Source of the DNA: a virus
Reading direction: 5' to 3' (one strand)
IMG/VR virus record: IMGVR_UViG_3300039412_000320
DNA: 64,000 nucleotides
Within the stretch, counting starts at the first letter, position 1, and each line of letters opens with the position of its first letter. This document shows, in pieces, positions 1 to 64,000 of the stretch. The notes beneath the pieces are model-generated. The model was not told the DNA's origin and searched no databases. It saw only the letters and a program-made list of their open reading frames with translations. The translations under genes were made by a program, and so were the position numbers.

Positions 1-1916
1 TTATTTCTCTCAACGTTGGCTATAATGCGGGTGCAGGAGCGCAACTCTATGTGGACGGGGTTTTATGGGCTTCTATTGCCACGGGAACCCCTAATCCAAC
101 TTACAATACAGAATTCTCAGTAGGGCTTCAAGGCACAGACACTAACGGAGGTTTTGAAGCCTACTATGACGACATTCTGGTGGACAATGGTTCTGTGACC
201 TTGGGGCCGGGCGGTGCGGTCTTGCTGCCACCGATTGCTGACTCCTCCGTGGGTACTTGGACAGCGGGGGCAGGCGGGGCAACCAATCTCTATAACGCCC
301 TCAAGACCTCGCCGCCTGCGGGGCTTGCTGATGCCTCGGCCACCAACACCAGTCAAATTCACAATTCAAACGCCACGGGCAATCAGGATTACAAAGCGCA
401 GTGTATGTCCTACCGAGCCGCAGGCGTAGCCTCCAACGCTACGATAAATGCCGTCATGGCTGTGGTGAATGATGGTACACCGACGACCTCTGCCCGTGCT
501 GGTGGAGTGTGGATAGACTCGAACCCTGCACAAAGTGCAGGTGGGCAAAGCTTCGAGTATGGCTATAGTGGGGGATTGGGGGCAATTGGAACTTTCCCTA
601 CGGGATGGAATACGCATTACGGGCCGTGCATCCAATCCCCTAGTGTCACGCTTTCCACTGCTCCTGTTGTTGCGGTTCGTAAGACCGATGCGAATGCTCA
701 GGTGGTTGACGTGGACTTTCTCGGCATCTACGTCGATTTCCAGAATGGCCCGTCGCAGCATGTGGTGATTTCGGGCTTGGAGATGGGGTCGCTATACGAA
801 GCAAACTCCTACAGTGGGTCAGGAACCATTGAAGTCATACCCGCCGCTAAACGTACAGGCAATTATGGACTTCATGCTAAGGCTGCGGCAGGACAGACAC
901 CCTACATCACTTTTACATCCCTCGATGGAAACGGGTCAAATATCATCCAGTTGGGGAGTGCCCGCTTCTATATGAAGCTATTAAGTCTTCCCGGCACGAC
1001 TCTTGCTATGTTTGGTGAATTCGGAAATATTAATAGCTGGATTATTGGTATCAATCCCACTGGAACGATTTTCGCTGGCTCATCGGCTGGAGGGGTATCG
1101 CCCAATAGCACTAATGCTCTCTCCGTAGACGGCCTCTGGCATTGTATCGCTGCTAATGTAGGCTATAACAACGGTCAGGGAATCCAACTCTACGTCGATG
1201 GGGTTCTGTGGACTAGCAAAAACACCTTTCCTTTTCTCAGTGGGTTATACAACCTTTGTTTAGGGTGTAGGACTGTTGACACCGTAGGCGGTTTTGAAGC
1301 TTATTTTGATGATTTACTTGTAGACAATGGGTCAGTCTTACTTGGTTTTGGGCAATCGGTTCTGCTTCTTCCTACGGCAGACTCCGCTATCGGTTCATGG
1401 ACTACGGGTAATGGGGGAACGTCAAACTTATTCAATGCGGTCAAAACCATCCCTCCTGTGGGTGTGGCTGATGCTAGTGCTACCAATACCAGTCAAATTC
1501 ACAATGTCAACGCTTCCGGTAACCAAGACTACAAAGCTACTTGTCAGACTTATTCTTCTGTGGGAATAGACGGCAGTTGTATCATCAATGGAGTTATGGG
1601 ATTGACAAACTGGGGGGCGGGGGTCGCCGGGACAAAGGTCGTCTCGGTGTGGATAGACTCCAATCCACCGCAAATAGCGGGTGCTGTGACAGGGAGATAC
1701 GGCGGGGGTGGAGGCATTGGCACCTTTCCATCCAATTGGGTAACCTACAATGGTGTGATCGCAGCTTTACCATCGCTTACGTTAACTTCTGGCCCCGTGG
1801 CGGCGGTGCGTAAAGTGACTTCCACTGTTTCTGCTGTTGATGTGGATTTCCTCGGTGTATATGTGGACTTCCTTCCCGGCACACCGGGTGTATCCAGCGC
1901 CTATTTCCTTGACTAG
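1..1916 (+). CDS. 5'-partial structural (fibre/lectin-like) protein with two tandem ~300-aa concanavalin-A/LamG-like repeats
   Basis: The frame is open from nt 3. The protein repeats internally ('QLYVDGVLW...GGFEAY(Y/F)DD(I/L)LVDNGSV...ASATNTSQIHN..NA(T/S)GNQDYKA...VWIDSNP...AAVRK...VDVDFLG(I/V)YVDF' occurs twice), so the true start lies upstream of the window. It is rich in NxT/S and Gly/Thr. Confidence 0.6.
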   Translation, partial: ISLNVGYNAGAGAQLYVDGVLWASIATGTPNPTYNTEFSVGLQGTDTNGGFEAYYDDILVDNGSVTLGPGGAVLLPPIADSSVGTWTAGAGGATNLYNALKTSPPAGLADASATNTSQIHNSNATGNQDYKAQCMSYRAAGVASNATINAVMAVVNDGTPTTSARAGGVWIDSNPAQSAGGQSFEYGYSGGLGAIGTFPTGWNTHYGPCIQSPSVTLSTAPVVAVRKTDANAQVVDVDFLGIYVDFQNGPSQHVVISGLEMGSLYEANSYSGSGTIEVIPAAKRTGNYGLHAKAAAGQTPYITFTSLDGNGSNIIQLGSARFYMKLLSLPGTTLAMFGEFGNINSWIIGINPTGTIFAGSSAGGVSPNSTNALSVDGLWHCIAANVGYNNGQGIQLYVDGVLWTSKNTFPFLSGLYNLCLGCRTVDTVGGFEAYFDDLLVDNGSVLLGFGQSVLLLPTADSAIGSWTTGNGGTSNLFNAVKTIPPVGVADASATNTSQIHNVNASGNQDYKATCQTYSSVGIDGSCIINGVMGLTNWGAGVAGTKVVSVWIDSNPPQIAGAVTGRYGGGGGIGTFPSNWVTYNGVIAALPSLTLTSGPVAAVRKVTSTVSAVDVDFLGVYVDFLPGTPGVSSAYFLD

Positions 1917-1984
1917 GCTTTACTAAGAAGAAATATAGAATAATCCAAAATTTCAGTATTATTACTTAGCATTACTATAGCCAG

Positions 1985-2030
1985 TTATACGTGGTTACAT
2001 ATAGCTACTTATGGTTATATGTAGTTGTGA
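1985..2030. repeat. AT-rich intergenic region with two ~20-bp direct repeats (GTGGTTACATATAGCTAC / ATGGTTATATGTAGTTGT)
   Basis: Seen directly in the 200-bp untranslated gap 1917-2120; a class B -10-like 'CAGTATTATTAC' lies at 1954-1965. Confidence 0.4.
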
Positions 2031-2120
2031 CCGGTTAAGGGAGAATCATGGGTGTAAAGTTTTCGGTCCGTTTTTTGTCATATTTGAACTATCTAAAACA
2101 CTTGTAGGGAGATAGTTCAA

Positions 2121-2768
2121 ATGTTTGTGTATTTAATATTTAATCGAATAAGCCTTAAGCTATACATCGGTAAGACCACGACATCCAACCTGGGTTTGTA
2201 TCTAAAAAAGAAAATTAGAGACGCTCAAAGGGGAACTTATCCCGGTAGGTCACACCTCTTTTCTGCAATGGAAAAGTACCCATCTACAGCTTGGGGGATA
2301 ATCCCGCTTATCTCAAATCTTACCACTAACGAGGAGCTTTGTTATTGGGAAACGGTTTTAATTAAAGCATTTAATACCCGTTGCCCGGAAGTTGGATACA
2401 ATATCTGTAAAGGTGGAGAAGGATGGACAGGAAGACATTCCGAAGAATCACGAAGAAGGATTGGAGAAGCCACTAGGAATAGACCCGGTCCGTGGCATAA
2501 TAGGCCAATGTCCAAAGAACATAGAAGGAAGCTAGGAGCAACCCATAAAGGTCATCCCAGTGGGATGTTGAATAAACACCACTCCGAGGAATCCCGCAAA
2601 AAGATGAGCAATGCCAAAAAGGGTAAACCCAGCCCTTGGAGGGGGAAACACTTTTCTGCCGAATCCCGTAAAAAGTTAAGTATTTCCCTTAAGGGGAAAC
2701 CATGGACAGAAAGGCGGCGCAAGGCGCAGGAGTTGAAAAGGAGAGCAAGTGAGACCACCAAACTTTAG
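2121..2768 (+). CDS. GIY-YIG homing endonuclease-like protein with NUMOD3 repeats
   Basis: N-terminus 'VYLIFN...LYIGKT' and 'GYNICKGGEG'; C-terminal repeats 'SEESRRRIG', 'SKEHRRKLG', 'SEESRKKMS', 'SAESRKKLS' are NUMOD3-type. A class A-like upstream motif lies at 2087-2110. Confidence 0.75.
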   Translation: MFVYLIFNRISLKLYIGKTTTSNLGLYLKKKIRDAQRGTYPGRSHLFSAMEKYPSTAWGIIPLISNLTTNEELCYWETVLIKAFNTRCPEVGYNICKGGEGWTGRHSEESRRRIGEATRNRPGPWHNRPMSKEHRRKLGATHKGHPSGMLNKHHSEESRKKMSNAKKGKPSPWRGKHFSAESRKKLSISLKGKPWTERRRKAQELKRRASETTKL

Positions 2769-5700
2769 CGTTTGTTTGATTGCAAGAAACGAAGCTCCGA
2801 ACCTCTGGAGAATCCACAAATCACTCAAAGAATTTCAGAAACGTGACGGCGAGGTGGTCCTCGTGGACACTGAGTCTACTGACAACACTCCGGCTGTAGC
2901 TCGTGCTTTAGGCTTCACTGTTTTCGAGGTGGGGGAGAAGTTTATCTTCACCATCCCGGAGAACCTTGCCAAGGCCATCAACACTCAGTTTGTCGTACCG
3001 CCCGAAGCTCCCATTGTCGCCGCTGGCGATAAGCTCTTTGATTATGCCGCCGCCCGCAATTATTCCGCTACCATGGCGAGCAACGATGTGGTATCCATGC
3101 CGGACTGCGATGAGCAATATACCCATCTGGATATCGACGCCATTGAACGCACCATTGACCAAGGGTTCCAGCAGATGGAATTTCACTTCATCTTCTCCCA
3201 CTATCCCAACGGTCAACCCGCTGTTCAGTTCCGGCAATGCAAGATGTACGACCGGCGTATCATGCACTGGCAGGGCATCGTCCATGAGGTTCTGGCGGGA
3301 AACGCCAAGCGCACCTACCTACCGCCCAACGTGCTTCTCTTGGAACACTTCCAAGCCCCGCAGTCACACCGCACCCGGTATCTCGCCGGGCTGTCTCTCG
3401 ATTGCTACCTCAATCAGGACAACGACCGTAACAGCCACTACCTCGGACGAGAGCTTATCTGGAACGGTCATCCCCGGTCAGCCATCAAAGAACTCACTCG
3501 GCATGTCAACATGAACCGTTGGCAACAGGAGCGGGGGCAGTCCATGATTTTCATCGGGGACGCCCACATGCAACTGGGGGAGGATGACAAGGGCATCGAA
3601 TCTTGGCACAAAGCCATCCAAATAGATGATACCCGGCGTGAGCCGTGGCTTCGTCTGGCGGATTACTACTGGAAGAAGAACAATCCGCAGCGGGTAGCCT
3701 GCTATTGTATGGCTGCTTTGGAAATCCCACCTAACGATTGCTATTGTAACGTGGGAGCGCATTACACGTATGAGCCGCATGAAAAACTTTACTGGGCGCT
3801 CTGGTGGCTGGGCGACCGGGAGAGGTCGAAAGAACACTGGAGGAAGGCGTTCGCCTACGACCCGACTAACCCCAAGTATCTTGCCGACAAGCAGTTCTAC
3901 GAGCCGACTAAATATGATTATCAAATGCCCGGAGGAGGTCAAGCCGCAGACGGCGGGGGAATCCAAGGATGGATGACCCACGGCGAGCTTGAATGGTTGT
4001 ACCATCAGGCGCAACGGGAAGAAATCCAAACCATCCTCGAATTGGGTAGCTGGAAAGGCCGGTCCACCCATGCTTTGCTTTCCGGCTTGAACGGCAAGGG
4101 CCTGCTTACCGCCGTAGATACATGGAAAGGCTCGGTTGACCCCCGTGACCAAACCAACGCCATGGCAAAGCAGGAGGATGTCCTCGGCGAGTTCAAGAAA
4201 AACGTCGGGGAGTTCAAGAACCTCGAAATCTGTCAGATGGAGAGCGCAGCGGCAGCGGAGAAGTTCCGGGCCGAGGGACGCACGTTTGACATGGTGTTTA
4301 TCGACGCCGGTCACACTTATGAGGAAGTCAAGAGAGATATCGAACTCTGGCGTCCACTTGCCAAGGTCATTCTATCCGGGCATGATTATACTAATGTTTG
4401 GGAAACCGTTAGAAAAGCAGTCGATGAGCACTGTGGGCGGACCTACCATGCCGAGAGCATTTGGTATTTGCCCGTTGAACCATTTCCACAAATCAAAGGT
4501 ACTTATTTCAAATCCCACGCTGAGATGCAGGAGAAGATTGAGAAAGGTGAGCCATTCTCCTATGTCAAGTGGAATGACGGGGAACAGCAGTGTATCGAAG
4601 GCGTAGAGGGGGCAACGTGTGACGGGCAGGCGTATAGTTTCGAGCTTAACTTAGCACTTAGGAAAGCTTACAACTTTCTCACCACTCTCCAGAACGTATA
4701 CATTAGCAACTGGAAAGAGTGGTTAGATGATAACCTCAATGACGGCGGTATACTTCTGCATAGGGAGAAGCGAGACCTCCAGCCCCTACACGATTTCTAC
4801 AAGGCCATAAAGGAGAGCGGAGTACAGAAGTTCCTCATCGCCCCGGCGAAATTGCAGGGCGCTGCCGACATGCTCAACGCTGAACTTATTGAGGTTCCCG
4901 AGCATGATGCATGGAGCAAGTATAAGGAAATCAAGGATGCCATGCTATCCAAGGTTCATACCCATGGCATCTTTCTGTTCAGTTGCGGGCTGATAAGCAA
5001 GGTGCTCATCGCTGATGCCCTCACGGCGGAGAAGGACATTTGCTGTCTCGATACCGGCAGCAGCTTTGACCCTATTTTCCTCGGACAAACCCAGACTCTA
5101 CAGGCTCCGCAAAGAGAGCTTCTGGACCTGTATGCCGACCTGCTCCCCGAGCAAAAGCAGTATATTCCCAAGAGCATTTTCACCATCTGGTTGTCAGAGA
5201 AAGAAGGCTTGCCGCCGCTCGTGGAGAAGTGTGTCAAGAGCCAGCAGATTCCCGGCTACGAACACAAGGTCTTGGGCCTAACCGATTGCCCCAAGGGTAT
5301 CCCCTATCTGGATGCCGCACTAGCTGCCAAGAAGTGGGTCAAAGCAGCGGACTACCTGCGCATTTGGTGGTTGAAGGAGTACGGCGGCATCTATGTCGAT
5401 TCTGACATGGAAATCCTGCCGGACAGGAACTTCAACCGTTTGCTTGGCAACTCGTTTTTCGTCTGCCGGGAAGACAACGGTTTTATCGCCAATAGTCTCA
5501 TCGGGGCGAAGAGGGGTCATCCCATCCTTGCGGAACATCTCGCCGAAGTGGGGGCCAAGTTCAAGGGTGATGATGACTACATTTTCCAAGCAGCACAGGA
5601 AATCCTCACCCCGAGGATAAGCAGTGCAGCACCCTCAGACCTGACAGTCAAAACTCTTCCCGCTCATGTCTTCTGTCCCTATAACCACCAAAATGGGGAG

Positions 5701-6417
5701 ATTGATGTACGGGATGACACCGTGGCTTTCCACCACTTTGCCAAAGCGTGGATTAAGGAAGACTACACTCGGGACTTCCTTCCCCGTGTCGCCGTCCTAA
5801 TACCCTCGCTGGGACGCCCGGAGGGCCTCCAGAAGTGTTTGGAGTCCGTAGACCACCTCTACTACCCCAAGCACTTGATTAAGGCATTCGTGGACGAAGG
5901 CGAGGGCACGGTAAGCCAGAAGGTCAACCGGCTCGCCGCCGCCAACCCGGACTTTGACGCTTACGTGTATGCGGCCAATGATATGGAGTTCGACCCGTGG
6001 TGTGTGTACCGGGCAGTCAAAGAAGGTCAGGGCAACCCACCCAAGGCTCACCCCTTCGAGACCCCGCCGCATTATCCCTTCGTCAAGGGATTGGTATCCT
6101 TCAACGCCGGACCGGTGTACCCGGATGAGGGGAACATCTGCGAACATTTCCTCATCAGCCGGGACTTGTACTTGAAGCTGGGGGAAATTTTCTCCGAGAA
6201 GTTTCACCACGTTGGCGTGGATAACCTTCTGTGGGTAAAGGCCAAGAAGCTTGGTCAGGTACTTCACTCTGAAACGGCAAAGATAACCCACCACCATTTC
6301 AGCAAGACTCACGTGATGGATGCTATCTACGAGAAGGGTTGGTCACAGGTGGATTCCGACCGGGCTATCCTCGCTCAAGAACTCAAAAAATTGGAAGAAA
6401 CTCCCACTGCAACGTAA
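2749..6417 (+). CDS. 1222-aa multidomain glycosyltransferase/methyltransferase (GT2 - TPR - class I SAM MTase - GT32-like DXD - GT2)
   Basis: GTG start preceded by AAGGAGAG. Domains read in order: 'FSVCLIARNEAP...EVVLVDTESTDNT...DCDE' (GT2); TPR-like helices; 'ILELGSWKGRSTHALL...VFIDAGHTYEEV' (class I SAM MTase); 'IWLSEKEG...AADYLRIWWLKEYGGIYVDSDMEIL' (Gly_transf_sug/DXD); 'AVLIPSLGRPEGLQKCLESV...KAFVDEGEG' (second GT2). Confidence 0.75.
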   Translation: MRPPNFSVCLIARNEAPNLWRIHKSLKEFQKRDGEVVLVDTESTDNTPAVARALGFTVFEVGEKFIFTIPENLAKAINTQFVVPPEAPIVAAGDKLFDYAAARNYSATMASNDVVSMPDCDEQYTHLDIDAIERTIDQGFQQMEFHFIFSHYPNGQPAVQFRQCKMYDRRIMHWQGIVHEVLAGNAKRTYLPPNVLLLEHFQAPQSHRTRYLAGLSLDCYLNQDNDRNSHYLGRELIWNGHPRSAIKELTRHVNMNRWQQERGQSMIFIGDAHMQLGEDDKGIESWHKAIQIDDTRREPWLRLADYYWKKNNPQRVACYCMAALEIPPNDCYCNVGAHYTYEPHEKLYWALWWLGDRERSKEHWRKAFAYDPTNPKYLADKQFYEPTKYDYQMPGGGQAADGGGIQGWMTHGELEWLYHQAQREEIQTILELGSWKGRSTHALLSGLNGKGLLTAVDTWKGSVDPRDQTNAMAKQEDVLGEFKKNVGEFKNLEICQMESAAAAEKFRAEGRTFDMVFIDAGHTYEEVKRDIELWRPLAKVILSGHDYTNVWETVRKAVDEHCGRTYHAESIWYLPVEPFPQIKGTYFKSHAEMQEKIEKGEPFSYVKWNDGEQQCIEGVEGATCDGQAYSFELNLALRKAYNFLTTLQNVYISNWKEWLDDNLNDGGILLHREKRDLQPLHDFYKAIKESGVQKFLIAPAKLQGAADMLNAELIEVPEHDAWSKYKEIKDAMLSKVHTHGIFLFSCGLISKVLIADALTAEKDICCLDTGSSFDPIFLGQTQTLQAPQRELLDLYADLLPEQKQYIPKSIFTIWLSEKEGLPPLVEKCVKSQQIPGYEHKVLGLTDCPKGIPYLDAALAAKKWVKAADYLRIWWLKEYGGIYVDSDMEILPDRNFNRLLGNSFFVCREDNGFIANSLIGAKRGHPILAEHLAEVGAKFKGDDDYIFQAAQEILTPRISSAAPSDLTVKTLPAHVFCPYNHQNGEIDVRDDTVAFHHFAKAWIKEDYTRDFLPRVAVLIPSLGRPEGLQKCLESVDHLYYPKHLIKAFVDEGEGTVSQKVNRLAAANPDFDAYVYAANDMEFDPWCVYRAVKEGQGNPPKAHPFETPPHYPFVKGLVSFNAGPVYPDEGNICEHFLISRDLYLKLGEIFSEKFHHVGVDNLLWVKAKKLGQVLHSETAKITHHHFSKTHVMDAIYEKGWSQVDSDRAILAQELKKLEETPTAT

Positions 6418-6427
6418 AACCTGCCTA

Positions 6428-6449
6428 TAGCCCTCTTAATTGAGGGCTA
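6428..6449 (+). promoter_or_regulatory. Perfect 8-bp stem hairpin (TAGCCCTC-ttaatt-GAGGGCTA) whose 3' arm contains the SD (GAGGG) of the collagen-like gene
   Basis: Inverted repeat read directly; ATG of the next gene at 6454 is 7 nt after the stem; no T-run follows. Confidence 0.55.
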
Positions 6450-6453
6450 AGGC

Positions 6454-8748
6454 ATGGCACTTGTCTGTGTATTCAATCCGGTTTCCAAACTCATCGACTC
6501 TGTAGAGGGACTCGTCGTCACCTTCGTAGGGACGTGGAGTATCAATGCCGTCTATCTTGGGGGCAATGTTGCCAGTTACGGCGGCTCCCTCTGGATATCC
6601 CTCCTTGACAACAACTCAGGAAATCAGCCCGACATTTCTCCCACATGGTGGGCGCAGTATGCCTCCTCCGGTGCCACGGGACCAACAGGACCCGGAAATT
6701 TTACAGGCTATACCGGACCTACCGGACCCAGCGGATACACAGGTTATACCGGCCCCGGTAATTTCACGGGTTACTCAGGGTACACGGGACCAAGCGGTTA
6801 TACTGGACCCAGTGGATATACAGGCTACACTGGTCCCGGAAATTTTACTGGTTACTCTGGGTACACGGGATTTTCTGGTCCCACCGGTTACTCAGGATTC
6901 ACCGGGTACACCGGCCCCGGTAATTTCACGGGTTATACCGGACCCATAGGTCCCTCTGGTTACACCGGTTACTCTGGCTACACCGGCCCGACCGGGCCGG
7001 GTAATTTCACGGGTTTCTCAGGATATACAGGATACACCGGTTATACCGGAGAAGCGGGAACGGCGGCGGCTACCGGAGCTACAGGTTACAGCGGGTATTC
7101 CGGCTACACCGGCCCCACGGGGCCGACTGGACCGGGCAATTTTACCGGTTACACCGGATACACTGGACCCAGCCACACAGGCTACACTGGTTACACAGGA
7201 CCCACGGGTTCCACCGGGGCTACAGGTTACACAGGTTTTACAGGACCCGGTTCCTTTACAGGTTACACAGGTCCAACCGGCTATTTGGGCTACACTGGAC
7301 CTTCCGGTTACTCGGGTTACACGGGATATACAGGGCCAGTCGGTCCTGTTGCTTATGGTGAGATGAGCATTCAAACGAATGCCACTGCCACAACCCTCAC
7401 CACGCAAAACACTTGGTATCAAGTAGTCAACTGGACATTAGGCAGTCTTTTCCAGAACATGACGGGAAATACCTCGTCCCCCGCTACACTGACCTGCACC
7501 ACCGGTCTAGCAGCCTTAACTTGCAGGGTACATTTTACCGGCAGCGTAACCGTCTCCGCTGGTTCTCAGACTTATCAACTGTCTGTATACAAAAATGGTT
7601 CTCAGTTGGTTGACCAGACAGTTAACATTACCTCCAACGGTGGTGGTGCCCCTGCTCTGACTTACCCCGTCTCCTTGTCGGGACTCGATACTATGGCGAA
7701 CAACGATACGTTTGCTATCTTTGCTCGTTGCACCACGTCCAACGCCGTTTCTCTAACCGTCACTCAAGCCAACTTTAACATCGCTACCACTGGTATTGGA
7801 CCGAGTGGACCTACAGGCTACAGCGGTTACACCGGCTATACTGGTCCGGGTAATTTCACGGGTTATACTGGTTACACAGGTCCTAATATCACTGGTCCAA
7901 CCGGACCCACAGGCCCCGGAAATTTCACGGGTTATACCGGAGCCACGGGTTACTCAGGACCAACTGGTTACTCAGGATACACTGGACCCACGGGTTATAC
8001 CGGCTACACAGGTTACACGGGACCGCAGGGAGCTTCTGCTTATGGCGAAATGACCATCGCCAATGAGACTGTGGTTCTTACCAATCAGGGAACATGGTAT
8101 CAGCTAATCAACTGGACTACTGGACAGCTTTCCAACATGACTGGGAATACCAGCGGTACTCAAACTTTGACCTGTACCACGGGTCTGCCCGCTATCGGTT
8201 GCAATACTATCTTCACCGGCTCATTAATCATAAGTACTGCCAATCAGGCCTATCAACTGGCGGTGTTTAAGAATGGCTCTATCCTCACCGAGCACGAGAT
8301 TGATGTTCTCGAAGATAGCACCACGGAACAGGTAGCCTTTGCCATCTCCGGTATCGACAGCATGGCAGATGGAGACTACTTTGCTATCTTTGCTCGCTGT
8401 ACTACCATTGGCTCCGTTACTCTTACGATTAACCAAGGGAACTTCAACATCATCTCCATTGGACCGGGAGCTATCGGGCCTACGGGTCCAGTGGGACCTA
8501 CCGGACCAACGGGTCCCGGTAATTTTACGGGGTATACAGGCCCCCTTGGTGCGACCGGACCGGTCAGCGGCTCCCCCATTACTCCCGTGCCCTTTGCTTC
8601 CCTCGGGTCAGCGGTGGGACTGCCGGGGCGTATCGCAGCGGTCAACAACAGTGGTGTAAACACTTGGGGCGGCACTGCCAATGGCTCCGGTGGTTTCACC
8701 GTGTTGGTTTGGAGCAACGGCTCACTGTGGACCGTCATAGGTTCTTAG
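6454..8748 (+). CDS. Collagen-like repeat fibre protein with two C1q/TNF-like (BclA C-terminal-like) globular domains
   Basis: Long runs of G-Y-T/G-P-T/G-P-S triplets punctuated by a recurring 'PGNFTG'; the collagen run plus ~140-aa beta-rich head ('AYGEM(S/T)I...TWYQ(V/L)(V/I)NWT...LTCTTGL...YQL(S/A)V(Y/F)KNGS...FAIFARCTT') occurs twice; the C-terminus is Gly/Pro-rich. Confidence 0.75.
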
Positions 8749-8762
8749 TGACAGGAAAAATA

Positions 8763-8786
8763 AACTTTCTAAACCTTTTATAGGGG
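8763..8786 (+). promoter_or_regulatory. Class A upstream motif AACTTTCTAAACCTTTTATAGGGG (representative instance)
   Basis: Near-identical 22-25-mers end 8-10 nt before the ATG of many genes (see findings for the full list). Confidence 0.5.
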
Positions 8787-8793
8787 AAAGTTT

Positions 8794-9672
8794 ATGTTTA
8801 TCTATTTAATTGTCAACCGAGAGACTGGTAAATACTACATTGGTCAGCACAAGGGGAAAGACTTAAAAAAGTACTTTCAAACCAAGTTATCGGATGCTAA
8901 ACATAATCGGGGAGGAAAGTCTCACCTATATGCTTCTATGCGGAAATATCCCTTACCTTCCTCTTGGTCTATACATGCCCTCCGCTCCGATATCCAGACA
9001 AAAGAAGAGCTTGACCAAACCGAAAAAGATTTCATTAGGTTCCTGCGGTCACAGGACCCAGAATACGGTTATAACATCTGTCGTGGAGGGGAAGGACATA
9101 CCGGACCGCTTTCTCAAGAATCCGTCAAAAAAATATCGGCTTCTCTTAAAAAGTTATGGGGTGGTTCCAAGGGTAAAGAACTCCGAAGAATAAGCGGGGA
9201 AGCATCTGACAAAAGATGGGCGCAACCGGGAAAAAAGGAACGGGCATCAGAAACAATGAGGGAAATCTGGCAGCAGCTAAAACACAGAGAACATGTTTTA
9301 GGTAAACTCAGAAACTACTGGTCAGGGATATCCGATAGTAAAAAGGCTGAAATCAGCAGTAGAATTTCTGCTACCTTGATGGGTCACTTCGTATCCGAAA
9401 AATCCCGAGTTAAAATGTCTTTAGCTCTTAAGGGAAAGCCTAGTTGGAATAAAGATAAAAATTTATCTAGGGAAACAAAGAACAAAGTATCCGTCTCGAT
9501 AACCAAACTTTGGGAAGACCCGCTATATAGGGAGCACATGGTTATAGCCGCTTCTCATCCTAAGCCATATCTTAGAAAGAGATTTTGTAAACATGGACAT
9601 GATACAAATGTTTGTGGAAGATACCCTAATGGCAACTGTCGAGGCTGCCATTTGAGATTACCTCATCTTTAG
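8794..9672 (+). CDS. GIY-YIG homing endonuclease (paralog family A) with NUMOD repeats and C-terminal Cys/His cluster
   Basis: 'MFIYLIVNRETGKYYIGQHKG...YGYNICRGGEG'; C-terminus 'CKHGHDTNVCGRYPNGNCRGCH'. Confidence 0.8.
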   Translation: MFIYLIVNRETGKYYIGQHKGKDLKKYFQTKLSDAKHNRGGKSHLYASMRKYPLPSSWSIHALRSDIQTKEELDQTEKDFIRFLRSQDPEYGYNICRGGEGHTGPLSQESVKKISASLKKLWGGSKGKELRRISGEASDKRWAQPGKKERASETMREIWQQLKHREHVLGKLRNYWSGISDSKKAEISSRISATLMGHFVSEKSRVKMSLALKGKPSWNKDKNLSRETKNKVSVSITKLWEDPLYREHMVIAASHPKPYLRKRFCKHGHDTNVCGRYPNGNCRGCHLRLPHL

Positions 9673-9687
9673 AGGGTATTATATCCT

Positions 9688-10389
9688 ATGGAGTTCACTA
9701 TTTCCAGTCCGCTCAAAGTCGAAGTTGATACCGTCATCCCCTCCATGGATTTCAAGGAGGCGTTGCCGGGGCTTATCGCCTCGGGGAAGAAGTTCGACCG
9801 TCAGACTCTCCAGAAGATTCCCTACTGCCAACTCCACCTCTGCTGCATCGGTCCAGCCGGATTAGCCGCCTGCTCCCCGAGACTGGTCTTCAAGGAGAAG
9901 GAGCGCCGGTTGAGCCGGTACATCTCCTCCGCCCCGGAGGAGCTTGCCGCCAGTGAGCGCTGGATGAAGACCGAGGGCATGTACAGAGACGTAATGGCGG
10001 AGGTCGCCGCAAAGTCCGCCCCCTCGTGGGATACCCTCAAGCCCCGGCAGAAGGTCGTTGCCAAGCTATTCTGCCTCTACAACCACATAGACGACCCCGA
10101 GGAGAGGGTGGTGGAAGCCGTAGTGCTTCTCCGGGAGGCGGCGGGCAAGGGTATCGACCCCATGCTTTGCTCTGAGTGTTGCTCCCGACTGGTCAACATC
10201 ACCCGGCGTTATCTGGGCATCCAGATTGAGGAAAAGGACAAAATTGGTGCCTCGGAGTTCTGGGAGGGGATTTACCAGACCATGGAATCCGTTTTGGACG
10301 TTTTACCCAAGGAGGAACAGCTAGTTCTGGTGCGGGAAAGGATTAGGGGTTATTCATGTACTTCAGACTGCTTCCGCAGTTGTTTTTAA
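9688..10389 (+). CDS. hypothetical protein (C-terminal segment weakly sigma region-4-like)
   Basis: ORF directly preceded by 'GGTATTATATCCT' with no SD (leaderless-type arrangement); 'LPKEEQLVLVRERIRGYS' is helix-turn-helix-like. Confidence 0.45.
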   Translation: MEFTISSPLKVEVDTVIPSMDFKEALPGLIASGKKFDRQTLQKIPYCQLHLCCIGPAGLAACSPRLVFKEKERRLSRYISSAPEELAASERWMKTEGMYRDVMAEVAAKSAPSWDTLKPRQKVVAKLFCLYNHIDDPEERVVEAVVLLREAAGKGIDPMLCSECCSRLVNITRRYLGIQIEEKDKIGASEFWEGIYQTMESVLDVLPKEEQLVLVRERIRGYSCTSDCFRSCF

Positions 10390-10448
10390 GATACTATATT
10401 TCCCCACAGAAAAGAAACTTCCCATTGTATTGGTAGGGGGAAAATTAA

Positions 10449-11435
10449 ATGGGAAGTAAGGGTACTTGTGGTGTCTATGTAATATGGGTAAAGGACGATA
10501 ACGGAAATGAAAAGCCCTATATAGGCAGCAGCAAATGGATGGAACATAGAAGGAAACAACATCTTCAAGCACTAGCTGTTGGAAAGCACCGTAACTATAA
10601 ACTTCGGCGGGCGTGGCGGGAGTACGGACCGCAAGCGTTTAGGTTTGAGGTCCTGTTTCCTTGTGAAGAGAATGAGAGATTTGTCTGGGAAGAGTTGATG
10701 ATTCGCTTCCTTGATTCTTTTCACAATGGATACAATCTAACCCCCAATGTCATGGACCTGTCAGTGATTCCCCGCTGCAACAGACCCCTGTCTGACAAAA
10801 CCAAGAAAAAATTATCTGAATTGGCATATAAAAAGTATGAGGCCGCCTCGGAGCATGAAAAGACATCTAAGTCGTTAAAGGAGTTCTGGGGTAACGCAGA
10901 AAACCGAGAATGTCTGTTAGCACCGTACCGTACTCCCGAATATAGGGCCAAGTGTAGTTGTCTTACCACCTTGTCTTGGCAGGATGCGGTCATAAGGACA
11001 CGAAGAACGGACGGTCTCAAGAAAGTTATGGCTACGACAGCTTACCGCCATAATCTTTCAGCTTCCTTGACGGGAAAGAAGAAATCGGCACAACACGCCG
11101 AGAATATAGCATTGGGGGCCAAGAAAAAATATAGAAACCCTGCGGAGAGGAAAAAAACCAGCGACTCCCTCCATACTCCCGATGCGCACGCCAAGCTATC
11201 CGAGAAATCCTTTGTGGCTTGGCAAAACCCGATTTATAGAAACCACCTAAGCGAATGCCGTCGTCTCCAATGGCTTAAACCGGGCGTGCGGGAAACAATG
11301 GGGGAAAAAATAGCGGCTGGTTTGGCCAAGCCCGGAGTACTTGAAAAACGAAACCAAAAAATCAGTGAAGGATTAAAGCGGGCGTGGGCGAGAAAAAAAC
11401 TTCTAAGGGTTAAAAGTATAGAAAACTCCCCATGA
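10449..11435 (+). CDS. GIY-YIG homing endonuclease (I-TevI/Seg-like) with NUMOD repeats
   Basis: 'GVYVIWV...YIGSS...RRKQH...FEVLF...GYN'; a class A-like motif lies at 10416-10440. Confidence 0.8.
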   Translation: MGSKGTCGVYVIWVKDDNGNEKPYIGSSKWMEHRRKQHLQALAVGKHRNYKLRRAWREYGPQAFRFEVLFPCEENERFVWEELMIRFLDSFHNGYNLTPNVMDLSVIPRCNRPLSDKTKKKLSELAYKKYEAASEHEKTSKSLKEFWGNAENRECLLAPYRTPEYRAKCSCLTTLSWQDAVIRTRRTDGLKKVMATTAYRHNLSASLTGKKKSAQHAENIALGAKKKYRNPAERKKTSDSLHTPDAHAKLSEKSFVAWQNPIYRNHLSECRRLQWLKPGVRETMGEKIAAGLAKPGVLEKRNQKISEGLKRAWARKKLLRVKSIENSP

Positions 11436-11463
11436 AATCAAATTTAGGGCGTATTATACTTGT

Positions 11464-13281
11464 ATGGGCGACCCTTCTATTGTCATTGAGCAGAATAAGG
11501 AAAGAAGTCTTCCGTTCAAGGAACTCAATACAGAGGCATCCCCTCAAATCCGGGACCACTTCCCCTTTCCGACCATCCGGGCATCGCAGGAGGTAGCTCT
11601 TCAGGTGATAGAAAGGGCTATCAAGGAAGGCAAGAAATACATCATAATGGAACTCCCGTGCGGGGTCGGGAAATCCGGGATTAGTGTTGCGGCTGGCTCC
11701 CTTGCCAAGACCTTCAAAACGCCAGCAGGATACCAGCAGGGGGCATACGTGCTTTCCCCGCAAAAGGTCCTCACAGAACAGTATGTTAATGACTTCGGTG
11801 ATATGGGCCTTGTTGAGCTTAAAGGAAAGGCCAACTACACCTGCCCCGGATATACTTGGGAAGAGACGGGCGAGCTTATGAACTGCGAGGACGCCGCTTT
11901 TAACTACGAAGAGCAGCACAAGGAGGTAGGGGGATGCGGGGGATATAAGCCCGCCAAAGAGGCATTTGTCAACAGTCCACTCGGAGTCACCAACTTTGCC
12001 TATTACCTAAGCGAGACAGCCCACGCCAGTCAGCTTAAGCCCCGTACCATGTTAATTTTAGACGAAGCTCATAATACAGAACAGCACATTCTCTCCCTTG
12101 CCAGTATTGAGATAACCCGATATCGCTGTGAGGAAGCAAGTCTTGATTTTAGCTCCGTACCCTTTATCACGCCCGATGCCGTGGGCATAGGAGAAGCCCT
12201 TGACTGGCTTAACCAGACATTCCGTCCTGCCGCTACAGAAGCCATCCAAAGACTCAGCTTTAACGCCGAGGAACGCCGGGATATGGGAATGCAGAAGGAA
12301 GCTTCAAAGCTTAAGCGGCGGGCAAGCGGCATGGAGAGATTCATCGGACAGCTTGACTTGTTTCTTAAGTCGGAGAACCGCAAGGATTGGATGGTATGGT
12401 CGGAGTCGGAAATCGAGAGGTGCCCCCAGTGCTGTGTGAAGCAAAAATACTCAGGGAAGAAGGAGTGCTGGAAGTGCCACAGCAGGCTCCCCCTGACCCC
12501 GGCAAAGATGATTATCAAGCCACTGACGGCTACCTTGTTCGCCGAGCCGGCCTTGTTCAGCAAGGCGGACAAGGTTATAATGTTGTCCGCCACTATCCTT
12601 GACTTCAATACTTTTTTGCGTAACCTTGGAATCAACCGAAATGACGCTGTATGCGTGGCGGTCCCGAGTGAGTTCCCGGTATGCAACCGCCCCATTTACT
12701 ACCGCCCAGTAGGGAACATGAACTACGGAAACATTGAGGCAACTCTTCCCAAGATGGCGGAGGAAGTGGGTAGGATAATGCGGAAGTACCCCAACAACAA
12801 GGGTATCGTGCATTGCGTGAGCTTCCGAGTGACTAATTACCTTATAAAGTACTTGACAGAAGGAGGGCTTGGCGGACGCATCCTTACCCATTCGGGAGAA
12901 GATACTGGGTCAAGGGAAAGGGTGGTGGAGGAGCATATTGCTTCGTCTTCTCCCTCAGTACTCTTTAGCCCAAGTCTGTCAGAGGGGCTGGATCTCAAGG
13001 AGGACCTGTCAAGGTTCCAGGTTATAGTCAAGATTCCCTATAAGGCATTAGACGTGTATGTCAAGGCACGGATGGCGCTTGATATGGACTGGTATAACCT
13101 ACAGGCGGCAATCTCGCTTGTCCAAGCGACGGGAAGGTCGGTAAGGTCGATGACTGATAGGGCAGACACCTACATCCTTGATTCCGGGTTTGAATCATTC
13201 ATAAAGCGAGCGGGGCATATGCTGCCAGAATGGTGGGTGGAGGCAGTAAAATTTCCCGGTGAATATACGATTGATTGGTAG
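11464..13281 (+). CDS. Rad3/XPD/DinG-family DEAH-box DNA helicase
   Basis: 'RASQ', Walker A 'ELPCGVGKSG', 'LILDEAHN', CxxC...CxxC insert and motif VI 'QATGRSVRS'. Confidence 0.75.
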   Translation: MGDPSIVIEQNKERSLPFKELNTEASPQIRDHFPFPTIRASQEVALQVIERAIKEGKKYIIMELPCGVGKSGISVAAGSLAKTFKTPAGYQQGAYVLSPQKVLTEQYVNDFGDMGLVELKGKANYTCPGYTWEETGELMNCEDAAFNYEEQHKEVGGCGGYKPAKEAFVNSPLGVTNFAYYLSETAHASQLKPRTMLILDEAHNTEQHILSLASIEITRYRCEEASLDFSSVPFITPDAVGIGEALDWLNQTFRPAATEAIQRLSFNAEERRDMGMQKEASKLKRRASGMERFIGQLDLFLKSENRKDWMVWSESEIERCPQCCVKQKYSGKKECWKCHSRLPLTPAKMIIKPLTATLFAEPALFSKADKVIMLSATILDFNTFLRNLGINRNDAVCVAVPSEFPVCNRPIYYRPVGNMNYGNIEATLPKMAEEVGRIMRKYPNNKGIVHCVSFRVTNYLIKYLTEGGLGGRILTHSGEDTGSRERVVEEHIASSSPSVLFSPSLSEGLDLKEDLSRFQVIVKIPYKALDVYVKARMALDMDWYNLQAAISLVQATGRSVRSMTDRADTYILDSGFESFIKRAGHMLPEWWVEAVKFPGEYTIDW

Positions 13282-13290
13282 ATACCAATA

Positions 13291-13312
13291 AGGATATAAA
13301 TCTATCCTTGTA
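13291..13312 (+). terminator. 7-bp stem hairpin AAGGATA-taaatc-TATCCTT followed by a weak T-rich tract, then a class B-like promoter
   Basis: Read directly downstream of the helicase stop. Confidence 0.3.
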
Positions 13313-13339
13313 TTCAATTGTACTGGAGGAAGTCAAACC

Positions 13340-13798
13340 ATGAAAACCATCAAAATGACCCGCACCATCCGTAGAGAGATTAACGGGATGTTCATAACCA
13401 TAGGACCGGAGGGTCTCACCTTTCGGCAGAAGCGCCAGCCGAAAGAGGATACACTCCGTCTGACGTGGGAACAGGCACTTGCAAATGCGGTTGTCGAAGA
13501 ACAAAACAGACCTACCCCGCTTGTTGAAATCAAGCCGGTACCTGACGACCCGGCACAGGTTCCCATGTTCCCCGAGCTTTCTCAACCCCTGACGAATGCT
13601 CACTTGACAGGATTCAAGCGGCTCCTACCTGAGTACGACATCCCGGCTTGCGGCCCGGAGGTTGGGGTTCACATGACGCACTGCAACATGGGAGGGTATG
13701 TTGGGGTGTGTAAGTATGGCGAGCATGACACCTGTCCCGCTCTGGAGACCCCCAAAATCGACGTGGACGAGGTTCTCAGTACCGAAGGAGACGTATGA
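13340..13798 (+). CDS. hypothetical protein
   Basis: ORF with SD 'GGAGGAAG' upstream; its stop overlaps the next start. Confidence 0.5.
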   Translation: MKTIKMTRTIRREINGMFITIGPEGLTFRQKRQPKEDTLRLTWEQALANAVVEEQNRPTPLVEIKPVPDDPAQVPMFPELSQPLTNAHLTGFKRLLPEYDIPACGPEVGVHMTHCNMGGYVGVCKYGEHDTCPALETPKIDVDEVLSTEGDV

Positions 13799-14094
13799 AG
13801 GAAAAGACTCCACTAGAAAAAGCGCAGGAGAAGGTTGTCTATATCCATGTCGCCCTCACCCTCAACGTTGACGAGGGGTCCGAGGTCTACATGCGCCCAC
13901 ATAACCCCTTCTTCGAGTTCAGCAATGACTTCTTCAAGCGGCTCCAGAACCAAATGAAAACCCGTTTGAAGTTTGCAGAAATGGGGATAGAGGACTTCAC
14001 TGCCGTGGAGACATTCGTCATGATGGTCCTCGGAGAATCCGAAGTACGCAGTATTGGAATACCAGAGGGTAAACCATGTCCGAAGAAAAAATGA
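13795..14094 (+). CDS. hypothetical protein
   Basis: ATGA start/stop overlap with neighbours. Confidence 0.45.
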   Translation: MKEKTPLEKAQEKVVYIHVALTLNVDEGSEVYMRPHNPFFEFSNDFFKRLQNQMKTRLKFAEMGIEDFTAVETFVMMVLGESEVRSIGIPEGKPCPKKK

Positions 14095-14318
14095 CCGATT
14101 GCGTTGACATTGACCATCCCCTGCCATGGGAAACACACCCCTGCGGGTGTGTGGTGGACGGCAACTACCAGATTGTGCAGGAGTGCCCGGACCCCGGCTG
14201 CATGACGAAGGCATACCTCGTCAACGCCGGGGGTTGTCACGTGTGCGGAGCGGCGGATACACGGGCGGTACAGGCGAAGGCTCAGAGGGAGCCGGTGAAG
14301 AAAGAATACGTGAACTGA
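14076..14318 (+). CDS. hypothetical Cys-rich small protein
   Basis: 'CGCVVDGNYQIVQECPDPGC...CHVCG'. Confidence 0.45.
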   Translation: MSEEKMTDCVDIDHPLPWETHPCGCVVDGNYQIVQECPDPGCMTKAYLVNAGGCHVCGAADTRAVQAKAQREPVKKEYVN

Positions 14319-14611
14319 TGCGTAGGTCCCGCCCGAGGTATCCAAAGCCGCAGGAAGTGCTGTCCTACAAGACGGCTCTGGAGCAGACCATCCCCGTGGA
14401 TACGCCCATGGTGATGGGCTGGAGGGAAAGTGCCAAGCTTATCCCTAACTGGCGCTTTCAGGGCCTCACAGGGGGCGTAGAATGGGTTGTAGACGTATAC
14501 TGTGGAGGTTACTGCTACGTTTCCGTGGGTAGGTACAACGAACGGGTTAAGTCCATAATGGCCGCTTTGAAATTTCTGCGTGCCCACCTTGCGGCAAGGG
14601 GAGTATTGTGA
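14318..14611 (+). CDS. hypothetical protein
   Basis: ATG at 14318 overlaps the TGA of the upstream gene; the upstream part of the tracked ORF 14126-14611 overlaps another gene out of frame. Confidence 0.4.
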   Translation: MRRSRPRYPKPQEVLSYKTALEQTIPVDTPMVMGWRESAKLIPNWRFQGLTGGVEWVVDVYCGGYCYVSVGRYNERVKSIMAALKFLRAHLAARGVL

Positions 14612-14645
14612 TATCCAGTTTTGAAACTATAGCACTCTATAGTGA

Positions 14646-15215
14646 ATGGAAACAAAGGAGTGCTGTATGCGAACCTTGGCTAGTGAAAAAAAGATAATTT
14701 CTCCCGGCACAAAGATGGGAATGCTTACCGTTTTGGGCTTGGTTGAGGGGAAAACATCCTTTGGGTATAGGGTTTATCGCTGTCAATGTGATTGTGGAAA
14801 AATGGTAGAGAGGGGAAGCGGGAGGCTCCGTGATTTCCGGTGTCGTGTAAGTTGTGGAAATCACTGGCATAGACCTCTTGGTGCGGCTGCGGCTCACGTT
14901 GTTTATTTGAATTACCAAACGAATGCTAAGCGTAGGGGGCATGTATTTGAGTTATCGGAGGACGAGTTTTTAGCGGTCTGTGAGCAGGATTGTCACTATT
15001 GCGGGGCTAAACCCAAGAGCGGAAACTGGAAGCACTTTAAGCGGTGCTTCGGGGATTTTTCATATAATGGTATAGATAGGAAGGATAACTCTTTGGGGTA
15101 CATCATAGGAAATTGTCTTCCTTGCTGTGGGACGTGCAATTACTCCAAGAGGGGACTGTCTTATCAAGAATACATAAGTCAGTGTCAAAGGGTTGCAATC
15201 CTTCACCCTTGCTAG
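14646..15215 (+). CDS. HNH homing endonuclease
   Basis: 'CHYCGAKP...YNGIDRKDNSLGYIIGNCLPCCGTCNYSK'. Confidence 0.8.
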   Translation: METKECCMRTLASEKKIISPGTKMGMLTVLGLVEGKTSFGYRVYRCQCDCGKMVERGSGRLRDFRCRVSCGNHWHRPLGAAAAHVVYLNYQTNAKRRGHVFELSEDEFLAVCEQDCHYCGAKPKSGNWKHFKRCFGDFSYNGIDRKDNSLGYIIGNCLPCCGTCNYSKRGLSYQEYISQCQRVAILHPC

Positions 15216-15236
15216 TGGATTTTGGTATTATATAAT

Positions 15237-15968
15237 ATGATAAAAAGCTCAAATACAGCTAATGGCACCCCTCCAGTTTTAGTTCCTCTTTCCACGTTAG
15301 AAGACTTAAAGAGAGTACTCTTCGTGCAAAAAACTATTGCACAGGAATGTCGCCGGGAGTTGATAGCGACCGCCACGGCGAAAGAGATTGCCACGGGCGA
15401 GGTATCCGCCCCGGAGGAAATGCGCCGGATAATCAAGGCGCAGACCGCCCTGCTGGAGAAGTACGCCAAATATCCCACCCTGTCGGAGTTCATGTTCCAC
15501 CCCGACCTTGCCGGGTCCACCCGGTGGGGAGCGACCTTTGGGGTGACTATCCTCGTCCGGGCGCTCATCCTTGACCCCATCAAAGCAGCTATGCAGGCGT
15601 TTGCTCCCTTCATGCGGAGTATCTACCTTCTGCTCATTAAAGAGTTAGACAACCCTACCCACGAGTATCTTATCGAGCCATTGGAAGAGAACATCAAGTT
15701 CCGGGTAACTATGGGCGAGAACGGTGAGGAAATCACCGACGAGCGCAGCACTCTGCTCACCCGTAAGCTCCTTTACCAAGTCACGGAAAGCCTGTTGATG
15801 ATAAGTGCCCAGTACGGCATCATTGGAGCCACGCCGGGAGGGTTCCAGATAACTGATATGGGTCGCCGGGTTTTACTCCATCTTGTTGACTCTTCAGTTT
15901 TTTTAGAAGAACTTGTGGAGGCCCACAAACGTTTTCAATCTGAAAAGCCGAAACTTAATTTTATATGA
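15237..15968 (+). CDS. hypothetical protein
   Basis: ATG directly after 'GGTATTATATAAT' (class B -10-like, no SD). Confidence 0.45.
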   Translation: MIKSSNTANGTPPVLVPLSTLEDLKRVLFVQKTIAQECRRELIATATAKEIATGEVSAPEEMRRIIKAQTALLEKYAKYPTLSEFMFHPDLAGSTRWGATFGVTILVRALILDPIKAAMQAFAPFMRSIYLLLIKELDNPTHEYLIEPLEENIKFRVTMGENGEEITDERSTLLTRKLLYQVTESLLMISAQYGIIGATPGGFQITDMGRRVLLHLVDSSVFLEELVEAHKRFQSEKPKLNFI

Positions 15969-16012
15969 CGACTGGAAAAATGAACTTTCTAAATCCTTTA
16001 TAGGGATTATTC

Positions 16013-16780
16013 ATGTTTATTTATCTTATCGTCAACCATGTGACCGGCAAATACTATGTCGGTCAGCATAAGGGGAATAACCTTAAAAAGTATCTTCAAA
16101 CAAAAATGTCTTCTGCTAGGTATCGTCACAGGGGAAACTCTCATCTTTTCAATTCAATGCGTAAGTATCCTCAGTCTACTTTATGGTCCATCCATGCTCT
16201 TCGTTCCGATATACAGACTCGTGAGGAGCTTGACGAGACCGAAAAAGACTTCATCCGGTTCTTACGGTCGCAAAACCCTGAGTACGGCTACAACATATGC
16301 CGGGGAGGGGAGGGACGAACTGGACCACATTCTGAAATCTCTCGCAAGAAGACCTCTAATTCAATTAAAAAAGCATGGATGATACCAGAAATACGAGAGA
16401 GACTTATAAGTAATAGACGAGGTAAGACCCACAATCGAGGATGTCTTATTCCATATGAAGCACGGATTCGGGGTGGAAAAATTGGAGGAAGTATAAAAAG
16501 TGATGTAAAAATCCAGCATTGTAAAAATATCGCCCATTTAGGGGGGATTATTGGGGGACTTGCTACTAATGCTACCACTAATGGTCGTAAAAGTAGAGGG
16601 GGTCGTGCCAGCGTTCTTAAAATGACTACAGAAACAAGGATTCTCGCAGGTACCAATGGAGGTAAAGTGACCGCCAGTAAACCGGGATTTTTGATTGAAA
16701 TAGGACGGATTGCTCGGTGTAAACACTGGCAAATAGGCCGTGGTAAGCCGTGTATATGTGGTCATCACAACAGCCTTTAG
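16013..16780 (+). CDS. GIY-YIG homing endonuclease (paralog family A) with C-terminal C..W.I.RGKPC.CG.H module
   Basis: 'MFIYLIVNHVTGKYYVGQHKG'; 'CKHWQIGRGKPCICGHH'; class A motif at 15983-16005. Confidence 0.8.
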   Translation: MFIYLIVNHVTGKYYVGQHKGNNLKKYLQTKMSSARYRHRGNSHLFNSMRKYPQSTLWSIHALRSDIQTREELDETEKDFIRFLRSQNPEYGYNICRGGEGRTGPHSEISRKKTSNSIKKAWMIPEIRERLISNRRGKTHNRGCLIPYEARIRGGKIGGSIKSDVKIQHCKNIAHLGGIIGGLATNATTNGRKSRGGRASVLKMTTETRILAGTNGGKVTASKPGFLIEIGRIARCKHWQIGRGKPCICGHHNSL

Positions 16781-16791
16781 TTCTCTTTTGT

Positions 16792-16950
16792 ATGAAAGTT
16801 TTCCCCGCTCACGGTCCCCTCGTCGTCCTGCTGGTCCTTCTCCTCATGCTGACCGCTGACGACTTCATTTTTCCCTCCAGCACTGTCGTTGTATCTATAA
16901 TTGTTGTCTATGGTTTAATAAGATTCTTCCAGTGGCTCTGGAAGCTATAA
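16792..16950 (+). CDS. possible small hydrophobic membrane protein
   Basis: 52 aa with two hydrophobic stretches; no clear SD. Confidence 0.25.
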   Translation: MKVFPAHGPLVVLLVLLLMLTADDFIFPSSTVVVSIIVVYGLIRFFQWLWKL

Positions 16951-16973
16951 ATTTCTCCCAAAACGGCCATTTT

Positions 16974-16995
16974 CGTGGTATACTGTAGGTGGAAG
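16974..16995 (+). promoter_or_regulatory. Class B promoter-like motif CGTGGTATACTGTAGGTGGAAG (extended -10 TGGTATACT + SD-like)
   Basis: A near-identical copy lies at 17233-17255. Confidence 0.5.
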
Positions 16996-17014
16996 CTTGA
17001 CCCACGGGTCAAGT
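16996..17014. promoter_or_regulatory. Operator-like palindrome CTTGACCCACGGGTCAAG between the class B -10 and the SD of the next gene
   Basis: Read directly. Confidence 0.4.
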
Positions 17015-17225
17015 GGGGCAATTTAAGCAAGGGGACAATATGATTACAGCCAAGCGTTTGAAGAAGGCCGGTTTCTCCTATGTGGGAAGCCAGAAATGTG
17101 GCATGTACAAGAAGGTCTATTGGGTGGACCCGGTGGACCACGAGGTTATTCCTCAGTATCTCGCCGTCCTTTACCTGCAAGAGCGCAATCGAGCCGCCAA
17201 GCTCCAGAAAAACCTTCAAAAATGA
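17013..17225 (+). CDS. hypothetical small basic protein (alternative start 17040)
   Basis: SD 'GGGGA' before ATG 17040. Confidence 0.45.
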   Translation: MGQFKQGDNMITAKRLKKAGFSYVGSQKCGMYKKVYWVDPVDHEVIPQYLAVLYLQERNRAAKLQKNLQK

Positions 17226-17259
17226 CCGGTCACGTGGTATACTGAGAGTGGAGGGAAAC

Positions 17260-17508
17260 ATGGCAAATGCAATCACCCTTTACATTCCATCTGACGCCCT
17301 ACGGCTACCTGATAACGCCCAATGGGGCAACCGCTTCGAGATTCATTCCTCAAGCTCCGACCGTTGCTATACCATCGCACAGAACAAAGACAAGCGCCAT
17401 TGGGGTTGCTCCCGCCCCGGATGGAAGCGCTGGAGACGTTGTCACCATCTCAAGGAACTCGGCATCCCCGGCAACGAAATTCCCTTCGAGGCAAAACTCC
17501 ATGCCTAA
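17260..17508 (+). CDS. small Cys/His-rich protein, translationally coupled to the J-domain gene
   Basis: ATG 6 nt after 'GGAGGG'; 'CYTIAQNKDKRHWGCSRPGWKRWRRCHH'; its stop TAA overlaps the ATG of the next gene (ATGCCTAA). Confidence 0.5.
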   Translation: MANAITLYIPSDALRLPDNAQWGNRFEIHSSSSDRCYTIAQNKDKRHWGCSRPGWKRWRRCHHLKELGIPGNEIPFEAKLHA

Positions 17509-17854
17509 AGCCAAGAAAGGCTTTTTGGACGGCTATAAGACCTACGACCCCGACGCCGAGGGCTACGGCTCCCCGGCGCAGTGGCGGGCGGCGTTTGCCC
17601 ACCGGATGTCGCAGGAAGAGGCCGAGGAAGTGTTCGTGGGCAAGCAGTACGGCCCGTGGGCGGTCCTTGGCGTTCCCGAGGGAAGCCCATGGAGGGTCGT
17701 CAAGAGCGCCTTCCGCCGTCTGTCGATGGCTTGCCATCCTGACCGCTGCATCCTCAATAACATGACCAAGGCCGAGGCGGACGAAAAGTTCAAGGAACTG
17801 ACCGCTGCTTTCACCATAATTGACAACGAGTATACTCGAAAGGGGTTAAAATGA
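17501..17854 (+). CDS. J-domain (DnaJ-like) protein
   Basis: C-terminal 'WAVLGVPEGSPWRVVKSAFRRLSMACHPDR...KAEADEKFKELTAAFTII' carries the HPD motif and helices II/III. The track's longer ORF from 17267 has a low-complexity out-of-frame-looking N-terminus. Confidence 0.6.
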   Translation: MPKAKKGFLDGYKTYDPDAEGYGSPAQWRAAFAHRMSQEEAEEVFVGKQYGPWAVLGVPEGSPWRVVKSAFRRLSMACHPDRCILNNMTKAEADEKFKELTAAFTIIDNEYTRKGLK

Positions 17855-18132
17855 GCGACGAAACGCATCGGGTTACGGGCACGTTCATGACGAGGGACCT
17901 AGAAGCTGACACACAAAGCGGTCGGCCCGGTCATCGGCTCGTCATGGTGTACGGGGTCTTGAGCGTCCCCGAGGGTGCTCTCAAGGGCGAGCACCAGTAC
18001 GTTACCGTGGGCGATGCTCACGAGGGCGTGATGATGCTCAGCCTGCTGACTGACCGGGGAATTGACCGGTCGAATCTCAGCATCGGTAACTCCCCGAGTG
18101 GGATGTACCATGAGGCGATTTGGAGTGTGTAA
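17851..18132 (+). CDS. hypothetical protein
   Basis: ATGA overlap with upstream gene. Confidence 0.45.
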   Translation: MSDETHRVTGTFMTRDLEADTQSGRPGHRLVMVYGVLSVPEGALKGEHQYVTVGDAHEGVMMLSLLTDRGIDRSNLSIGNSPSGMYHEAIWSV

Positions 18133-18154
18133 AACGTTAATGAGGCGTTAGTTT

Positions 18155-19321
18155 ATGGAATTATCTCCGACTCCATATACCCCCGAAACACAAATTCCCG
18201 GAACGCAGCTTATATACCTGCGTGAAAGCAATAGAAGGTCCAATGCGGGAAAACGGATGGTATGGGTACGATGCATCCTTCACGGAAATGAGTTCGAGGT
18301 CGTCTTGTCTCACCTAAAGTCCGGGCACACAAAGGGTTGCTTTCAAAATGAAAAGTGTATTCTTCATGATTTCATTCCGGGAAACCTATACCCCGGAACA
18401 GAGATAACATGTGTTCGAGTGGTGGGAACAAGGAAAGGGCAGACCATCGTTGCTGTTTGTTGCAAACACAAAGAATTTGAGGTTGCTTTGAAAGACCTTA
18501 AAAGCGGAAACACGAAAAGGGGATGTTGGGAGTGCGGGGTAGCCAGCCGGGCGGACAAGCAACGTAAATCGTCGGAAAGCATCCTTGTCGAATTAAAAAG
18601 TAGGTGGGGCAGTGAAACCTATGACTACTCCAAGGCTATATTTTACGGAACCCATGTCCCCGTCACCGTCATCTGCCATAAAACCGATAATAACGGGGTG
18701 GAACACGGAGGGTGGTCTGTTACTCCTCACAATCACATGAAGACCGGTTGTCCCAAATGCGGGGATGATGTCGGGGCTGAAAAGCGTAAATTCACTGAAA
18801 AAGAGTTTAAGGATAAGGTCAAGGAAGTTTGGGGAGACCAATACGACCTAAGTGAGCTTGACTACATCACTGCTCAAGGGTGGATTTACCCCATTTGTCC
18901 TAAATCAGGGCACGGGAAGTGGATGACGAGGGCGTACAGCTTTTTACAAGGGCACGGGTGCCCTGTATGCAGTGAGTCTAAGGGAGAAAGGGCTATACGT
19001 GAATATCTTGAGAAGATGGGGATTGCTTTTTTCCAAGAACAAACTTTTGGTGGTTGCCGAAACCACCTGCCCTTACACTTTGACTTTTTCCTCCCGGATA
19101 TTAAGACTCTGATTGAATTTCAAGGGGTGCATCATTATTGTCCGACTCGATTTGGTGGAATAAATCAGCAAGTAGCGGAAGAAAACTTTTCCAAACAACA
19201 GGAGCGAGATGTACTTAAACGACAGTGGGTAGCTGACAACGGTTTCCGCTTGATTGAAATTCCACATACAATTCAATTTGATTCCATTCCTTCTTATCTT
19301 GAGAAACTTCTAGTCATCTAG
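18155..19321 (+). CDS. putative nuclease (PD-(D/E)XK/Vsr-like C-terminal domain) with tandem N-terminal Zn-ribbon/'KSGxTK' modules; homing-endonuclease-like
   Basis: Duplicated 'GNEFEVVLSHLKSGHTKGC' / 'HKEFEVALKDLKSGNTKRGCWEC'; 'GCPKCG', 'GHGCPVCS'; C-terminus 'EYLEKMGIAFFQEQTF...FDFFLPDIKTLIEFQGVHHY'. Confidence 0.45.
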   Translation: MELSPTPYTPETQIPGTQLIYLRESNRRSNAGKRMVWVRCILHGNEFEVVLSHLKSGHTKGCFQNEKCILHDFIPGNLYPGTEITCVRVVGTRKGQTIVAVCCKHKEFEVALKDLKSGNTKRGCWECGVASRADKQRKSSESILVELKSRWGSETYDYSKAIFYGTHVPVTVICHKTDNNGVEHGGWSVTPHNHMKTGCPKCGDDVGAEKRKFTEKEFKDKVKEVWGDQYDLSELDYITAQGWIYPICPKSGHGKWMTRAYSFLQGHGCPVCSESKGERAIREYLEKMGIAFFQEQTFGGCRNHLPLHFDFFLPDIKTLIEFQGVHHYCPTRFGGINQQVAEENFSKQQERDVLKRQWVADNGFRLIEIPHTIQFDSIPSYLEKLLVI

Positions 19322-19406
19322 TATTATCCAGTATGGACACGCAGTTTAGGCCGGGCATAACCCCATCCGAACATCTTCACAAATCAATCCTATCTGATTC
19401 ATTTAT

Positions 19407-20219
19407 ATGGTTCTAGTTCATCTATACCGGTATCCCCATCCGACTATCCCCAACCAGTGGCTTTATGTTGGTCAGGGAGTAAATCGGGATAAACAACACC
19501 GGTCCGGGGCATCATCCTTTGGTCGCCGATTTAGGAAGTTGTTTCCAGACACTCACCTCCCCGAGCCTGTTAGGTGGACTGAACCCGCCTCAAACCATCT
19601 TGAGGCCAATGAAGCAGAGACTATTGCTATGTTTAGATATCATACTTGGCGAGGGTATCAAGGAGGGATGAATCTGACATTACCCGGCACAAAAGATTAT
19701 GAACACTTAGGGAAAATTGGAGGAGCAGTAGTAGGTCGTATAACTAAGGAAAACGGTACTGGACTTTTCCGTCTTACATCGGAACAATTAAGCCAAGCGG
19801 GGCGTAAAGGTGGACTTATTGGAATTCGCAATATGCCCCGAGAAGCGAAGGTTCGTGGTGGTAAAACTTCGGGTCCAGATAACTTAAAAAAGATGACAAA
19901 AGAAGCAAAAATACGAGGTTGTTACCTTGGTGGTAAATCTTCCGGTTCAATTTCAGGTAAACGATGTAAAGAAAACGGTCATCTAGCAAAAATCTGTCAC
20001 CTTGGGGGGTTAATTCGGGGTCCTATTCAGGGTAGAAAGAATGTAGAAAGCGGACTTCTATCCCGTATTTGTGCGGATGGAGGAAGGATTAGTGGTAGAA
20101 AAATGGCGAAGGTTCCCGGCTATATGTCAGGACTTGGTCGTATTAGTGCTTGCTTACGTTGGAGGATTCCTCGTGGCAGACCTTGTACTTGTGGAAAACA
20201 CTTGCCGCCTGAAACCTAG
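19407..20219 (+). CDS. degenerate GIY-YIG-like protein sharing the C-terminal GG-repeat and RGRPCTCGKH module with the GIY-YIG paralogs
   Basis: 'LYRY...WLYVGQG...YQGGMN'; 'CLRWRIPRGRPCTCGKH'. Confidence 0.55.
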   Translation: MVLVHLYRYPHPTIPNQWLYVGQGVNRDKQHRSGASSFGRRFRKLFPDTHLPEPVRWTEPASNHLEANEAETIAMFRYHTWRGYQGGMNLTLPGTKDYEHLGKIGGAVVGRITKENGTGLFRLTSEQLSQAGRKGGLIGIRNMPREAKVRGGKTSGPDNLKKMTKEAKIRGCYLGGKSSGSISGKRCKENGHLAKICHLGGLIRGPIQGRKNVESGLLSRICADGGRISGRKMAKVPGYMSGLGRISACLRWRIPRGRPCTCGKHLPPET

Positions 20220-20230
20220 TATTATTCCTT

Positions 20231-21007
20231 ATGGGTGTTCGATTCAGGCCGGGAGTATCAATTAGTGGGTATCCTCCCATCACACAACTTCTCCTTAAAA
20301 AATCATCCAAACCCTTCAACATTCTTGTCGGTGAGGACCATTTTCAAATACGTTTCGCCGAACACATCCTTGACCTAAAACACCGTATTGTAGAGAGCGT
20401 TGTCGATGCGGACCTCTTAACGGGAGAACCCTGTCTTTTGTGTGTCACGACCATCCGGGTCGTGGACATTTCCGAAAAAGTCAAAGACAAAACAGCCATT
20501 TGGTCTATCGGACCTTTGGAAAAAGGGAGTCCGGGAGCAATGGCAATCGTGAAATATGCTGTTTCTATTTTGAAAAAGGAAGTGCCTGACAAAGATACCT
20601 TAAAGAAGATTGCTGATGCTCTTACCCAAGAGGGCATCGAAGACATCCCTATTGCCATCTGGAACGCCGTGGGGTTACTCTCAGGACCGGCCCCCGGCGA
20701 GTATGTACGCTGGCTGGAGCCGTGGGAAAGCCATCGAAGCTGGCTCCGCCCGGAGGTAGACCCCGGATACCGGCTAAACACCCTTTTCCGGGACCTGTCG
20801 GCTTATGCCTTCATTAGTGCAGGCGAGGAGGAGAGCCTCAAGAAGGCCGGGCTATTCCTGTCGCCCTCTAAGCTTAAGTACCTGTCAAACCTTAAGCTGG
20901 ATTCCGTGCGGGTGCATAATACGCTCCGGGAATTGTCCCAATGGCGTATCAAACGCCCGGACCCATATCCTTGTGTATTGAAGATTTCGGCCATATGGCA
21001 ACCGTGA
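20231..21007 (+). CDS. hypothetical protein
   Basis: ATG directly after 'TAGTATTATTCCTT'. Confidence 0.5.
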   Translation: MGVRFRPGVSISGYPPITQLLLKKSSKPFNILVGEDHFQIRFAEHILDLKHRIVESVVDADLLTGEPCLLCVTTIRVVDISEKVKDKTAIWSIGPLEKGSPGAMAIVKYAVSILKKEVPDKDTLKKIADALTQEGIEDIPIAIWNAVGLLSGPAPGEYVRWLEPWESHRSWLRPEVDPGYRLNTLFRDLSAYAFISAGEEESLKKAGLFLSPSKLKYLSNLKLDSVRVHNTLRELSQWRIKRPDPYPCVLKISAIWQP

Positions 21008-21046
21008 AAAAACAACTTTCTATCCCTTAATCAGGAGGAAGTTGTT

Positions 21047-21742
21047 ATGTTCATTTATCTGATTGTTAATCATGATATCGGCAAATATTATGCCGGTCAA
21101 CATAAGGGGAATAATCTTAAAAAGTATCTTCAACAGAAATTTAACCATGCTCAAAGGGGGATTTCTGGCCAATCTTACCTTTATAATTCAATGCGGGCAC
21201 ACCCAGACTCCAAGGTCTGGTCCATTCATGCCCTTCGTTCGGATATCCAAACAAAAGAAGAGCTTAACGAAACCGAGAGGGATTTTATCAAATTTCTGCG
21301 GTCACAAGACCCCGAGTATGGGTACAACATTTGTCGGGGCGGAGAAGGATTCACCGGACCGCATACGGAGGAGACTCGAAAAAGGATATCTCACATTGTT
21401 AAAAATGCATGGAAGACCCCGGAAAAGCGAAAAAATATGCAGTGTAATGGTAATCATCAGTCTCGTGAAGTTAGGGTTCGTAACGGTCAAAAATTAGGTA
21501 AGTGGGGTGTGGAAACCGGGCACCTATTAAAGATTTCTTCACTTGGTTCTCTCGCACAACCTCGTGAGGACAAAGTGAGGGCAGGAAAAATTGGTATTCA
21601 GAGAGGACTTTTGAAACGGACCAAAGAACAAATGACCCTTGATGGTAAGAAAGGGGGATTGTTGGGAGGAAAAATCTCTTGTTGCAAACGTTGGAATATT
21701 GACCGTGGGAAACCGTGTGTTTGTGGAAAGCACCTAAAATAG
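21047..21742 (+). CDS. GIY-YIG homing endonuclease (paralog family A)
   Basis: 'MFIYLIVNHDIGKYYAGQHKG'; 'CKRWNIDRGKPCVCGKH'; class A motif at 21014-21038. Confidence 0.8.
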   Translation: MFIYLIVNHDIGKYYAGQHKGNNLKKYLQQKFNHAQRGISGQSYLYNSMRAHPDSKVWSIHALRSDIQTKEELNETERDFIKFLRSQDPEYGYNICRGGEGFTGPHTEETRKRISHIVKNAWKTPEKRKNMQCNGNHQSREVRVRNGQKLGKWGVETGHLLKISSLGSLAQPREDKVRAGKIGIQRGLLKRTKEQMTLDGKKGGLLGGKISCCKRWNIDRGKPCVCGKHLK

Positions 21743-21756
21743 AATTTTATAAAAAA

Positions 21757-22140
21757 ATGAGTATTATATCTCGTGGAAAGGAAGTCATGGGAAGTTCTCG
21801 CATAGGGCTTGAAATCCTAATTGAAAAAGTCAGGCACTCTTTGGGTGTGAGGAAGAATAAAGCAAGGGAAATTGTCTTTGCCGTCGCCTCCTGCCTCGAA
21901 GAAACCCTTAAGGATAACCTCGGTACTGATGGGTTTTCCCTCAAGCTTCACAGTTTCGGAAAGTTCACCGTCCGGCATAGGGCGGCGAGCCTACGGAAAA
22001 TTCCCCTCACGGGGAAAGTCAGCATGACGAGTGAAAAACACAAAATCAAATTTGTCTCACTGGGAGAGTTGCGCAAGCTGGAGAAAGTCAAGCCCCTGCC
22101 CGCTGCCCCCCCGATTTCTTTACCAATGCAGACCGGTTAA
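21757..22140 (+). CDS. HU/IHF-like DNA-binding protein
   Basis: 'FGKFTVRHRAASLRKIPLTGKVSMTSEKHKIKFVSLGELRK' matches the HU arm/beta region. Confidence 0.6.
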   Translation: MSIISRGKEVMGSSRIGLEILIEKVRHSLGVRKNKAREIVFAVASCLEETLKDNLGTDGFSLKLHSFGKFTVRHRAASLRKIPLTGKVSMTSEKHKIKFVSLGELRKLEKVKPLPAAPPISLPMQTG

Positions 22141-22224
22141 TGTTCCAAGAGCCGGTTCAGTGGCTTGGTAACTGAAAGCTTTCTTTACCAACTCAAATCG
22201 TTTAATCTTTAGGAGGATTACAAC

Positions 22225-23199
22225 ATGAAGCAGTTCGCAGATGATGAATTGACCGACTTAGTACCACCCACTTCCCCCGTTCAACAAGCAGCAGCACCTC
22301 CCCCTCCCGCCGCTCCTGCTCCGCAGGCTCCGCCGCCCCCCGTGGCAACGGCAGCGCCAGCGCCCGTATTCACTGCACCAGCACCGGCACCTGTATTCAC
22401 CGCTCCCCTTCAAACCGCCAAAGTAAGTTCCATTGAAGACCTAGACCTTCCCGGCACCGCAGGGACAGCAATCGCCGCAGCGCCCACCTTTGCCGCCACA
22501 CCCGGCACGGAGTTGGTCGGACGGGCTATTGACTTTGACAACGCCGAACCGTTGAAGACGGGAGATGGATTGAGCCGCATCCGCCCGGCGAAGGGCAGTG
22601 GGAAGCCGTCTCGTTTCGCTTTAATCGGACCCCCGCCTTACGGCCCCGGTATCGCTCCTCGTGCCGCCCGCAGTCACTACGTTCCCACCAAAGATGGCAA
22701 GCGGAATTGCATTTGCCTCGCCGATGGCACTAATGACGTTGGACTCTGCTGCACCAAGTTGCAGGAAGAGGGCCGGACGCACATCATCCACCTCGCCCTC
22801 GAATACACCAACTGCAACCCCACCAACGGCAACTACCCGAAGGGGTACACTGGTCCAATCGAATGGAGGATTGGTTTCGTTGACCTCTCCCCCTCTCAGT
22901 TTAACACGTTGAAGGACAAGCCGCAAGAGGGTAAGTCCGTCTACGATTACGACTACGTGATGGTCATGAACGGCAACCGCTACGACTTCAACATCAAGTC
23001 GCCGGTCGCCCGCTGGAAGCTTGACCCCGAAGTGGTCAAGGCCGTTACCGAAGCGGTTCAACCCTTTGTCCGGGACGGCGGCGTGAAGCTTGCCAAGCGC
23101 CTCGGTACGAAGAAGTCTATTCTCGAATGGAAAGCGCTCCTCTCCGGTGTCGCCGTGGGAGCCGCTGAGGCCAGTCTGGACGATGTGGAAAGCATTTAA
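22225..23199 (+). CDS. hypothetical protein with Pro/Ala-rich N-terminus (possible virion protein)
   Basis: Strong SD AGGAGG; PPPP/APAP low-complexity region then a globular domain. Confidence 0.55.
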   Translation: MKQFADDELTDLVPPTSPVQQAAAPPPPAAPAPQAPPPPVATAAPAPVFTAPAPAPVFTAPLQTAKVSSIEDLDLPGTAGTAIAAAPTFAATPGTELVGRAIDFDNAEPLKTGDGLSRIRPAKGSGKPSRFALIGPPPYGPGIAPRAARSHYVPTKDGKRNCICLADGTNDVGLCCTKLQEEGRTHIIHLALEYTNCNPTNGNYPKGYTGPIEWRIGFVDLSPSQFNTLKDKPQEGKSVYDYDYVMVMNGNRYDFNIKSPVARWKLDPEVVKAVTEAVQPFVRDGGVKLAKRLGTKKSILEWKALLSGVAVGAAEASLDDVESI

Positions 23200-23337
23200 C
23201 AACCTGTTCGGTTGGGGGGAGCCAATCTCCCCCCAGCTAGAACAGCAAGATCTTGAACCCGAGGAGGAAAGCATGACGTATTCTGACCTTGAGCTTGGAG
23301 ATATCGTTTTTTGGAAAGCGGCGGACCGCCCAGGACG

Positions 23338-23451
23338 GTGACGAACATCTGCAATAACACTATTACAACGGCGTGGTTTGATGAAGAGTACACTCTCCAC
23401 ACCGTCATTGTCGTTGCCGAAGCTTTAACGTTCGATGACCCCAACGATTGA
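23338..23451 (+). CDS. possible 37-aa small ORF (GTG start) not in the ORF track
   Basis: Protein-like translation 'TNICNNTITTAWFDEEYTLHTVIVVAEALTFDDPND'; AGGA 4 nt upstream. Confidence 0.2.
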   Translation: MTNICNNTITTAWFDEEYTLHTVIVVAEALTFDDPND

Positions 23452-23475
23452 TTAAGTACCTCAAAGGAAGGACTT

Positions 23476-23754
23476 ATGGCTATCAAATATCTGGACCCCA
23501 AGCTCCTCGTGAGCGAGGGCTACTTACAGGAAGCCAACCGGCAGTTTTTCCACCCGCTTGGCATGGCTCTCGAAGTTAACCCGCAGACCGGAGAAATCAA
23601 GGTGTGGGATTACCGGGATGACCCTGAGGGTATCAACTTCTCCGAAAAGGTGGATTTGAAACCCAAGGCGGAAGCTGTTCTCAACCTCGAAGCCACCAAG
23701 TACGCCTCTCGCAAGAAGGCACTTGGTTATTGGGTGCAACCGGTGGTGTCGTGA
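23476..23754 (+). CDS. hypothetical protein
   Basis: SD 'AAGGAAGG' upstream. Confidence 0.5.
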   Translation: MAIKYLDPKLLVSEGYLQEANRQFFHPLGMALEVNPQTGEIKVWDYRDDPEGINFSEKVDLKPKAEAVLNLEATKYASRKKALGYWVQPVVS

Positions 23755-24695
23755 GGACTCCCAAGGAAATCATCTTGAGGTTCCCGGAAGCCTTGCCGGA
23801 CGTGGACCATTGGCTTGTCATGGGGTTGGACCCCAGCCTCTCCCGCACCGGGTATGCGATGATGCATGTCATCCTGCCCGAAGACCCCCACAAAGGCCAA
23901 CCCTGTAAGCATCCCGGATGTCTCAGCCATGTATCCCACCCTTGTGAGGAATGCGGACGCACGGCGGGCATGTTCGGTACCTACGCTGATTGGACACAGG
24001 TGGGCAGTGTCAAGCCGGATTCTTCCAAAGACCCCATTTGGATTCGCAGCAAGGGTATCTCCCTGTTCCTCAAGGAACGTCTCAGTGAAGCGGCCACAAC
24101 CATCAAGTTCGAGGATTTTCTTGCCATAAACAATGGGCAGCCCAGCGTCACTCCCATTCATACCATGGGTCTGCTCATTGCCACGGAGCATCCCACGCCG
24201 ACCAACGATTACCTTGTGGCATTGAACCGTATTATGCATCTTGTTCTGTTCGATGGAGACTTGTGGAAGAAGTTTGCCGTGGTAAAGATTCTCTCCATCA
24301 ATGCCAGCACCTTGCGTAGCCTCATGGGCCTGTCCCAGCGGGGAACTACCAATAAGAAAGAGAACATCCTCAAGGCTTACGAGTTTATTGACAAGACCCG
24401 GTTTCCGGCTCTGGACCCTGATTCCTGTGACGCCGTTCTGTTGGCGATGATGGGGCGGTATGTATCCAGCATATTGCTCGGTCGGCCTCGTGAAATCCCG
24501 GAGAGGGTCCTCCAGTCACTTTGCAACTCCGCCCAAATCTCCAAGGGCAAGGGGCGTAATCAACATTTCGTAACGGCAGGAGTTTTGCATCGTCCTGAGT
24601 ATTTCTATGAGTATCAAAAATTAACTTTCAAATTCTTGAGTAGGGATGCAAGCTCAACGGAACGAAAACTCGATGTGTGTGAGTACCAAATCTAA
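23751..24695 (+). CDS. RuvC-like Holliday junction resolvase with Zn-ribbon insertion
   Basis: 'LVMGLDPSLSRTGYAMM' and 'DSCDAVLLAMMG' are RuvC-like; inserted 'CKHPGCLSHVSHPCEECG'. Start uncertain (GTG 23751 or TTG 23730). Confidence 0.5.
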   Translation: MRTPKEIILRFPEALPDVDHWLVMGLDPSLSRTGYAMMHVILPEDPHKGQPCKHPGCLSHVSHPCEECGRTAGMFGTYADWTQVGSVKPDSSKDPIWIRSKGISLFLKERLSEAATTIKFEDFLAINNGQPSVTPIHTMGLLIATEHPTPTNDYLVALNRIMHLVLFDGDLWKKFAVVKILSINASTLRSLMGLSQRGTTNKKENILKAYEFIDKTRFPALDPDSCDAVLLAMMGRYVSSILLGRPREIPERVLQSLCNSAQISKGKGRNQHFVTAGVLHRPEYFYEYQKLTFKFLSRDASSTERKLDVCEYQI

Positions 24696-25410
24696 GGCCC
24701 GTCATTTGGTTGGGAAAACATTTGGGTTGTGGTTTGTCATATCTTACAAAGGTCGGGGAGTTTATCAATGCCGATGTAGATGTGGAACTGAGAAACCGGT
24801 ATACGGTTCCAATCTTACTCAAAAGAAAACTGGGAGTTGCGGGTGTGTACCTTTTCCCACCAGAAAAGCATGGAATTTCAAAGACCTTTCCGGTAAAAGG
24901 TTTGGTTTTTTGGAGGTACAAGAACTAGACCATGTTGAAAAAAACCGGGTTTTTTGGAAGTGCCTGTGTGTTTGTGGAAAGATTTTACCTGTAAGTACCA
25001 ATAATTTATCCCGCACTACTAGTTGTGGGTGTCGGCGCTATGCCAATCTTTTAGAACCCAAAGAGTTTCTGAGTGGACGGGTATACCGTGAGTATAAGAC
25101 CAGTGCTAAGTCTAGGGGATTGAAATGGGGGCTAGAGAAAGAATTATTCTTGAGTTTAATTTTTCAACCCTGCCATTATTGTGGAGCACCCCCCAGCAAT
25201 GAAGCGGTTACCCGTCGTCTTTACAATAATGGAAAGCTGCCCTACAATGGGATTGATAGGAAAGATATCCATAAGGGATATATTCCGGGCAATGTAGTTC
25301 CTTGTTGTCGTATATGTAATTGGGCAAAACAACAACTTTCCTATGAAGAGTTTTTGAATCATATAAGAAAAATGGCAGTTCATCTCAGTATTCTATCACA
25401 GGAGGAATAA
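24646..25410 (+). CDS. HNH homing endonuclease
   Basis: 'CHYCGAPPS...YNGIDRKDIHKGYIPGNVVPCCRICNWAK'; class A motif at 24623-24645. Confidence 0.8.
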   Translation: MQAQRNENSMCVSTKSKARHLVGKTFGLWFVISYKGRGVYQCRCRCGTEKPVYGSNLTQKKTGSCGCVPFPTRKAWNFKDLSGKRFGFLEVQELDHVEKNRVFWKCLCVCGKILPVSTNNLSRTTSCGCRRYANLLEPKEFLSGRVYREYKTSAKSRGLKWGLEKELFLSLIFQPCHYCGAPPSNEAVTRRLYNNGKLPYNGIDRKDIHKGYIPGNVVPCCRICNWAKQQLSYEEFLNHIRKMAVHLSILSQEE

Positions 25411-26747
25411 TGGCAAAGGCAGCCGCAAAGAAGAAGAAGGAAAAGGAACTCAATTTTGAAATGCCGACTGGCAGTCCCCGGACTTGGACGGTGGAACAGC
25501 GGCGTAATGCCCTTGCTTACTTGCGCAAGGATACGAAGTCCGACCATCGTATCTACGGCAAGGACTTTCAGGAAATCCTTGTTCCCTATGGTCACTTCGT
25601 CTTTGACAAGGTTCTACGGCTCGGCGGTATCGCCCGAGGCGGACGCATTACGCAGATACACGGCAATGAGGGCGCTGGCAAGACCACCACTGCCTTTGTA
25701 AACGCCGCCAATTACCAGCAAGCAACCGGTGAACCCATCGCTATCTTCGAGTACGAACCGGCCATTAGCGCCCAGTACGCTTACGCTCTCGGTGTTGACC
25801 CCGACCTCTGTTTCTTCGAGCAGCCGTCCAACTTGCAAGAGTCCATCAAGCGGCATATTCAGCTTCTCACCAAATATGGTATCCGCTACTTCGTGGATGA
25901 CTCCATCCCGTTCATGCAGATGAAGGTGGAGCTTAAGGATATTGAAAGCGGCAAAGCATTCCGGGCTAACTACGGAAGCCATGCTAAGGGCATCACCACG
26001 TTCTACAAGTTTCTCACTCCTCACCTTATGGAGCAGGATGCCCACCTGACCATCATTAACCAGACTCGTGCCCGTATGGACGACGATGCGGAGAACGCTT
26101 CCCACTGGAGTTACACTAACCGGGAATACAGCCTGCCGGGCGGATATATGGCGAGGTTTGCTCCCAGCGTGATGCTGGAACTCATTCTGGAAACGGAAAT
26201 CAAGCCGTGGAGTTGGGATAAGATGCCGGACAAAAAAGAACAGTGGCTTCTCATCCAGCCCATGGGTGAAGTGCTCAAAAACTACCCGACCGCTAACAAG
26301 GTCCGGGTTCGCTCCCTCAAGAACAAGGTGACGGGCGGCGGCTACCGGGAAGCCTTCGTCTACGTCAGGCCCAACTTCGGCATTGACGAGAACATGAGCA
26401 TCCGGGAGCTTGCCTGCGGGTATGGCTTCATTGAGTACGACAAAAAGAAGTGGTTTGTCGGCAAGTCCGCCGACGACGCCATCATCACCTATGCCAGCAA
26501 AACAGAGCTTGTCGAAGACCTCGTTATCAAGCAAAACCCGGAGGTTCTCGGGAAGCTCAAGGGCATGGTTTTGGATGCCGTGGAGCACGATGAAACCGAG
26601 CGCTTCAAGGGTGAAGGTCTCAGTGAAGCGGAAAAGGCATTCCTCGAAGAGCCAGCGGGGAGCTACCCCGATGAGGAAGATTTTGGTGAAGTCCCCACCG
26701 CAGAATCTCTTGAAAATGCAGTAACAGAGATAGACGAACTTAAGTGA
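25410..26747 (+). CDS. RecA/UvsX-like recombinase
   Basis: 'LGGIARGGRITQIHGNEGAGKTTTAF' is a RecA-type Walker A; SD GGAGG. Confidence 0.7.
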   Translation: MAKAAAKKKKEKELNFEMPTGSPRTWTVEQRRNALAYLRKDTKSDHRIYGKDFQEILVPYGHFVFDKVLRLGGIARGGRITQIHGNEGAGKTTTAFVNAANYQQATGEPIAIFEYEPAISAQYAYALGVDPDLCFFEQPSNLQESIKRHIQLLTKYGIRYFVDDSIPFMQMKVELKDIESGKAFRANYGSHAKGITTFYKFLTPHLMEQDAHLTIINQTRARMDDDAENASHWSYTNREYSLPGGYMARFAPSVMLELILETEIKPWSWDKMPDKKEQWLLIQPMGEVLKNYPTANKVRVRSLKNKVTGGGYREAFVYVRPNFGIDENMSIRELACGYGFIEYDKKKWFVGKSADDAIITYASKTELVEDLVIKQNPEVLGKLKGMVLDAVEHDETERFKGEGLSEAEKAFLEEPAGSYPDEEDFGEVPTAESLENAVTEIDELK

Positions 26748-26753
26748 GGTGGC

Positions 26754-27059
26754 GTGGCTCTTTTTATTTTACTGTTTTTGGTCCTTGTAGTTCTTAATAT
26801 CTCTGATGGGATAACTACCTATATGGGACTTAAGAAAACGGAAAATGAGGAGGTAAACCCCATTGCATCTTGGTTGATGTGTAAAATCGGCAGTATTCCT
26901 GGAATTATTGTGGTGAAGGTCTTAGCCTTAAGCACCATTGCGGCTGGGATTTTCATTGTCGGTGTGAGGGGTGCCCCAGGGGTGGATATCACACTTTCTA
27001 TCCTGATAGCAGTTTACATTTGGGTTGTCGTTCATAACATCAAGGTTATTTACAAATGA
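26754..27059 (+). CDS. small integral membrane protein (3 predicted TM helices)
   Basis: Hydrophobic segments; stop/start overlap (ATGA) with the next gene. Confidence 0.5.
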   Translation: MALFILLFLVLVVLNISDGITTYMGLKKTENEEVNPIASWLMCKIGSIPGIIVVKVLALSTIAAGIFIVGVRGAPGVDITLSILIAVYIWVVVHNIKVIYK

Positions 27060-29326
27060 AACTATCCGGTAAGAATTTTCAACCATGGAAAGATTTCTCC
27101 CTTATTGTGGACGGGTTGACATTGATTGTCGGACCGTCGAATAAGGGTAAGTGTCTTGCTCCAAATACTCCTGTTCTTATGTATGACGGGACAAATAAAT
27201 TAGCAAAGAACATAGGTGTAGGTGACTTTCTTATGGGGCCGGATAGCACGCCTCGCACCGTTCTTAGTATTTCCCACGGGTTTGATGATATGTATGAGGT
27301 TTTGCCCAATAAAGGGGGCTTCGATGGTTCTTGGGGGTGTAATCAGTATCACATTTTGTCCTTGATTTGCCGATTAGATGGAAAAAAACGTCGTCTCAGT
27401 CCCTTACAGTTAAGACAATGCAGGGTGGAGATTTCAGTTAAGGACTTTCTTTCCAAAAGTGCTACCTATAAACGGAATGCCCGTTTGCATCGTTCGGGAG
27501 GTATAGATTTTAAGTGCCGGGTAGATAAAAAATTTGAACCTTATTTGGTGGGCTATTGGCTTGGCGATGGTACCACCGATTTACATAAATTAGAAGTAAC
27601 AACCGCCGACCTTGAGGTTGTAAACTATTGTCGAAAACTTGCCACCAAGTATGGTCTCCATCTTATACCCAATGATGATGATTCCTACCGATTTTCTACT
27701 AAACATAAAGGAAGTCGAAGTAATGCCCTTCTTAACCGTTTCCGGTTGTTAAAGTTGGTGGATGCAGACGGAAAATGCATACCACATAGCTATCTGGTTG
27801 GCTCAAGGGAAGATAGACTTTTACTATTGGCTGGGTTGCTAGATTCTGATGCTGGATTAGAACCGTCTCAATTTGCCTTTTGTTCGCAGTTTGAGCGACT
27901 TGCTAAACAAGTGGCATTTTTAGCGAGGTCTCTCGGGTTTAGGGCATCTATTTCTCCTAAGTTAAACAAACGATACAATAAGATATACCATACGGTTTTA
28001 ATTTTCGGGAATTTGCCTAGTATTCCTACTATCATAAAGCGAAAAAAGGCATTATCGCAATCCAAAAAATCTTGTTTAACAACGGGGTTTAAAATAAAGC
28101 ATAAAGGGTGGGGAGAATATTTCGGATTTGAGTTGAGCGGGGATGGGCTTTTTCTTCTTGGTGATTTTACTATAACTCATAATAGCTCCATCTTCCGTGC
28201 CCTGCGGGGGGTATTCCGCAATGAACTCCCGCAGGATTTTGTCCGTAATGGACAGGATGAGAAGATGGAAGTGACTCTTGAGGTTGAGGGTGTCAACGAC
28301 CCCATCAGGGCCACCCGGACCCGCAAGGGTTCCACCAAGTACGCCATTGGTGAAGATGAAAAGGGTAAGCCGATAGAGTATAAGGCTCTCGGCGATAGTG
28401 TCCCCGAACCCATGAAGGTGCTCAAGTATGGCACCGTCAAAGTGGGGGACACAACCATAGACCCCATCTTTTCTCAACAGAACAAGGCACAATTCCTCAT
28501 TGACCCCGACGCATGGAAGCCCAACGACCTGAATGCCATCCTTGGGGCCTTTGCCTCTACCGAAAAATTGGATGCAGGGAAGAAGGAAGCCAACCGGCGC
28601 ATTACCGAAAAGAACGGGGAAGCCCGAACGCTCGCCGAAGAAATCCGTGAGGCAGAGGAACGCCGGGGTAAACTTGAGAGGTTTAATGCCTCGGCACAGG
28701 ACTCCGCCCACACCGTGTCTGGTTATGAGGCAAAGGTCAACAGCTATGAGTCATTGTTGGCCTCGCTGACCGAGACACTTACAAGGACGAATCGGATAGC
28801 GAAGATGCGGTCCTTCATCCTCAAGCTGTCTGTGCCGGATGTATCCCCCATTGAGAAACAGGAGCGCCTCGCCCGGATGTATGCCGAGGCGGTAAAAATC
28901 CTCCGTCGCCGGGAAGTCACGGGACAGGTGGTACATGGCATTGACAATACTATAGTCCAGTGGGACCTTGTGGCTAAGGGGTACAAACGCAAGCAGGCGG
29001 TTCTATCCCTGTTGGAAATTGTCGAAAGAAAGGGAGCAAGCCCCAAGGAGTGCGGGGAGAAGTTAGAGGGTGTGCTACAAGAAGCCAACTTCCTACTCGG
29101 AGTCATTGCTCACTACCTCTCGGCGCTTAAGAACATCAACTTGTTGGCAGAGGCATTGAAGCTCCCCAGCAAGAAGAGTGAGCTTAAGTTTACGGAAGAG
29201 GAACTGGACGCCGCTAACGCCAAGGTTAACTCTTTGACGTTGCTTCTGTCCAAGGAATCCAAACCGAAATGCCCGGACTGTGGTACGGAGCTATGCTGCC
29301 CGTCTTGTCAACCGGAATCGAGGTAG
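27056..29326 (+). CDS. SMC/SbcC/RecF-family P-loop ATPase N-terminal half + coiled coil, interrupted by an intein
   Basis: Extein 'MKLSGKNF..LTLIVGPSNKGK|SSIFRALRGVF' gives an SbcC/gp46-like N-terminus; long coiled coil; ends 'CPDCGTELCCPSCQ'; no signature/Walker B region. Confidence 0.55.
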   Translation: MKLSGKNFQPWKDFSLIVDGLTLIVGPSNKGKCLAPNTPVLMYDGTNKLAKNIGVGDFLMGPDSTPRTVLSISHGFDDMYEVLPNKGGFDGSWGCNQYHILSLICRLDGKKRRLSPLQLRQCRVEISVKDFLSKSATYKRNARLHRSGGIDFKCRVDKKFEPYLVGYWLGDGTTDLHKLEVTTADLEVVNYCRKLATKYGLHLIPNDDDSYRFSTKHKGSRSNALLNRFRLLKLVDADGKCIPHSYLVGSREDRLLLLAGLLDSDAGLEPSQFAFCSQFERLAKQVAFLARSLGFRASISPKLNKRYNKIYHTVLIFGNLPSIPTIIKRKKALSQSKKSCLTTGFKIKHKGWGEYFGFELSGDGLFLLGDFTITHNSSIFRALRGVFRNELPQDFVRNGQDEKMEVTLEVEGVNDPIRATRTRKGSTKYAIGEDEKGKPIEYKALGDSVPEPMKVLKYGTVKVGDTTIDPIFSQQNKAQFLIDPDAWKPNDLNAILGAFASTEKLDAGKKEANRRITEKNGEARTLAEEIREAEERRGKLERFNASAQDSAHTVSGYEAKVNSYESLLASLTETLTRTNRIAKMRSFILKLSVPDVSPIEKQERLARMYAEAVKILRRREVTGQVVHGIDNTIVQWDLVAKGYKRKQAVLSLLEIVERKGASPKECGEKLEGVLQEANFLLGVIAHYLSALKNINLLAEALKLPSKKSELKFTEEELDAANAKVNSLTLLLSKESKPKCPDCGTELCCPSCQPESR
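27152..28183 (+). mobile_element. Intein (344 aa) with LAGLIDADG homing endonuclease domain inserted in the Walker A P-loop
   Basis: Begins 'CLAPNTPVLMYDG', ends 'ITHN' followed by Ser; DOD motifs 'LVGYWLGDGT' and 'LLAGLLDSDAG'. Confidence 0.8.
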
Positions 29327-29328
29327 AT

Positions 29329-29925
29329 ATGGGAAAACTTGAGGGCGCTGATTTTCGGGATAAGGATTATGATGCATATGATAACCCCGGAAAATCTGCC
29401 TTAATTGAATTCCTGTCCCAACGGGAAATCTGGGCAAAAAAACTCCGTGAAGTTGGACTTGGCGATGTTCAGGTTTATCTAGGACCACGTCATCCCGAGG
29501 GTAAGTGGGTGACGGGGGATGTGGAAATTAGAGATGAAAAGCGGAGCGACAATCCGTGGGTGATGCACAACGGTCACCCTTGCTTCAAACACAACACAGT
29601 TTCCATATTTGACAGACGGAAAGACTCCCCGGCGCTCTTTCAGTTTAGTTTCTCTCTTGATGGTTTGAATGCATACACTGTCCTTACGGAGGATGTCCCA
29701 AAGGGGAAGTATTTTCTTGCAGATTTCAGTTATCGTAAGGAGGATGCTTCACGTCACATCTCCTTTAGGCTGGCCCTGATGTTTCATCGGGGTTCTCGCC
29801 AAGACCTTTGGAAGTTATGCGATGGTACATGCTGGGGGACCTTTTTATGCGAAGATGATATTGACCCCACCCCCCATCAAATTCGACTGTTGAATATACT
29901 CAAATTTGAGTGGATTAGACCTTAA
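29329..29925 (+). CDS. hypothetical protein
   Basis: ATG preceded by GAGGTAGAT; the track's earlier start overlaps the upstream gene. Confidence 0.5.
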   Translation: MGKLEGADFRDKDYDAYDNPGKSALIEFLSQREIWAKKLREVGLGDVQVYLGPRHPEGKWVTGDVEIRDEKRSDNPWVMHNGHPCFKHNTVSIFDRRKDSPALFQFSFSLDGLNAYTVLTEDVPKGKYFLADFSYRKEDASRHISFRLALMFHRGSRQDLWKLCDGTCWGTFLCEDDIDPTPHQIRLLNILKFEWIRP

Positions 29926-29964
29926 AGGTCCAGCCGGAATTAGTATTATAGTGAGGAGGATTAC

Positions 29965-30261
29965 ATGCCCGACATCCAAGAACAGTTGCGCACTGCTCAA
30001 GCAAGAGTGAAAACCTTGGCAGGCAAACGAGACCAGCTTAACCGGGAAGTGGGGGTTGAGGAGCAGAAGCTCAAGCAGGTCCATGATAACCTCCGGGCAC
30101 TTAACATCAGCAACCCCGAGCGTCTGTCGGTGGAGGAGCTTAAGAAGCTCGCCGAGGATACCCAGTTGGAGTTGGAAAAGAACCTGAGTAGCCTCATGGC
30201 CTCCCTTGAGAACGGTGAGTCTTTGCTCAAAGACTACGAACAATTTCAACAGGCACAGTAA
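29965..30261 (+). CDS. small coiled-coil protein
   Basis: Class B motif + SD GAGGAGG upstream; heptad-rich. Confidence 0.5.
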   Translation: MPDIQEQLRTAQARVKTLAGKRDQLNREVGVEEQKLKQVHDNLRALNISNPERLSVEELKKLAEDTQLELEKNLSSLMASLENGESLLKDYEQFQQAQ

Positions 30262-30941
30262 TGGAAAATGAACAGCTTCCGGCAATCGAAGAGCTTGTCG
30301 GGCAGGAGGTTAGTCTTGAGCGGGATGCCGTTCAAAACTTCTATCGTAGCTCATATGGGGGCATCAATCCTGACCGGTGGGAACGAGCCAACAACGAAAT
30401 CCCGTTTCAGGATGTCGTAGCGGAGCTTACCGGTCATCGTGATACGGTCATCCGCTGCCCCTTTCATGGTCGTGACCGCACGCCGTCTTTTACCCTCTAT
30501 TCCCGCACCAATGACGCTTATTGCTTTGGATGTCCGCCCGGCAGCATGTTGTATGACAATGTAACCTTTGTATCCAAGTATATGGAACTCAGCCGGGTGC
30601 AGGCTCTTTACTGGCTGGAAAAAACCTTCAACCTTCCCTCCATACCTAATATGCTGGTTGACGACGAGGAAGAAGAGGGTGGTGTTTTAAGCTTCTGGGA
30701 CCTTGCGGAGCACTTTATTTTGAAGGCGCAACGAGATGTTCAGGAAACCAAGGATGCGGAGCTTGCCGAAGACTACATCCGCATCTACTTCACTGGGTTG
30801 ACGCTGGAAAAGAGCGCCAAGGATGCGGAGAGGAGCGATGAGGTAGACCCACAGGAGTTGCACTTGCAAGCCACGGTAGGGCTTGCCGAAGTGCTGGGCA
30901 AGGAAGAGTTGACGGCAATCGCCGATGGAAAGGTAATTTAA
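30261..30941 (+). CDS. CHC2 zinc-finger protein (DnaG primase N-terminal-like), no TOPRIM domain
   Basis: 'CPFHGRDRTPSFTLYSRTNDAYCFGCPPGS'. Confidence 0.6.
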   Translation: MENEQLPAIEELVGQEVSLERDAVQNFYRSSYGGINPDRWERANNEIPFQDVVAELTGHRDTVIRCPFHGRDRTPSFTLYSRTNDAYCFGCPPGSMLYDNVTFVSKYMELSRVQALYWLEKTFNLPSIPNMLVDDEEEEGGVLSFWDLAEHFILKAQRDVQETKDAELAEDYIRIYFTGLTLEKSAKDAERSDEVDPQELHLQATVGLAEVLGKEELTAIADGKVI

Positions 30942-30958
30942 GGAGTACTATATAGAGC

Positions 30959-33900
30959 ATGGCAAAGGTTAAGAAAGAAAAAGTCACCACCGACGATTTG
31001 AAGAAGGTTAAGAAGAAGAAAGTCGTCAAGCTCCGGGACATTCGCACCATGTTCCGGGAGATTCTTGCCGAGCTTTCCGCTGGCGGTGGTGTAGCCAAAG
31101 TCAAAAAAGACTGGATGAGTAAGAAGGCGTTCGAGATTGTCGATACGCCCGAAGCCCTACAGAAGTGGGTTGACGAGGTTCTCACCAATGCTCCCCGCTT
31201 TGAGTTTTACGGGGTCACCGAACCAGTTGTGGCTTTGGATACGGAAGACGTGAGCCTTGACACCCGGCTCTTTATCAGGATGGTGAAGCTGCCTGATGGC
31301 TCCTACCACCAAGAGTATGAAATCAAGACCGATATTTCCGGCATCTGTCTCTCTGCCGATGGTGTCAAGGGCATATACATCCCCATCACCCATGAGTTTC
31401 AGGACCTTGCTCTCACCACCCCGGCCCGCAACATAGACCGCAGGATATGCGCTGAGATTCTCCAGCCGTTCTTCAATCAGGTACACCTTGTTTTTTACAA
31501 TGGGAAATTCGACCGGGAAGTCATGCGCCTCACCATGGGCATTGTCTTTCGTCCTTATCCTCACTTTGAAGATGTGCAGGTTTTGCAATACATTGATGAC
31601 CCCAAAGCTGACATGGAAGACAAGCAGTTCTATACGGGGGATAGCGGCGGCTTGAAGGCGTTGTCCAGCAACCTGCTGGGTATTGAGCAAATCGAGCTTG
31701 AGGAAATCGCCAAGGTCAAGGCGGATACTTGTCCCCACAATGGCTCTCCTTTCTGCTCCTGCACGTTGGAGCAGAAGAAAGAGAATAAGCACGGGCTTAA
31801 GCAGCACTTTGTTCCTTTCAGTTGGATACCCGTAGACATCGCTCTCTATTACGCCGCCTCTGATGCCATTTGTACTTGGCTTCTATGGGAAAAGCTCCAT
31901 CCCCTTGCCCGGACCCGCAAGACCGTGCATCGCATCGACCATGAGCTTGTTGACTCTATCACTTGGATTGAACGGCAGCGGTTCCTTATCGACACCGACC
32001 GTCATACTCGCACTGTCAAAGGGCACCAACGGGTTCTCGCTCAATTTCAGAAGAAACTGTATGACCTTGCCATAGCGGCTGGGTACAAAGAGAATGCCAC
32101 TGATGACGGTGTGGTGTTACCTCATGACCGTTTTAATCCCGATTCCAATGACGACCTGCGCATACTTTTCTTTGATGTCAAAGGATATGCTCCCCTCAAG
32201 ATGACGGATGGTGGGAAGAGCGGCGTGAAGAAAGCCTCGTGTGATGCCGAGGTGGTGGAAGACCTCCACAAGCTGCACCCGGAGGATGAGTTCCTCGAAG
32301 TATTCTCAGACTACAAGAGCTACATCTCCCTACACCCTTCCAGCCTCCACTATGACCCGAGTGATGGCACCGCCCGCATATACCTCAAGCAGAATGTGGT
32401 CTCCGGGGGACGCCTGTCTTCCGCTGGCGGTGACTTTTACAAGGATGGTGGGTTCGGTCTTAACAGCCAAGCTGTGAAAAAGGTGGAAGGTTATTTGATG
32501 TGGAAAGTGACGGGAAATGTCCTCATTCCCGATGAGATTCCCGAAGACCAGATAGAACCCCACACCGAGGAAGAGCTTCACCCTTCATGTTTCAGGGAGA
32601 TGGAAGAGAGTTACATCGTTGAAGAGCACGATGAGGAAGTAGCGGCGGAGCCAGCCGGGGATTGGGTTGATGGTAAGCCCCGTTCCACGATTAAACACGT
32701 CGTTACCATGGGCAAGCGCAAGGTCAAAAAGCGGGCTCCCGGTATTATCCATAATCATATGGGTCAGTACATGGGTTATACCGTTTGTCTGGTGCCGGGC
32801 TGTCAGACCTGCAAAGATAAGTTTGGCTTCCTTATTGAGAACGGTAAGATTGATGCCAACCAGAGAGTCAATCTCCGCTGCTTGTTCTACTCGCCGCCCG
32901 GATGGACATTCTTCACCGTTGACTACGGCAATATCGAAATGCGTGCCGCCGCCAACTGCTCGGGTGAGCCGGAATTCATCAATGAGTTTTTGCATGGCAA
33001 GGGTGACTTCCACTCCCTCACTGCTAGCAAGGTCTTCCCGGAGTTCTCCGACTCCAAGAGTCCTAACTACCGTGCTAAGCACCTGCGTGACTTGGCAAAA
33101 ATCATCAATTTTGCACTTTTATACGGCGGTATCGCCTACACCATTTACGAGAACATGAAGAAGCAGGACCCCAACATCACCTTCCAACGGTGCGAGGAAA
33201 TGGTGGAAAACTACTGGAAGGGCGTGCCGGTGTTCTTCGAGTTTTGCCAGCGCAAACAAGCAATTGCCCGAGACCAACTCATTTGCACCACCACTACGAA
33301 TCGAGTCATCAAGTTTGACTCCGCCATGAAGGCGCTACACATTCATGTCCCGAACGAGGAGGAAAAGAAGAACCTATGGCAGTATCGGGATTACATGAAA
33401 AAGTCGAAGGAGCTTAGGGAAGCTGATGACCCCCGGTGGAAAGAGTATCTCAACCTTGCCAACTCCATGTGGAAGAACCCCGACACTGGCGTTCGCAATA
33501 CCATGGACTACAGCAAGTTCATGGGCAAGATTCAGCGGGTCAGCGTTAATGCCCCCATTCAAGGACTCTGCGGGGATTTCATGCGGATGTCTCTCAACAA
33601 GATTCGCCAGTGGGTTGAAGCAGACCCGCTTATTGCAACCATCTTCATGTTGCATTGTTCGGTTCACGATGAAATCGACTTTTCCGTGAAGAATGAATAC
33701 GTGCCTTTCGTTCTCCCCCGTATCACTCGCATGATGAAGTTGCGCAAGCTGCACCAGATTATGAAGTGGCAGGTGCCCATCGAAGCGGATGCTGAATATG
33801 GATCCAGTTGGGACGTTGAACACCATGTGACCGGTGATGATGACCACATCCCCGCCGCTTGGACAAGGGTATCCGGTATGGACAGGTACCTCCCCGGCGA

Positions 33901-34654
33901 GTGGGATAGTGCGACTATCAAGAACCTGATAAAAGCCATCTCTTCGCAGGTGGAAGCTCGGGTCGAAAAGGCAAAAGCCTTCCTCAAGGAAAACCTGCAC
34001 GAGCGGGCCTTCCAAGCGGCTTGGTGGTGCTTCAACAAGAAGAAGGGGAAGAAAGAAGTCGTACTTCAGACCGACCCCAAGGAAATCCAGCGGGCGCTCA
34101 TAGCGGCTATTCAGCTTGATGAATTCTGGCGTATTGACAATATGCCCGACGAGGATGATGCGAAGTTGGAGACCTTGGAACAGTACGAAACTCGGATGGG
34201 CCTTGGACCGGCTGACCGTAACCCGGCAGCTTTGATATATGGACCTCTCGGTTCTCTGCCCTTAGACGCTCCGGTGAAACGCTATGTCCCCGAACCCCTG
34301 AAAGTGGAGATTTCGTGGAATTCACCACAGGAAGCGTCAGAAGGGGTTGGGGGTACCCAAGGTACCCTCAATCTGTTCGTCGCAGCGGAGAACCTCCCTG
34401 TAGCCCCGCCAGAACCCACTGTAGCTCCCCCCGTGGTAGATTCCACCCCCCAAGTACCGGAAACCAAGGGACCCCCTCCCGGTGTAACCGTGTACGATAT
34501 CTCCGGGGCCGACCAGCTTACCCTTATGCAAATCGACATCACTCTGGGTAAGGGGGACAAGTCCGTATGGGTGCTTCATGATGGCATACGGATGTGCCTT
34601 CATGACCGAGCCATGGACTCCGTTCCCGAACATTACCTCAAGAAACCTGCCTAA
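30959..34654 (+). CDS. Family A DNA polymerase with 3'-5' exonuclease domain and ~330-aa C-terminal extension
   Basis: Exo motifs 'ALDTEDVSLD', 'YNGKFD', 'YYAASDA'; motif A 'DYGNIEMRAAAN', motif B 'RAKHLRDLAKIINFALLYG', motif C 'HCSVHDEIDF'; Pro-rich tail. Confidence 0.85.
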   Translation: MAKVKKEKVTTDDLKKVKKKKVVKLRDIRTMFREILAELSAGGGVAKVKKDWMSKKAFEIVDTPEALQKWVDEVLTNAPRFEFYGVTEPVVALDTEDVSLDTRLFIRMVKLPDGSYHQEYEIKTDISGICLSADGVKGIYIPITHEFQDLALTTPARNIDRRICAEILQPFFNQVHLVFYNGKFDREVMRLTMGIVFRPYPHFEDVQVLQYIDDPKADMEDKQFYTGDSGGLKALSSNLLGIEQIELEEIAKVKADTCPHNGSPFCSCTLEQKKENKHGLKQHFVPFSWIPVDIALYYAASDAICTWLLWEKLHPLARTRKTVHRIDHELVDSITWIERQRFLIDTDRHTRTVKGHQRVLAQFQKKLYDLAIAAGYKENATDDGVVLPHDRFNPDSNDDLRILFFDVKGYAPLKMTDGGKSGVKKASCDAEVVEDLHKLHPEDEFLEVFSDYKSYISLHPSSLHYDPSDGTARIYLKQNVVSGGRLSSAGGDFYKDGGFGLNSQAVKKVEGYLMWKVTGNVLIPDEIPEDQIEPHTEEELHPSCFREMEESYIVEEHDEEVAAEPAGDWVDGKPRSTIKHVVTMGKRKVKKRAPGIIHNHMGQYMGYTVCLVPGCQTCKDKFGFLIENGKIDANQRVNLRCLFYSPPGWTFFTVDYGNIEMRAAANCSGEPEFINEFLHGKGDFHSLTASKVFPEFSDSKSPNYRAKHLRDLAKIINFALLYGGIAYTIYENMKKQDPNITFQRCEEMVENYWKGVPVFFEFCQRKQAIARDQLICTTTTNRVIKFDSAMKALHIHVPNEEEKKNLWQYRDYMKKSKELREADDPRWKEYLNLANSMWKNPDTGVRNTMDYSKFMGKIQRVSVNAPIQGLCGDFMRMSLNKIRQWVEADPLIATIFMLHCSVHDEIDFSVKNEYVPFVLPRITRMMKLRKLHQIMKWQVPIEADAEYGSSWDVEHHVTGDDDHIPAAWTRVSGMDRYLPGEWDSATIKNLIKAISSQVEARVEKAKAFLKENLHERAFQAAWWCFNKKKGKKEVVLQTDPKEIQRALIAAIQLDEFWRIDNMPDEDDAKLETLEQYETRMGLGPADRNPAALIYGPLGSLPLDAPVKRYVPEPLKVEISWNSPQEASEGVGGTQGTLNLFVAAENLPVAPPEPTVAPPVVDSTPQVPETKGPPPGVTVYDISGADQLTLMQIDITLGKGDKSVWVLHDGIRMCLHDRAMDSVPEHYLKKPA

Positions 34655-34690
34655 TAAACCACCTATCGTTCTCTTCTATAGGGGGAGACC

Positions 34691-35119
34691 ATGGGTAGAC
34701 TTCGATTATTCAATGATAAGGAAAAGTGGTGTTCCGCTTGTACATCATGGCTCCCATTGGATGCTTTTTCAAAATTGAAGAGAGAACCTTCCGGTAGAGC
34801 AACCTATTGTCGGCTCTGCAAAAAGAAAAAAAATCAAAAATGGGGGTATAAACATCAGAAAAAGTATACCCATAATCACCTCTATGGGATTACACTGGAA
34901 GAACGAGAAATCTTGTGGGAAAAACAAAATAGATGCTGCGGGATATGTAAAGAACCCATCCCCGTGCAAGGGAATAAAAGTCATTTAGACCATAACCACG
35001 ACACTGGAAAAGTTAGAGGACTTCTTTGCCCAACCTGCAATATGGGAATAGGTCTTTTAGGTGAAGGAAGGTTTCTTATTGCCGCTATCCAATACTTAGA
35101 GAAGGCAGAATGCACATGA
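34691..35119 (+). CDS. Endonuclease VII-family (T4 gp49-like) HNH nuclease
   Basis: 'HLDHNHDTGKVRGLLCPTCNMGIGLLGE'. Confidence 0.7.
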   Translation: MGRLRLFNDKEKWCSACTSWLPLDAFSKLKREPSGRATYCRLCKKKKNQKWGYKHQKKYTHNHLYGITLEEREILWEKQNRCCGICKEPIPVQGNKSHLDHNHDTGKVRGLLCPTCNMGIGLLGEGRFLIAAIQYLEKAECT

Positions 35120-35757
35120 CCAAGAAATGCACGAAATGCGGAAGCTCTTACTACGGCGACCATCACAGGTGCGCTCACTCTCCCGTCAGGACTTTTAAGA
35201 CCCGAAAACAGATGGGATTGAAGGAGGGGGAACTCCCCTTCAAATTCCGAGCAGAGTTGGATGTTAAGGAGGATGGTGAGACGGAAGTAGTTCAAAAGAG
35301 AGCACTTCTTCGGCTAAACTCCCAACGGGTCTATTCTCAGATGGGGTGTGCCGTGCAAGCGTTAAACTCCATGAAGGAGTCGGCGAAGTGGCTCTCCCGG
35401 CTGCTTGACAACATGGACGAGGAGGACAAAACTGACATTTCTCCCGTTCTCGCCATGGTGGGAACCTCCCTATATGGTCTGGAGCAGCTTTCCGCCCAGA
35501 AAGTCAAATATGCCGTGCAGATGGAGGAATTACTCGAAAAGGAGCGGCGTAAGGCTCGCACCGTGCGGATGAGGATAGCCAAGGAGTCTGTGGATAAACG
35601 TAAGAAAAATAATGAGTTTGGAATTCTAAGAGCCGGAAGTCCGACGTTGGAGATGTTGCCAGTTGGCCTCGATAACGAGGTCATTTTGGAGCATTTTAGG
35701 CTACTTCCCAGAAACAGCGAGGCGGTGGATAGACCCACGGAAGAGCCGAAATCGTAA
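35110..35757 (+). CDS. hypothetical protein
   Basis: Overlapping start; N-terminus 'CTKCGSSYYGDHHRC'. Confidence 0.45.
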   Translation: MHMTKKCTKCGSSYYGDHHRCAHSPVRTFKTRKQMGLKEGELPFKFRAELDVKEDGETEVVQKRALLRLNSQRVYSQMGCAVQALNSMKESAKWLSRLLDNMDEEDKTDISPVLAMVGTSLYGLEQLSAQKVKYAVQMEELLEKERRKARTVRMRIAKESVDKRKKNNEFGILRAGSPTLEMLPVGLDNEVILEHFRLLPRNSEAVDRPTEEPKS

Positions 35758-35791
35758 TTTTTCCGCTTTCTATCCCCTTTATTGAGGACTT

Positions 35792-37945
35792 ATGGTTGAA
35801 AAGAAAACTACGACGACCCCCAAGAGCGTGTTGGTTAAGAGGGAACGGGGAGCCAATTTGCGTGTGGGGACCACCGAAATAAAGCGAAAGGTTGCTGCCA
35901 GCAAGGGTGGTAAGCAATACGCCTCCGCAGGCCCCCGGACCAGTATGACGAACGACGGAATGATTGCCGACGTTCTGGTTAGCCGGGTCCGCCAGATGGC
36001 GACCCAAGGCTCTCCCTTTGGGGCGCAGGGATGGGGGATGTACGAACTTACCCGCAACAAGACCGCCGCTCTGTTCAGTGATGGCACCCTCGGCAATGCC
36101 GACATCGCCGACAGCAACAACATTGGTTACTACAGCTACGAGTTTCCCGTAGACGCCCTCGAACTGCCAGCCAGCCGGGCGGAAGAACTCCGGTTCTATC
36201 GGCTTGCCTATGACCGGGACCCCATCGTCGGACGTGCTATCGACATGCACACCGAGCTTCCCCTGTCCAAGTGGGCATTAGAAAAGCCCAAGTGTTCCAG
36301 TGATGACTTTGCCGACTACGTTTACGACTTCTATCAGGGACTCATCAGCGGCACCAAGTTCTTTCAGGTTTTGATTCAGGCAGTCCGGGAGTATTGGACT
36401 ATCGGAGAGGCTTTCATCTTTATTCAGGAAGCCGAACCCGTTGAACCTTCCAAGCTGGCAAAGGCTCAGTTAGAAAAAGCGAAGGCTAAGAATAAGCAGC
36501 ATTCTAATTCTCAGTCCACCGAGCCGGGCATGGAAGGTGAAGGCTCCATGATGGGCGGTACATCGGATGCCATCTTGGACTTCCTCCAGCCTGAGAAGCG
36601 TTCAAGTTGGCTTAGAAAGAAATCCGCTGTTATCTGTGAAATCAAGAAGGCAGGCATTAAGTTCAATCTCTTCGCCCCCGATGAAACCATTGCCAACGTC
36701 AAGAATGAAATCCGCAAGAAGAAAATCAGCTACACAAAGAAAGCGGTCAGCATTAAGAGCTTCATCAAGCTGGCTATGGACAATAAAGAATCTAAACTCA
36801 TCTCCCGTGATGATGCTGACGATGACTACCCTATTCAGGTAAAGGTCGCCGCTCCTCCTGATGCGGGCGCACCCCCACCCGCTGGTGGAGAGGGAGCGCC
36901 GATGGGAGACGCCGGGTTGGAAGGCGTTGCTGGTGTAGACCCCATGGGAGAACCCGGTGGAGACCTTCCTCCCGGTGACTTGGGTGGAGATTTAGGTGGA
37001 GATTTAGGTGGAGGCGGTGGGCTTCCCCCTATGGGAGGCGGTGGTGGAGGGGGAATGCCTCCCGAGCCGACGACCCCCGGCGACCAAGTGGGTGCGGTGC
37101 AGAATGCCATTGCCCAAGGGTCAACCCTCGCCAAGCAAAAGGAGCTTCTCGAACTCAAACGCATCATCAAACTGTTGGAGAAAAAGAAGCAGGTTTTGGA
37201 GGAGTTGCAGGAAATCCGTGAGAAGCGTAAGGAAGAAGAGGAGCTTTTCTCCCACTTGGAGAATAAAGACTACGAGGGCTTTGATGCCATCAATGTCCTT
37301 CCTCCCGAGCAGATAGAGCTTGAGGCCGGGGACAGCATGACAGCCGGGCCGACCGTATACTATAAACCGCTCGAAAAGCAGAAAACCGCATACCTTGAAG
37401 ACCCCGAGGTCGATTCCGAAGTCAAGGGTATGTTGGAAGCGGACGGCAAAGTTGCTTTGAACAAGGACCCCTTCGAGGGTTCTTACGTCATCCACTTCGC
37501 CCGCAAGAAGAGTGACTACGAGCTTCACGGTCGTTCTATCCTCCAGCGTTGTATCCGCACAGTCATCTACCGTGAAAAGCTGCGGCAAGTGCAGTCCACG
37601 TTGGCGTCTCGTAACATGACGCCCAAGACGTTAGTCATTGCTCCTGACATCCCGCCCGCCGAAGTTATGGCTCTTCGTGCGCACATTGACGAAGCCAAGG
37701 CCGACCCGGACTACAGCGTCGTGTTGAACTATGAGGCCCGGTGGGATGAAATTGGTTCAGATGGTAGGTTGCTATCTCTGGATGGAGAATGGCAGCACAC
37801 CAACTCTGACCTGTCTATTGGTCTTGGATTCAGCCCGGAAATCCTCATCGGTGAAGGACTCTATTCCGGCAACAAAGTCCAGTGGTCTCGCACAGTGTAC
37901 GTGGTTAATCGGGACGGAGACTTTGGACTAATTGAGTGCCCTTAA
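35792..37945 (+). CDS. putative portal or other virion structural protein with Gly/acidic-rich disordered segment
   Basis: 717 aa; 'FYRLAYDRDPIVGRAIDMHTELPLSKW'; '(GDLG)n GGGGG' tract; class A-like motif at 35766-35787. Confidence 0.35.
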   Translation: MVEKKTTTTPKSVLVKRERGANLRVGTTEIKRKVAASKGGKQYASAGPRTSMTNDGMIADVLVSRVRQMATQGSPFGAQGWGMYELTRNKTAALFSDGTLGNADIADSNNIGYYSYEFPVDALELPASRAEELRFYRLAYDRDPIVGRAIDMHTELPLSKWALEKPKCSSDDFADYVYDFYQGLISGTKFFQVLIQAVREYWTIGEAFIFIQEAEPVEPSKLAKAQLEKAKAKNKQHSNSQSTEPGMEGEGSMMGGTSDAILDFLQPEKRSSWLRKKSAVICEIKKAGIKFNLFAPDETIANVKNEIRKKKISYTKKAVSIKSFIKLAMDNKESKLISRDDADDDYPIQVKVAAPPDAGAPPPAGGEGAPMGDAGLEGVAGVDPMGEPGGDLPPGDLGGDLGGDLGGGGGLPPMGGGGGGGMPPEPTTPGDQVGAVQNAIAQGSTLAKQKELLELKRIIKLLEKKKQVLEELQEIREKRKEEEELFSHLENKDYEGFDAINVLPPEQIELEAGDSMTAGPTVYYKPLEKQKTAYLEDPEVDSEVKGMLEADGKVALNKDPFEGSYVIHFARKKSDYELHGRSILQRCIRTVIYREKLRQVQSTLASRNMTPKTLVIAPDIPPAEVMALRAHIDEAKADPDYSVVLNYEARWDEIGSDGRLLSLDGEWQHTNSDLSIGLGFSPEILIGEGLYSGNKVQWSRTVYVVNRDGDFGLIECP

Positions 37946-38023
37946 TGTCACCAGTTCCAGAGTCTCTATTTCCAAAGGGAGACTAGGGATTTCGATTGCT
38001 GTATCTGCGGTCTCCGCTTTGAT

Positions 38024-38296
38024 GTGTACTTGGAGGATGGGTTGGTAAAGATGCAAGACCATCGAGAAGGCAACATTCCCACCCCTGGTACGTGCGTGGA
38101 GGATAACACCGGCAGATGGCATATCGGCATAGCCAAGGATGCTCCATGGTGGTGGAAGCGCAAAGACATCCACCGGGACTTTAACCCCAAAACGGGCAGG
38201 GATGGTCATGACCATTATCCCTATGCCACGTTACCACCCCGTCCGCAACAGCCCGGTCCGGGAGAGTGCGAAATGGAGGCCCCCAATGTCAAATAG
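38024..38296 (+). CDS. hypothetical protein (frame stays open and protein-like back to the upstream stop at 37945)
   Basis: See findings. Confidence 0.35.
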   Translation: MYLEDGLVKMQDHREGNIPTPGTCVEDNTGRWHIGIAKDAPWWWKRKDIHRDFNPKTGRDGHDHYPYATLPPRPQQPGPGECEMEAPNVK

Positions 38297-38364
38297 CCTT
38301 TAGTGATTGGGTTGGTTATTTTCATTAAAATGACTATCAGCCCCTATATCAGAAAGAGAGGGGG

Positions 38365-38955
38365 TTGATTATGCCTACAGGGGTTTATGAGAGAACAGCA
38401 GAACAAAAACAGCGGTTAGCCCAATATGCTAACTGTAGAAAAGGTAAAAAGTATATAAATTCTCGGTTAACCTGCAAATATGGTCATCCGTTAACCGAAG
38501 ACAATTTAACGGGAGGAAAGAGAAGGCGGTGTAAGATATGTCGCCGAAATATTGTTGAAAAGTGGAGGCTTGCTAATCCTGAAAAGGTTGCAGCTAAAAC
38601 TCGTCGGTGGAGAAAAAATAACACAGAAAAAGACAAGCTTATACGCCGACGTTCCGTTTTAAAAAGGCAATATAAGTTAACTCCAGAAAAAGTAAAGGAA
38701 ATGTTTGAATTACAGGGAAGAAAATGTGCTAACTTAGGGTGTGGTTCTACTTCACCGGGGCGGAGGGGGTGGGATTGGTCAATAGACCATAATCACACTA
38801 CTTTGAAAGTGAGAGGAATCCTCTGTAATGGATGCAATGCTGCTTTGGGGTTTTTACACGAGAACAAGGAAAGAATTTTAGGATTGGCTGAATACCTTAA
38901 GAAATATGAGGAGGAAAAATGTTTGGACATTCTAACTGGGCTATCTTCGGCATAG
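38365..38955 (+). CDS. Endonuclease VII-family HNH nuclease
   Basis: 'WSIDHNHTTLKVRGILCNGCNAALGFL'. Confidence 0.7.
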   Translation: MIMPTGVYERTAEQKQRLAQYANCRKGKKYINSRLTCKYGHPLTEDNLTGGKRRRCKICRRNIVEKWRLANPEKVAAKTRRWRKNNTEKDKLIRRRSVLKRQYKLTPEKVKEMFELQGRKCANLGCGSTSPGRRGWDWSIDHNHTTLKVRGILCNGCNAALGFLHENKERILGLAEYLKKYEEEKCLDILTGLSSA

Positions 38956-40124
38956 AATCAGATTCTACAGTTTTTCAAAACAACCTTAATGGTGGTAATA
39001 TTCAGGAGTTTCTACAAGCTACGGTTTTGGCTGAAACTAAGGGAACCGAAACTGAAAGCATAGGCATAAATCCCTTCTTTAGCCCCCGCCTTGATGAGGA
39101 AAAGGAAGTTCCCCCCGCCTTAGACTTCTCATTGAGTAATGGATGTTATGGGTTTTGGCTAATAGTAAACGGGGGTAAAGACCTTCAAGACCCGATGTCA
39201 AAAAAGGAGGCACTCTCTTACCGAAATATGGGAAGACCCTTTAAGTTCCTCGCTAAAAAGGAAAAGGAGGTTATTGAAGAACAGGTCAATTCTTCTATTG
39301 TTACTTCTCGACAACAATTTCCCGTACTCTTGGATTTCCCACATGGGCAGGCGTTTATTGAGAATACTTCCAAAGATGTTATCCTTGCTCTACGGAACAT
39401 CCTTGAGGATTTAGGTGTAAAGACGTTCTCCCTCTGCTGGTCGTTCGGGGGGGCGGAATGGCCGTCTTTCTTTTTGAACAAAATCTACAACGGGACTCGC
39501 TATTCAGCGGAGATGAAATCCCGTGCGGACGAGCTTGCCAAATTCCGCCCGGATGAAGTAGAGAAGCTGGAAGACAAAGAGATGGAAAAGATTGTTTCCG
39601 CTTTCTTCGCTTTCACACCCTTGGAGAATGAGTTTGTCGCCTGCCTCGGATGCCCGTCACAGGTGCGCATCCATAAGGTCAGCGACCCTGTGGGGGTAAC
39701 AAGTCCTTCCGTGGCGTTCACTCTGATGGAGATGACCAATGACCCCGAGCTTGCCGGGGCGAATCTTACCCTCGTGCAGCCGGTTGTCAAGAAGGTCAAG
39801 GGTGGCGGGGAGAAGATTGTCAACAAGCCTATCTTGAGCGTAGATATCAACCCCAATGTCAACAACTTCGACGCCGGGGCGGCATTGCTCCGGGGGTTCG
39901 ACATGCCAGAATTCAGGAAGCATGTCAAGCTCGCCATCAAGGCGCAGGGCGGGTTGCAAATCAAGGATTTCTGGGCTATCTGGCTAACCGATATGCATGA
40001 TGCCACGCTCACCATCGTTGACAGCATTATCAACGCCTTGGCATTAGACGGTGCGGGAAATTATGGACTGGCGGTGATTGGCACCGAAGCGGATTCCAGC
40101 GAGGAGATTAAGGATGAGTCTTGA
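38919..40124 (+). CDS. hypothetical protein
   Basis: SD GAGGAGG 4 nt before ATG; overlaps the upstream gene's 3' end. Confidence 0.55.
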   Translation: MFGHSNWAIFGIESDSTVFQNNLNGGNIQEFLQATVLAETKGTETESIGINPFFSPRLDEEKEVPPALDFSLSNGCYGFWLIVNGGKDLQDPMSKKEALSYRNMGRPFKFLAKKEKEVIEEQVNSSIVTSRQQFPVLLDFPHGQAFIENTSKDVILALRNILEDLGVKTFSLCWSFGGAEWPSFFLNKIYNGTRYSAEMKSRADELAKFRPDEVEKLEDKEMEKIVSAFFAFTPLENEFVACLGCPSQVRIHKVSDPVGVTSPSVAFTLMEMTNDPELAGANLTLVQPVVKKVKGGGEKIVNKPILSVDINPNVNNFDAGAALLRGFDMPEFRKHVKLAIKAQGGLQIKDFWAIWLTDMHDATLTIVDSIINALALDGAGNYGLAVIGTEADSSEEIKDES

Positions 40125-40491
40125 TTTCTATCTTGAGTACCCGATAAACCGGCTGCGGAACTGCCCGGAGTGCGGGTCTACTCTCCCTGAGTTGGATGAA
40201 AGGGAGGTTGTGTATGATAGCAATATCACTCACAATCTTGGCAGGATGGCAGTGGAAGCGGGTATTTATAAGCACCTCTGGCGACCCGAGGAGATTGGTA
40301 TCACCAAGGCAGAGGGGCTTATTGAGCCGCTCACTAAGGCGATAGCTGAGATGAAGGCTGGCCCTGCCCGGTTTGAGAAATTCAATGCTTCCAACGGATG
40401 GGGATTGTACGTTCACTTTGTTCCCTTCGTGGAGGAAATTCTCGCAGCGTGTAAGAAACACCCGAAGGCTTGCCCTCGGGCGTCAAGATAA
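40114..40491 (+). CDS. hypothetical Zn-ribbon protein
   Basis: 'MSLDFYLEYPINRLRNCPECGS'; start overlaps the upstream stop. Confidence 0.45.
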   Translation: MSLDFYLEYPINRLRNCPECGSTLPELDEREVVYDSNITHNLGRMAVEAGIYKHLWRPEEIGITKAEGLIEPLTKAIAEMKAGPARFEKFNASNGWGLYVHFVPFVEEILAACKKHPKACPRASR

Positions 40492-40518
40492 CGCAGTATT
40501 ATACAAAGGAGGCCAGTC

Positions 40519-40995
40519 ATGGCAGTCGAAAAAGACTTTGATGAGGGGGAGACATATATCTCCCTGCCACAGGCAGAGGTAGCTGTAATCGTCATGGATG
40601 AACACGGGTTGGTGCTTCTCGGCAAAGCCAAGGAAGGCATCGACAAAGACCGGATAACCGTTCCCATCGGTCAAATCATGTCCTTCGAGTCGTTCTTTGA
40701 AACGTCCCGTCGTCTTGCTATCGAGTGGTCCGGGGTGGACATTGACCCTCAGCACGCCCTGTTTGTGTGCGAGGAAATTCGACAGGACCAACAGGTCCAT
40801 CGGCTGGTGGTGTTCGTGTTCGCCAAGCGCATGGGCAGGATTTCCGGTAACTCCGATGCTCTATGGGTTGATGTCCGGGACCTCGGTCAATATCAAGACG
40901 AGATGACTGACATCGCCGTGGAGGGATTCCAGAAGCTCAGCACCGTCCTGCAAAGGCAGGCGGCTCACGTTGCCTCTATTCCCAAACAAGCATAG
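40519..40995 (+). CDS. Nudix-like hydrolase (degenerate Nudix box)
   Basis: 'GQIMSFESFFETSRRLAIEWSG' approximates Gx5Ex7REUxEExGU; class B motif upstream. Confidence 0.35.
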   Translation: MAVEKDFDEGETYISLPQAEVAVIVMDEHGLVLLGKAKEGIDKDRITVPIGQIMSFESFFETSRRLAIEWSGVDIDPQHALFVCEEIRQDQQVHRLVVFVFAKRMGRISGNSDALWVDVRDLGQYQDEMTDIAVEGFQKLSTVLQRQAAHVASIPKQA

Positions 40996-41013
40996 GAGAG
41001 GTAACGTAACGCT

Positions 41014-42120
41014 ATGAATCTAATCTCCTTTCGTCCCACGGCTTGGAGCGAAGTCGTGGGACAAGACAGAGTCGTATCCTTACTCAAGAGTCTCCTGACT
41101 ACGGGAAAGTTTCTTCCTCGTGGTTTCATCCTCAAAGGTCCATGGGGCCTTGGGAAAACCTCTGTGGCCTACCTTCTTTCCCGTGCGCTCATGTGCGCCG
41201 GGAGTGACCCACTGGGTTGTGGAACGTGCCCCTCCTGTCGCTTCATCGACCAAGAGACAATTGAGCATGACGCCGACTTCTTTGAAACGGATGCTGCTGA
41301 ACACCCCGGCGTGCAAGATGCCCGCAATTTAATGGACTGCATGGCGCAGCCGCCCATCACTGGGAAGCGCCGGGTCGCTGTGATTGATGAAGCCCATCGG
41401 CTTTCTTCGGAAGCTTGGGATGTTTTCCTCAAGCCACTGGAGCGCCCCGACACTGACAGTATCTTCATGTTCGTTACCACCGATGACAACCGCATCCCCA
41501 AGACCATCCAGTCCCGCTGTTTGCCGCTGACTTTCTATCGTGCCACAGACGACGTGATTACCGGCCTGATGGCGAGCATAGCCTCCCGTAACGGCATTGA
41601 CTATGAACTTGATGCTATCAAGGACATCGCCAAACACTCCAAAGGCATCATAAGGGAGGCGGTCCGTTGGCTGGGATTCGCCGCCGCACTGGGCAAGGTG
41701 AACAGGGAGAACGTTGACAAGGTTCTGGATAATCCCCTAGAAAGCGTATGCTACAGCATCCTGCTGGCTATAAGCCATGGGGACCAAGCCGCTGCCGTCA
41801 AGCTTGCCGACGATGGCGCACGGGTAGCGCTTCCAACCAAGGTCATTGAAACTACCTTTTCCCTTTATGCCAAGTCCCCATGGTCGGAGCCAGCCTCGGA
41901 GCTTGCTCGTATTGCTGAGACGCTCCCCAACATTAAGGAGACTTCCGCTATATTTCTCAAATGGTTAGCGACCCCGTTCATTCCCGCTGATGCCCTCCCC
42001 CTTTTTGTGTACGAGCTTATGGCGGCGGCGAGAATCCTCAAATCAGTCAAGCCGCCGACCAATGCTCCAAGCAAGAATTTCTCTTCCAGCCAAGCCATCC
42101 TGAAAGGTGAAGTTTTGTAA
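41014..42120 (+). CDS. Clamp-loader AAA+ ATPase subunit (DnaX/gp44/RFC-like)
   Basis: 'GPWGLGKTS', Zn module 'CGTCPSCRF', 'VIDEAHRL', 'QSRC'. Confidence 0.75.
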   Translation: MNLISFRPTAWSEVVGQDRVVSLLKSLLTTGKFLPRGFILKGPWGLGKTSVAYLLSRALMCAGSDPLGCGTCPSCRFIDQETIEHDADFFETDAAEHPGVQDARNLMDCMAQPPITGKRRVAVIDEAHRLSSEAWDVFLKPLERPDTDSIFMFVTTDDNRIPKTIQSRCLPLTFYRATDDVITGLMASIASRNGIDYELDAIKDIAKHSKGIIREAVRWLGFAAALGKVNRENVDKVLDNPLESVCYSILLAISHGDQAAAVKLADDGARVALPTKVIETTFSLYAKSPWSEPASELARIAETLPNIKETSAIFLKWLATPFIPADALPLFVYELMAAARILKSVKPPTNAPSKNFSSSQAILKGEVL

Positions 42121-42155
42121 AAAACAACTTCCTAATCCTTAATCGGGAAGAAGTT

Positions 42156-42905
42156 ATGTTCATTTATCTCATTGTTAACCACGAGACCGGTAAGTACTAT
42201 GTCGGTCAGCATAAGGGGAACAATCTAAAGAAATATCTTCAGCAGAAGTTTCACCACGCCCAAAGAGGTATCTCAAACCAATCTCGCCTTTATCAGTCTA
42301 TGCGAGCACACTCAGACCCCTCTTCTTGGTCCATACACGCCCTCCGGGCCGACATCACTGACCGAGAAGAGCTTGACCAAACTGAACGGGATTTCATCAA
42401 GTTCCTGCGGTCGCAGGACCCTGAGTATGGGTACAATATATGCCGGGGTGGGGAGGGAAGAACCGGACCCCTTTCAGATGAAACTCGTAAGAAGATTGGA
42501 GAAGGTAATAAGGCTGCTTGGGCTAATCCAGAGACTAAACAGTCCCGCATTGACAGCATACGGAAATGTATGTGTAACCGAGAGGTGTCTCAGGAAACAA
42601 GACAAAAATTGAGCAATGCATTAACGGGCAGAGAAGTTCCAATTGAGGAAAGAATCAAGATGAGTAAAGTAGCGAAAGGAAGAAAGCAGGCTCCCGAATG
42701 CACTGCTAAAATATCCGCATCCAATCGTGGTAGAAAACGGTCGGAAGAATTCCGTGCTAAGTGCAGACAGAGGGTTGTGTCAGATGAGACTAGAGCCAAA
42801 CTTAGTAAAATAGCGAGTGCGAGACGGCTTTCTCCCGAGATACGTGCCAAAATCAGTAAAAGCACACAGGGAAGACAACGGGATAAGCTAGGACGTTTGC
42901 GCTAA
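42156..42905 (+). CDS. GIY-YIG homing endonuclease (paralog family A) with NUMOD repeats
   Basis: 'MFIYLIVNHETGKYYVGQHKG'; class A motif at 42126-42147. Confidence 0.8.
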   Translation: MFIYLIVNHETGKYYVGQHKGNNLKKYLQQKFHHAQRGISNQSRLYQSMRAHSDPSSWSIHALRADITDREELDQTERDFIKFLRSQDPEYGYNICRGGEGRTGPLSDETRKKIGEGNKAAWANPETKQSRIDSIRKCMCNREVSQETRQKLSNALTGREVPIEERIKMSKVAKGRKQAPECTAKISASNRGRKRSEEFRAKCRQRVVSDETRAKLSKIASARRLSPEIRAKISKSTQGRQRDKLGRLR

Positions 42906-42932
42906 ACAATCAGTATTATACTGTGGAGGACC

Positions 42933-44117
42933 ATGTTACTAACATATAGAGACTGCTCCAAGCTGAAAGGCAAGGAGTGGTGTATGCTGGAAGTTCGCAG
43001 CGAGAAGACCATCGAACCCACCCTACGCCGGATAGGCAAACAAATACCTCAGATTTTTCGAGAAGATGCTGTGGAATTGTTCATACCGGTAGGTCACCGG
43101 GACCTTGACGTTTTTGACCTCACGGCGGCGGCGTACCTCTTTGTCCGCAGTGATAGTTTCCAAGGGCTATTGCGGCTAAAGACCATCACGGGTGTGGTGT
43201 CTCTGGTCACTGAGGGAGATTCAAACCGGCCAAATAAGGTAATAAGAGTCTCCGACACGGAAGTTCAGAAGCTTATGTCCCCTGCCGAGAAGCAGTTCAG
43301 GGAACACTCCTCCGGGGTAGAGGTGGGGTCCTTTGTCCGGGTTCTTAACGGCGAGACCCGAGATTTCTGTGGGACGGTAACAGCTATTGGAGCCGGGCGG
43401 GCGGTCATTCGCATAACCTTGAAGACCAAGAGTATCATGCTGGAGACCCCTGTTCGGAACCTCCTCAACCTCTCCTATGTTCCCAAAGACATACGAACTT
43501 ACTACTATTGTCCCCTTGTTTCCACCCTCAAGGAAGATGACGAAAAGGAAGGAGAAAAGGCCCTCTCCGAACTTTATGCTGAGTTCGACGCCGAAGAGGC
43601 TGAGGCGCTCAAGGAAGCAACTACCGAAAAAGAGATTGGGGAAATCAAGGACTCCACTGTCCGCAGGAAGTTTGCCGCCGCCAGCCGGGCGAAGGATATC
43701 AAGGAGGCTTTAAGCCTCATCCGGGAAGACACCAAGCTGGGAGAGTCTCCCCTCGTTCCCACCGCCAAGCGGAAAGACCAGCACGAGCCGCTCAAGAAGT
43801 CCCGGCAGAAGACGGTCACAGCCCTTGTGCGCAAACTCATTCTCGTGGATGGCATCCACGTTCCCTCCACCATCGCTGCCAAAATTGTGGAGGCCATCAA
43901 GAAAGGGGAAGTCAAATCCCCTAAGAACTACTTCATTATTTACACAATAGTGAAGGATAACGTCATGAAGCACTGGGTGAAAAAGGAAAATCCAGCCTTC
44001 AAAAACTACCGGGAAGTGGTGAAGAAGTATGGAGATACCTATAAGTTTTCCGCTAAACAGATGGCAAAGGTGGACCCCTCACTACCAATTCCTTTAGGTA
44101 GCAGCAAAGAGGAGTAG
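42933..44117 (+). CDS. NusG-like (NGN + KOW) transcription factor with long Lys-rich C-terminal extension
   Basis: KOW-like 'EVGSFVRVLNGETRDFCGTVTAIGAGRAVIRITLKTKSIMLETPVRNL'; class B motif + GGAGG directly upstream. Confidence 0.45.
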   Translation: MLLTYRDCSKLKGKEWCMLEVRSEKTIEPTLRRIGKQIPQIFREDAVELFIPVGHRDLDVFDLTAAAYLFVRSDSFQGLLRLKTITGVVSLVTEGDSNRPNKVIRVSDTEVQKLMSPAEKQFREHSSGVEVGSFVRVLNGETRDFCGTVTAIGAGRAVIRITLKTKSIMLETPVRNLLNLSYVPKDIRTYYYCPLVSTLKEDDEKEGEKALSELYAEFDAEEAEALKEATTEKEIGEIKDSTVRRKFAAASRAKDIKEALSLIREDTKLGESPLVPTAKRKDQHEPLKKSRQKTVTALVRKLILVDGIHVPSTIAAKIVEAIKKGEVKSPKNYFIIYTIVKDNVMKHWVKKENPAFKNYREVVKKYGDTYKFSAKQMAKVDPSLPIPLGSSKEE

Positions 44118-44121
44118 AATC

Positions 44122-45027
44122 ATGAGTAATATCGCACCCACGGGAACCACGGGATATATGGGCAACACGGGATATACGGGTCCATTGTCGCCCCCGGCCC
44201 CGGTCGCCCCCACCGTAACTGTGCCGCAGGAAATTTTGAATAAGATGGTGAACCACCATATCACGCTCAACTATGTCATCGTTCTCATCCTGTTTTTTGT
44301 TCTCACCTGTGGCGGCGTAGGAGCGTACTACGGCCTTAAAGGATATGACAAACTCATGCAGCGGGCGGAGGCTTCTGAGAAGCTCATGGTTCAGTATGAG
44401 CAGTCGTGGAAGCAGGCCGACAGCCAGTATCAGAAGGAGGCGACGGAACATGCCGCTGACCGGGCGCAATGGGCCACACAGATTGCCGCCGCCAACGCCA
44501 AGGAAGCTGGCCTCATTCAGCAACTAAAAGACCTCAACACCAAGGTTGACCAGTCCATTACCGCCGTTCTCCAGCCGGGCAAGTCGGCACAGGAAGTATT
44601 CGGGGACTTGAAGGATTCTTACAAGAACACCCCGCTGCCGCTCACACTTAACGTATCCGCCGACCCGGCGACGAAAGAACAGTTGCTCACCTTCCCCATC
44701 ACCATCGTGCAGCAGTTTACCGCCACGAAACTGGACCGGGACCGGCTGGCAAGTAACGTGGACAACCTTAACCAACAGATAACAACCAAGAACCAGACCA
44801 TTGACGGTCTGACCAAGACCAACGCCAGCCTGACTACGGATTTCAATGCTCTTCGGGCCGATGATGACAAGCTTAAGCTCGCCAACGGGCAGTGCCAAGA
44901 CACTGTGAAGAAGTACAAGGCAGTATCCGTCAAGACGAGATGGCAGAAAATTTGGGCGGGCACCAAAAAGGGTGCGGAGATTGCCGGGGCGCTATTAGCC
45001 GGTTATGAACTGGGGAAACACTTATGA
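44122..45027 (+). CDS. membrane-anchored coiled-coil protein with N-terminal GYTGP mini-collagen-like tag
   Basis: 'TGTTGYMGNTGYTGP', one TM helix, then long coiled coil. Confidence 0.45.
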   Translation: MSNIAPTGTTGYMGNTGYTGPLSPPAPVAPTVTVPQEILNKMVNHHITLNYVIVLILFFVLTCGGVGAYYGLKGYDKLMQRAEASEKLMVQYEQSWKQADSQYQKEATEHAADRAQWATQIAAANAKEAGLIQQLKDLNTKVDQSITAVLQPGKSAQEVFGDLKDSYKNTPLPLTLNVSADPATKEQLLTFPITIVQQFTATKLDRDRLASNVDNLNQQITTKNQTIDGLTKTNASLTTDFNALRADDDKLKLANGQCQDTVKKYKAVSVKTRWQKIWAGTKKGAEIAGALLAGYELGKHL

Positions 45028-45227
45028 AATTAGAGATTTACAGTACTATCAATCAGAAGAAGTTCATCGCCAGTGACCCGGAAGATGACCACGCACCACT
45101 CCTCTCATTGGAGTTCTACAACGATATGTCCAGCGGCATCCTCTACGAGGATAAGCTTGAAATCGCCAAGAAGGTGCTGACCGACGCCTCTGAACTGTGC
45201 TTCAAAGCACTCATGAAGGGAGTTTAA
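45024..45227 (+). CDS. hypothetical small acidic protein
   Basis: ATGA overlap. Confidence 0.4.
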   Translation: MKLEIYSTINQKKFIASDPEDDHAPLLSLEFYNDMSSGILYEDKLEIAKKVLTDASELCFKALMKGV

Positions 45228-45228
45228 G

Positions 45229-45789
45229 ATGAAAGTAGAAAGCCTTAGTATTCATAGGATTAGCGTAAAGCTATCATGTGGCTGCGGGGTCATTGCCGAC
45301 TTCAAAGACAGGCTTTGCAAGGAGCCATTCGCTCCCTTACCCAACAAGGAGGGTGAGGAAGTGGTGGAAGCCAGCAAGGTCTATGACATCTGTAAGAAGC
45401 ACGCCAAGGACCCGCAGCGCTCCATGTTGGAGTTTATGATGGCGGAGCGTCTGGAAGAGGCCGTTGCGGAGGCGCAGAAGGCTCCAGCAGCGCCTCAGAG
45501 GCTTGTTGCCGGTGTACCCATGGCTCCGACCGAGAACTTTGATGGTGAGGCCGTACAGAAGGTTGCCGCCCTCGCCGGGCCGAAGCGCCCGCCCATCGTT
45601 AAGACCATCAAGCGGAATCAGGAGCAGCTTGCCGCAGCCGGGGCGGCGGTAGACCGGGAGTTGGCTGGTGTGGCGGCAGAAGAATCCGGGGTAGCTTTTG
45701 CTGCGGATGGACCAGCACAATCTTTGGACCAGTTGTTGGATGATAGTGACCCGACCGAAAACAAGAATTTGACGCAGGCCAAGGATTAG
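45229..45789 (+). CDS. hypothetical protein
   Basis: ORF with Ala-rich low-complexity centre. Confidence 0.45.
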   Translation: MKVESLSIHRISVKLSCGCGVIADFKDRLCKEPFAPLPNKEGEEVVEASKVYDICKKHAKDPQRSMLEFMMAERLEEAVAEAQKAPAAPQRLVAGVPMAPTENFDGEAVQKVAALAGPKRPPIVKTIKRNQEQLAAAGAAVDRELAGVAAEESGVAFAADGPAQSLDQLLDDSDPTENKNLTQAKD

Positions 45790-46006
45790 GGCATGATGTT
45801 TTGCGCCCGCCCAATCCCCATGAGGTAGGACTTGCTGTAGGACCTTGCCAGCACTCGAAGCCGGTAGAAGTTATTCTTAAGGGGCAGTTGGCCTTCCCGG
45901 AAGATGAAATACCCTTCTCCGCCCACCAAATAACTGAGGCACATCCTTGGCCCCCGGCGCTCGATTGCTCCTCGTGTCATCTTACCGGTGTTTCCTGCCA
46001 TAATAC

Positions 46007-46732
46007 CTACCTTATAGAATCTTCTAAGTATTGTGCCGCTTTCCTAAGTAGTTCAGGTTTATCTTTGAACATACCGAGACCGGGATTACATCTTGAGCAT
46101 AAAATACCACGAAATTTTCCTGTGATGTGGTCGTGGTCCGCTGCCCGTGTCCGATGACCCACTGCTTCCCCGCAGATAGCACAGAACCACCCATGAATTT
46201 CTATCCATTTGAAGACCTCTTTGGGGTCGAGTCCTAATTTTCTCCATTGCCGCCGCCATTGGGCTTTCTGTGCCTTGGCTGAGCGCACAGGGTCTTTCTT
46301 GCATCTTTCCAACGAGCGTTGTTTTATGTCCTTAGCTTTCTTCGGAAACTTGGAACGCCGTTCCTTTTGTTCGTCTGACTCGCACTTCTTGCAGCGGCTA
46401 CGTCGTTTATGTCCGCCCCTGCCATCAGGTCTGAGACTATATGCCTCAATTGGGAAAGGATTTCCACACCTGTTGCACCTTTTTTCTAATGGCTCTTTGC
46501 CCTTGCACACCGTGCATCTCAGTGCCCTCTTGTCCTTTGTAAGACCACAGGGGCAGAAGTCTCGTTTGTGGTTACAGTCCCGACACAAGGGTTTAGTTTT
46601 ATATTTAGGTTTACCGCATACGCAAGTATCCCTGCGGTTTTTCAAGTGGCATTGCTGGCATTCTACTGCGTAGCGGTTCTTAGGATTTCCGCAAGCGCAT
46701 AGGTCTTGCCATGAATGGACGAGTCGTGCCAT
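46007..46732 (-). CDS. Endonuclease VII-family HNH nuclease with N-terminal Cys-rich repeats
   Basis: 'ADHDHITGKFRGILCSRCNPGLGMF'; multiple CxxC pairs. Confidence 0.7.
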   Translation of the reverse strand: MARLVHSWQDLCACGNPKNRYAVECQQCHLKNRRDTCVCGKPKYKTKPLCRDCNHKRDFCPCGLTKDKRALRCTVCKGKEPLEKRCNRCGNPFPIEAYSLRPDGRGGHKRRSRCKKCESDEQKERRSKFPKKAKDIKQRSLERCKKDPVRSAKAQKAQWRRQWRKLGLDPKEVFKWIEIHGWFCAICGEAVGHRTRAADHDHITGKFRGILCSRCNPGLGMFKDKPELLRKAAQYLEDSIR

Positions 46733-46789
46733 ATGTTTCCTTCACTTATAGTTTTGTTAGGCAAGTTTTGCGCATTAGAGACCGATTCC

Positions 46790-47254
46790 TTACATTTTTG
46801 CAGCACAAATAGGGCCAATGCCGGTTAAGCATGACTCCGGGGTCGTAAGTGTTCTCCCACAAACTCCGCACCTTCCTTCGTGGTATATCTCCGTCATGGG
46901 AGGTTCTTGCTCGCAGGCAAGGTACTCTATTACCCAGCTTATTGCTATAACGCACGGGCTGTTGTAGTTAAACTTGGAACCCTTAGTGAGGTTGAAGGTG
47001 ACCTCGGTTGGGCGGTCAAAAATCATGCCGACATAAGTGTAGTCGTTCTCGTTGTCGGGTCCGCTCAAGACACTGACGAAATATGCCGGAGGCATCCCTT
47101 CCTTCTTGGACAAAGGTTTGATTTTGTAGGTGAAATGGTTGCCGGTCTTTTGGCTTCTGAAAGTAACTGTGGGGATATATTCTTTTTCACCAACCTTCCC
47201 ACTGAGCATGAACTTTAGGGCAGCCTCGGGGTCCGTAATCATTCCCTGCATCAT
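46790..47254 (-). CDS. hypothetical protein (start set at the Met pair preceded by a minus-strand class B motif)
   Basis: Reverse complement of 47255-47280 reads AGGTATACTGTAAGTGGAGGGAAAAC then ATGATG. Confidence 0.45.
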   Translation of the reverse strand: MMQGMITDPEAALKFMLSGKVGEKEYIPTVTFRSQKTGNHFTYKIKPLSKKEGMPPAYFVSVLSGPDNENDYTYVGMIFDRPTEVTFNLTKGSKFNYNSPCVIAISWVIEYLACEQEPPMTEIYHEGRCGVCGRTLTTPESCLTGIGPICAAKM

Positions 47255-47260
47255 GTTTTC

Positions 47261-47329
47261 CCTCCACTTACAGTATACCTCAATGTGACCGATTATTTCC
47301 GTTATTTTTTGGTATTTATACAGTGGAGG
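47261..47329. promoter_or_regulatory. Back-to-back divergent class B promoter-like motifs
   Basis: Minus: AGGTATACTGTAAGTGGAGGG; plus: GGTATTTATACAGTGGAGG, then ATG at 47334. Confidence 0.5.
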
Positions 47330-47333
47330 TTGT

Positions 47334-47714
47334 ATGAGCAAATTTGATAGCATTGCGGTTGGTCGGTACTTCAAGGCGGCTGGGGCGAGCTACAAGAAGA
47401 CCGCTCCCGGCATCTACGTGAGCTTGGAATCCCCCGACATTGAGATTTACTGGGACCCCATGTTTGATGCCAGAATCGAAGGAGTGGGTGCACCCTCGGA
47501 CGGGAAACCGGTCAATACCGAGGACAAGTTCATCACCAATCCTCAGACCCGGCTGGTTACCCCCAACCCCAATTACAAGTATCGGACCGCCGAGGCGGCT
47601 TTCGCCGAGCTTTGGGGTTCCGCTCTGTTCGACTGCGGCCCCGAGGATTACGAAATCATGGTGAAGAAGGCAATCGAAGCCGTCCGGTTCATGAAGGCCA
47701 AAGAACTGATGTAG
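47334..47714 (+). CDS. hypothetical protein
   Basis: Class B motif + SD directly upstream. Confidence 0.5.
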   Translation: MSKFDSIAVGRYFKAAGASYKKTAPGIYVSLESPDIEIYWDPMFDARIEGVGAPSDGKPVNTEDKFITNPQTRLVTPNPNYKYRTAEAAFAELWGSALFDCGPEDYEIMVKKAIEAVRFMKAKELM

Positions 47715-47753
47715 TCTCGATTTCTTTACAGAAAAATCCCAACAGGAGGAAGT

Positions 47754-48335
47754 GTGAGTAAATCATCCTTACAGCCCAAGCCCTTTGTATTGAAAAAGTC
47801 CACCGTCAAAAAGCAGTTCCTCAGTTCCCTGCAAAAGTACTGCAGACAACTCGAAGAAGAACTCCAGAAGATTTACAACAACCCGGATGAAATCGTTGGC
47901 AAACTGGCGACCGCCTATCAGGGAGCACAAGGCTCCGCCAAGAGGCTATCCGCTCTTGCCGCCACACTCCTCAAGCACGCCGGGGGCAGGGTGGAACTCA
48001 GCAAGGTGGAACTTGAACAGTTCAAGGGCATGGCAATCAACATCAAGTGGGAACTGCCGGAAGGAATCACCGACGCTGAGAAAGCCGAGTCCTACGTTTT
48101 CTCCTACGATGCCATTACAGAGGCCGAACTCGCCAAGATGCAGGCTCAGCCCGCCCCACCGCCCGCCCCTGCGCCGGGAGCGCCTCCTAGCGGGCCTGCG
48201 GGGCCTTCTACGTTCACCGCCGATGAAAATCCGGCTGATGTCGTGCCTCAAGGTACCGCCTTCCCGGATGCTGTGACCGGTCCTACGGGTCCCGCTGTGG
48301 AGGAGTCCACCCCCTCCGCCGACGCAACTGCGTAG
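47754..48335 (+). CDS. hypothetical protein with Pro/Ala-rich C-terminus
   Basis: SD 'AGGAGGAAG' upstream. Confidence 0.5.
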   Translation: MSKSSLQPKPFVLKKSTVKKQFLSSLQKYCRQLEEELQKIYNNPDEIVGKLATAYQGAQGSAKRLSALAATLLKHAGGRVELSKVELEQFKGMAINIKWELPEGITDAEKAESYVFSYDAITEAELAKMQAQPAPPPAPAPGAPPSGPAGPSTFTADENPADVVPQGTAFPDAVTGPTGPAVEESTPSADATA

Positions 48336-48388
48336 GGAAGTTCGACTATCATCCTCATAGTGAAAGCAAAAATTTCGGGGAGGAAACA

Positions 48389-49549
48389 ATGAGTGAGGGG
48401 TGCAGGAAAAAAGTGGCAGTTGCCCTATGCTACAAGGACTTTGCCTTTTGGACAGGGTACAGTTCGGTGGGTCTCGCCGTAGCAGCAAAGAAGACAGCGG
48501 AAGAACTTAACCAACATGGAATCAGGACTTACGTTATCGGCGTTAAAGATAACGTTGAGCTTCTCCAGTCCATTCTCTTTCACAATGGCAAGCGAGCGAA
48601 AGAAGGCAAGGGTCCATTGACCCACTGTGTCATCATGGCACCGTGGATTACGCCGCTGGATTTGAAGGCACTGGTCAACTACTTCCCCGACATGGAGTTC
48701 ACCGTAAAGTCGCATTGTAACGTGGCGGCTTTATATGGCGATTACCGGGGAATAGGAAACTTCCGCCAGTACGCCGACTTGATGAACGACCTTCCCAACC
48801 TTTCGGTATCCGGGAACTCTCGTTCATTCACCCAGTGGTTCAGTGAAGCCTATGGGGTCAATACCTTCCTGCTGCCTGACTTGTATTCCAGTCGGGGCCA
48901 TCACGAGGGCAAGGTACGGTTCTCATCTCAACCTCTACGTCTTGGTGCATTCGGCGCACTCCGCCCGGAGAAGAACATCCCCTCGGCGGTTGCTGCCGGT
49001 CTTCTCATTCAGAACCGCTTGCAGGTGCCCGTCTCTTTCCATATCAATCAGGGAGGGGAGTCTGAGGGCAAGGCCATTGTTAACACGATTGAACAGATGT
49101 CTCAGGCTATCCCCGGATTTGATGTAGTCAAGCACAGGTGGATGCCGTGGGAAAAGTTCTCCGAACTCGTGAGAACCATGGACCTCCTGTTTCAGCCGTC
49201 ATTCACCGAGTCGTTCAATATCGTGACGGCGGATGGTGTGGTCATGGGAGTTCCTACCGTGGTCTCTGACGCTGTGCGATGGGCACCCAAGCAGTGGAAG
49301 GCAAACCCCGATAGCCCGGAGAACATCGCCAACGTGGGCCTTCACCTTCTGGACGACCCACGGGCGTGGCTTGATGGTAAGGAAGCTCTCAACGAGCACA
49401 ACCACAAAGGTCTTCGTCTGTGGAAGAACTATCTCTACGATGAGGAACCAGAGGAGCCGGTCATCCCGGCTCCCGAGCCTGTCCCGGAAGTGGAAGAACC
49501 CGGTTGGGTAAGCCAGCTTATTCAGTTAGTCAAAGACCTCTGGTCATAA
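48389..49549 (+). CDS. GT1/GT4-type (GT-B) glycosyltransferase
   Basis: C-terminal 'SFTESFNIVTADGVVMGVPTVVSD' matches the Glycos_transf_1 EX7E region. Confidence 0.5.
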   Translation: MSEGCRKKVAVALCYKDFAFWTGYSSVGLAVAAKKTAEELNQHGIRTYVIGVKDNVELLQSILFHNGKRAKEGKGPLTHCVIMAPWITPLDLKALVNYFPDMEFTVKSHCNVAALYGDYRGIGNFRQYADLMNDLPNLSVSGNSRSFTQWFSEAYGVNTFLLPDLYSSRGHHEGKVRFSSQPLRLGAFGALRPEKNIPSAVAAGLLIQNRLQVPVSFHINQGGESEGKAIVNTIEQMSQAIPGFDVVKHRWMPWEKFSELVRTMDLLFQPSFTESFNIVTADGVVMGVPTVVSDAVRWAPKQWKANPDSPENIANVGLHLLDDPRAWLDGKEALNEHNHKGLRLWKNYLYDEEPEEPVIPAPEPVPEVEEPGWVSQLIQLVKDLWS

Positions 49550-49587
49550 TATGGATTATCATTTGCTTATTTGGGGATGTACATCAA

Positions 49588-50175
49588 ATGATGTTCAAAG
49601 ATTTGACGGGAATGCGTTTTGGTAGATTAACCATCCTTAAATTGTTTGGCAGGGATAAGTACCAAAAAATAAAGTGGTTGGCTCGTTGTGATTGTGGTGT
49701 AGAAAAACCCACTTTAGGAAGACACCTGATTAGTGGTGCTGTAAAGAGTTGTGGGTGTCTTCAAAGAGAAAATGCAAGAAAGTGTAGATTAGGCAAAGCA
49801 TCCGGGAATAAACTCCCTGCCGGTCAAAGTATGAGAAACCGGGTTCTCTCAATCTATAAAAACCAAGCAAAAAAACGTGGATACGAGTGGGCATTAAGCG
49901 ATGCCCAATTCGATACTCTTGTTTGTCAGCCTTGTCATTACTGTGGTAGACCCCCTGTTGGATGTGCAAAAACTAAAGCTAACAATGGGGCTTTTATATA
50001 CAACGGTCTGGACCGCATGAATAATGATTGCGGTTATACAGAGGGAAATACGGTGACTTGTTGCAAAATATGTAATCGTTGTAAAAGTAATATGTCTTAT
50101 ATGGAATTCATTGACTATTTGATTACAGCAAGCCATTATATAAAAAAGATGGGTTTACATGAATCTAAAACTTAA
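49588..50175 (+). CDS. HNH homing endonuclease
   Basis: 'CHYCGRPP...YNGLDRMNNDCGYTEGNTVTCCKICNRCK'. Confidence 0.75.
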   Translation: MMFKDLTGMRFGRLTILKLFGRDKYQKIKWLARCDCGVEKPTLGRHLISGAVKSCGCLQRENARKCRLGKASGNKLPAGQSMRNRVLSIYKNQAKKRGYEWALSDAQFDTLVCQPCHYCGRPPVGCAKTKANNGAFIYNGLDRMNNDCGYTEGNTVTCCKICNRCKSNMSYMEFIDYLITASHYIKKMGLHESKT

Positions 50176-50821
50176 GGCCGAAATTGATGCAATTAAGTGG
50201 TGGCACAGGATTGACCTTGGCGACGGGGTCATCACCCCCGGCACCACCGACAGCGAGGAGAAGCTTCGTCGTTTGCATCTCCCCGAGGACTTAACCGGCA
50301 AGAGCGTACTGGATGTAGGTGCGTGGGATGGCTGGTGGAGCTTCTTGTGCGAGCGCCGGGGGGCCTCTGCGGTGACTGCCGTGGATACGTGGTGCTTTGA
50401 CACCGGACGCCGGGGATTTGACCTCGCCACACGAGTGTTAAATTCCAAGGTGGTGGGGATAAAACTTGATGTTCATGACTTGGACCCGGACCTTCTTGGG
50501 AAGTATGACTTCGTTCTTTGCCTCGGGGCGCTCCACCACTTTCAAAACCCCCTTCTTGCCCTCCAGAAGCTTCACTCTGTCTGCAAGGGAAAGCTCATCT
50601 TGGAAACCCATTTGGATTGGATTTTCAAGGAAGAACCCATATGCAGTTTCTATGATAAAAACAAGCCTTACGGTGACCCCACATGCCTTTGGGGACCAAA
50701 TCCCCCATGCGTTGAATCTTGGCTAAAGTTCGCTGGTTTCAATGATGCCCACATGGTCAGCATTAAATACAAACCCGCTAACTGGAGTGGTGACCGAGGC
50801 GTGTTTCACGCCTTAGCATAA
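50159..50821 (+). CDS. Class I SAM-dependent methyltransferase
   Basis: Motif I 'VLDVGAWDGWWS'; 'FVLCLGALHH'. Confidence 0.6.
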   Translation: MNLKLKAEIDAIKWWHRIDLGDGVITPGTTDSEEKLRRLHLPEDLTGKSVLDVGAWDGWWSFLCERRGASAVTAVDTWCFDTGRRGFDLATRVLNSKVVGIKLDVHDLDPDLLGKYDFVLCLGALHHFQNPLLALQKLHSVCKGKLILETHLDWIFKEEPICSFYDKNKPYGDPTCLWGPNPPCVESWLKFAGFNDAHMVSIKYKPANWSGDRGVFHALA

Positions 50822-50885
50822 TCAAAACCACAACTATCACACCCTCTATTGTGGGGCTATTATGCCCCTAGTGTAGTCAAATTCA

Positions 50886-51524
50886 GTGCAGTACAGTGGG
50901 GGATATATGTCCGCAAAAAGAAAGATTCGTAAGACCCGTGTGTCTCCCGAGGGAATTCAAACGGAGACCGTCAAAGCCAAAACCACCAAACTCAGAGCCG
51001 AAATAGAAAGATTGGAGAAGGAGCTTACCGAAGCCGGTGCCGCCGATTTCTTTGATTATGGTGCCGACGTTCCCAAGCTCACCCCCAAGACGGCAGAGAC
51101 CTTGGTTGCTTCCCTTTTTCATGAGGGGAAGGATGGGGAACCACTGGTGGAAACACCCCCACCCCCGGAGAAGGTCAGCCGCCCCGTGCAGGCACTCGAA
51201 AACCTGATGGAAGCGGATGAAGAGAAGATGCATTGCGCCGTGGCAAATGCAGACGCCAAGGCAGAGGCCATCAAAACCGAGGTGGAGGTTTCGGAATTCA
51301 AACGATTCCCGCATCTAGCCGTTGATATTGTGCCTTCCCGTGTTTCCGGTTTGGACAAGAGTGCAAACCTCGGTTACTTCCGGTCATTGGAAGGCAGGGT
51401 GCTGACTATCCTTGACGCTTCTTCTTCCGACAGGACTCAAAGAGAGGCCCTTAAGACGTTGATACGGAAAGAGTTCAGGAGCACCATGACTTCGGTTGAG
51501 GTTGCTCTAACTCCACCAAGGTAG
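50886..51524 (+). CDS. hypothetical protein
   Basis: ORF. Confidence 0.45.
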   Translation: MQYSGGYMSAKRKIRKTRVSPEGIQTETVKAKTTKLRAEIERLEKELTEAGAADFFDYGADVPKLTPKTAETLVASLFHEGKDGEPLVETPPPPEKVSRPVQALENLMEADEEKMHCAVANADAKAEAIKTEVEVSEFKRFPHLAVDIVPSRVSGLDKSANLGYFRSLEGRVLTILDASSSDRTQREALKTLIRKEFRSTMTSVEVALTPPR

Positions 51525-51549
51525 CTATGAAAGCCTCTATTGAGGCCCC

Positions 51550-52056
51550 ATGAATCCGTTGCTCCGCCCCAAGCAGGCGATGCCCTTGACTCCCGAAGCG
51601 CAGAAGCGCTTTAAGGTAACGGGGGACCGTGTCTTGGATGAGGTACAGGTGGGGGACTACGAACTCTTTCTCACCGTAGACTCCCGCTTTGGATTTCATC
51701 AGATTGGTCTCCAGCGCCGGGGACAGGACTTCACCAGCGAAGAGCAGTTGGAACACATCGTCCCCAAGGTCTGGGGTAGCTTCGACCGCAAGGCGTTCAA
51801 GGAATCCATCACCCGCTGGCTCGCCCAATACCACATGCTGGTGGTTGCTTCCCATAGCGCCGTCAAGACCAAGATGTACGGGCTGGCTCTGCGGGCTATC
51901 GGGTTTAAGCTGACTCCGGTTCCTTCCACGGGCCTGTTCTCCTACATCGGCGACGGGAGGGAAGACCCTCGTAAGATAAAGATGCTTGAACAAATGGGGC
52001 AGTTCATGGAGCAAATGCAAAATCCCCTCGAAGAAGAGCCGGAAGAAGAGTACTAA
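51550..52056 (+). CDS. hypothetical protein
   Basis: ORF. Confidence 0.45.
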   Translation: MNPLLRPKQAMPLTPEAQKRFKVTGDRVLDEVQVGDYELFLTVDSRFGFHQIGLQRRGQDFTSEEQLEHIVPKVWGSFDRKAFKESITRWLAQYHMLVVASHSAVKTKMYGLALRAIGFKLTPVPSTGLFSYIGDGREDPRKIKMLEQMGQFMEQMQNPLEEEPEEEY

Positions 52057-52181
52057 ATTTCCCATAAAACTCAGTATTATAAATAAGCCAAAACGTAATA
52101 TTTTCTTTGCTTCATAGGTCCGATAATTAAATGGGTGTTTATAAAAGAACCAATATGATTTCCCTATGTGGGGAGTTATGA

Positions 52182-52913
52182 ATGTTAAATAATTTTTATG
52201 TGTACGTATTTCTACGAAAGGATGGTACCCCTTATTATGTTGGTAAGGGCCATGGCAAACGGGCGTTTAACGCCAGTCGGAGGTTTCACCCTCGTGATTT
52301 AACACGAATTCAAATAGTTAAAGATAATCTTGATGAACCAACTGCCTTTAATTTGGAAAAAAGCTTGGTGGCTAAATACGGTAGAAAAGATTTGGGTACC
52401 GGAATTCTCCATAATCACACAGATGGTGGAGAAGGCACCGCCGGATACACTCTAAATGAAAAACAAAGAAAAGTTCGGTCAATAATCTCTAAAAACCAGT
52501 CCGCCGTTACACGAGCTAAAATTTCGGCGACATTAAAAGGAAGGAAATTTTCAAAAAGTACTTTAATTAAAATGAAAAGGTCTGCGGTTATTCGGTCAGC
52601 AAGTGAAATATATCGCACTATGATGTCTAAAGCCAAGAAAGCTAGCATGACCACTGAAGTTAAAAAGAAAATCAGTCTAGGACTTAAAGGAAAAACGAAA
52701 TCAGAGACTCATCGAGAACATTTAAGAGAAGCGTGGAAGTTTCGGTTACGGGGTGAAAAAAGAAACGAGGAAAGTAAAAAACACAGTAAAGTCGCTCAAC
52801 AAAATTATTGGAGTACGGTTACTCGGTTTCAATGTCCCCACTGCGGTAAAACCGTAGTAGAGAGGTTCTATTATAAATGGCACGGGGAAAATTGCAAGAA
52901 AAACGTAAGATAA
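52182..52913 (+). CDS. GIY-YIG homing endonuclease (distinct subtype) with NUMOD repeats
   Basis: 'FYVYVFLRKDGTPYYVGKGHGKRAF'; NUMOD-like 'KQRKVRSIISKNQSAVTRAKISATLKG'. Confidence 0.7.
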   Translation: MLNNFYVYVFLRKDGTPYYVGKGHGKRAFNASRRFHPRDLTRIQIVKDNLDEPTAFNLEKSLVAKYGRKDLGTGILHNHTDGGEGTAGYTLNEKQRKVRSIISKNQSAVTRAKISATLKGRKFSKSTLIKMKRSAVIRSASEIYRTMMSKAKKASMTTEVKKKISLGLKGKTKSETHREHLREAWKFRLRGEKRNEESKKHSKVAQQNYWSTVTRFQCPHCGKTVVERFYYKWHGENCKKNVR

Positions 52914-53464
52914 CAGATGGTTTTGGGGCTTGGTGGTTTCTCTACTACCATCCTAAACTTAACTGTCGGGTGAGAACCCCGGAGTCTCCTGTGGATGCCG
53001 CCCGGTCCAAGCGGAAGGGATTCATCGTTACCAAAGACAGGGGTGGTCAGCACTGGCGGGAATGGCGGCACGAGTTCCATCGTGCTATTGAGGAAAACCT
53101 TAGCATCTTCTACACGCTCGTGGACGACAAGGGTGAAGTCAACGATGACAGAACCAAGAATGTCAACCCTGAGTGCTGGCTGGAACTGGGTCACTTGGAG
53201 TGGGGTTACATGTCGGAGTGGGATACCAGTACCGCCCTGATGCCCTTCCATGACGTGGAGCTTGACTGCGGCGGTCCCACTTTCGATGAAGCTCTTATCG
53301 AGCTTGCCAATTTGACGTTCAAACATTACGGAAACTATCGGCTCAAAAAGAACATGGTTCGAGAAGGGAAGTGCTCTCGCCCGTGCGCCGACTGCAAGTG
53401 GCTGAATGCCCTCAGCCGGAAGGTAATGAAGCGCATCAAGAAGGAAAAAGGGGATGCACATTGA
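52877..53464 (+). CDS. hypothetical protein
   Basis: Overlaps the 3' end of the upstream gene. Confidence 0.4.
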   Translation: MARGKLQEKRKITDGFGAWWFLYYHPKLNCRVRTPESPVDAARSKRKGFIVTKDRGGQHWREWRHEFHRAIEENLSIFYTLVDDKGEVNDDRTKNVNPECWLELGHLEWGYMSEWDTSTALMPFHDVELDCGGPTFDEALIELANLTFKHYGNYRLKKNMVREGKCSRPCADCKWLNALSRKVMKRIKKEKGDAH

Positions 53465-53581
53465 TTGGGGAGTTGTCGCATATTTCGCTTTTGGCGTAAT
53501 CTCTATTGGTGGTATTCTTCTCTGGTTTTGCCACAATAAGAACTCATTGTCATAAAAACAACAACTTTCGCTCCCCTTTAT

Positions 53582-54235
53582 ATGGATAAACTAACGGAGA
53601 GATTTCGTACCTGTATTTGTGGAAGAGAGTTTTCTTACCAAGTTGGTAGGGGTACAGACCGCAAATATTGCTCTGTTAAGTGTAGAACCGAGTATGAAAA
53701 GTCTACCTTAAAATCCAGAAGAAAAATTAAAAGAGCGTTAGTTTGTAATACACCAAATTGTGGTAAGCTGGTTGACCGCCCCACCTACGGTCTATGTGAG
53801 GCTTGTTATTATCAACAAAGAAGAACGGGCAGTGTGGTTAGACAAGGAGTTAAGTTTCGTGCCGTCAAGAAAGATGGGTATGTAAGACTAATCCTCCCTC
53901 AGCATCCTTTAGCGATTAGTGCGGGATACGTTTTAGAACACAGAAAAGTTTTATACGATAGGTATGGTCCCGGCGTTCACCCCTGTTTTTGGTGTGGAAA
54001 TACTCTTGAATGGAAGGATATTGTGGGTGACCACTTAAATGAAATTAAAGAGGATAATAGTCCAGAAAATCTAGTTATTTCATGTAATAAGTGTAATCGT
54101 TTGAGGGGTGGTATGATTGGGTTTTTCAAATGCTTAAGACCGGAAGCCCTGCCCATTTTTTTGAAATGCATGGAAGGGTGGATAATTCCTTTTGTGAAAG
54201 AACCACCCGTCTTTCAAACCTTGCCGTTTTCATGA
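53582..54235 (+). CDS. Zn-ribbon + HNH endonuclease
   Basis: 'CFWCGNTLEWKDIVGDHLNEIKEDNSPENLVISCNKCN'; class A-like motif at 53563-53581. Confidence 0.65.
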   Translation: MDKLTERFRTCICGREFSYQVGRGTDRKYCSVKCRTEYEKSTLKSRRKIKRALVCNTPNCGKLVDRPTYGLCEACYYQQRRTGSVVRQGVKFRAVKKDGYVRLILPQHPLAISAGYVLEHRKVLYDRYGPGVHPCFWCGNTLEWKDIVGDHLNEIKEDNSPENLVISCNKCNRLRGGMIGFFKCLRPEALPIFLKCMEGWIIPFVKEPPVFQTLPFS

Positions 54236-54569
54236 GTTTGGTCTTAACTTTATGAGACTCTAAACACATTGTTCGTAAGTTCTCCATCACTGTCTGCCCA
54301 CCGTCTTGCAACTCCACGATATGGTCAACTTCCAGCGAACCCGCCTCATGCTTATTGCGATGACAGAGGACACAGCGGTACTTGTCCCGGCGCTTTACTT
54401 TGTTGCGGATGAATGACCAGTCGCAGAGGAGGAGGACTTCGATGGTGCATTGTTTGCTGCACCATGAGGTCCGGCGACCGGTTAGAGCTTTGCCGCAGAA
54501 GCGGCAAAGGTTAAACCCTAATTCATCTTTACGTTTTGGAAAATCTTCCCAACTATGTGACATTCCTCT
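54126..54569 (-). CDS. HNH endonuclease
   Basis: 'YRCVLCHRNKHEAGSLEVDHIVELQDGG...NLRTMCLESH'; start moved to 'MAKERG'. Confidence 0.65.
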   Translation of the reverse strand, partial: RGMSHSWEDFPKRKDELGFNLCRFCGKALTGRRTSWCSKQCTIEVLLLCDWSFIRNKVKRRDKYRCVLCHRNKHEAGSLEVDHIVELQDGGQTVMENLRTMCLESHKVKTKLMKTARFERRVVLSQKELSTLPCISKKWAGLPVLSI

Positions 54570-54636
54570 TTCTTTAGCCATTTGATTAAGAAAATCAAAT
54601 ATGGAATATATTAGTAATGGGAGGAATATACAACGA

Positions 54637-55425
54637 ATGCACAAATTTATAGATATGAGAAATAGACCAGAGTTATTGCCCCAAGATTGTATATGGATTG
54701 TTTTAAGTGATTCACCTCAAGGTGGAGGGAAGAGGGGTAAGCCGTATAAGTGGTATTGTCAGTGTTCTGGGTGTGGGGTTAAACGCTGGATTGTGGGGTT
54801 GAATTTACGTTCTGGTAGAACACTAGGTTGTAGACGATGCTGGGGTAAGCGGATGTCTCAAAGGCAGCTTATTGATATGAGGATTCAGCCGTTACCCCCA
54901 GAGTGTCCTTGGGAAATTTTGGATGAACCTCCTAAAACTATCCAACAGCAACGAGGTAAGGCATATCTTTGGCACGCACGATGCCGCATTCATGGAGTGA
55001 AGTCTTGGATTCGTATAAGGAAAGACAGGAACAGCGGTTGTTACCTTTGCGGGCGGCATCTTCAATCTTTAGGTCGTCAGAAACGGCCCCTTGAGTGGAT
55101 GATAGCGCAAATTCGTAGAAGTAAAAAATGGGAGGGATTAACTTATGAGGAACTTGTTACTATAACCGAATCTAAAACATGCCACTATTGTGATGAACCC
55201 CTAATTTGGAATGCTTTATCCCATAAGGGATGTGGGGCGAACAATAGGACAAACCTTGATAGGAAAGACTCTTCAATTGGATATCGAAAAGATAACTTGG
55301 TTCCGTGCTGCCCTAAATGCAATTGCGGAAAATCAAACCGGTTTACATATGAACAGTGGGTAGAAATTGGACAACTCATAAAGGCAATGAGAGAACACCA
55401 CCCCTATACATTTACTCCCGCTTAG
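54637..55425 (+). CDS. HNH homing endonuclease with N-terminal repeated Cys modules
   Basis: 'CHYCDEPLIW...NNRTNLDRKDSSIGYRKDNLVPCCPKCNCGK'; SD GGGAGG before ATG 54637. Confidence 0.7.
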   Translation: MHKFIDMRNRPELLPQDCIWIVLSDSPQGGGKRGKPYKWYCQCSGCGVKRWIVGLNLRSGRTLGCRRCWGKRMSQRQLIDMRIQPLPPECPWEILDEPPKTIQQQRGKAYLWHARCRIHGVKSWIRIRKDRNSGCYLCGRHLQSLGRQKRPLEWMIAQIRRSKKWEGLTYEELVTITESKTCHYCDEPLIWNALSHKGCGANNRTNLDRKDSSIGYRKDNLVPCCPKCNCGKSNRFTYEQWVEIGQLIKAMREHHPYTFTPA

Positions 55426-55526
55426 GTGAAGAGGAGAACTGGTATTATCCCTCTTCACCTAAGCGGGTATATGTAACCCATAACTAGATGGATGAATGTC
55501 CACTTGAGCCTTTTTGAAAAACATAA

Positions 55527-56798
55527 TTACATGGGCGGCGTCCAAGCGACCCAATCGAACAGCTTGTGTTCCGGGTGAACAAGGAAGCTGACCTGCGATG
55601 GGCGGGCGTGCCGTCCACAGCCGTGGTCAAATTCCGATGTGCCGCTGAGACTTCCGTTGATGAGAATGTTGCCGGATACAATACCGGGGACATGCCAGTG
55701 ACCACAGGAGATATAGTCGAAGCCGAGCTTCGCCATGTCTTCCATTTCCTGCCGCCAAGCATCCAGCATTGCCTGCATCCGCTTGATGGCTTCCCGGCCC
55801 CGCTCACGTTCGAGGCCATAGAAGGGAATGCCCATCCATGCCTTTACGGTGTCGCCGTGTTCGATGAGGAACTTCACACCCACCATATCGACCACATGCT
55901 TCATGCCCTCGGTAGTGACGATGTCAATGTTCTCGTGATTCTGGAGATAGGCATTGGCGATTTCGTACACCACGTGGCTCATGGAGTTGCTGGACTTCTG
56001 CTTGGATTGCGGCTTCTGTAACAGCCGTCCGTGGTTGTCCGCCCCAATCTCCACAAGGGTTATCTTGTCGAAATGGGGAGCGAAAGTGGAGACGGTCTGT
56101 GCAAGCAGTTTGCCCGCTTGCGTTGCCTGTACGGGGAGGGGGAACTCATTCGTGCGGCGGAGTTCTTCGTGGATGTCGCCGGATACCCAGTCACCTTCTC
56201 CGAAGACATACAGGTTGGGGATGTTGAAGGTAGTTCGGTGTGTATCCACCCAGCCGAGGAACTTCTGCGCAATGTACTTCATACGTTCCTGTGCTATATC
56301 CCAGTTGTAAATACCGAATCCCTCGGTCTCCTCGGGCTTGATGATTTCCCCAATATGCCAGTCGGAGAGTTTGATGCACGCAGCCATGTCGCTGCCCGCA
56401 CCCATGGGTGATTCAAACTCCACGGGCGGTAACGGGTCCAAGCCAGTGATGGCGTCCACAATGGCGTCGGTCATCTCTTGCCAGTAGCCCTGCTCCTCAT
56501 GTGCTTTCCTGACTTCGTTTCTGAGACGGCTGTTGTCCCGGCGCAGATATACTTCCCTCGGCTCTTCCGGGGGTGGAGCAACTTTGGCGGCTTTGACGGC
56601 GGGTTGGGCAACCTTGCGGGCGTGCTTTATGTTGGCTGCATCAAGAAGGGCCTCGAAGGTGGGGAAATACGCAGCCCATCGGTCCTTAAGTGGGCTGTTG
56701 TTACGAAAGAAATCACGACTAACTGGCTGGCTTCCATTGTTGGATAGCCTCTGCGCCTCCAGAATAAAATCTTCCCTCGTAGGCTTCTCTGCACTCAT
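55527..56798 (-). CDS. SbcD/Mre11-like calcineurin-type phosphoesterase (nuclease)
   Basis: 'KLSDWHIG', 'GDWVSGD', 'GADNHG', 'CGHWH'; start set at ATG preceded by AGGAGG (reverse complement of 56799-56806). Confidence 0.55.
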   Translation of the reverse strand: MSAEKPTREDFILEAQRLSNNGSQPVSRDFFRNNSPLKDRWAAYFPTFEALLDAANIKHARKVAQPAVKAAKVAPPPEEPREVYLRRDNSRLRNEVRKAHEEQGYWQEMTDAIVDAITGLDPLPPVEFESPMGAGSDMAACIKLSDWHIGEIIKPEETEGFGIYNWDIAQERMKYIAQKFLGWVDTHRTTFNIPNLYVFGEGDWVSGDIHEELRRTNEFPLPVQATQAGKLLAQTVSTFAPHFDKITLVEIGADNHGRLLQKPQSKQKSSNSMSHVVYEIANAYLQNHENIDIVTTEGMKHVVDMVGVKFLIEHGDTVKAWMGIPFYGLERERGREAIKRMQAMLDAWRQEMEDMAKLGFDYISCGHWHVPGIVSGNILINGSLSGTSEFDHGCGRHARPSQVSFLVHPEHKLFDWVAWTPPM

Positions 56799-56945
56799 AA
56801 TCCTCCTGTGGCGGTGTTTGTTGGCGTTATCACTACTGATGGGGGTGATAGTTGGCGTTTTGGGTACATTCCATGCACTCGCCGTTACATCCCCTTGATG
56901 GAGCATTCTCTGCGCATGATGTCTAATACTACAATTTCCCGATTC

Positions 56946-58103
56946 TTATTGTTCTTCTTTTTGATTTATAATACCACTAATTTGGTGGTCCCATCTAGTC
57001 TGGGGCCATCGTAAGCGTTTAGCCCTTGCCATAGAAGAACATTTTCTGCAAACGCTCCCCCGCTCCTCCATTTGTTTGCATAACCAAGCATATTTATAGT
57101 GCAAAGAAACACCACAAACCGGGCAGTGGCGTTCCGTTTTAGTATATAAGGGGGCACATCTATTCTTTGCCGCACAACTACCACACAGCCCGTTAGTCTT
57201 ATCAGCTATTTTACAGTGGTACTTATTCTTATAGATTAGTCTTTTTTTACATTGGGGACAAAGGCGGGATTTTATGTTTGGCGATACCGGGCTACCATCT
57301 GGCGAATATCCGGTACGGGCATGAATCAAGTCCCCATTTTGGTACGCCGGGTCTGTCACTCTTACTCGTTTGTAGACACCATCTTTATCTATTGTTAGAA
57401 CATATCCTTTGTTTACATGGGTGAGTTCCCCGGTTATCAGCCGTGGGTCATCACAGGTGGTATCAATCACAATCCCAGCCTTGTCCTTCGTTGTTATTCT
57501 GCCCTTTCGTACATGCACTAACTCCCCGGACAAATATCGAGGGTCATCTTTTCTTACTTTGAAGCGGTTTCCGAGAGAGTCTTTAACATTGACCGTGTAT
57601 CTCGCAAAGTGCGTTAGGCTACCGTCTTTAAGGCGGGGGTCATTTGTTTCTACATGGTATATATCCCCATTTTTATCCTTTGCGGCAACCTTTCCTCTCA
57701 TTGTTTTACCGCACTGGTCCTTAACCACACTAACCGCCCTTTCGTACTCTTGAAGATATTCGTCTTCTATTTTAATCTTTCCCATTTTGCTCATCATTTT
57801 CCATGCATAGGCGGTAGCTTGGCATTTGACGGCCCTGAATAAAAGGTAGTGAGCCTTGAAGTGGTCAAATGGGCTTATTTTAACTGAATTCCACGGATGA
57901 CCGACTCTACTCTTGTATTCCGGGAACATAGATTTAGGGAGGATGTGGTGCCAGTTTCCTTTTTCTCTTTCTGGTAGTTTTGACTTTTGGATGTGGTCTA
58001 AGTATGCCCAAAAGGCGTCTCGGTCAACCATCGGATATCGTTCTATAAATATGTCTATGAGTTCCTTCATTGGGAATCCTCTAATAAGGAGTTCGGTAAT
58101 CAT
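56946..58103 (-). CDS. HNH-like homing endonuclease with four tandem 'DPRLxxGxLxH' repeats and C-terminal Zn fingers
   Basis: 'NWHHILPKS...N...FDHFKAH'; repeats 'DPRLKDGSLTHFARYT', 'DPRYLSGELVHVRKG', 'DPRLITGELTHVNKG', 'DPAYQNGDLIHARTG'; 'CPQCKK...CGSC', 'CPVCG...CRKC'. Confidence 0.45.
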   Translation of the reverse strand: MITELLIRGFPMKELIDIFIERYPMVDRDAFWAYLDHIQKSKLPEREKGNWHHILPKSMFPEYKSRVGHPWNSVKISPFDHFKAHYLLFRAVKCQATAYAWKMMSKMGKIKIEDEYLQEYERAVSVVKDQCGKTMRGKVAAKDKNGDIYHVETNDPRLKDGSLTHFARYTVNVKDSLGNRFKVRKDDPRYLSGELVHVRKGRITTKDKAGIVIDTTCDDPRLITGELTHVNKGYVLTIDKDGVYKRVRVTDPAYQNGDLIHARTGYSPDGSPVSPNIKSRLCPQCKKRLIYKNKYHCKIADKTNGLCGSCAAKNRCAPLYTKTERHCPVCGVSLHYKYAWLCKQMEERGSVCRKCSSMARAKRLRWPQTRWDHQISGIINQKEEQ

Positions 58104-58130
58104 TTAATACCCGTTTACCGCAAGTTGCTC

Positions 58131-59279
58131 ATGGAATCTGAAAAGAAATTAATTCAAGCCAAGCTTTCGCAGATGCATACTACCGAATTTCGGGGTATGC
58201 CCATTCTGATTGAGTGGCCAGCGGGGTTGGAGCGTGTCGGTACTGATGAAGACGGCAAGACGTGGCGAAGGAAAATGCACTTCGATTATGGGCATTTTAT
58301 CGGTGTAAATGGTAAAGATGATGAAGGATTGGACTGCTATATAGGCCCCTACCCTCACTCTGATAAAGTTTATATAGTAGAACAATTGAAGGCTAATGGG
58401 GAGACCCCGGATGAATTTAAAGTGATGCTGGGATTTGATACATTAGAACATGCTCAGCAGGCGTATCTTGTCCACTACCCTAAAGGATGGGAAGAAGAAA
58501 GGCTGGGGGACGTGTTTGAGACAGACCTTGGTTCTCTCCGCACTAAAGTGGAGGAGCATCAAGAAGGGGATGAGGACAGGAAAAAGACAGCAACACTTAA
58601 AAAGTTTGATACTGGGGAAGTTGCATTCGAGGAGCAAGGAGTTGAGATATACATTTTACCCTTAAACCCTAAGAAGTTACGTCGGGGTGAACCTCATGCT
58701 ATGTGGACGGTACAGGTTTTGGATGAGGAGAATCGTTTTGCTATGACTTATCGGTCGAACATAATCGACCCCGAAGATATCATCAAGCGTCAGTTGAAGA
58801 ATTATCTGCCTATACGGGGGACAGTGACAAGCTGGACCAAGGATGATGTTTGGCTCCGTGAATGGAAATCTACACACAAGGAGAATAAAATGGGTAGTTT
58901 GAACAAGACAGAGGGACTTTTGGAGAAAATAAAAGGGACAGAATATGACATGGCAGGGTCAAAGCTTTCAGGTTTCTGGCATGACGGCCCAGCGACCTGC
59001 ATGGACTGCCGCCACAGGACACCCCACTCCAAGAATGCCGAGGGGGTAGAAGTAGACTCCTGTAAGCATCCCGTGGTCATGGTAGACCCGGAGCTACAAG
59101 AAAAAAAGCTCCCGGACGGCACCATTGAGGTGGACGCCGACGACTGGTGCCGGTTTGCCCAGAAGCCGGTAAAAAAGGAAGAAAAGTCCGAACCGGCCAA
59201 ACCAGAAACCCCAGAAAAGCTTGAGAAAAAGCCAATGACCGGCTCCATCTACTTTAAGGTGCTGAACTCAATGAGATAA
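58131..59279 (+). CDS. hypothetical protein
   Basis: ATG 58131 (the track used an upstream TTG). Confidence 0.45.
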   Translation: MESEKKLIQAKLSQMHTTEFRGMPILIEWPAGLERVGTDEDGKTWRRKMHFDYGHFIGVNGKDDEGLDCYIGPYPHSDKVYIVEQLKANGETPDEFKVMLGFDTLEHAQQAYLVHYPKGWEEERLGDVFETDLGSLRTKVEEHQEGDEDRKKTATLKKFDTGEVAFEEQGVEIYILPLNPKKLRRGEPHAMWTVQVLDEENRFAMTYRSNIIDPEDIIKRQLKNYLPIRGTVTSWTKDDVWLREWKSTHKENKMGSLNKTEGLLEKIKGTEYDMAGSKLSGFWHDGPATCMDCRHRTPHSKNAEGVEVDSCKHPVVMVDPELQEKKLPDGTIEVDADDWCRFAQKPVKKEEKSEPAKPETPEKLEKKPMTGSIYFKVLNSMR

Positions 59280-59336
59280 AGAAAACTTCCGGGCGCATGG
59301 TTGAAGGACCCCAAATCCGGTAATATTCATAGGTAG

Positions 59337-59618
59337 GTGACCATGAAGCCGAAGGGAGTAATAATCAAAGGTGTGCGATTCCGCCCCGGCGAGGTGGACT
59401 GGGAAGATGCTTATTCGGAAGGCAGAAAACCCCTCCCCGATTTTGAGAAGGTTAAGCTGGGCGGGGACTTTATCGGTTCCAAGATTACCGCAGTCGGTCT
59501 TATCGCCAAGATAGGACACTACTTAGTCATCATAACGGAGAAGAATGAGGAAGCGGACGAGTACGATTACACCGTCATTCCCCTTCACGCTAAGACCACT
59601 ATTAGGTTTCACAGGTAA
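59337..59618 (+). CDS. hypothetical protein
   Basis: ORF. Confidence 0.4.
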   Translation: MTMKPKGVIIKGVRFRPGEVDWEDAYSEGRKPLPDFEKVKLGGDFIGSKITAVGLIAKIGHYLVIITEKNEEADEYDYTVIPLHAKTTIRFHR

Positions 59619-59651
59619 CTGAACTATGGGTTCCTTTATAGGGGGCTTATT

Positions 59652-60503
59652 ATGTTCATATACCTTATCGCTAATCACATCACAGGAAAATACTACATCG
59701 GTCAGCATAAGGGTAGAGACCTCCGCAAATATCTTCACAAAAAATTTTGGGAAGCGGAACATGGTTTAGGCGGGTCCTCCCATCTTTACGCCGCTATAAG
59801 AAAATATGGAAGAAGTAGTTTCAGCATTCATGCTCTCCGTTCGGATATCCAAACAAAAGAAGAGTTAGACCAAGTCGAAAAGGATTTTATTATTTTTCTA
59901 AAAGCCCAAGACCCTGAATATGGTTACAACATCCGTCGAGGAGGAGAGGGATTTACCTCAGAAGAAGCAAAGGAAATTGCCAAAAATCGACTAGCCGACC
60001 CCACATTTATTACCAGATTAACTATGGCGTTGAAAGAAGCATGGAAAGACCCTGAAACTCAAGCCAAACATTCCGAGTCTATCAAAAAATTATGGCAAGA
60101 TTCGGAGTTCCGTGACAAAGTTGTTAAAAAACTGAGGAGCCCAGAAGTAAGAGATAGAAAATCTAAGGCTAATAGGAAAAGATTTTCTACTTATGAGGCT
60201 CGTACTAAACAAGCCAAAGCAGTAAATGCGGGGTGGTCTGATTTAGAGCTTCGCACCAGACAATCTGAGTTAGTTAAGAAGCTATGGTCAGACCCCCAAA
60301 CTCGATATAAAATGATGGAGGGGGTTAAGAAACGAGCAGCTACCATAAGTTTGAATGGTAAAAAAACTATGTCCAAGCCAGGACACCTGTCTTATATGAC
60401 TAAAAAAGGGCATTGCCAACGCTGGAACATCAACCGTGGCAAACCTTGTACCTGCGGATATCATCCTTTGCTTATGCTCAAGGTAAATGAGAGAACCACT
60501 TAA
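59652..60503 (+). CDS. GIY-YIG homing endonuclease (paralog family A) with C-terminal C..W.I.RGKPC.CG.H module
   Basis: 'MFIYLIANHITGKYYIGQHKG'; 'CQRWNINRGKPCTCGYH'; class A motif at 59631-59646. Confidence 0.8.
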   Translation: MFIYLIANHITGKYYIGQHKGRDLRKYLHKKFWEAEHGLGGSSHLYAAIRKYGRSSFSIHALRSDIQTKEELDQVEKDFIIFLKAQDPEYGYNIRRGGEGFTSEEAKEIAKNRLADPTFITRLTMALKEAWKDPETQAKHSESIKKLWQDSEFRDKVVKKLRSPEVRDRKSKANRKRFSTYEARTKQAKAVNAGWSDLELRTRQSELVKKLWSDPQTRYKMMEGVKKRAATISLNGKKTMSKPGHLSYMTKKGHCQRWNINRGKPCTCGYHPLLMLKVNERTT

Positions 60504-60581
60504 CCCTACTGAAAACAACCCGACTTCCTATTTCTCAATCAGGGGGAAACTTGTCCCCGGACTTGAAAAACCAAGGGTTAT

Positions 60582-63500
60582 ATGAGTTCACTCAATCCAT
60601 TGCTTCAACCGACAGCCGGGGCATCCGGGGAAGCGCCCCCCATGACAGTTCGTTTGGAAATCCATGATTCCCACCGAGGAGAGCTTTCCGGCAGGGTAGA
60701 AGCTTGGCTGGAGGGTGGCGGGGTATGGGCGACCGGTCCAGACGGCAAGGAGACCCAACAGGGAACACGTATTGGCTACGTGGACTTTTCGGAGTACGAT
60801 AACGAAATTTGGATAAAGTACGTTCATGTTCAGCCGGAATACCGTCGCCGTGGTGTGGCGACCGCCATGTACGAGAAGCTCAAGGCAGAGTTTCCCGGTG
60901 AGCAAATTGTTAGCAGCGGCACCACGGGAGAGGGTGGGGAACTTAGGAAGTCTTTGAAGGAGCGGGGAGTCATTGCCGCCGATGAGGCTTTGGACTACGG
61001 AGAGGTCATCAATGTGCTTCACAGCCTCATGCCGGATGTGGACCCCAGCCTCCCGGAGCCACAAATCAGGATTGCCGACTATACCCGCTCCAAGTGGCTA
61101 GGCCGGACCGAGTGGCGGCACGGGGAACCCAATACCACTATCGTCCTTCAAAAAGCCATTTGTCATGATGAGGAGACCCTCCGCCGTATCATTGCCCACG
61201 AGCTTGTACACCACGAACAGATGCTTAAGGTGTGGTCAACCTACCCCGGAGGAAAGGTCTTCGATAGGATAGTGAGAATCGAAGGTGGGCATGGTGGGGT
61301 CTTTAAGGAGATAGCCAACCGTTGGAACGCCAAACACGGCAAAGACTTCATCACAAATAAATCTGATGAGAGTTACGAGAAACAGTTTACCGAGCGTCCC
61401 TTCTTTGTTTTAGTCTCTCGTACTAGCTGGGGTTCTCCCCGTTGGCAGGCGTCTATCCGCATTTCTGGCAAACAGAAAATATGGATGAGCGGCAAGAACA
61501 TGGAAGAGTACCGGCTGACTCAGACCACCGACCAAGATTTCGTTGATGCCCCTAATATTGGTTCTAGGCATTGGGAGTACCCCCACAAGGATAACCATGG
61601 TTTGATTCTCGCTGCCGAGGCATTGATGAAAATGCCAGACCTCCGTTTGCAATGGGATGAAAAGCCCCCGGCAAGTGTTGCCGAGGAGCGTGCCAAGAGG
61701 CAGGAGATTTATGAGAAAATGAGGGAGTGGTCTCGGTCCCGGCGACAGAAGAAAACCGAGAAGTGGTTTCAAGACCTCAAAGACAGGTCGGATGCTTACC
61801 AGCAAAGTAAGGCATCCGCTGTGAATACTCAGCCCACTCCCGAGGTCTTGGATGAGGCTCGTGCTCTGCGCACGGAGTTGCGCATGGGGGATACCACCGC
61901 CGTGAGGGGTCAGGGTAACTGCGGATTCATTGCTGACTCCGCTTCTAAAAAGTATGGTTGGGATGTTTATGCCGGGCTGTACTTGGAAGACAACGGCAAG
62001 CAAATCGACCATGTTTGGAACGTCTCGGAAGACGGAACCATCATAGACATCACCCATGACCAGTTTGGACCACCCGATATCAACGTGGTCAAGCCCGGTC
62101 AGCCGGGGTACGATGACTACCACGCTTACTGCTGGCAGTATCTCCCAGAGGATGAAGCGAACGCCTGTCCCATCTGTGGTAATGGAGTAGTGAACGAGGA
62201 GTCCCAGCCTGATGAAGATATGGAAGAACTGAAAAAGACTTCCTCTCAGAAGGTGGGGTTGGATGCTATCAGGAAACAGGCAAGGGTGAGTCAAAATCTC
62301 ACTTGGCTAGTCAACTATCTCACCATGAGCAGGCGGGATATGGGTGAGGGATATTCACTATCGGATGAGTATGTCAGGCGGTATGATGAGCTTAATGACC
62401 GCTATGGGATAACATGGAAAGACAGCTTTCGATATATGGAAACGGTAAGACAGAAACAGCCGATAAGCGTCAACCAAATTGAGAAGATTGACATAGTAGA
62501 CAAGTCTATAAAAACAGCAGACTCCCACAAGCAGACGCCCCATAGGGAGAATGACTTCGAGAGCTTGAGTGAAGGCGAGGGGCTAGAGGGATACGCTAAC
62601 CAACCGGAATGCGAGGGTGGTAATAAGGCGATTATTCCTATGAACGTTCTGGAGGAGCAGGCCAAGCTTACGATGACCGCCTCTCCTGTTGCTCACTTCC
62701 CGTCGTGGGATGAGTTCGTTAAGAAAGAAGGCGGGATTGAGAAGATTGTCAATGGGTTTGGCTCCAGTTGGGACCAGTGGGAACCCTATGACCGGGCGGA
62801 GACGGAAGCTTTCGATGCTCTGGAGCAGAAGGAGCAACAGGAATATCTGGAGCGTCGGGCCTATGAAGATTTGGAGAACCGGTACTATGATGTTCTTGGC
62901 GACCACTCCATGTGGTCCTTCCCATTGGATGTCTACCGGGTAGTTACCCTCAAAGACATCAGGGGATTAAAGCGCCGGGGTATCGGGGTTTTCTGGTCAC
63001 GGGATGAAAATGCCGCCGAAGCACACTGGGGAAACTTTGGACCGGGGTATCAGAAATACATCATTCATGCACAAGTGCAGGAGCAGGATGTTGACTGGGA
63101 GGCAACCGTCTGGGTGAACCTTGACCCCTCCCTTGGAGAAGAGGAAAAGGAGATACGCTTAAAGGAGGGAACACACCCGCAGATACTCGGTTGGAAGGGA
63201 ACCAGTGAAAATTCATGGCATCAACCCCCGGCAGCTTGGAAGAATGTAACCGCTTCTTCCTCGTGGGTTATCCCCAAGGAAGCCGCCACGGTGGGGTATG
63301 TCTATCATGTGACCTATGCCAACCGACTTGAGGATATCATCTGGCAGGGGTTGGAACCCGGTCATCCCCCGGTCATCGGTGAGAATTACGGTTGGCACAC
63401 TGAGGGGCGTATTTTCTTCTCTGACCCACGGGGCGTGGGGTTCTGGGTCAGTAGAGTGGAGGAGTGGGCTTACCACAACTCAGATAGCCCCGTTTCTGAT

Positions 63501-63839
63501 GGCATGATTCCCGTAGTCTTGCGCATCAAGGAGTACAAACGTTACGGGTTTGAGGAAGATGAATATGGAACGGGTGATGCTGGTGCCGAAGCCTTCTTTA
63601 CCCAAAAGACCATCCCCGCCAGTCGGATAGAGATGTGGGATGGAAAGGTCTGGCGCAAACTCAATGAGGATTTGCTTGAGGAACTTGGCCTTGTACGCTT
63701 TGGCATGAATGAACCTGACCCATCTTGGGACCTTAACGGAACATTGAGGGAAAAGCAGGAAGAGAAGGCAGAGAAAGAGGGGTACTTGGATGAGCAATTT
63801 GGTCCTTTAATGAATCCTAGGTTTTCTAATGAAAGTTAA
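60582..63839 (+). CDS. 1085-aa polyvalent protein: GNAT acetyltransferase-like N-domain + HExxH metallopeptidase-like + Cys-protease/transglutaminase-like segment + large C-terminal region
   Basis: 'IWIKYVHVQPEYRRRGVATAMYEKL' (GNAT motif A); 'RRIIAHELVHHEQ'; 'GQGNCGFIADSA...DHVWN'. Confidence 0.45.
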   Translation: MSSLNPLLQPTAGASGEAPPMTVRLEIHDSHRGELSGRVEAWLEGGGVWATGPDGKETQQGTRIGYVDFSEYDNEIWIKYVHVQPEYRRRGVATAMYEKLKAEFPGEQIVSSGTTGEGGELRKSLKERGVIAADEALDYGEVINVLHSLMPDVDPSLPEPQIRIADYTRSKWLGRTEWRHGEPNTTIVLQKAICHDEETLRRIIAHELVHHEQMLKVWSTYPGGKVFDRIVRIEGGHGGVFKEIANRWNAKHGKDFITNKSDESYEKQFTERPFFVLVSRTSWGSPRWQASIRISGKQKIWMSGKNMEEYRLTQTTDQDFVDAPNIGSRHWEYPHKDNHGLILAAEALMKMPDLRLQWDEKPPASVAEERAKRQEIYEKMREWSRSRRQKKTEKWFQDLKDRSDAYQQSKASAVNTQPTPEVLDEARALRTELRMGDTTAVRGQGNCGFIADSASKKYGWDVYAGLYLEDNGKQIDHVWNVSEDGTIIDITHDQFGPPDINVVKPGQPGYDDYHAYCWQYLPEDEANACPICGNGVVNEESQPDEDMEELKKTSSQKVGLDAIRKQARVSQNLTWLVNYLTMSRRDMGEGYSLSDEYVRRYDELNDRYGITWKDSFRYMETVRQKQPISVNQIEKIDIVDKSIKTADSHKQTPHRENDFESLSEGEGLEGYANQPECEGGNKAIIPMNVLEEQAKLTMTASPVAHFPSWDEFVKKEGGIEKIVNGFGSSWDQWEPYDRAETEAFDALEQKEQQEYLERRAYEDLENRYYDVLGDHSMWSFPLDVYRVVTLKDIRGLKRRGIGVFWSRDENAAEAHWGNFGPGYQKYIIHAQVQEQDVDWEATVWVNLDPSLGEEEKEIRLKEGTHPQILGWKGTSENSWHQPPAAWKNVTASSSWVIPKEAATVGYVYHVTYANRLEDIIWQGLEPGHPPVIGENYGWHTEGRIFFSDPRGVGFWVSRVEEWAYHNSDSPVSDGMIPVVLRIKEYKRYGFEEDEYGTGDAGAEAFFTQKTIPASRIEMWDGKVWRKLNEDLLEELGLVRFGMNEPDPSWDLNGTLREKQEEKAEKEGYLDEQFGPLMNPRFSNES

Positions 63840-63868
63840 CTTTTCAACCCATCTATAGGAGGATATGG

Positions 63869-64000
63869 ATGGGCAGAAAATACGAAAAGGGTAACATTCC
63901 TTGGAATAAGGGGTCAGAGCTTTCTAGTGACCACCGAAGAAAAATTAGTGAATCCCATAAGGGAATCAAGGTAATTCGGGGACACTCAAAGGAGGAAGAG
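63869..64000 (+). CDS. 3'-truncated ORF with NUMOD3-type motif (homing-endonuclease-associated DNA-binding module)
   Basis: SD TAGGAGGA; 'NIPWNKGSELSSDHRRKISESHKGIK'; class A-like motif at 63838-63862. Confidence 0.45.
   Translation, partial: MGRKYEKGNIPWNKGSELSSDHRRKISESHKGIKVIRGHSKEEE

Follow-up and report, generated by a model that had tools for sequence, protein, structure and literature searches.

Does a large uncultivated phage carry its own system for attaching sugars to a collagen-like fibre? The question is raised by four adjacent genes in IMG/VR record IMGVR_UViG_3300039412_000320, the 64,000-nt stretch analysed here and called the window. The ORFs described in an initial annotation were all confirmed on the + strand: the 3' part of a LamG gene (1–1916), a GIY-YIG gene (2121–2768), a gene for a 1222-aa enzyme with glycosyltransferase (GT) and methyltransferase domains (2749–6417) and a gene for a collagen-like protein (6454–8748). 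The last two are separated by a gap of 36 nt, with no predicted terminator between them. The neighbours are replication genes, and homing-endonuclease genes also occur in the surroundings; a terminase-like gene is ~18 kb and a portal-like gene ~27 kb away. Contig L001 derives from the same phage, and encodes an identical GT/methyltransferase protein. We consider it likely that the phage encodes at this locus a module which O-glycosylates the protein of collagen-like virion fibres, in the cytoplasm. A self-contained, co-oriented system acting on an adjacent Thr-rich collagen was the central idea of the initial annotation, and is supported by homology to the SgtA enzyme and by gene linkage detected in both directions.

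LamG and homing endonuclease genes

The first ORF has no stop codon upstream of base 3, and hence runs off the window start. It begins ~0.4 kb upstream of the window, and the full-length copy (L001:2931-5240) encodes 769 aa, the window holding the 3' 1.9 kb. The protein is a duplicated unit, each copy made by a LamG (concanavalin-A-like lectin) domain and a second, non-LamG region, and the copies begin with nearly the same sequence. Laminin_G_3 matches in two stretches (Pfam, E 4e-13), and the tandem LamG assignment stands. Collagen, coiled-coil or other fibrous segments were looked for in this ORF and none was visible, so that its description as a fibre protein is unsupported. A 397-aa single-unit homologue occupies the same position in L003, a 92%-identical relative, and LamG ORFs were found in the examined flanks of the enzyme gene at 16 related loci. 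The tandem LamG protein is a recurrent, non-obligate lectin-like partner of the module.

The gene at 2121–2768 (+) encodes a free-standing homing endonuclease (NUMOD3, E 9e-18; GIY-YIG, E 0.007), and is inserted into the GT gene at its very 5' end. It had been viewed as an insertion between the first two genes, and is a real one, because it is absent from L003. The GT ORF begins at a GTG that lies, together with an AAGGAG and a 5-nt spacer before it, in the 3' end of the endonuclease gene. The GT gene of L003 starts with ATGGGCGTAAAGTTTTCGGT..., MGVKFSVCLIARNEA; a remnant of this ancestral start and of the first ~7 codons (ATGGGTGTAAAGTTTTCGGT) remains at 2048–2067 (+), upstream of the inserted gene. 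No group I intron was found at the insertion by Rfam. A second GIY-YIG-like/NUMOD3 endonuclease gene (8794–9672, +; NUMOD3, E 5e-8) flanks the module at the other side, and the N-termini of the two proteins are similar. Both genes are mobile passengers; the one at 2121–2768 is no functional part of the module.

Domains of the enzyme and relation to SgtA

The enzyme had been credited with three GT modules plus a SAM methyltransferase. The methyltransferase is confirmed; the GT domains are four. In order, the protein features an SgtA-like GT2 domain with a TPR region, the methyltransferase, a GT-D, a GT32-like and a GT2-like domain. Transmembrane-like segments were sought in the 1222 aa and none was found. 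The GT domains other than module 1 show GT folds in a confident model (pLDDT 89.6).

Module 1 (aa 1-395; 2749–3933, +) was assigned by Pfam, BLASTP and hhalign as an SgtA-type GT2 catalytic domain (GT2, E 4.5e-11) followed by a TPR domain (TPR_2, E 3e-9), with D119-C-D121 as its DxD motif, and is found in 119/120 homologues. It is the predicted initiating protein O-glycosyltransferase on Thr residues of G-x-T repeats. Module 2 (aa 400-575; 3946–4473, +) is a class I SAM-dependent methyltransferase, present in 102/120 homologues; it matches Methyltransf_24 (E 1e-17, 65 bits versus a 26.3-bit cut-off) and weakly the O-methyltransferase family Methyltransf_3, and its family profile matches PDB 6g7d (E 4e-6). 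It is predicted to O-methylate a sugar. Module 3 (aa 585-795; 4501–5133, +), found in only about half of the homologues, is a GT-D-fold (DUF1792-like) glycosyltransferase carrying a K-W-N-D-G-E (DxE) motif. The GT-D fold is known otherwise from O-glycan extension on serine-rich adhesins. Compared to the DUF1792/GT-D enzymes that glycosylate serine-rich-repeat adhesins in Streptococcus, the similarity of module 3 falls under family cut-offs, and the phage domain is fused into a larger enzyme. Module 4 (aa 796-1000; 5134–5748, +) is a GT32-like GT-A glycosyltransferase with a DXD motif; Caps_synth and Gly_transf_sug both score above the Pfam cut-off, and Och1 and the large clostridial-toxin glucosyltransferases are fold relatives. 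Families such as Caps_synth and Och1, to which the module belongs, are known mainly for making polysaccharides or glycans, an observation that goes against the interpretation preferred here. Module 5 (aa 1005-1222 plus stop; 5761–6417, +) is a GT2-like GT-A domain in which N-D replaces DxD; His/Asp residues are invariant, and the profile matches solved GT2 structures (E 1e-6).

Module 1 aligns with C. difficile SgtA end to end, across catalytic and TPR parts, both by BLASTP (E 2e-15, aa 5-388 versus 3-356) and by hhalign (99.65%, E 4e-25, 343 columns), and the DxD motifs (DCD and DAD, respectively) coincide. Identity is only 20%, so that donor sugar and acceptor specificity could differ. Recombinant SgtA puts beta-O-GlcNAc on Thr of GPT collagen-repeat peptides in vitro, and sgtA is directly upstream of bclA3 (PMC7157674); this arrangement, and the GPT/GAT repeats, were confirmed in locus L084. 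The phage system resembles the SgtA-BclA3 pair in the homologous full-length GT2+TPR enzyme, in the GT gene directly upstream of, and co-oriented with, a collagen gene featuring mostly Thr at the Y position, and in a fibre with a BclA_C-family globular head, which in the phage is recognised by transitive homology only. It differs, beyond the low identity, because five catalytic domains are fused, with the GT2+TPR unit in first place, the genes reside in a phage rather than in a spore-former, the repeats are G-Y-T/G-P-T with regular PGNFTG breaks rather than GPT/GAT, and the fibre has two internal heads and extra terminal domains.

The family profile also matches the GT2 domains of GmaR, the Listeria flagellin O-GlcNAc transferase (E 3e-15), and of SunS, the peptide S-glycosyltransferase of Bacillus SPbeta (E 5e-5). 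GmaR also combines GT2 with TPR. Both are single-domain enzymes, and differ from the phage protein in their substrates, flagellin and the sublancin peptide. It had been envisaged that the GT and methyltransferase modules could prove to be polysaccharide enzymes only; among characterised enzymes, module 1 is instead closest to protein or peptide glycosyltransferases, namely SgtA, GmaR and SunS.

The collagen-like protein and its linkage to the enzyme

The collagen-like protein is modular. An N-terminal domain (aa 1-72; 6454–6669, +), weakly CBM5/12-like (CBM_5_12, E 0.0026, below cut-off), is found also in the products of L001:1579-2931, L003:4895-8671 and L004:4986-8801, and, judged from sequence, is common to other collagen proteins of the phage lineage. 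Collagen region 1 (aa 73-300; 6670–7353, +; Pfam Collagen, E 6e-27), the predicted acceptor, is made by G-Y-T, G-P-T, G-Y-S and G-P-S triplets broken by PGNFTG, and includes an 81-nt tandem period at 6720–6935. It is followed by head 1 (aa 301-446; 7354–7791, +), an all-beta globular domain, by collagen region 2 (aa 447-528; 7792–8037, +), supported by Pfam Collagen and by the triplet census, by head 2 (aa 529-672; 8038–8469, +), a paralogue 51% identical to head 1, and by a short collagen region 3 (aa 673-704), which shares the interval 8470–8748 (+) with a 60-aa C-terminal domain, common to L003 only, and the stop codon. The protein is Thr-rich, as had been claimed: counting runs of at least 4, 89 triplets were found, with Thr or Ser at the Y position in 79% (Thr 51, Ser 19), and mostly Tyr (42) or Pro (34) at X. 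The recurring PGNFTG motif noted at first is present in 9 copies, partly at a 27-aa (81-nt) period; by analogy, O-linkage to Thr is favoured over N-linkage.

The description of two C1q/BclA-CTD-like heads holds for the number of heads, and the BclA_C likeness is reached only by way of transitive homology, together with a weak match in fold. The sequence of head 1 was searched against Pfam and PDB, and had no direct match. The head family counts 217 relatives among 1.84 billion representatives, and 9 of the 41 relatives sampled and aligned match Pfam BclA_C (best E 5e-8). In a low-confidence AF2 model of head 1 (pLDDT 54.6) the best fold matches are TNF-like lectins, the Sf6 needle knob and Pgp3, and C1QL2 ranks 48 (TM-scores about 0.38-0.58). 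Head 1 is probably a BclA_C/TNF-C1q-like jelly roll. Compared by stalk and head, the protein resembles B. anthracis BclA in its Thr-rich collagen stalk and BclA_C-type head, although the phage heads themselves fall short of Pfam BclA_C significance. BclA has a TNF/C1q-like C-terminal domain, and its GPT repeats carry O-linked rhamnose-anthrose oligosaccharides; this glycan ends in anthrose, a methylated sugar, which parallels the methyltransferase fused in the phage enzyme. PHROG matches of the collagen protein are tail-fibre families, a result driven largely by the repeat.

The initial annotation regarded the system as unusual. The module is common in uncultivated phages, with at least 465 relatives in IMG/VR; a description of it was looked for in the literature and none was found. 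Among viral loci containing a relative of module 1, 54/72 have a G-x-T/S collagen ORF and, after dereplication at 90% identity, a G-x-T collagen gene marks 48 of 62 groups; none of 9 loci matching the methyltransferase only has a collagen ORF. The nearest collagen ORF is always on the strand of the enzyme gene, with at most 3 ORFs between, and 70/73 collagen ORFs lie within 4 kb, where they are about 25-fold denser than at 4-10 kb (1.73 per 10 kb at 0-2 kb, 1.07 at 2-4 kb, 0.15 at 4-6 kb, 0 at 6-10 kb). Thr dominates the Y position of the linked collagens in nearly every locus. A collagen neighbour is absent in 14/62 dereplicated loci, some of which are truncated contigs, and some of which may have other substrates. 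Starting from collagen genes, module 1 was found within 10 kb in 34/70 loci, and in 22/31 loci with both flanks present; among the negatives are several additional collagen genes from jumbo contigs that have the enzyme at another site. The cultured lake actinophage DSL-LC01 has two annotated collagen genes, the first of which encodes GPT repeats on translation; a module-1 homologue follows them on that strand, three genes further downstream. PaBG has a module-1 homologue with no adjacent annotated collagen gene.

A proposed pathway for fibre glycosylation and its alternatives

The relation to SgtA and the recurrent pairing of enzyme and collagen genes in dozens of phages indicate that the fibres are probably sugar-coated. 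In the pathway that we infer for acceptor, sugars, order of action and virion location, module 1, by its GT2 and TPR substrate-binding domains, would recognise G-x-T/S repeats while these are unfolded or trimerising, both in the adjacent collagen-like protein and in a second one encoded just upstream of the window. A nucleotide sugar would donate the first sugar, and the hydroxyl of the Thr/Ser at the Y position would accept it. If module 1 acts like SgtA, this sugar would be beta-GlcNAc and the donor UDP-GlcNAc. The tethered modules 5 (GT2-like), 3 (GT-D) and 4 (GT32-like) would lengthen the glycan and module 2 would O-methylate a sugar, so that many of the ~70 Thr/Ser residues in the repeats would carry a short, methylated O-glycan. 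The glycosylated trimeric fibre, with its BclA_C/TNF-like heads, would then join the virion as a host-recognition or surface fibre. No nucleotide-sugar synthesis genes were found among the ORFs scanned, which include only part of those in the window, so that this is weak evidence either way.

Viral enzymes of comparable make-up are known. Chlorovirus A064R is a GT-GT-methyltransferase building a capsid glycan, and PBCV-1 A064R and A111/114R are virus-encoded, soluble, multi-domain fusions of this kind, which assemble glycans in the cytoplasm on a virion structural protein (PMC9614988). These enzymes belong to a eukaryotic virus, extend glycans that are N-linked to its major capsid protein and, compared by domain make-up, have three domains versus five catalytic domains plus TPR in the phage enzyme. 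According to the account of Freeman et al. 2023 in PMC12619734, a mycobacteriophage-encoded system likewise decorates virion proteins; compared by targets, its glycans are reported on the C-termini of capsid and tail-tube subunits rather than on collagen repeats.

The collagen protein may be glycosylated and yet be no tail fibre, making a jumbo-phage capsid fibril or whisker, or a non-virion protein on the infected cell. Giant-virus fibrils and 'hairy' jumbo phages are precedents, the beads-on-a-string layout with two heads is unlike that of classical tail fibres, and the gene is surrounded by genes for replication and for homing endonucleases, a long way from the terminase-like and portal-like ones. 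In relatives, however, the same N-terminal domain and collagen stalk are fused to domains of types usual in phage tailspikes and fibres, pectate-lyase-like in L003 and L022 and GDSL esterase in L004, and the module is found also on contigs of 20-45 kb, which, if complete, would have the usual size of an ordinary tailed-phage genome. We regard this alternative as unlikely.

That the enzyme modifies a host surface polysaccharide (O-antigen, capsule, teichoic acid or another envelope glycan), for instance to block superinfection, is the usual reading of phage GTs beside tail-fibre genes (PMC7029224, PMC10202952), and would fit the Caps_synth and GT32 matches of module 4 and the polysaccharide GTs among fold relatives of modules 4 and 5. 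Proximity to fibre genes would then reflect only a shared hypervariable host-interaction island. Against this, module 1 is homologous to protein O-glycosyltransferases at full length, TPR part included, what recurs beside the enzyme gene, in every case on its strand and with few exceptions within 4 kb, is specifically a G-x-T collagen gene rather than fibre genes generally, and the enzyme has neither a membrane segment nor an above-cut-off match to a polyprenol-phosphate-linked family; such a role is improbable. Similarly low is the probability that other virion proteins are modified and collagen genes are mere neighbours, as the capsid and tail-tube glycans cited in PMC12619734 and the about one quarter of loci with no collagen neighbour might suggest: SgtA, the characterised homologue, acts precisely on collagen G-P-T repeats, the linked collagens share the Thr-dominated Y position, and no capsid or tail-tube gene was recognised among conserved neighbour families. 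Glycosylation of phage DNA (hypermodified bases) for restriction evasion, a common role of phage GTs in the literature, is very improbable, as base-modification genes did not turn up in the adjacent positions, GT2+TPR, GT-D and GT32 are not among the families known for DNA glucosylation, and such a role would not account for the strong linkage to collagen genes.

O-glycosylation of collagen-like virion fibres is thus the reading that we favour. Modules 1 and 5, near-universal among homologues, are the conserved core of the enzyme family; modules 2 to 4 are shuffled: they are gained or lost and change order from phage to phage, a turnover that would make the glycan more diverse.

Modular organization of the enzyme and homology to SgtA

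The window derives from the large genome of an uncultivated phage, and encodes helicase, DNA polymerase, terminase-like and portal-like proteins. Four co-oriented ORFs are found in bases 1–8748. No near match to this region was detected among GenBank phages by megablast, and tblastn with the enzyme encoded at 2749–6417 (+ strand) retrieved from GenBank phages only 9 distant partial matches. A 92% identical enzyme is encoded by L003, an IMG/VR contig of 316,945 bp.

The enzyme measures 1222 aa, features no transmembrane-like segment, and is made by five modules. Module 1 (aa 1–395) includes a GT-A/GT2 domain (Pfam Glycos_transf_2, E 4.5e-11, 43 bits against a cut-off of 23.3) and a contiguous C-terminal TPR domain (TPR_2, 36.8 bits against a cut-off of 27). 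Its DxD motif, D119-C-D121, is aligned to the D-A-D of SgtA, the C. difficile enzyme which in vitro adds O-GlcNAc to Thr residues of the spore-surface collagen BclA3, and neither D119 nor D121 varies among 42 homologues. Module 2 (aa 400–575) is a methyltransferase (Methyltransf_24, 65.1 bits against a cut-off of 26.3), acting presumably on a sugar hydroxyl. PDB entry 6g7d, matched by the family profile (E 4e-6), is probably a mycobacterial sugar O-methyltransferase; a literature check on this entry found nothing. Module 3 is a GT-D (DUF1792) domain, with the GT-D fold and a DxE metal-binding motif; module 4 matches the family model of GT32/Caps_synth DXD glycosyltransferases above the curated cut-off; module 5 is GT2-like. 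The methyltransferase listed in the initial annotation is retained, but the glycosyltransferase domains are four rather than three.

The order of the domains varies widely among homologues. Module 1 and module 5 are found in 119 and 118 of 120 homologues, respectively, the methyltransferase in 102, modules 3 and 4 in 59 and 61. The commonest form in viral loci retrieved with collagen sequences is made by modules 1 and 5 only, and ORFs of ~570–610 aa are frequent in loci retrieved with the enzyme. In the window enzyme a conserved core of two glycosyltransferases has been expanded, and this modularity fits a priming step and a first extension, followed by variable decoration.

SgtA (358 aa) features a GT-A domain followed by four TPRs, and its gene is located directly upstream of bclA3 (PMC7157674). 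The recombinant protein transfers beta-O-GlcNAc from UDP-GlcNAc to Thr residues of peptides derived from the GPT-type repeats making up the collagen region of BclA3 (PMC7157674). sgtA was located in a C. difficile genome through a published primer sequence, and bclA3, with GPT/GAT repeats, was found directly downstream in the genome examined. Module 1 matches SgtA residues 3 to 356 by BLASTP (E 2e-15, 20% identity); the family profile matches residues 3–355 of 358 by hhalign (99.65%, E 4e-25); the helical domain is covered in full, as is the DxD motif. This profile also matches GmaR (E 3e-15), which transfers O-GlcNAc to Listeria flagellin, and SunS (E 5e-5), a peptide S-glycosyltransferase. 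The nearest characterized relatives of module 1 are thus protein glycosyltransferases, and the closest of them, SgtA, acts on exactly the type of repeat encoded next to the phage enzyme. As in the sgtA-bclA3 pair, the enzyme gene is co-oriented with a G-x-T collagen gene, the gap measuring 36 nt. Identity to SgtA is only 20%, which counts against the proposed function, as donor and acceptor may be different.

Association of the enzyme with collagen genes

Enzyme homologues number 267 in a large protein collection, where all are metagenomic, and at least 465 in IMG/VR; the system, initially regarded as unusual, is widespread instead. In the forward test, loci were seeded with the enzyme and flanks of up to ±10 kb were surveyed, scoring as collagen ORFs those with at least 8 G-x-y triplets and Thr or Ser at 50% or more of the Y positions. 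Such ORFs mark 54 of 72 loci carrying module 1 (48 of 62 groups after dereplication at 90% identity), and none of the 9 loci matching only the methyltransferase. The nearest collagen ORF is always on the same strand as the enzyme gene, with at most 3 ORFs in between, and is directly adjacent in 11 loci. Most collagen ORFs (70/73) lie within 4 kb of the module-1 gene, their density per 10 kb being 1.73 at 0–2 kb, 1.07 at 2–4 kb, and then 0.15, 0 and 0, an enrichment of ~25-fold. All-against-all clustering of the flanking ORFs identified the collagen family as the most conserved neighbour, found in 58 loci versus 24 for the next family. The other conserved neighbour families have essentially no annotation from PHROGs or Pfam.

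In the reverse test, seeded with collagen sequences, module 1 was found within 10 kb in 34/70 loci, and in 22/31 loci having both flanks. Several negatives are additional collagen genes residing in jumbo contigs, in which the enzyme is encoded ~100 kb away. Two observations count against collagen glycosylation by this enzyme family: about one fourth of the module-1 loci have no collagen neighbour, and PaBG carries a module-1 homologue with no adjacent annotated collagen gene.

The association was also found in a cultured phage, the Actinomycetia phage DSL-LC01 (locus L158; OQ999401, 93–109 kb), in which two genes annotated as collagen are followed, three genes further on and on the same strand, by a GT2-TPR homologue. 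Translation of the first collagen gene revealed GPT repeats. In this lake actinophage a gene annotated as tryptophan halogenase is interposed between the collagen genes and the GT2-TPR homologue, and genes for UDP-galactopyranose mutase, another glycosyltransferase and two methyltransferases are located nearby on the other strand. DSL-LC01 may encode the same pathway in a dispersed form and supply the sugars itself. No nucleotide-sugar enzyme was recognized among the part of the window ORFs scanned with Pfam, a weak point against the proposed glycosylation.

Additional collagen genes were noticed in related contigs. Immediately upstream of the window, in a contig of the same phage (L001:1579–2931), a second collagen-like protein of 450 aa is encoded, which features G-Y-T/G-P-T repeats interrupted by PGNFTG, the same CBM5/12-like N-terminus as the window collagen protein, and a different C-terminal globular domain of ~115 aa. 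The LamG and enzyme genes are consequently flanked by two candidate substrates. Further G-Y-T collagen genes reside in two jumbo contigs, IMGVR_UViG_3300014160_000001 (L133) and in IMGVR_UViG_3300041809_000571 (L089, L134), the contig hosting the 92% identical enzyme. In the latter, collagen genes are found ~100 kb from the enzyme gene, which suggests that a single enzyme acts in trans on several fibres.

The collagen-like proteins and the neighbouring genes

The window collagen protein (764 aa, 6454–8748, + strand) is modular. An N-terminal domain (aa 1–72), weakly CBM5/12-like (E 0.0026), is followed by collagen region 1 (aa 73–300), head 1 (aa 301–446), collagen region 2 (aa 447–528), head 2 (aa 529–672), collagen region 3 (aa 673–704), and a C-terminal domain of 60 aa (aa 705–764), whose fold has no assignment. 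BclA-type filaments, in contrast, have a single C-terminal head and an N-terminal anchor; here two heads are internal, the collagen segments are three, and the 60-aa C-terminal domain is extra. Gly-X-Y repeats match the Pfam Collagen model (E 6e-27), and Thr or Ser occupy 70 of 89 Y positions.

The motif PGNFTG, which occurs nine times, might be viewed as an N-glycosylation sequon. It is in register with the triplets (G-P-G / N-F-T / G-Y-T, Asn replacing Gly), and its spacing corresponds in part to 27 residues, deriving from an 81-nt tandem repeat; register and spacing indicate that the motif primarily breaks the helix at regular intervals. The cytoplasmic N-glycosyltransferase of the HMW1C type belongs to GT41 and has a GT-B fold, and no cytoplasmic N-glycosyltransferase is known to us with a GT-A or GT-D fold. 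As none of the four glycosyltransferase domains resembles the known cytoplasmic type, N-linkage is disfavoured and O-linkage favoured.

The two heads, 51% identical to each other, had been compared by the initial annotation to C1q and to the BclA C-terminal domain. Neither has a direct sequence match in Pfam or PDB; a profile of the two sequences matched nothing in PDB, nor the C-terminal domain of C. difficile BclA3, and a profile of 41 sequences gave against PDB only insignificant matches to C1q/TNF proteins (C1q-related factor, E ~0.7). A word-indexed search with head 1 gave no matches. Relatives identified by an exhaustive HMMER search number 217; the domain is C-terminal in many of them, and in some of those aligned it is preceded by collagen triplets. 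Nine of the 41 aligned relatives match PF18573 (BclA_C), with a best E of 5e-8. An AF2 model of the head, derived from a two-sequence alignment, best matched TNF-like lectins and phage needle knobs, C1QL2 ranking further down; its confidence is low (pLDDT 54.6), and these matches are only suggestive. The kinship is thus plausible by transitive sequence evidence, through the relatives and not through the window heads themselves.

Enzyme-linked collagen proteins with pectate-lyase-like or GDSL/SGNH esterase domains are encoded in L003 (4895–8671) and in the related loci L022 (10071–13442) and L004 (4986–8801). They are putative collagen-stalked depolymerase or deacetylase spikes, suggesting that the distal domain is swapped on a common glycosylatable stalk. 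The enzyme-linked collagen proteins of relatives have an N-terminal domain in common. The common N-terminus and the pectate-lyase and esterase domains argue for interchangeable receptor-binding fibres or spikes.

ORF1 (1–1916, + strand) is open to the window edge, and measures 769 aa in L001. The full-length copy matches Laminin_G_3 in two stretches (E 4e-13, 50.2 bits against a cut-off of 27.6); the window fragment by itself gave nothing at E < 0.01. ORF1 is an internal duplication of a unit made by a LamG domain and a second, non-LamG region. The tandem LamG-like character proposed earlier is borne out, but no part of the sequence looks fibrous, and the designation as a fibre is unsupported.

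A GIY-YIG/NUMOD3 gene (2121–2768) is interposed between ORF1 and the enzyme gene. It is an insertion, as previously surmised, since in L003 no gene separates the LamG homologue from the enzyme. Upstream of the endonuclease ORF the window retains the ancestral ribosome site, ATG and ~7 codons (2048–2067, ATGGGTGTAAAGTTTTCGGT). The start codon of the enzyme is now a GTG (2749) located inside the endonuclease gene, whose 3' end also provides a new Shine-Dalgarno sequence, AAGGAG, before it; the enzyme N-terminus is recoded (VRPPNFSV versus MGVKFSV). A free-standing homing endonuclease has therefore invaded the very beginning of the enzyme gene, after about codon 7, leaving the gene intact; it is a passenger outside the system. 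A group I intron was rejected, since no Rfam match was found in 1900–2900 at the gathering threshold or at E <= 1, and non-coding DNA around the endonuclease ORF is too short (~54 nt from the remnant start to the ORF, ~12 nt after it). Two additional GIY-YIG genes and one HNH gene are found downstream, so that selfish elements are unusually dense, three GIY-YIG and one HNH genes residing within 19 kb (2121–2768, 8794–9672, 10449–11435, 18155–19321). The gene just upstream of the window (L001:128–1579) contains an intein with an HNH domain. Between the collagen and helicase genes L003 has one ORF of at least 120 aa, the window three genes, two of which are GIY-YIG.

No convincing promoter or terminator was found between the genes, scan counts not exceeding the shuffled expectation. 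The 36 nt separating the enzyme gene from the collagen gene contain a perfect 8-bp hairpin (TAGCCCTC-ttaatt-GAGGGCTA, ~6426–6447); lacking a T-run, it might serve in RNA processing or in the control of translation. Pfam recognized, among ten other window ORFs, only RecA-like and clamp-loader-like proteins, involved in DNA replication/recombination. The ORF at 22225–23199, which has an Ala/Pro-rich low-complexity N-terminal third and no family match, sits in a local patch of high GC and negative GC-skew. At 756 aa, the terminase-large-subunit-like protein (27056–29326) is long. A PHROG exonuclease family is matched by its central part (aa 362–534), suggesting a possible fusion or insertion. In the whole 64 kb, Rfam found no RNA family at gathering thresholds, hence no tRNA genes, a notable absence in a segment of a jumbo-phage-sized genome.

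Proposed pathway and implications

Domain identities, homology to SgtA and linkage statistics, all directly observed, point to a conserved, widespread system glycosylating the phage's own collagen-like fibres. As to acceptor, sugars, order of the steps and virion location, we infer the following pathway. The TPR domain of module 1 would bind the repeat, and Thr or Ser residues in Y position would be O-glycosylated in the cytoplasm. Modules 5, 3 and 4 would extend the glycan, module 2 would methylate it, and the decorated trimer would be built into the virion.

Some components of this picture have precedents. O-glycosylation of collagen repeats by a GT2-TPR enzyme (SgtA/BclA3), as well as the glycosylated BclA filament, is known. 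A multi-domain viral enzyme with glycosyltransferase and methyltransferase activities, the chlorovirus A064R, has been described (PMC9614988), but the resemblance of this glycan-building enzyme to the phage protein is architectural. Virion glycosylation has been reported in mycobacteriophages, according to work cited in PMC12619734. In papers on related aquatic phages such glycosyltransferases are taken as DNA-modifying or O-antigen-modifying (PMC10202952, PMC7029224), as is routine in annotating glycosyltransferases near tail-fibre genes (PMC10202952, PMC7029224, PMC12619734). A full-text literature search retrieved no account of an SgtA-type enzyme encoded by a phage and associated with collagen-like fibres.

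A broader reading is speculative, and in our judgement rather unlikely. Many aquatic phages, both jumbo phages and those represented by 20–45-kb contigs, among which there may be actinophages, would coat collagen-like receptor-binding fibres with short methylated O-glycans, diversified by combinatorial shuffling of glycosyltransferase and methyltransferase domains in a single assembly-line enzyme. The glycan itself would have a part in host recognition, or shield the fibre from proteases and host or environmental lectins, and the recurrent LamG lectin-like neighbour would read or organize it. Were this true, fibre glycosylation would be a general, previously unrecognized layer of phage host-range determination.

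If glycosylation of the fibres is confirmed, hundreds of glycosyltransferases assigned to cell-wall biosynthesis in viral metagenomes would be re-annotated, and a natural glycan-assembling enzyme with five domains and exchangeable modules would be available for glycoengineering collagen-like scaffolds. Virion glycosylation would extend from mycobacteriophages, the one group for which reports were found, to many environmental phages and to receptor-binding structures, adding a post-translational layer to host range and to immune/defence evasion.

Follow-up and report, generated by a model that had tools for sequence, protein, structure and literature searches.

The product of the gene at 2749..6417 (+) of the window, that is, of the whole 64-kb stretch of viral DNA that was analysed, is best understood, with a probability of roughly 0.7, as a soluble, cytoplasmic, single-polypeptide assembly line for the O-glycan of the virion fibre encoded at 6454..8748 (+). 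The acceptor, the sugars, the order of the linkages and the methylation site are given below as we infer them. The 1,222-residue protein has the module order GT2 - TPR - Methyltransf_24 - GT-D (DUF1792) - GT32 - GT2-like and thus carries five catalytic modules, four glycosyltransferases and one SAM-dependent methyltransferase. The GT-D module, the protein acceptor, the family context and the origin of the GTG start are new with respect to the preliminary description of this DNA.

Integrity of the gene and origin of its start codon

The ORF list and the translation gave a single unbroken frame of 1222 aa plus stop, opening with GTG and preceded by AGGAG 7 nt before the start, in agreement with the ORF first described. 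The identical 1222-aa protein is recorded on three contigs, one of which, a separate JGI contig, was read; a full-length copy with 92% identity (L002) lies on a 317-kb IMG/VR viral contig, a further one with 72% identity on a third contig, and dozens of full-length relatives share 54-76% identity with the protein. Because of these copies on other contigs, the fusion is a genuine ORF and no product of assembly or frameshift errors. A chimeric contig or a decaying pseudogene with inactive modules could also be imagined, the loss of the native start to a mobile element in favour of a non-canonical codon being the point in its favour; the good Shine-Dalgarno (SD) sequence ahead of the GTG, the retention of the first β-strand, the intact catalytic motifs and the independent copies effectively refute any such reading.

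The mobile element is a GIY-YIG/NUMOD3-type homing-endonuclease ORF at 2121..2768 (+) (Pfam NUMOD3, 9e-18; PHROG homing endonuclease), lodged in the fusion gene at the 5' end. The 3' end of the endonuclease ORF bears the SD sequence and overlaps the new GTG. This ORF is missing from L002, whose gene begins ATGGGCGTAAAGTTTTCGGTTTGTCTCATAGCAAGAAAT, with an ATG start. DNA alignment with L002 located the orphaned original 5' end as a 19-codon stub at 2048..2107 (+), carrying ATGGGTGTAAAGTTTTCGGT (MGVKFSV), and the first β-strand (FSVCLIARNE) is preserved after the GTG. The GTG start, correctly noted at first sight, is therefore secondary, the native start having been displaced by a homing-endonuclease cassette within the first codons of the gene.

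Domain organisation

Scans against Pfam, PHROG and NCBIfam, with Glycos_transf_2, TPR_2, Methyltransf_24 and Caps_synth/Gly_transf_sug all above the Pfam curated thresholds, supported the GT2, methyltransferase and GT32 modules of the preliminary description, which had counted four catalytic modules and missed the GT-D. The catalytic motifs of all modules are invariant across the relatives. The N-terminal GT2 (GT-A) module A (residues 1-200; 2749..3348, +) matched Glycos_transf_2 (PF00535, residues 7-59) with 42.6 bits against a cut-off of 23.3, and carries D119-C-D121-E122, in which D-x-D-E is unchanged in 116/116 family members. It is followed by module T, a TPR-like helical repeat domain (residues 201-395; 3349..3933, +), with TPR_2 at residues 268-294 (30.8 bits against 27) and strong profile matches to TPR proteins.

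Module M (residues 405-572; 3961..4464, +) is a class I SAM-dependent methyltransferase of the Methyltransf_24 type (PF13578, 61.5 bits against 26.3, residues 430-546), with profile matches to 6g7d (4.5e-8) and SAM O-methyltransferases; its E431-x-G-S-x-x-G and F-I-D-x-x-H motifs are unchanged in 104/104 members, and a role as a glycan O-methyltransferase is proposed. PHROG 2675, which matches this module, is labelled 'DNA methyltransferase', phage glycosyltransferases often act on DNA, and replication genes lie a few kb away (helicase at 11464..13281), so that a hypermodification of the phage DNA, with modified bases glycosylated and methylated against restriction, may be considered. This appears very improbable: the profile is that of O-methyltransferase-type class I enzymes and not of DNA methyltransferases, genes for base hydroxymethylation were not found among the ORFs tested, and the linkage to collagen-like genes described below would be left unexplained. 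Moreover, GT-A+TPR, GT-D and GT32 are, to our knowledge, not architectures of DNA glycosyltransferases.

Between the methyltransferase and the GT32 lies module D (residues ~585-795; 4501..5133, +), a glycosyltransferase of the GT-D fold (DUF1792) with the DXE motif D610-G-E612. Its family profile matched GalT1 in the PDB (4pfx/4phr, E 1.1e-8; 5v4a, 7e-5), the GDGE of the family (NDGE in the present protein) aligning with the GDGE of GalT1; PF22882 was matched by 17 of 20 members and PF08759 by 12 of 20, and D-G-E is unchanged in 59/59. The characterised GT-D enzyme, dGT1 (GalT1) of the Fap1 system, elongates a protein O-glycan on a serine-rich repeat adhesin. Module G (residues 800-995; 5146..5733, +) is a GT32-like glycosyltransferase, matching Caps_synth (34.3 bits against 24.5) and Gly_transf_sug (30 against 23) at residues 801-908; its DSDME at 884-888 includes D884-S-D886, and this D-x-D is unchanged in 65/65 members. 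The DXD signatures of modules A and G are hence intact, as had been noted.

The C-terminal module C (residues 1000-1222; 5746..6414, +) gave no Pfam match and only weak profile matches to GT2 enzymes (9jma, 1.6e-4). Its AF2 model (pLDDT 90.8) nevertheless indicates a GT-A/GT2-like fold, with PcManGT, RmlT, SpsA, ppGalNAc-T2 and TarP (E 1e-7 to 1e-5) as well as viral GT2s among the Foldseek matches, so that the earlier assignment as a GT2 stands for the predicted fold. Since the DXD position retains a single Asp (D1078 in N1077-D1078, this Asp being unchanged in 102/102 members), its activity is less certain; His134/155/182/184 (module numbering) are also conserved.

The GT2-TPR core as a proposed protein O-glycosyltransferase

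The family profile of module A matched the glycosyltransferase domain of GmaR (22ao_A) with E 1.9e-15 and SunS with 1e-6. Distant homologs of the A+T core in Clostridia are 363-aa stand-alone GT2-TPR proteins with 27-31% identity to it, one of which aligns end-to-end with the core (31% identity, BLASTP E 6e-40). Their genes lie directly 5' of genes for GPT-collagen (BclA-like) proteins, as in the sgtA-bclA3 pair of C. difficile. These alignments show the core to be homologous to the GmaR-type bacterial protein O-glycosyltransferases and to SgtA-like enzymes. In GmaR the N-terminal glycosyltransferase domain attaches GlcNAc to flagellin and the TPR that follows was proposed to bind the substrate (PMC9638930). 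SgtA likewise consists of GT-A and TPR, its gene is immediately upstream of bclA3, and the enzyme, which requires Mn2+, puts β-O-GlcNAc on Thr, and also on Ser, of the GPT collagen repeats (PMC7157674). By analogy, module A is proposed to be an initiating protein O-glycosyltransferase and module T to recognise the acceptor protein. Some relatives have an N-terminal module resembling the autotransporter O-heptosyltransferase TibC (JGI name and PF01075), which is likewise of a protein glycosyltransferase type.

The core belongs to a PHROG family with the label 'beta-1,4-glycosyltransferase (LOS)' and the class moron, and polysaccharide synthesis is where members of Caps_synth/GT32 and GT2 are typically found; both observations count against an assembly line for a fibre. 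The corresponding alternative, in which the protein remodels surface glycans of the host (LPS/LOS, capsule, teichoic acid) as a 'moron' of seroconversion or superinfection exclusion, could draw on the 'beta-1,4-glycosyltransferase' name and moron category of PHROG 13126, on a PaBG homolog annotated 'UDP-glucose LOS-beta-1,4 glucosyltransferase', on the Caps_synth match and on the wall teichoic acid enzymes RmlT and TarP among the fold neighbours of module C. The LOS and moron annotations are, however, unverified names, and no membrane anchor was found in the protein, whose hydropathy peak of 1.83 falls in the GT-D core. The TPR docking domain and the homology to GmaR and SgtA-like enzymes favour a protein acceptor, the gene is placed in structural and fibre modules and not in lysogeny modules, and the collagen linkage is strong, all of which makes this alternative quite unlikely.

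The collagen-like neighbour

The ORF at 6454..8748 (+), the only collagen-like one within the window, encodes a fibre protein of 764 aa, the proposed acceptor. In its translation, runs of four or more G-X-Y triplets add up to 89 triplets, which have Tyr/Pro at X and, at Y, Thr in 51 and Ser in 19; the protein has two paralogous all-β head domains and a weakly CBM5/12-like N-terminus, and matched Pfam Collagen (5.6e-27) and PHROG tail-fibre families. Of 80 viral loci of the fusion family, 68 had, at a distance of up to 10 kb, a collagen-like ORF in which Thr/Ser made up at least 50% of the Y positions; among 120 random viral loci comparable in total length there was 1 (Fisher p ~1e-39). The linkage persisted after de-replication, in 29/37 clusters when the identity threshold was 70% and in 20/24 when it was 60%; the median distance was 1.6 kb. 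The neighbours have the repeat in common, not the globular domains. These counts show a close and ancient linkage of the family genes to those of collagen-like proteins with Thr/Ser at Y, a pairing of fibre and enzyme conserved across many uncultivated phages. Such a gene is absent within 10 kb in 12/80 loci (8/37 clusters), so that the link is strong, not universal, at least at this distance, and part of it could come from both genes residing in hypervariable tail-fibre islands.

These 12 loci, together with a 42-kb phage contig (L037) in which the family gene lies within the virion structural module among several structural genes, are what might be expected if the enzyme glycosylated other virion proteins (capsid, tail tube, other fibres) instead of or besides the collagen-like one. 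There is a precedent in mycobacteriophages, where phage-encoded glycosyltransferases place glycans on the C-termini of capsid and tail-tube proteins (Freeman et al. 2023, in the summary given by PMC12619734). The conserved neighbour is, however, specifically the G-X-T/S repeat gene, the same pairing occurs in Clostridia, for which experiments have identified the substrate, and no co-varying gene class besides the collagen-like genes was seen. An action on other virion proteins is accordingly considered unlikely.

Module shuffling and the proposed pathway

The fusion had been described as unusual; it proved to be one arrangement of a large combinatorial family, comprising 718 representatives of 50%-identity clusters (E<=1e-30), in which shuffling, duplication and exchange of modules are seen. 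Among 120 close relatives, at least 30 module orders occur; relatives have up to six catalytic domains, compared with five here. Such shuffling would diversify the glycan shown on phage fibres.

All the catalytic signatures being conserved, the building and methylation of an oligosaccharide, earlier estimated at no fewer than two to three sugars, is the natural reading; with the GT-D module, the simple expectation becomes up to four. In the proposed pathway the TPR would, during infection, dock the enzyme on the collagen repeats of the fibre while these are nascent or unfolded, and module A would use a nucleotide-sugar of the host to place a first sugar on Thr/Ser hydroxyls of the repeats. If SgtA and GmaR are a guide, this sugar would be a HexNAc from UDP-GlcNAc, with Mn2+/Mg2+ held at D119/D121. 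The tethered GT-D, GT32 and C-terminal GT-A modules could each add one more sugar, so that the glycan would be a tetrasaccharide at most, or a branched variant, and Methyltransf_24 may O-methylate a sugar, probably the terminal one, as a cap. The end product would be a densely glycosylated fibre, with ~70 candidate Thr/Ser sites. Since no nucleotide-sugar pathway genes occur among the window ORFs tested, the donors are not guessable from context.

Comparison with known systems

The closest parallel is SgtA-BclA3, in which a GT-A (GT2-type) domain is followed by TPR and the gene adjoins a collagen-like gene with G-X-Thr triplets; the likeness is drawn via the stand-alone Clostridia enzymes, which have the same gene arrangement and 27-31% identity over the full core. 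The bacterial SgtA, of 358 aa, stands alone, whereas the phage core is fused to three more glycosyltransferases and a methyltransferase, and its putative substrate, the virion fibre, has Tyr/Pro at X. The glycosyltransferases that extend the glycan of BclA3 are unknown (PMC7157674). The glycosylation of BclA in B. anthracis offers a looser parallel. GmaR of Listeria monocytogenes, whose structure (22ao_A) is the solved one that matches best in sequence, also begins with GT2 and TPR, but its C-terminal part is an anti-repressor domain with no further transferases, and it adds a single sugar to flagellin.

The match of module D to dGT1/GalT1 of Streptococcus parasanguinis includes the DXE metal motif; the similarity is low, single module D sequences falling below the Pfam threshold, and dGT1 itself comes from a bacterium and has two domains. 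A literature search yielded no account of phage GT-D domains. Among viruses, separate genes encode the glycosyltransferases with which mycobacteriophages decorate their own structural proteins, at capsid and tail-tube C-termini (PMC12619734). The collagen-like proteins of Mimivirus are glycosylated by L230, a lysyl hydroxylase and glycosyltransferase of unrelated architecture and different chemistry, which transfers Glc onto hydroxylysine. A064R of the chlorovirus PBCV-1, described as one of few enzymes to unite three transferase domains, combines two glycosyltransferase domains with a SAM methyltransferase in one polypeptide; it assembles the end of a glycan on a structural protein and 2-O-methylates it (PMC9614988). 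The likeness to A064R (and A111/114R), as virus-encoded combinations of several glycosyltransferases and a methyltransferase, is a functional analogy only. A064R belongs to a eukaryotic giant virus, has the N-glycan on the major capsid protein as its target and possesses three catalytic domains, with neither a TPR nor an initiating domain, compared with the five of the present protein.

The fusion gene and its setting

The fusion gene lies at 2749..6417 on the plus strand as an uninterrupted ORF with a GTG start and an AGGAG element 7 bases upstream, and encodes a protein of 1222 amino acids in which a transmembrane segment is absent. The preliminary description of a single-ORF fusion starting at GTG was borne out: the identical 1222-aa protein is recorded for three contigs, of which the one inspected is a separate JGI contig, and further copies are found on the 316,945-bp IMG/VR contig L002 (full length, 92% identity) and on the 59-kb contig L003 (72%). 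The search for homologous fusions which it had proposed returned many full-length relatives, at 54-76% identity, in independent metagenomes. Against these independent copies, the possibility that frameshift or sequencing errors joined separate enzymes artificially is negligible. A near-identity DNA search of GenBank phages gave no match, and the tblastn matches, at about 26%, were confined to the GT2-TPR region and came from PaBG, Lu11 and further phages, so that an annotated close relative is absent.

The window is phage DNA, carrying genes for a terminase, a family-A-type DNA polymerase, a helicase, a clamp loader, a RecA-like protein and several GIY-YIG/NUMOD3 homing endonucleases. No nucleotide-sugar pathway genes were present among the about 30 window ORFs tested. 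A separate GT-B-type glycosyltransferase ORF (48389..49549; Glyco_trans_1_4, 27.1 bits, at threshold) is located far from the fusion gene, and 58125..59279 encodes an InPase-family pyrophosphatase domain. Two large ORFs gave no match in the one database against which each was scanned, 35792..37945 (717 aa) in Pfam and 60582..63839 (1085 aa) in PHROGs.

Modules and catalytic signatures

The protein was divided into six modules, A-T-M-D-G-C, which were mapped on 120 relatives by phmmer. Matches above the curated Pfam thresholds were obtained for Glycos_transf_2 (residues 7-59), TPR_2 (268-294), Methyltransf_24 (430-546) and Caps_synth/Gly_transf_sug (801-908), together with a faint GT-D signal at residues 683-780, and the domain calls of PHROGs and NCBIfam concur with those of Pfam. 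The preliminary description had proposed HMM searches for the domain boundaries; these placed A, TPR, M and G, while C has no Pfam match and D falls below the cut-off. Since no significant match came from single-sequence PDB searches with modules M, G and C, family profiles were required.

Module A (residues 1-200) is a GT2 domain (PF00535, 42.6 bits against a cut-off of 23.3) and is followed by the TPR module T (201-395); A and T form the constant core of the relatives and are nearly always N-terminal. Module M (405-572) belongs to Methyltransf_24 (PF13578, 61.5 bits against 26.3), a class I SAM-dependent methyltransferase, and its SAM-binding motif I, E431-x-G-S-x-x-G, is invariant in 104/104 family members. 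The closest matches of the M family profile are PDB 6g7d (E 4.5e-8), probably a mycobacterial sugar O-methyltransferase, and SAM-dependent O-methyltransferases rather than DNA methyltransferases; that the protein, a phage enzyme with a methyltransferase domain, modifies DNA is accordingly very improbable.

Module D (585-795) was assigned to the GT-D fold/DUF1792 (PF08759, PF22882) by profile homology. By itself it remains under the curated Pfam threshold (13.4-19.7 bits against a cut-off of 27), and the GT-D-like PF22882 is matched by 17 of 20 module D members at E 1.5e-5 or weaker. A profile of 20 sequences matches the GT-D-fold structures 4pfx/4phr (GalT1 DUF1792; E 1.1e-8) and 5v4a (E 7e-5), and the family motif K-x-GDGE aligns with the GDGE (DXE metal-binding) motif of the 4pfx/4phr enzyme, D610-G-E612 being invariant in all 59 members. 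On this profile homology, module D is classed as a GT-D-type glycosyltransferase. Module G (800-995) is GT32-like (PF04488 Gly_transf_sug, 30.0 bits against 23; PF05704 Caps_synth, 34.3 against 24.5).

For module C (1000-1222) the NCBIfam and PHROG matches were only faint, and a 32-sequence alignment led to weak GT2 matches. Its AlphaFold (AF2) model (pLDDT 90.8) has a GT-A fold, for which Foldseek returned GT2 enzymes at E 1e-7 and TM 0.5-0.63; the closest PDB neighbours are the GT2-type PcManGT, RmlT, SpsA and TarP, plus ppGalNAc-T2, and the model is also similar to viral GT2 proteins. The DXD signatures DCDE and DSDME had been described as intact, and this holds for module A (D119-x-D121-E122, invariant in 116/116) and module G (D884-x-D886, 65/65). 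Module C keeps at this position a single conserved Asp, D1078 (102/102), preceded by Asn in 95 of the 102. The GT2, methyltransferase, GT32 and C-terminal GT2-like modules named at first are all present, but their count of four overlooked module D; as the catalytic signatures of A, D, G, C and M are invariant across the family, the protein contains five catalytic modules, of which C is the less certain, and a TPR domain.

Relatives and module orders

A profile of the A-T core, used in an exhaustive search, retrieved 718 cluster representatives (50% identity) at E<=1e-30, with lengths from about 360-400 aa (stand-alone core) to about 1,400 aa; the longest relative in the first relative search has 1,526 aa. 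The 120 closest proteins exhibit at least 30 distinct module orders, the frequent ones being A-T-M-C and A-T-M-C-G (17 each), A-T-D-C (14) and A-T-M-G-C (13), and A-T-M-D-G-C occurs in seven, the window protein included. In some relatives the G or D modules are duplicated. Others contain extra modules, namely Methyltransf_11, a radical-SAM domain and an N-terminal TibC-like autotransporter O-heptosyltransferase, which are candidates for further tailoring activities. Among individual proteins, P0096, P0097, P0099, P0075, P0017 and P0111 carry the N-terminal TibC-like heptosyltransferase (GT9), C-terminal radical-SAM, Methyltransf_11 or unassigned inserts of about 180-240 aa, and in P0009 such an insert at residues 517-742 replaces GT-D.

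Within 185,579 species-representative genomes the family was found on 16 MAG contigs only, mostly of 12-43 kb and of scattered taxonomy, and on no isolate contig, so that no cultured host emerged; this is consistent with mis-binned phage contigs.

The collagen-like fibre gene

Directly downstream of the fusion gene, the fibre gene (6454..8748, plus strand) encodes a 764-aa protein of collagen triplets, with 89 triplets in runs of at least four, in which Y is Thr (51) or Ser (19) and X is Tyr/Pro. Its matches are Pfam Collagen and tail-fibre families of PHROGs, and no other ORF of the 64-kb window is collagen-like. On L002 the fibre gene likewise follows the fusion gene and a 1,259-aa collagen-like gene is also present upstream; on L003 another, different collagen-like gene (1,272 aa) follows it.

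The linkage was examined on 80 viral loci of 46-98% identity fetched via A-T alignment (1.32 Mb), with 120 viral loci fetched with an arbitrary 14-mer (1.08 Mb) as the control, in which none of the family modules was present. A collagen-like ORF, defined by at least 10 triplets with at least 50% Thr/Ser at Y, was present no farther than 10 kb away at 68 of the 80 family loci and at 1 of the 120 control loci (Fisher p ~1e-39). When the cores were clustered, the neighbour remained in 29 of 37 clusters (70% identity) and in 20 of 24 (60%). It lies at a median distance of 1.6 kb, almost always in the orientation of the GT gene, and the two genes often abut. Twelve of the 80 loci have neither a collagen-like gene within 10 kb nor an obvious substitute, and on a 42-kb phage contig the GT gene lies amid virion structural and collagen-like tail-fibre genes. 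Such settings would leave some room for virion proteins other than the fibre as the acceptors, which, beside the linkage at the other 68 loci, we consider improbable.

A docking domain common to the collagen-like neighbours was sought and rejected. A CBM5/12-like N-terminus heads the other collagen-like genes of L002, L003 and the relative locus L007, but occurs in only 13 of 118 family-linked collagen ORFs; the only other carrier of the fibre head domains is the closest relative. The repeat is therefore the only element common to the neighbours. In the fibre protein itself, the N-terminus (6454..6690) has a weak, below-threshold likeness to CBM_5_12 (E 0.0049), and the collagen stalk is broken up by two head domains (7339..7797 and 8041..8478), both all-beta and Cys-containing, which are paralogues with 51% identity. 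For these, Pfam, PDB and a large protein search gave no hits, although the exact gene occurs on a JGI contig, and the AF2 model from a two-sequence alignment (pLDDT 53.5) is too poor for classification.

Upstream, the 621-aa ORF at 51..1916 shows an internal tandem duplication of a unit of about 300 aa, both halves ending in ...AVRK...VDVDFLG.YVDF, without a Pfam or PHROG match. A 397-aa single-unit homolog is located on L002 (8675..9868) between the collagen-like gene and the fusion gene. The ORF may encode a further fibre or structural protein, or else an additional member of the system.

Displacement of the start by a homing endonuclease

Alignment with L002 located the native ATG start, preceded by its own SD; this original 5' end (ATGGGTGTAAAGTTTTCGGT, MGVKFSV) persists at 2048..2067 and leads into a short out-of-context stub that ends at 2107. 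An insert of about 700 bp (2069..2748) after codon 7 of the fusion gene carries a GIY-YIG/NUMOD3 homing endonuclease ORF (2121..2768), and the gene restarts with GTG-AGA-CCA-CCA-AAC-TTT-AGC-GTT-TGT-TTG-ATT, where FSVCLI is written in different, synonymous codons. Since the native start is stranded upstream and the gene resumes at GTG, the cassette supplies an SD and a new start overlapping its own stop. The synonymous re-coding would destroy the nuclease target site, and the arrangement at 2048..2768 resembles homing into a coding sequence without an intron, the cassette contributing a substitute start. A group I intron was considered because ...TTTTCGGT joined to TTGTTTGATT... would restore the N-terminus of the relative; it is unlikely, and was rejected, since Rfam group I intron models gave no match even at E<=10 and the non-ORF sequence around the endonuclease ORF, only about 50 nt and about 8 nt, leaves no space for a catalytic core.

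Further GIY-YIG/NUMOD3 ORFs are found at 8794..9672, 10449..11435 and 42156..42905. The first two, which lie between the fibre and helicase genes, are apparently missing from L002, in which a single small ORF separates the fibre gene (13709..16003) from the helicase (16795..18609), so that the window genome is unusually rich in homing endonucleases compared to L002.

Proposed function

On homology and gene context, we propose, with a probability of roughly 0.7, that the fusion protein glycosylates the collagen-like fibre. The TPR domain would dock on the repeat region of the fibre protein and module A would put the first sugar on Thr/Ser, by analogy a HexNAc for which the host supplies the UDP-sugar; the GT-D, GT32 and C-terminal GT-A modules may then lengthen the glycan by up to three further sugars, and the methyltransferase would O-methylate it. 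A role of the same transferases on host surface glycans is quite unlikely, the core being homologous to protein O-glycosyltransferases and linked to G-X-Thr/Ser collagen genes.

More tentatively, the family may be regarded as a phage-borne combinatorial glycan assembly line, in which an SgtA/GmaR-like initiator is combined with interchangeable GT-D, GT32, GT-A, MT24, MT11, heptosyltransferase and radical SAM modules, the module content encoding a methylated O-glycan dense on collagen-like fibres. Shuffling of the modules and hypervariable fibre heads could then constitute a fast-evolving 'glyco-code' that serves to recognise hosts or to evade defences of the host or the environment; we regard this as a speculation that is possible rather than probable.

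If glycosylation of the fibre is correct, many uncultivated phages, jumbo phages included, coat collagen-like fibres with self-made methylated O-glycans, and phage virion glycosylation reaches far past the mycobacteriophage cases, tied to a simple G-X-Thr/Ser acceptor motif. The family would also provide the extender enzymes still unidentified for BclA-type collagen glycoproteins. The fusion protein would be a natural instance of a single soluble polypeptide that unites several glycosyltransferases and a methyltransferase with its own domain for docking the substrate, and for this reason attractive for glyco-engineering of programmable O-glycans on a trivially encodable repeat; the variety of module orders is a ready comparative set for relating architecture to glycan structure.

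Comparison with known systems

The ingredients have precedent in SgtA-BclA3, GmaR, A064R and mycobacteriophage virion glycosylation. The literature search returned no paper on this phage GT family, on a GT-D domain in phages, on a phage GT-collagen linkage or on a five-transferase polypeptide like the fusion protein.

With designed TPR proteins set aside, the A-T profile finds its best matches among solved structures in the GT domain of Listeria GmaR (22ao_A, E 1.9e-15) and in SunS, a peptide S-glycosyltransferase. The core, an N-terminal GT-A domain followed directly by TPR repeats, has the GmaR/SgtA-type layout. In GmaR, it is the N-terminal GT domain that attaches GlcNAc to flagellin, and for the TPR domain that comes next a role in substrate recognition has been proposed (PMC9638930).

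The remotest genome matches to the core (27-31% identity) are stand-alone 363-aa GT2-TPR proteins of Clostridia, one of which aligns with the phage core end to end (31% identity, E 6e-40), and each of their genes adjoins, immediately upstream, a GPT-repeat collagen-like gene. In the Clostridia MAG locus L214 (10028..12655), and also in L215-L217, the stand-alone gene is located immediately 5' of that for a 510-aa GPT-collagen protein with a globular C-terminus; these appear to be uncharacterised SgtA-BclA-like pairs of gut Clostridia. In C. difficile, the gene for SgtA (GT-A + TPR, 358 aa) lies directly upstream of bclA3, and SgtA in vitro transfers, in a Mn2+-dependent manner, the initiating beta-O-GlcNAc to Thr, also Ser, of GPT collagen repeats; the enzymes extending the BclA3 glycan were never found (PMC7157674). 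The sgtA-bclA3 gene order is thus the same as in the Clostridia homolog pairs, the likeness to SgtA consisting in architecture and in these homologs, and the position of sgtA beside the gene of its G-X-Thr repeat-protein substrate has its counterpart in the fusion gene and the gene of its putative fibre substrate and, within 10 kb, in 68 of the 80 loci.

For the extension and tailoring part, the closest functional analogues are chlorovirus A064R, whose two GT domains and 2-O-methyltransferase work on the capsid glycan and which is described as 'one of the few' enzymes to contain three transferase domains (PMC9614988), and the BclA glycan of B. anthracis, composed of three rhamnoses plus anthrose (PMC6947953).

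Follow-up and report, generated by a model that had tools for sequence, protein, structure and literature searches.

Why does roughly every third gene in one phage module look like a homing endonuclease (HE), and did these genes arrive as selfish elements or are they kept for the phage's own ends? The question is raised by a 64,000-nt stretch of viral DNA, analysed here in full and called the window. Its source is a giant (jumbo) soil phage, uncultured and known via metagenomes, with a genome exceeding 338 kb; the closest isolate is the Acidobacteriota phage Tunturi_5. The window comprises the replication and recombination module together with some structural genes, and the sequence examined amounts to ~84 kb of the genome of >338 kb. 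We consider it likely that this module carries an exceptional load of accumulated selfish HE genes. Such accumulation is already known; the window offers an extreme natural instance of it, not a new mechanism.

Nuclease genes of the window

We found 21 intact HE-like genes among ~66 called genes (32%), together occupying ~16 kb, or ~25% of the window's nucleotides. They fall into five classes, with nine GIY-YIG, seven HNH, three Endonuclease-VII-family, one Vsr-like PD-(D/E)XK and one LAGLIDADG intein. Twenty are free-standing and intergenic, the intein being the exception, and none of the 21 has a frameshift or premature stop. The extreme density and diversity reported in the initial annotation, one gene in three, are thus confirmed; its 'about 22' genes become 21 and its 'about 10' GIY-YIG genes nine, and its counts for the four other classes stand. 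HMM assignment to non-nuclease families, which the initial annotation had named as a refutation, did not overturn the finding: all 21 genes belong to nuclease families with homing-endonuclease precedents. Family HMMs and tblastn searches (the window's own HE proteins as queries, E ≤ 0.01) recovered no extra HE copies or remnants in the window, and no introns were detected in it. The genes are as follows.

2121–2768, plus strand: GIY1, free-standing GIY-YIG with NUMOD3 repeats (PHROG_314, E 2.4e-19; Pfam NUMOD3, 64 bits)
8794–9672, plus: GIY2, free-standing, MFIYLIVNH subfamily, with NUMOD3 (PHROG_314, E 6e-20)
10449–11435, plus: GIY3, divergent GIY-YIG (PHROG_314, E 4.8e-17; PHROG_7168, E 4e-15)
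14646–15215, plus: HNHa1, PacI-like HNH (beta-beta-alpha-metal), one of four paralogues (PHROG_1035, PHROG_3118)
16013–16780, plus: GIY4, MFIYLIVNH subfamily (PHROG_314, E 6e-16)
18155–19321, plus: Vsr-like PD-(D/E)XK domain, C-terminal, after DUF4379/DUF723 zinc-finger repeats (PHROGs and AF2 model)
19407–20219, plus: GIY5, GIY-YIG with C-terminal zinc knuckle (family alignment, AF2 model, hhalign)
21047–21742, plus: GIY6, MFIYLIVNH subfamily (PHROG_314, E 5e-16)
24646–25410, plus: HNHa2, PacI-like HNH (PHROG_374, E 8.5e-24; PHROG_1035, E 1.4e-16)
27152–28183, plus: LAGLIDADG intein, 344 aa (Pfam Hom_end_hint 55, LAGLIDADG_3 36, Hom_end 24 bits)
34691–35119, plus: EndoVII-1, HNH superfamily (Pfam Endonuclease_7, 73.9 bits)
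38365–38955, plus: EndoVII-2, likely ATG at 38371 (Pfam Endonuclease_7, 65 bits)
42156–42905, plus: GIY7, MFIYLIVNH subfamily with NUMOD3 (PHROG_314, E 3.9e-25; NUMOD3, 50.7 bits)
46007–46732, minus: EndoVII-3, with N-terminal zinc fingers (Pfam Endonuclease_7, 64 bits)
49504–50175, plus: HNHa3, PacI-like HNH, likely start 49588 (PHROG_374, E 6e-19)
52182–52913, plus: GIY8, divergent GIY-YIG (PHROG_15526, E 6e-19; PHROG_314, E 8e-14)
53582–54235, plus: HNHb, H-N-N variant HNH (PHROG_4160, PHROG_9443 and PHROG_1271, E 1e-15 to 1e-17)
54126–54581, minus: HNHc, canonical HNH (Pfam HNH, 35.6 bits against a cut-off of 21.4)
54601–55425, plus: HNHa4, PacI-like HNH, likely start 54637 (PHROG_1035, E 2.5e-8; member of the PacI-like family alignment)
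56946–58103, minus: HNHd, N-terminal HNH with C-terminal zinc ribbons, likely start 58070 (PHROG_12434 HNH endonuclease, E 6.7e-32; PHROG_655 homing endonuclease, E 1e-17)
59652–60503, plus: GIY9, MFIYLIVNH subfamily with C-terminal zinc knuckle (PHROG_314, E 4.7e-21; PHROG_7168, E 4e-17)

Eight of the nine GIY-YIG genes match PHROG homing-endonuclease families (E 1e-14 to 1e-25), and their family profile aligns to the catalytic domain of I-TevI (1LN0, E 5e-6). The ninth, GIY5, has no match in Pfam or PHROGs; its family counts over 135 homologues from metagenomes, and residues Y7, Y9, Y20, G22, R27, H31, E71 and N89 are invariant in a 41-sequence family alignment, preserving the full canonical catalytic constellation. 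The N-terminal domain of its AF2 model (pLDDT >95) has GIY-YIG proteins as all of its top 11 PDB matches (E 0.15–1), and hhalign places it with the other GIY-YIG genes at E 1.6e-4. GIY4, GIY5, GIY6 and GIY9 share a C-terminal zinc knuckle, CxRWxIxRGKPCxCGxH, while an upstream motif is common to six GIY-YIG cassettes and absent from other genes. In the MFIYLIVNH subfamily (6 of the 21 genes), an invariant tyrosine aligns with the catalytic Arg27 of I-TevI, so canonical activity is not assured; E77, N94 and R50 are likewise invariant, and at the sequence level these residues together point to a constrained active site.

Among the HNH genes, four are PacI-like paralogues whose family profile matches PacI (3LDY, E 1.7e-6), and the remaining three are backed by PHROGs and Pfam HNH, with HNHb scoring 19 bits, below the Pfam cut-off. 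The Endonuclease_7 genes score 64–74 bits against a cut-off of 23.6, and a profile of the three finds Hpy99I at E 9e-16 and T4 endonuclease VII at E 2e-9. The PD-(D/E)XK gene matches PHROG_559 (E 8e-55) and PHROG_9084 'homing endonuclease' (E 6.5e-26); its C-terminal AF2 model (pLDDT 94.7) resembles Vsr (1CW0, E 3.8e-4) and I-Bth0305I (3R3P, E 6.5e-3). The intein sits in the Walker-A loop (GPSNKGK|C...THN|S) of an SbcC/Rad50-like ATPase gene at 27056–29326.

Chimeric joins or collapsed paralogues in a metagenome assembly could mimic such a density, and there is one genuine case: the junction at 37715–37883 is a collapsed 169-nt repeat, at which at least 10.5 kb is absent from the window. The segment dropped there, however, carries two extra GIY-YIG genes and its return removes none. 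Elsewhere the gene order of the window was recovered gap-free, at 99.7–100% identity, in assemblies made independently (JGI, ENA and Logan) of different samples, and the paralogues, only ~70–77% identical in DNA, are too diverged to mislead assemblers. We therefore regard an assembly artefact as extremely unlikely.

Occupied and empty sites in related phages

The closest comparison is REL2 (IMG/VR contig 3300041809_000571), whose arrangement was assembled independently in two samples and which shares 92.8% DNA identity with the window over 39.5 kb, with core proteins 87–100% identical. A same-position counterpart is missing in REL2 for 20 of the 21 HE-like genes, and window-derived HMMs and blastp found only two HE-like genes across the 77 kb that correspond in REL2. 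The vacant sites are exact and fall between genes, measuring 0–123 nt in REL2 against about 460–940 nt in the window, with insert junctions at a neighbouring gene's stop codon or promoter. Of the 23 segments ≥100 nt that fail to align between the two, 19 hold an HE gene and the other four are no longer than 300 nt. HE-free alleles, which the initial annotation had proposed to look for, are thus found at clean sites.

GIY6, with a hypothetical gene on one side and the HU gene on the other, occupies a 734-nt insert against 0 nt in REL2, and its site is empty too in REL3, REL4 and L044. The GIY4 insert is 833 nt against 6 nt, with an empty site also in L044, and that of GIY2 is 933 nt against 11 nt. 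EndoVII-1, directly downstream of the DNA polymerase, lies in 463 nt against 24 nt in REL2; HNHa3, between glycosyltransferase and methyltransferase genes, in 636 nt against 28 nt; and GIY9 in 923 nt against 26 nt. The HNHd gap is 80 nt in REL2 against 1218 nt in the window, and the HNHa4 site 93 nt against 940 nt. HNHa2, immediately upstream of the RecA/UvsX-like gene, lies in 787 nt against 83 nt, its site being empty in L044, REL3 and REL4. GIY7, flanked by the clamp loader and an antiterminator-like gene, lies in 890 nt against 122 nt; REL2 carries a near-identical catalytic module elsewhere, after the portal gene (first 300 nt 88% identical). GIY1, which separates a tail-fibre-like gene from a giant glycosyl/methyltransferase gene, is missing from REL2 (832 nt against 147 nt), as is GIY8, from an 847-nt unaligned segment against ~266 nt.

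REL2 likewise lacks GIY5, HNHa1 and HNHb, the last of which opens a three-gene cluster, and the PD-(D/E)XK gene is missing from both REL2 and L044. The SbcC-like allele of REL2 is intein-less, reading GPSNKGKSSIFRAL, and those of REL3, REL4 and L044 hold no intein either. Five or six diverged replacement blocks adjoin HE genes. GIY3, directly upstream of a helicase gene and without counterpart in REL2 or REL3, lies within a replacement block of 3.3 kb; there the helicase and its REL2 equivalent share only 57% identity. EndoVII-2, upstream of a clamp-like gene, is replaced in REL2 by unrelated sequence, and EndoVII-3, also lacking a counterpart, adjoins a DUF6011 gene that is only 50% identical. 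Since REL2 does without any of the three EndoVII copies, which are only 30–37% identical to one another, an essential role as phage resolvase is unlikely for them.

The exception is HNHc, the sole gene with a same-position counterpart; its REL2 orthologue is also on the minus strand, with 74% protein identity and a dN/dS of 0.22, and HNHc may be resident rather than mobile. The initial annotation had located the three minus-strand HE genes correctly and read their strand as a mark of insertion. Strand is not diagnostic, because the conserved HNHc itself lies on the minus strand; two non-HE genes do as well (46790–47374 and 55527–56906).

At the sites they cover, the outgroups REL3, REL4 and L044 have HE-free gaps of 11–471 nt, and no HE was annotated or detected over the initial 50 kb of Tunturi_5. 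Were the load ancestral, REL2 would have shed ~20 HE genes, either deleted precisely or replaced by HE-less alleles through recombination. Precise loss does belong to the life-cycle model of homing-endonuclease genes (HEGs), and the paralogues predate the split of the window and REL2; but sites are empty wherever comparable in four increasingly distant relatives, so that loss needs many independent events, and we hold this account to be highly improbable. With empty sites in the more distant relatives too, gain in the window's lineage is the parsimonious reading. The clean sites in REL2 and beyond likewise support well the proposal that the genes are independently inserted elements in a hotspot of invasion.

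Selection, age and a proposed route of spread

Estimated only for the GIY-YIG catalytic domains and HNHc, dN/dS indicates purifying selection, at 0.07–0.17 in the former. Synonymous divergence between GIY-YIG paralogues is saturated, against a backbone dS of 0.36–0.47. That the GIY-YIG paralogues are older than the strain split indicates accumulation by lateral homing, not a recent burst of duplication.

If the genes were relics, no longer cutting or moving, they would be retained as neutral or not yet deleted. The tyrosine that replaces the canonical catalytic arginine in six GIY-YIG paralogues fits such decay, as do the many genes among the 21 that fall short of the Pfam GIY-YIG or HNH threshold and the absence of polymorphism within the strain. 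Yet no reading frame is broken and no fragments were found, dN/dS is 0.07–0.22, the tyrosine is as invariant across its subfamily as E77, N94 and R50, and GIY5 has every canonical catalytic residue. Relic status is therefore, in our view, very improbable.

Alternatively, the phage may have domesticated the nucleases as weapons or tools, kept by selection for the phage and serving to exclude rival phages or satellites, degrade host DNA, evade defence or regulate. All 21 reading frames are intact with no remnants by tblastn, selection on the GIY-YIG catalytic domains and HNHc is purifying, and the same HE set occurs in every sampled contig of the window's strain, with none segregating. The PacI-like family also matches PHROGs named 'Srd anti-sigma factor' and 'decoy of host sigma70', and ICP1 Odn and T4 SegB are precedents (PMC10055350, PMC13096335). 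However, the 93%-identical REL2 lacks 20 of the 21, so none of these is essential, and exact intergenic presence or absence alongside conserved neighbours is the classic mark of HEGs. We judge domestication unlikely as the main explanation; it overlaps in part with selfish spread, which is compatible with a competitive benefit.

Accumulation of selfish HE genes accounts for these observations through a route that would resemble the 'intronless homing' of T4 seg and mob genes and the homing of inteins. When one cell is infected both by a phage with the HE gene and by a relative without it, the nuclease would cleave the HE-less allele at or close to its own insertion site. The phage recombination machinery, for which the window encodes RecA/UvsX-like and SbcC-like proteins and helicases and which probably includes an Mre11-like protein, would mend the break with the HE-carrying genome as template, copying in the nuclease gene and flanking sequence. 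Cleavage specificity and actual homing of the window's nucleases we infer by analogy; each gene probably has its own target. Judged by their sequences, the genes appear to be anciently diverged family members gathered singly from a pool of related phages, and marker exclusion would be a plausible benefit.

Comparison with known systems

T4 has 15 HE genes, making up 11% of its coding sequence, and T2 has one (PMC2993671, PMC10055350), a contrast (PMC2993671) mirrored by the 21 genes of the window against two in REL2. The initial statement that density exceeds that of T4 holds for the window and for the absolute count (21 against 15), the comparison being of a 64-kb window with a whole genome. 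Like the T4 seg (GIY-YIG) and mob (HNH) genes, those of the window are free-standing and intergenic beside conserved replication, recombination and structural genes, vary in presence between close relatives, and fuse GIY-YIG or HNH catalytic domains to NUMOD or zinc-finger DNA-binding modules. Unlike in T4, the local load is ~25% of sequence against 11% of coding sequence, PacI-like HNH, EndoVII-like and Vsr-like classes are added, no introns were detected in the window, and homing is a prediction; identity to the T4 Seg proteins is at most 30%.

The GIY-YIG profile spans the catalytic domain of I-TevI (PDB 1LN0/1MK0), with the GIY/YIG tyrosines, Glu75 and Asn90 conserved, and GIY5 also retains counterparts of Arg27 and His31; the MFIYLIVNH subfamily differs in its tyrosine at the Arg27 position, and the window's genes are free-standing rather than intron-encoded. 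The four PacI-like genes share with PacI (PDB 3LDY), an atypical HNH enzyme, the core CxYCG...G(I/L)DR...GY...N...CC..CN..K, but carry N-terminal zinc-finger-like repeats and are variable phage genes. No methyltransferase was recognised as their partner; the gene directly downstream of HNHa3 (50159–50821) has a SAM methyltransferase fold (Pfam Methyltransf_23) and is kept in REL2, where HNHa3 is missing. The EndoVII genes match T4 endonuclease VII (gp49) and Hpy99I in their above-threshold Endonuclease_7 domain, DHNH...N motif and zinc-binding cysteines, and stand nearer to Hpy99I than to the T4 enzyme. The PD-(D/E)XK gene shares its C-terminal fold, as modelled, with the phage homing endonuclease I-Bth0305I (PDB 3R3P), but is free-standing, not within an intron, and has zinc-finger repeats at its N-terminus.

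Nuclease genes occur at boundaries of genetic exchange, and phage ICP1 is rich in HEGs (PMC10055350). As in ICP1 and LIMEstone1, the window's genes vary in presence, lie near essential genes, include related paralogues within one genome and adjoin diverged allelic blocks (PMC10055350). Local density in the window is higher than in ICP1, LIMEstone1 (14 HEs, 10% of 152 kb) or the Jug jumbo phages (~5 HEs per 360–400 kb). The signatures seen in the window agree with those used for the HEGs of T4 and ICP1 (PMC10055350, PMC2993671).

Census of nuclease genes in the window

Homing endonuclease (HE)-like genes account for ~32% of the genes and ~25% of the nucleotides of the window. We count 21: nine GIY-YIG, seven HNH, three Endonuclease VII (EndoVII)-type and one Vsr-like gene, all free-standing, and one intein. 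The initial annotation had described an extreme density and diversity of such genes, putting their number at about 22, and this description held when they were classified with Pfam, PHROGs, PDB profiles and AF2 models. Every HE candidate among the ~66 genes called was classified, and all 20 free-standing genes fall in nuclease families for which homing members are known, namely GIY-YIG, HNH, EndoVII (ββα-metal) or Vsr-like PD-(D/E)XK; each assignment draws on at least one of these sources, with Foldseek used to search with the AF2 models. Pfam alone gave weak assignments, with GIY-YIG scores slightly below threshold and several HNH-like genes lacking a match, and an annotation confined to it would miss most of these genes. 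In PHROGs, eight GIY-YIG genes matched homing-endonuclease families (E 1e-14 to 1e-25) and the HNH-type genes matched HNH or endonuclease families. Searches with family HMMs and tblastn brought up neither additional copies nor HE remnants in the window. The features to which we refer by coordinate include the following.

18155-19321: Vsr-like gene of the DUF723 family
19407-20219: GIY5, a GIY-YIG gene
27152-28183: intein within the gene for an SbcC-like ATPase
30959-34654: family-A DNA polymerase
34691-35119: EndoVII-type gene
35792-37945: portal ORF
37715-37883: 169-nt repeat
38365-38955: EndoVII-type gene
46007-46732, minus strand: EndoVII-type gene
54126-54581, minus strand: HNHc, an HNH gene

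The window, from an uncultured soil jumbo phage, spans 64 kb at a GC content of ~50%, with coding almost entirely on the plus strand; it holds no tRNA genes, and Rfam returned no family at the gathering threshold. Megablast of 20 kb of it against the cultured phages of INPHARED gave no match. The DNA polymerase is 44% identical to its counterpart in Tunturiibacter phage Tunturi_5, a 309-kb jumbo myovirus of an Acidobacteriota host from tundra soil (PMC11924767). Acidobacteriota are also candidate hosts of the phage studied here. By exact-protein look-ups, the window recurs in numerous contigs from JGI, ENA and Logan metagenomes, up to 338,351 bp in length, and all of these same-strain contigs are gap-free relative to it at 99.7-100% identity; the protein at 35110-35757, used as a query, returned short contigs only. 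Besides the nucleases, the window encodes tail-fibre-like, DnaJ-domain, HU, RecA-like, SbcC-like ATPase, primase zinc-ribbon, DNA polymerase, portal, clamp-like and clamp loader proteins, a DEAD_2-type helicase, a glycosyltransferase, a methyltransferase, an InPase-family protein and a GNAT/SprT-like giant protein. Two further genes, of accessory or structural type, are unusual: one (2749-6417) encodes a 1222-aa protein in which glycosyltransferase, TPR and methyltransferase domains are fused, the other (6454-8748) a 764-aa protein with GYTGP-type collagen-like repeats and two globular domains. The sequence GTATTATA, found 15-25 nt before the start codon of many core genes, may be a phage promoter element.

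Nuclease families and the intein

A profile built from the GIY-YIG paralogues of the window matches the I-TevI catalytic domain (E 5e-6). Five of these genes (GIY2, 4, 6, 7 and 9) share an N-terminal 'MFIYLIVNH...' catalytic domain at 59-80% protein identity, and GIY1 belongs with them more loosely. They differ in their C-terminal module, which consists of NUMOD3 repeats or a CxRWxIxRGKPCxCGxH zinc knuckle. All six keep both tyrosines, the glutamate and the asparagine of the catalytic set; however, an invariant tyrosine aligns with I-TevI Arg27, and a nearly invariant arginine, Arg50, follows ~23 residues downstream of it. On this alignment, the subfamily may have a variant active site. The closest homologues in cultured phages are Seg-like endonucleases, at no more than 30% identity. 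Upstream of the GIY-YIG paralogues we found a motif, GAACTTTCTAA-(about 10 nt)-TATAGGG, which lies 31-35 nt before the start codons at 2121, 8794, 16013, 21047 and 42156, more weakly at 59652, and is missing upstream of non-GIY genes. Its confinement to these paralogues suggests a mobile cassette that would carry its own expression signal. Separately, a metagenomic homologue of GIY7, P0133, is a 200-aa protein with an MFIYLIVNH-type N-terminus and an Endonuclease_7 (PF02945) C-terminus, and looks like a fusion of two nucleases.

A leave-one-out HMM from the other GIY-YIG genes did not recover GIY3, GIY5 or GIY8, and the assignment of these three therefore rests on PHROG matches or on family and fold evidence. 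GIY3 and GIY8, in which an arginine occurs roughly in the expected region, were assigned from their PHROG matches. GIY5 gave no match in Pfam or PHROGs; its unannotated metagenomic homologues number more than 135. Aligning 41 sequences of its family showed residues Y7, Y9, Y20, G22, R27, H31, E71 and N89, which correspond to the GIY-YIG catalytic set, to be invariant. Its N-terminal domain was modelled by AF2 with pLDDT >95 and has the order ββααβα; the top 11 PDB matches of the model are all GIY-YIG domains of UvrC or I-TevI, at E-values of only 0.15-1. We discarded an hhalign comparison of the GIY5 family with our A1 alignment as circular, since A1 includes GIY5, and a pairwise MAFFT alignment to I-TevI was meaningless. 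GIY5 is the founding example of a GIY-YIG family (LYRYPHP...YVGQG.KRD..HRSG) that lacks a Pfam or PHROG model.

Four of the HNH genes form a family (HNHa) whose profile matches PacI (E 1.7e-6) and which carries a PacI-type variant of the HNH motif, with D-R replacing D-H. Taken together, the HNH and EndoVII-type genes show the H-N-H (or D-H...N...N/H) motif, flanked by cysteines that bind zinc. The PacI-like nuclease domain at 14646-15215, 24646-25410 and 49504-50175 also matches PHROGs labelled 'Srd anti-sigma factor' and 'decoy of host sigma70' (E ~1e-7). Of the remaining HNH genes, HNHc scores above the Pfam HNH cut-off (35.6 bits), HNHb has a DH...N...N motif, and HNHd has an HH...N...H motif read from its sequence, with PHROG support. 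The three EndoVII-type genes all score well over the Pfam Endonuclease_7 cut-off and share an invariant DHNH...CN motif, and their joint profile matches Hpy99I (E 9e-16) and T4 endonuclease VII, gp49 (E 2e-9). Agreement with gp49 extends to fold and family but not to its role in resolving Holliday junctions: there are three divergent copies where a single essential resolvase would be expected, and all three are missing from the four relatives compared (REL2, REL3, REL4 and L044). As they are dispensable there, they are unlikely to supply the phage's resolvase.

The gene at 18155-19321, a member of a large zinc-finger family (DUF4379/DUF723), had been described as PD-(D/E)XK-like in the initial annotation. 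Its C-terminal domain, modelled by AF2 with pLDDT 94.7, matches best to Vsr (E 3.8e-4) and to I-Bth0305I, a homing endonuclease, which confirms that description. Single-sequence PDB searches with this gene and with those at 56946-58103 and 53582-54235 were uninformative, as was a relaxed Pfam scan.

The intein occupies residues 33-376 of the SbcC-like ATPase, within the Walker-A loop. It begins with Cys (C33), ends in His-Asn (HN376) and is followed by serine; it contains two LAGLIDADG motifs, LVGYWLGDG and LLLAGLLDSDA, and the Pfam models Hom_end_hint, LAGLIDADG_3 and Hom_end all score over cut-off. The corresponding allele of the close relative REL2 is intein-less and reads GPSNKGKSSIFRAL. 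By its Hint domain, its two motifs, its insertion in a conserved motif and this intein-less allele, the element qualifies as a predicted LAGLIDADG homing-endonuclease intein. A second intein of the same genome lies ~3 kb upstream of window position 1 (L037, 351-1802), in a 483-aa protein with an HNH_3 intein (Intein_splicing 49 bits, HNH_3 27.9 bits). We also considered group I or II introns as carriers of the other endonucleases and rejected them: Rfam was blank at the gathering threshold, and the flanking genes are intact single ORFs, colinear with the HE-less alleles.

Empty sites in relatives and the flanks of the insertions

The close relative is IMG/VR contig 3300041809_000571 (316,945 bp); four overlapping loci, merged into 77.4 kb covering the equivalent of the whole window, make up REL2. 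It is 92.8% identical to the window in DNA over 39.5 kb aligned, with core proteins mostly 87-100% identical, and its arrangement recurs in a second sample at 99.95-99.995% identity. The intein and 19 of the 20 free-standing genes, which make 20 of the 21 HE-like genes in all, lack a same-position counterpart in REL2. The sole exception is HNHc, whose counterpart is 74% identical in protein and which may be a resident nuclease. REL2 carries only two HE-like genes in 77 kb, by the same HMMs and blastp, and its specific ORFs show no HE or intein hallmarks.

The junctions are exact to the nucleotide: the inserts follow the stop codon of the upstream gene and precede the promoter or ribosome-binding region of the downstream one. 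Segment lengths in the window and REL2, respectively, are 734 and 0 nt at GIY6, 833 and 6 nt at GIY4, 933 and 11 nt at GIY2, 463 and 24 nt at EndoVII-1, 923 and 26 nt at GIY9, and 636 and 28 nt at HNHa3. Alignment to REL2 leaves out 23 stretches of the window of 100 nt or more; an HE gene lies in 19 of them, and the other four measure no more than 300 nt. The inserts sit beside or inside conserved genes, many of a kind that is often essential, among them those for the helicase, RecA-like, SbcC-like, DNA polymerase, clamp-like, clamp loader and HU proteins; some neighbours are of unknown function.

More distant relatives, with RecA or DNA polymerase 64-73% identical, carry one or two HE-like genes per contig. 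Where they cover the GIY3, GIY4, DUF723/GIY5, GIY6, HNHa2 and EndoVII-1 sites, the gaps measure just 11-471 nt, and SbcC is intein-less in all of them. In the first 50 kb of Tunturi_5, which includes the corresponding stretch of primase, polymerase and portal genes, HE genes are neither annotated nor detected. Given these empty sites and the HE-free run in Tunturi_5, gain in the lineage of the window is the parsimonious reading. The initial annotation's picture of an invasion hotspot of independently inserted elements is thus supported by precise presence and absence relative to REL2, with empty sites in the distant relatives as well; strand orientation, which it had also taken as a mark of insertion for the minus-strand genes, proved uninformative. 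A single metagenome scan returned four loci only. Apparent HE pseudogenes among same-strain contigs were gene-caller effects on identical DNA. REL2 has insertions of its own, namely an in-frame 155-aa insertion in its DNA polymerase (window equivalent 32608-32734; the L014 polymerase is 1470 aa) and an extra 885 aa of duplicated domains in its homologue of 60582-63839 (window equivalent 62349-62511), and we saw no intein hallmarks in either.

We rejected a recent intragenomic burst of duplication as the source of the load, because synonymous divergence (dS) between the GIY-YIG paralogues is saturated. The dN/dS of the catalytic domain is 0.07-0.17, and the backbone dS between the window and REL2 is 0.36-0.47. 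Low dN/dS together with saturated dS argues that the paralogues are functional, as judged from substitution patterns, and that they predate the strain split; related phages, rather than recent duplication, are their probable source. GIY7 and the single GIY-YIG gene of REL2 are 88% identical over the first 300 nt and differ in locus and C-terminus, which points to module shuffling or relocation to a new site.

Several HE genes adjoin core genes far more diverged than the background of 92-99% identity. The helicase beside GIY3 is 57% identical to that of REL2, within a 3.3-kb replacement block (10399-13654) that starts with GIY3 and whose surrounding genes exceed 90%; a related-locus search with the helicase gave no pattern match, consistent with this low identity. 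The clamp-like protein beside EndoVII-2 is 73% identical, the DUF6011 protein beside EndoVII-3 50%, and the protein at 20231, next to GIY5 and GIY6, 77%; the N-terminus of the InPase beside HNHd is unalignable. Blocks similar to the one at GIY3 adjoin EndoVII-2, EndoVII-3, HNHd and DUF723/GIY5. Overall, the share of positions that align to REL2 is 36% up to 50 nt from an HE gene and ~85% beyond 400 nt. Nuclease genes have been reported at the boundaries of genetic exchange (PMC10055350), and the diverged flanks fit that pattern; co-conversion or target-site immunity would leave such flanks, which are indirect evidence. One HE-associated block also holds an unrelated gene for a small membrane protein (DUF5658); the small DUF5658 gene, between RecA and SbcC (26754-27059), is missing from all four relatives examined.

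The surroundings of HE genes can also break metagenome assemblies. The 169-nt exact repeat at 37715-37883, collapsed in the assembly, corresponds to portal codons 642-697, and both ends of the 338-kb contig lie inside it, exactly at k=141 unitig limits; the join looks like a false circularisation. The portal ORF is therefore chimeric, with codons 1-697 of the portal gene joined to the final 20 codons of a 133-aa ORF. Its length of 717 aa, compared with 853 aa in relatives, might have indicated a gene split by an intron or HE; the break sits in the repeat and is an assembly artefact. According to other assemblies, the window lacks at least 10.5 kb at this point, among it the C-terminus of the portal, two GIY-YIG genes and the gene for a 1423-aa protein. 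In other assemblies of the same strain (L016 and L018) the repeat also occurs ectopically, inserted in frame into a small ORF that lies ~490 nt upstream of EndoVII-2. In L016 (6702-6870), portal codons 642-697 are inserted in frame with a 14-nt overlap, and REL2 is without the insertion. This ectopic copy could be the footprint of templated break repair close to an endonuclease gene.

HE load compared with other phages

Mosaicism, marker exclusion and incipient genetic isolation between phages are attributed to HE genes, mostly on evidence from T4 and ICP1. Here, empty and occupied alleles at nucleotide level for ~20 sites yield ~20 predicted enzyme/target pairs for work on specificity and co-conversion. 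The system also allows the cost and benefit of an extreme load to be studied, and would be a source of new site-specific nucleases.

The load continues beyond the window. The stretch lost at 37.8 kb contributes two GIY-YIG genes, the 10 kb that follow the window downstream contribute one more and perhaps a weak PacI-like gene, and the HNH_3-containing intein lies 3 kb upstream, bringing the total to at least 25 HE genes in the ~84 kb sampled. By comparison, T4 has 15 HE genes, or 11% of its coding sequence, T2 has one, T6 has 11 and RB16 has 10 (PMC2993671; PMC10055350). LIMEstone1 carries 14, or 10% of its 152 kb (PMC3296691), and the average for the Jug jumbo phages is ~5 per 360-400 kb, in addition to introns (PMC12880540). 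The initial annotation's claim that the density exceeds that of T4 stands as a count, the 21 genes of the window being more than the 15 of the whole T4 genome, and sets a window against a genome rather than one genome-wide density against another; were the rest of the genome HE-free, its density would be about that of T4.

We tentatively entertain a stronger reading, which we think somewhat doubtful as a whole: that this lineage carries the heaviest free-standing HE load yet recorded for any virus (at least 25 in 84 kb, and ~25% of the window), that HE turnover accounts for every large structural difference here from a 93%-identical relative (with the unrelated DUF5658 gene included in one HE-associated block), and that the load includes families outside current models (the GIY5 family, the Tyr-for-Arg GIY-YIG subfamily and PacI-like HNH genes as phage homing elements). 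The window is an unusually dense and well-resolved natural example of free-standing HE invasion in a jumbo phage; its load is extreme and calls for no new mechanism.
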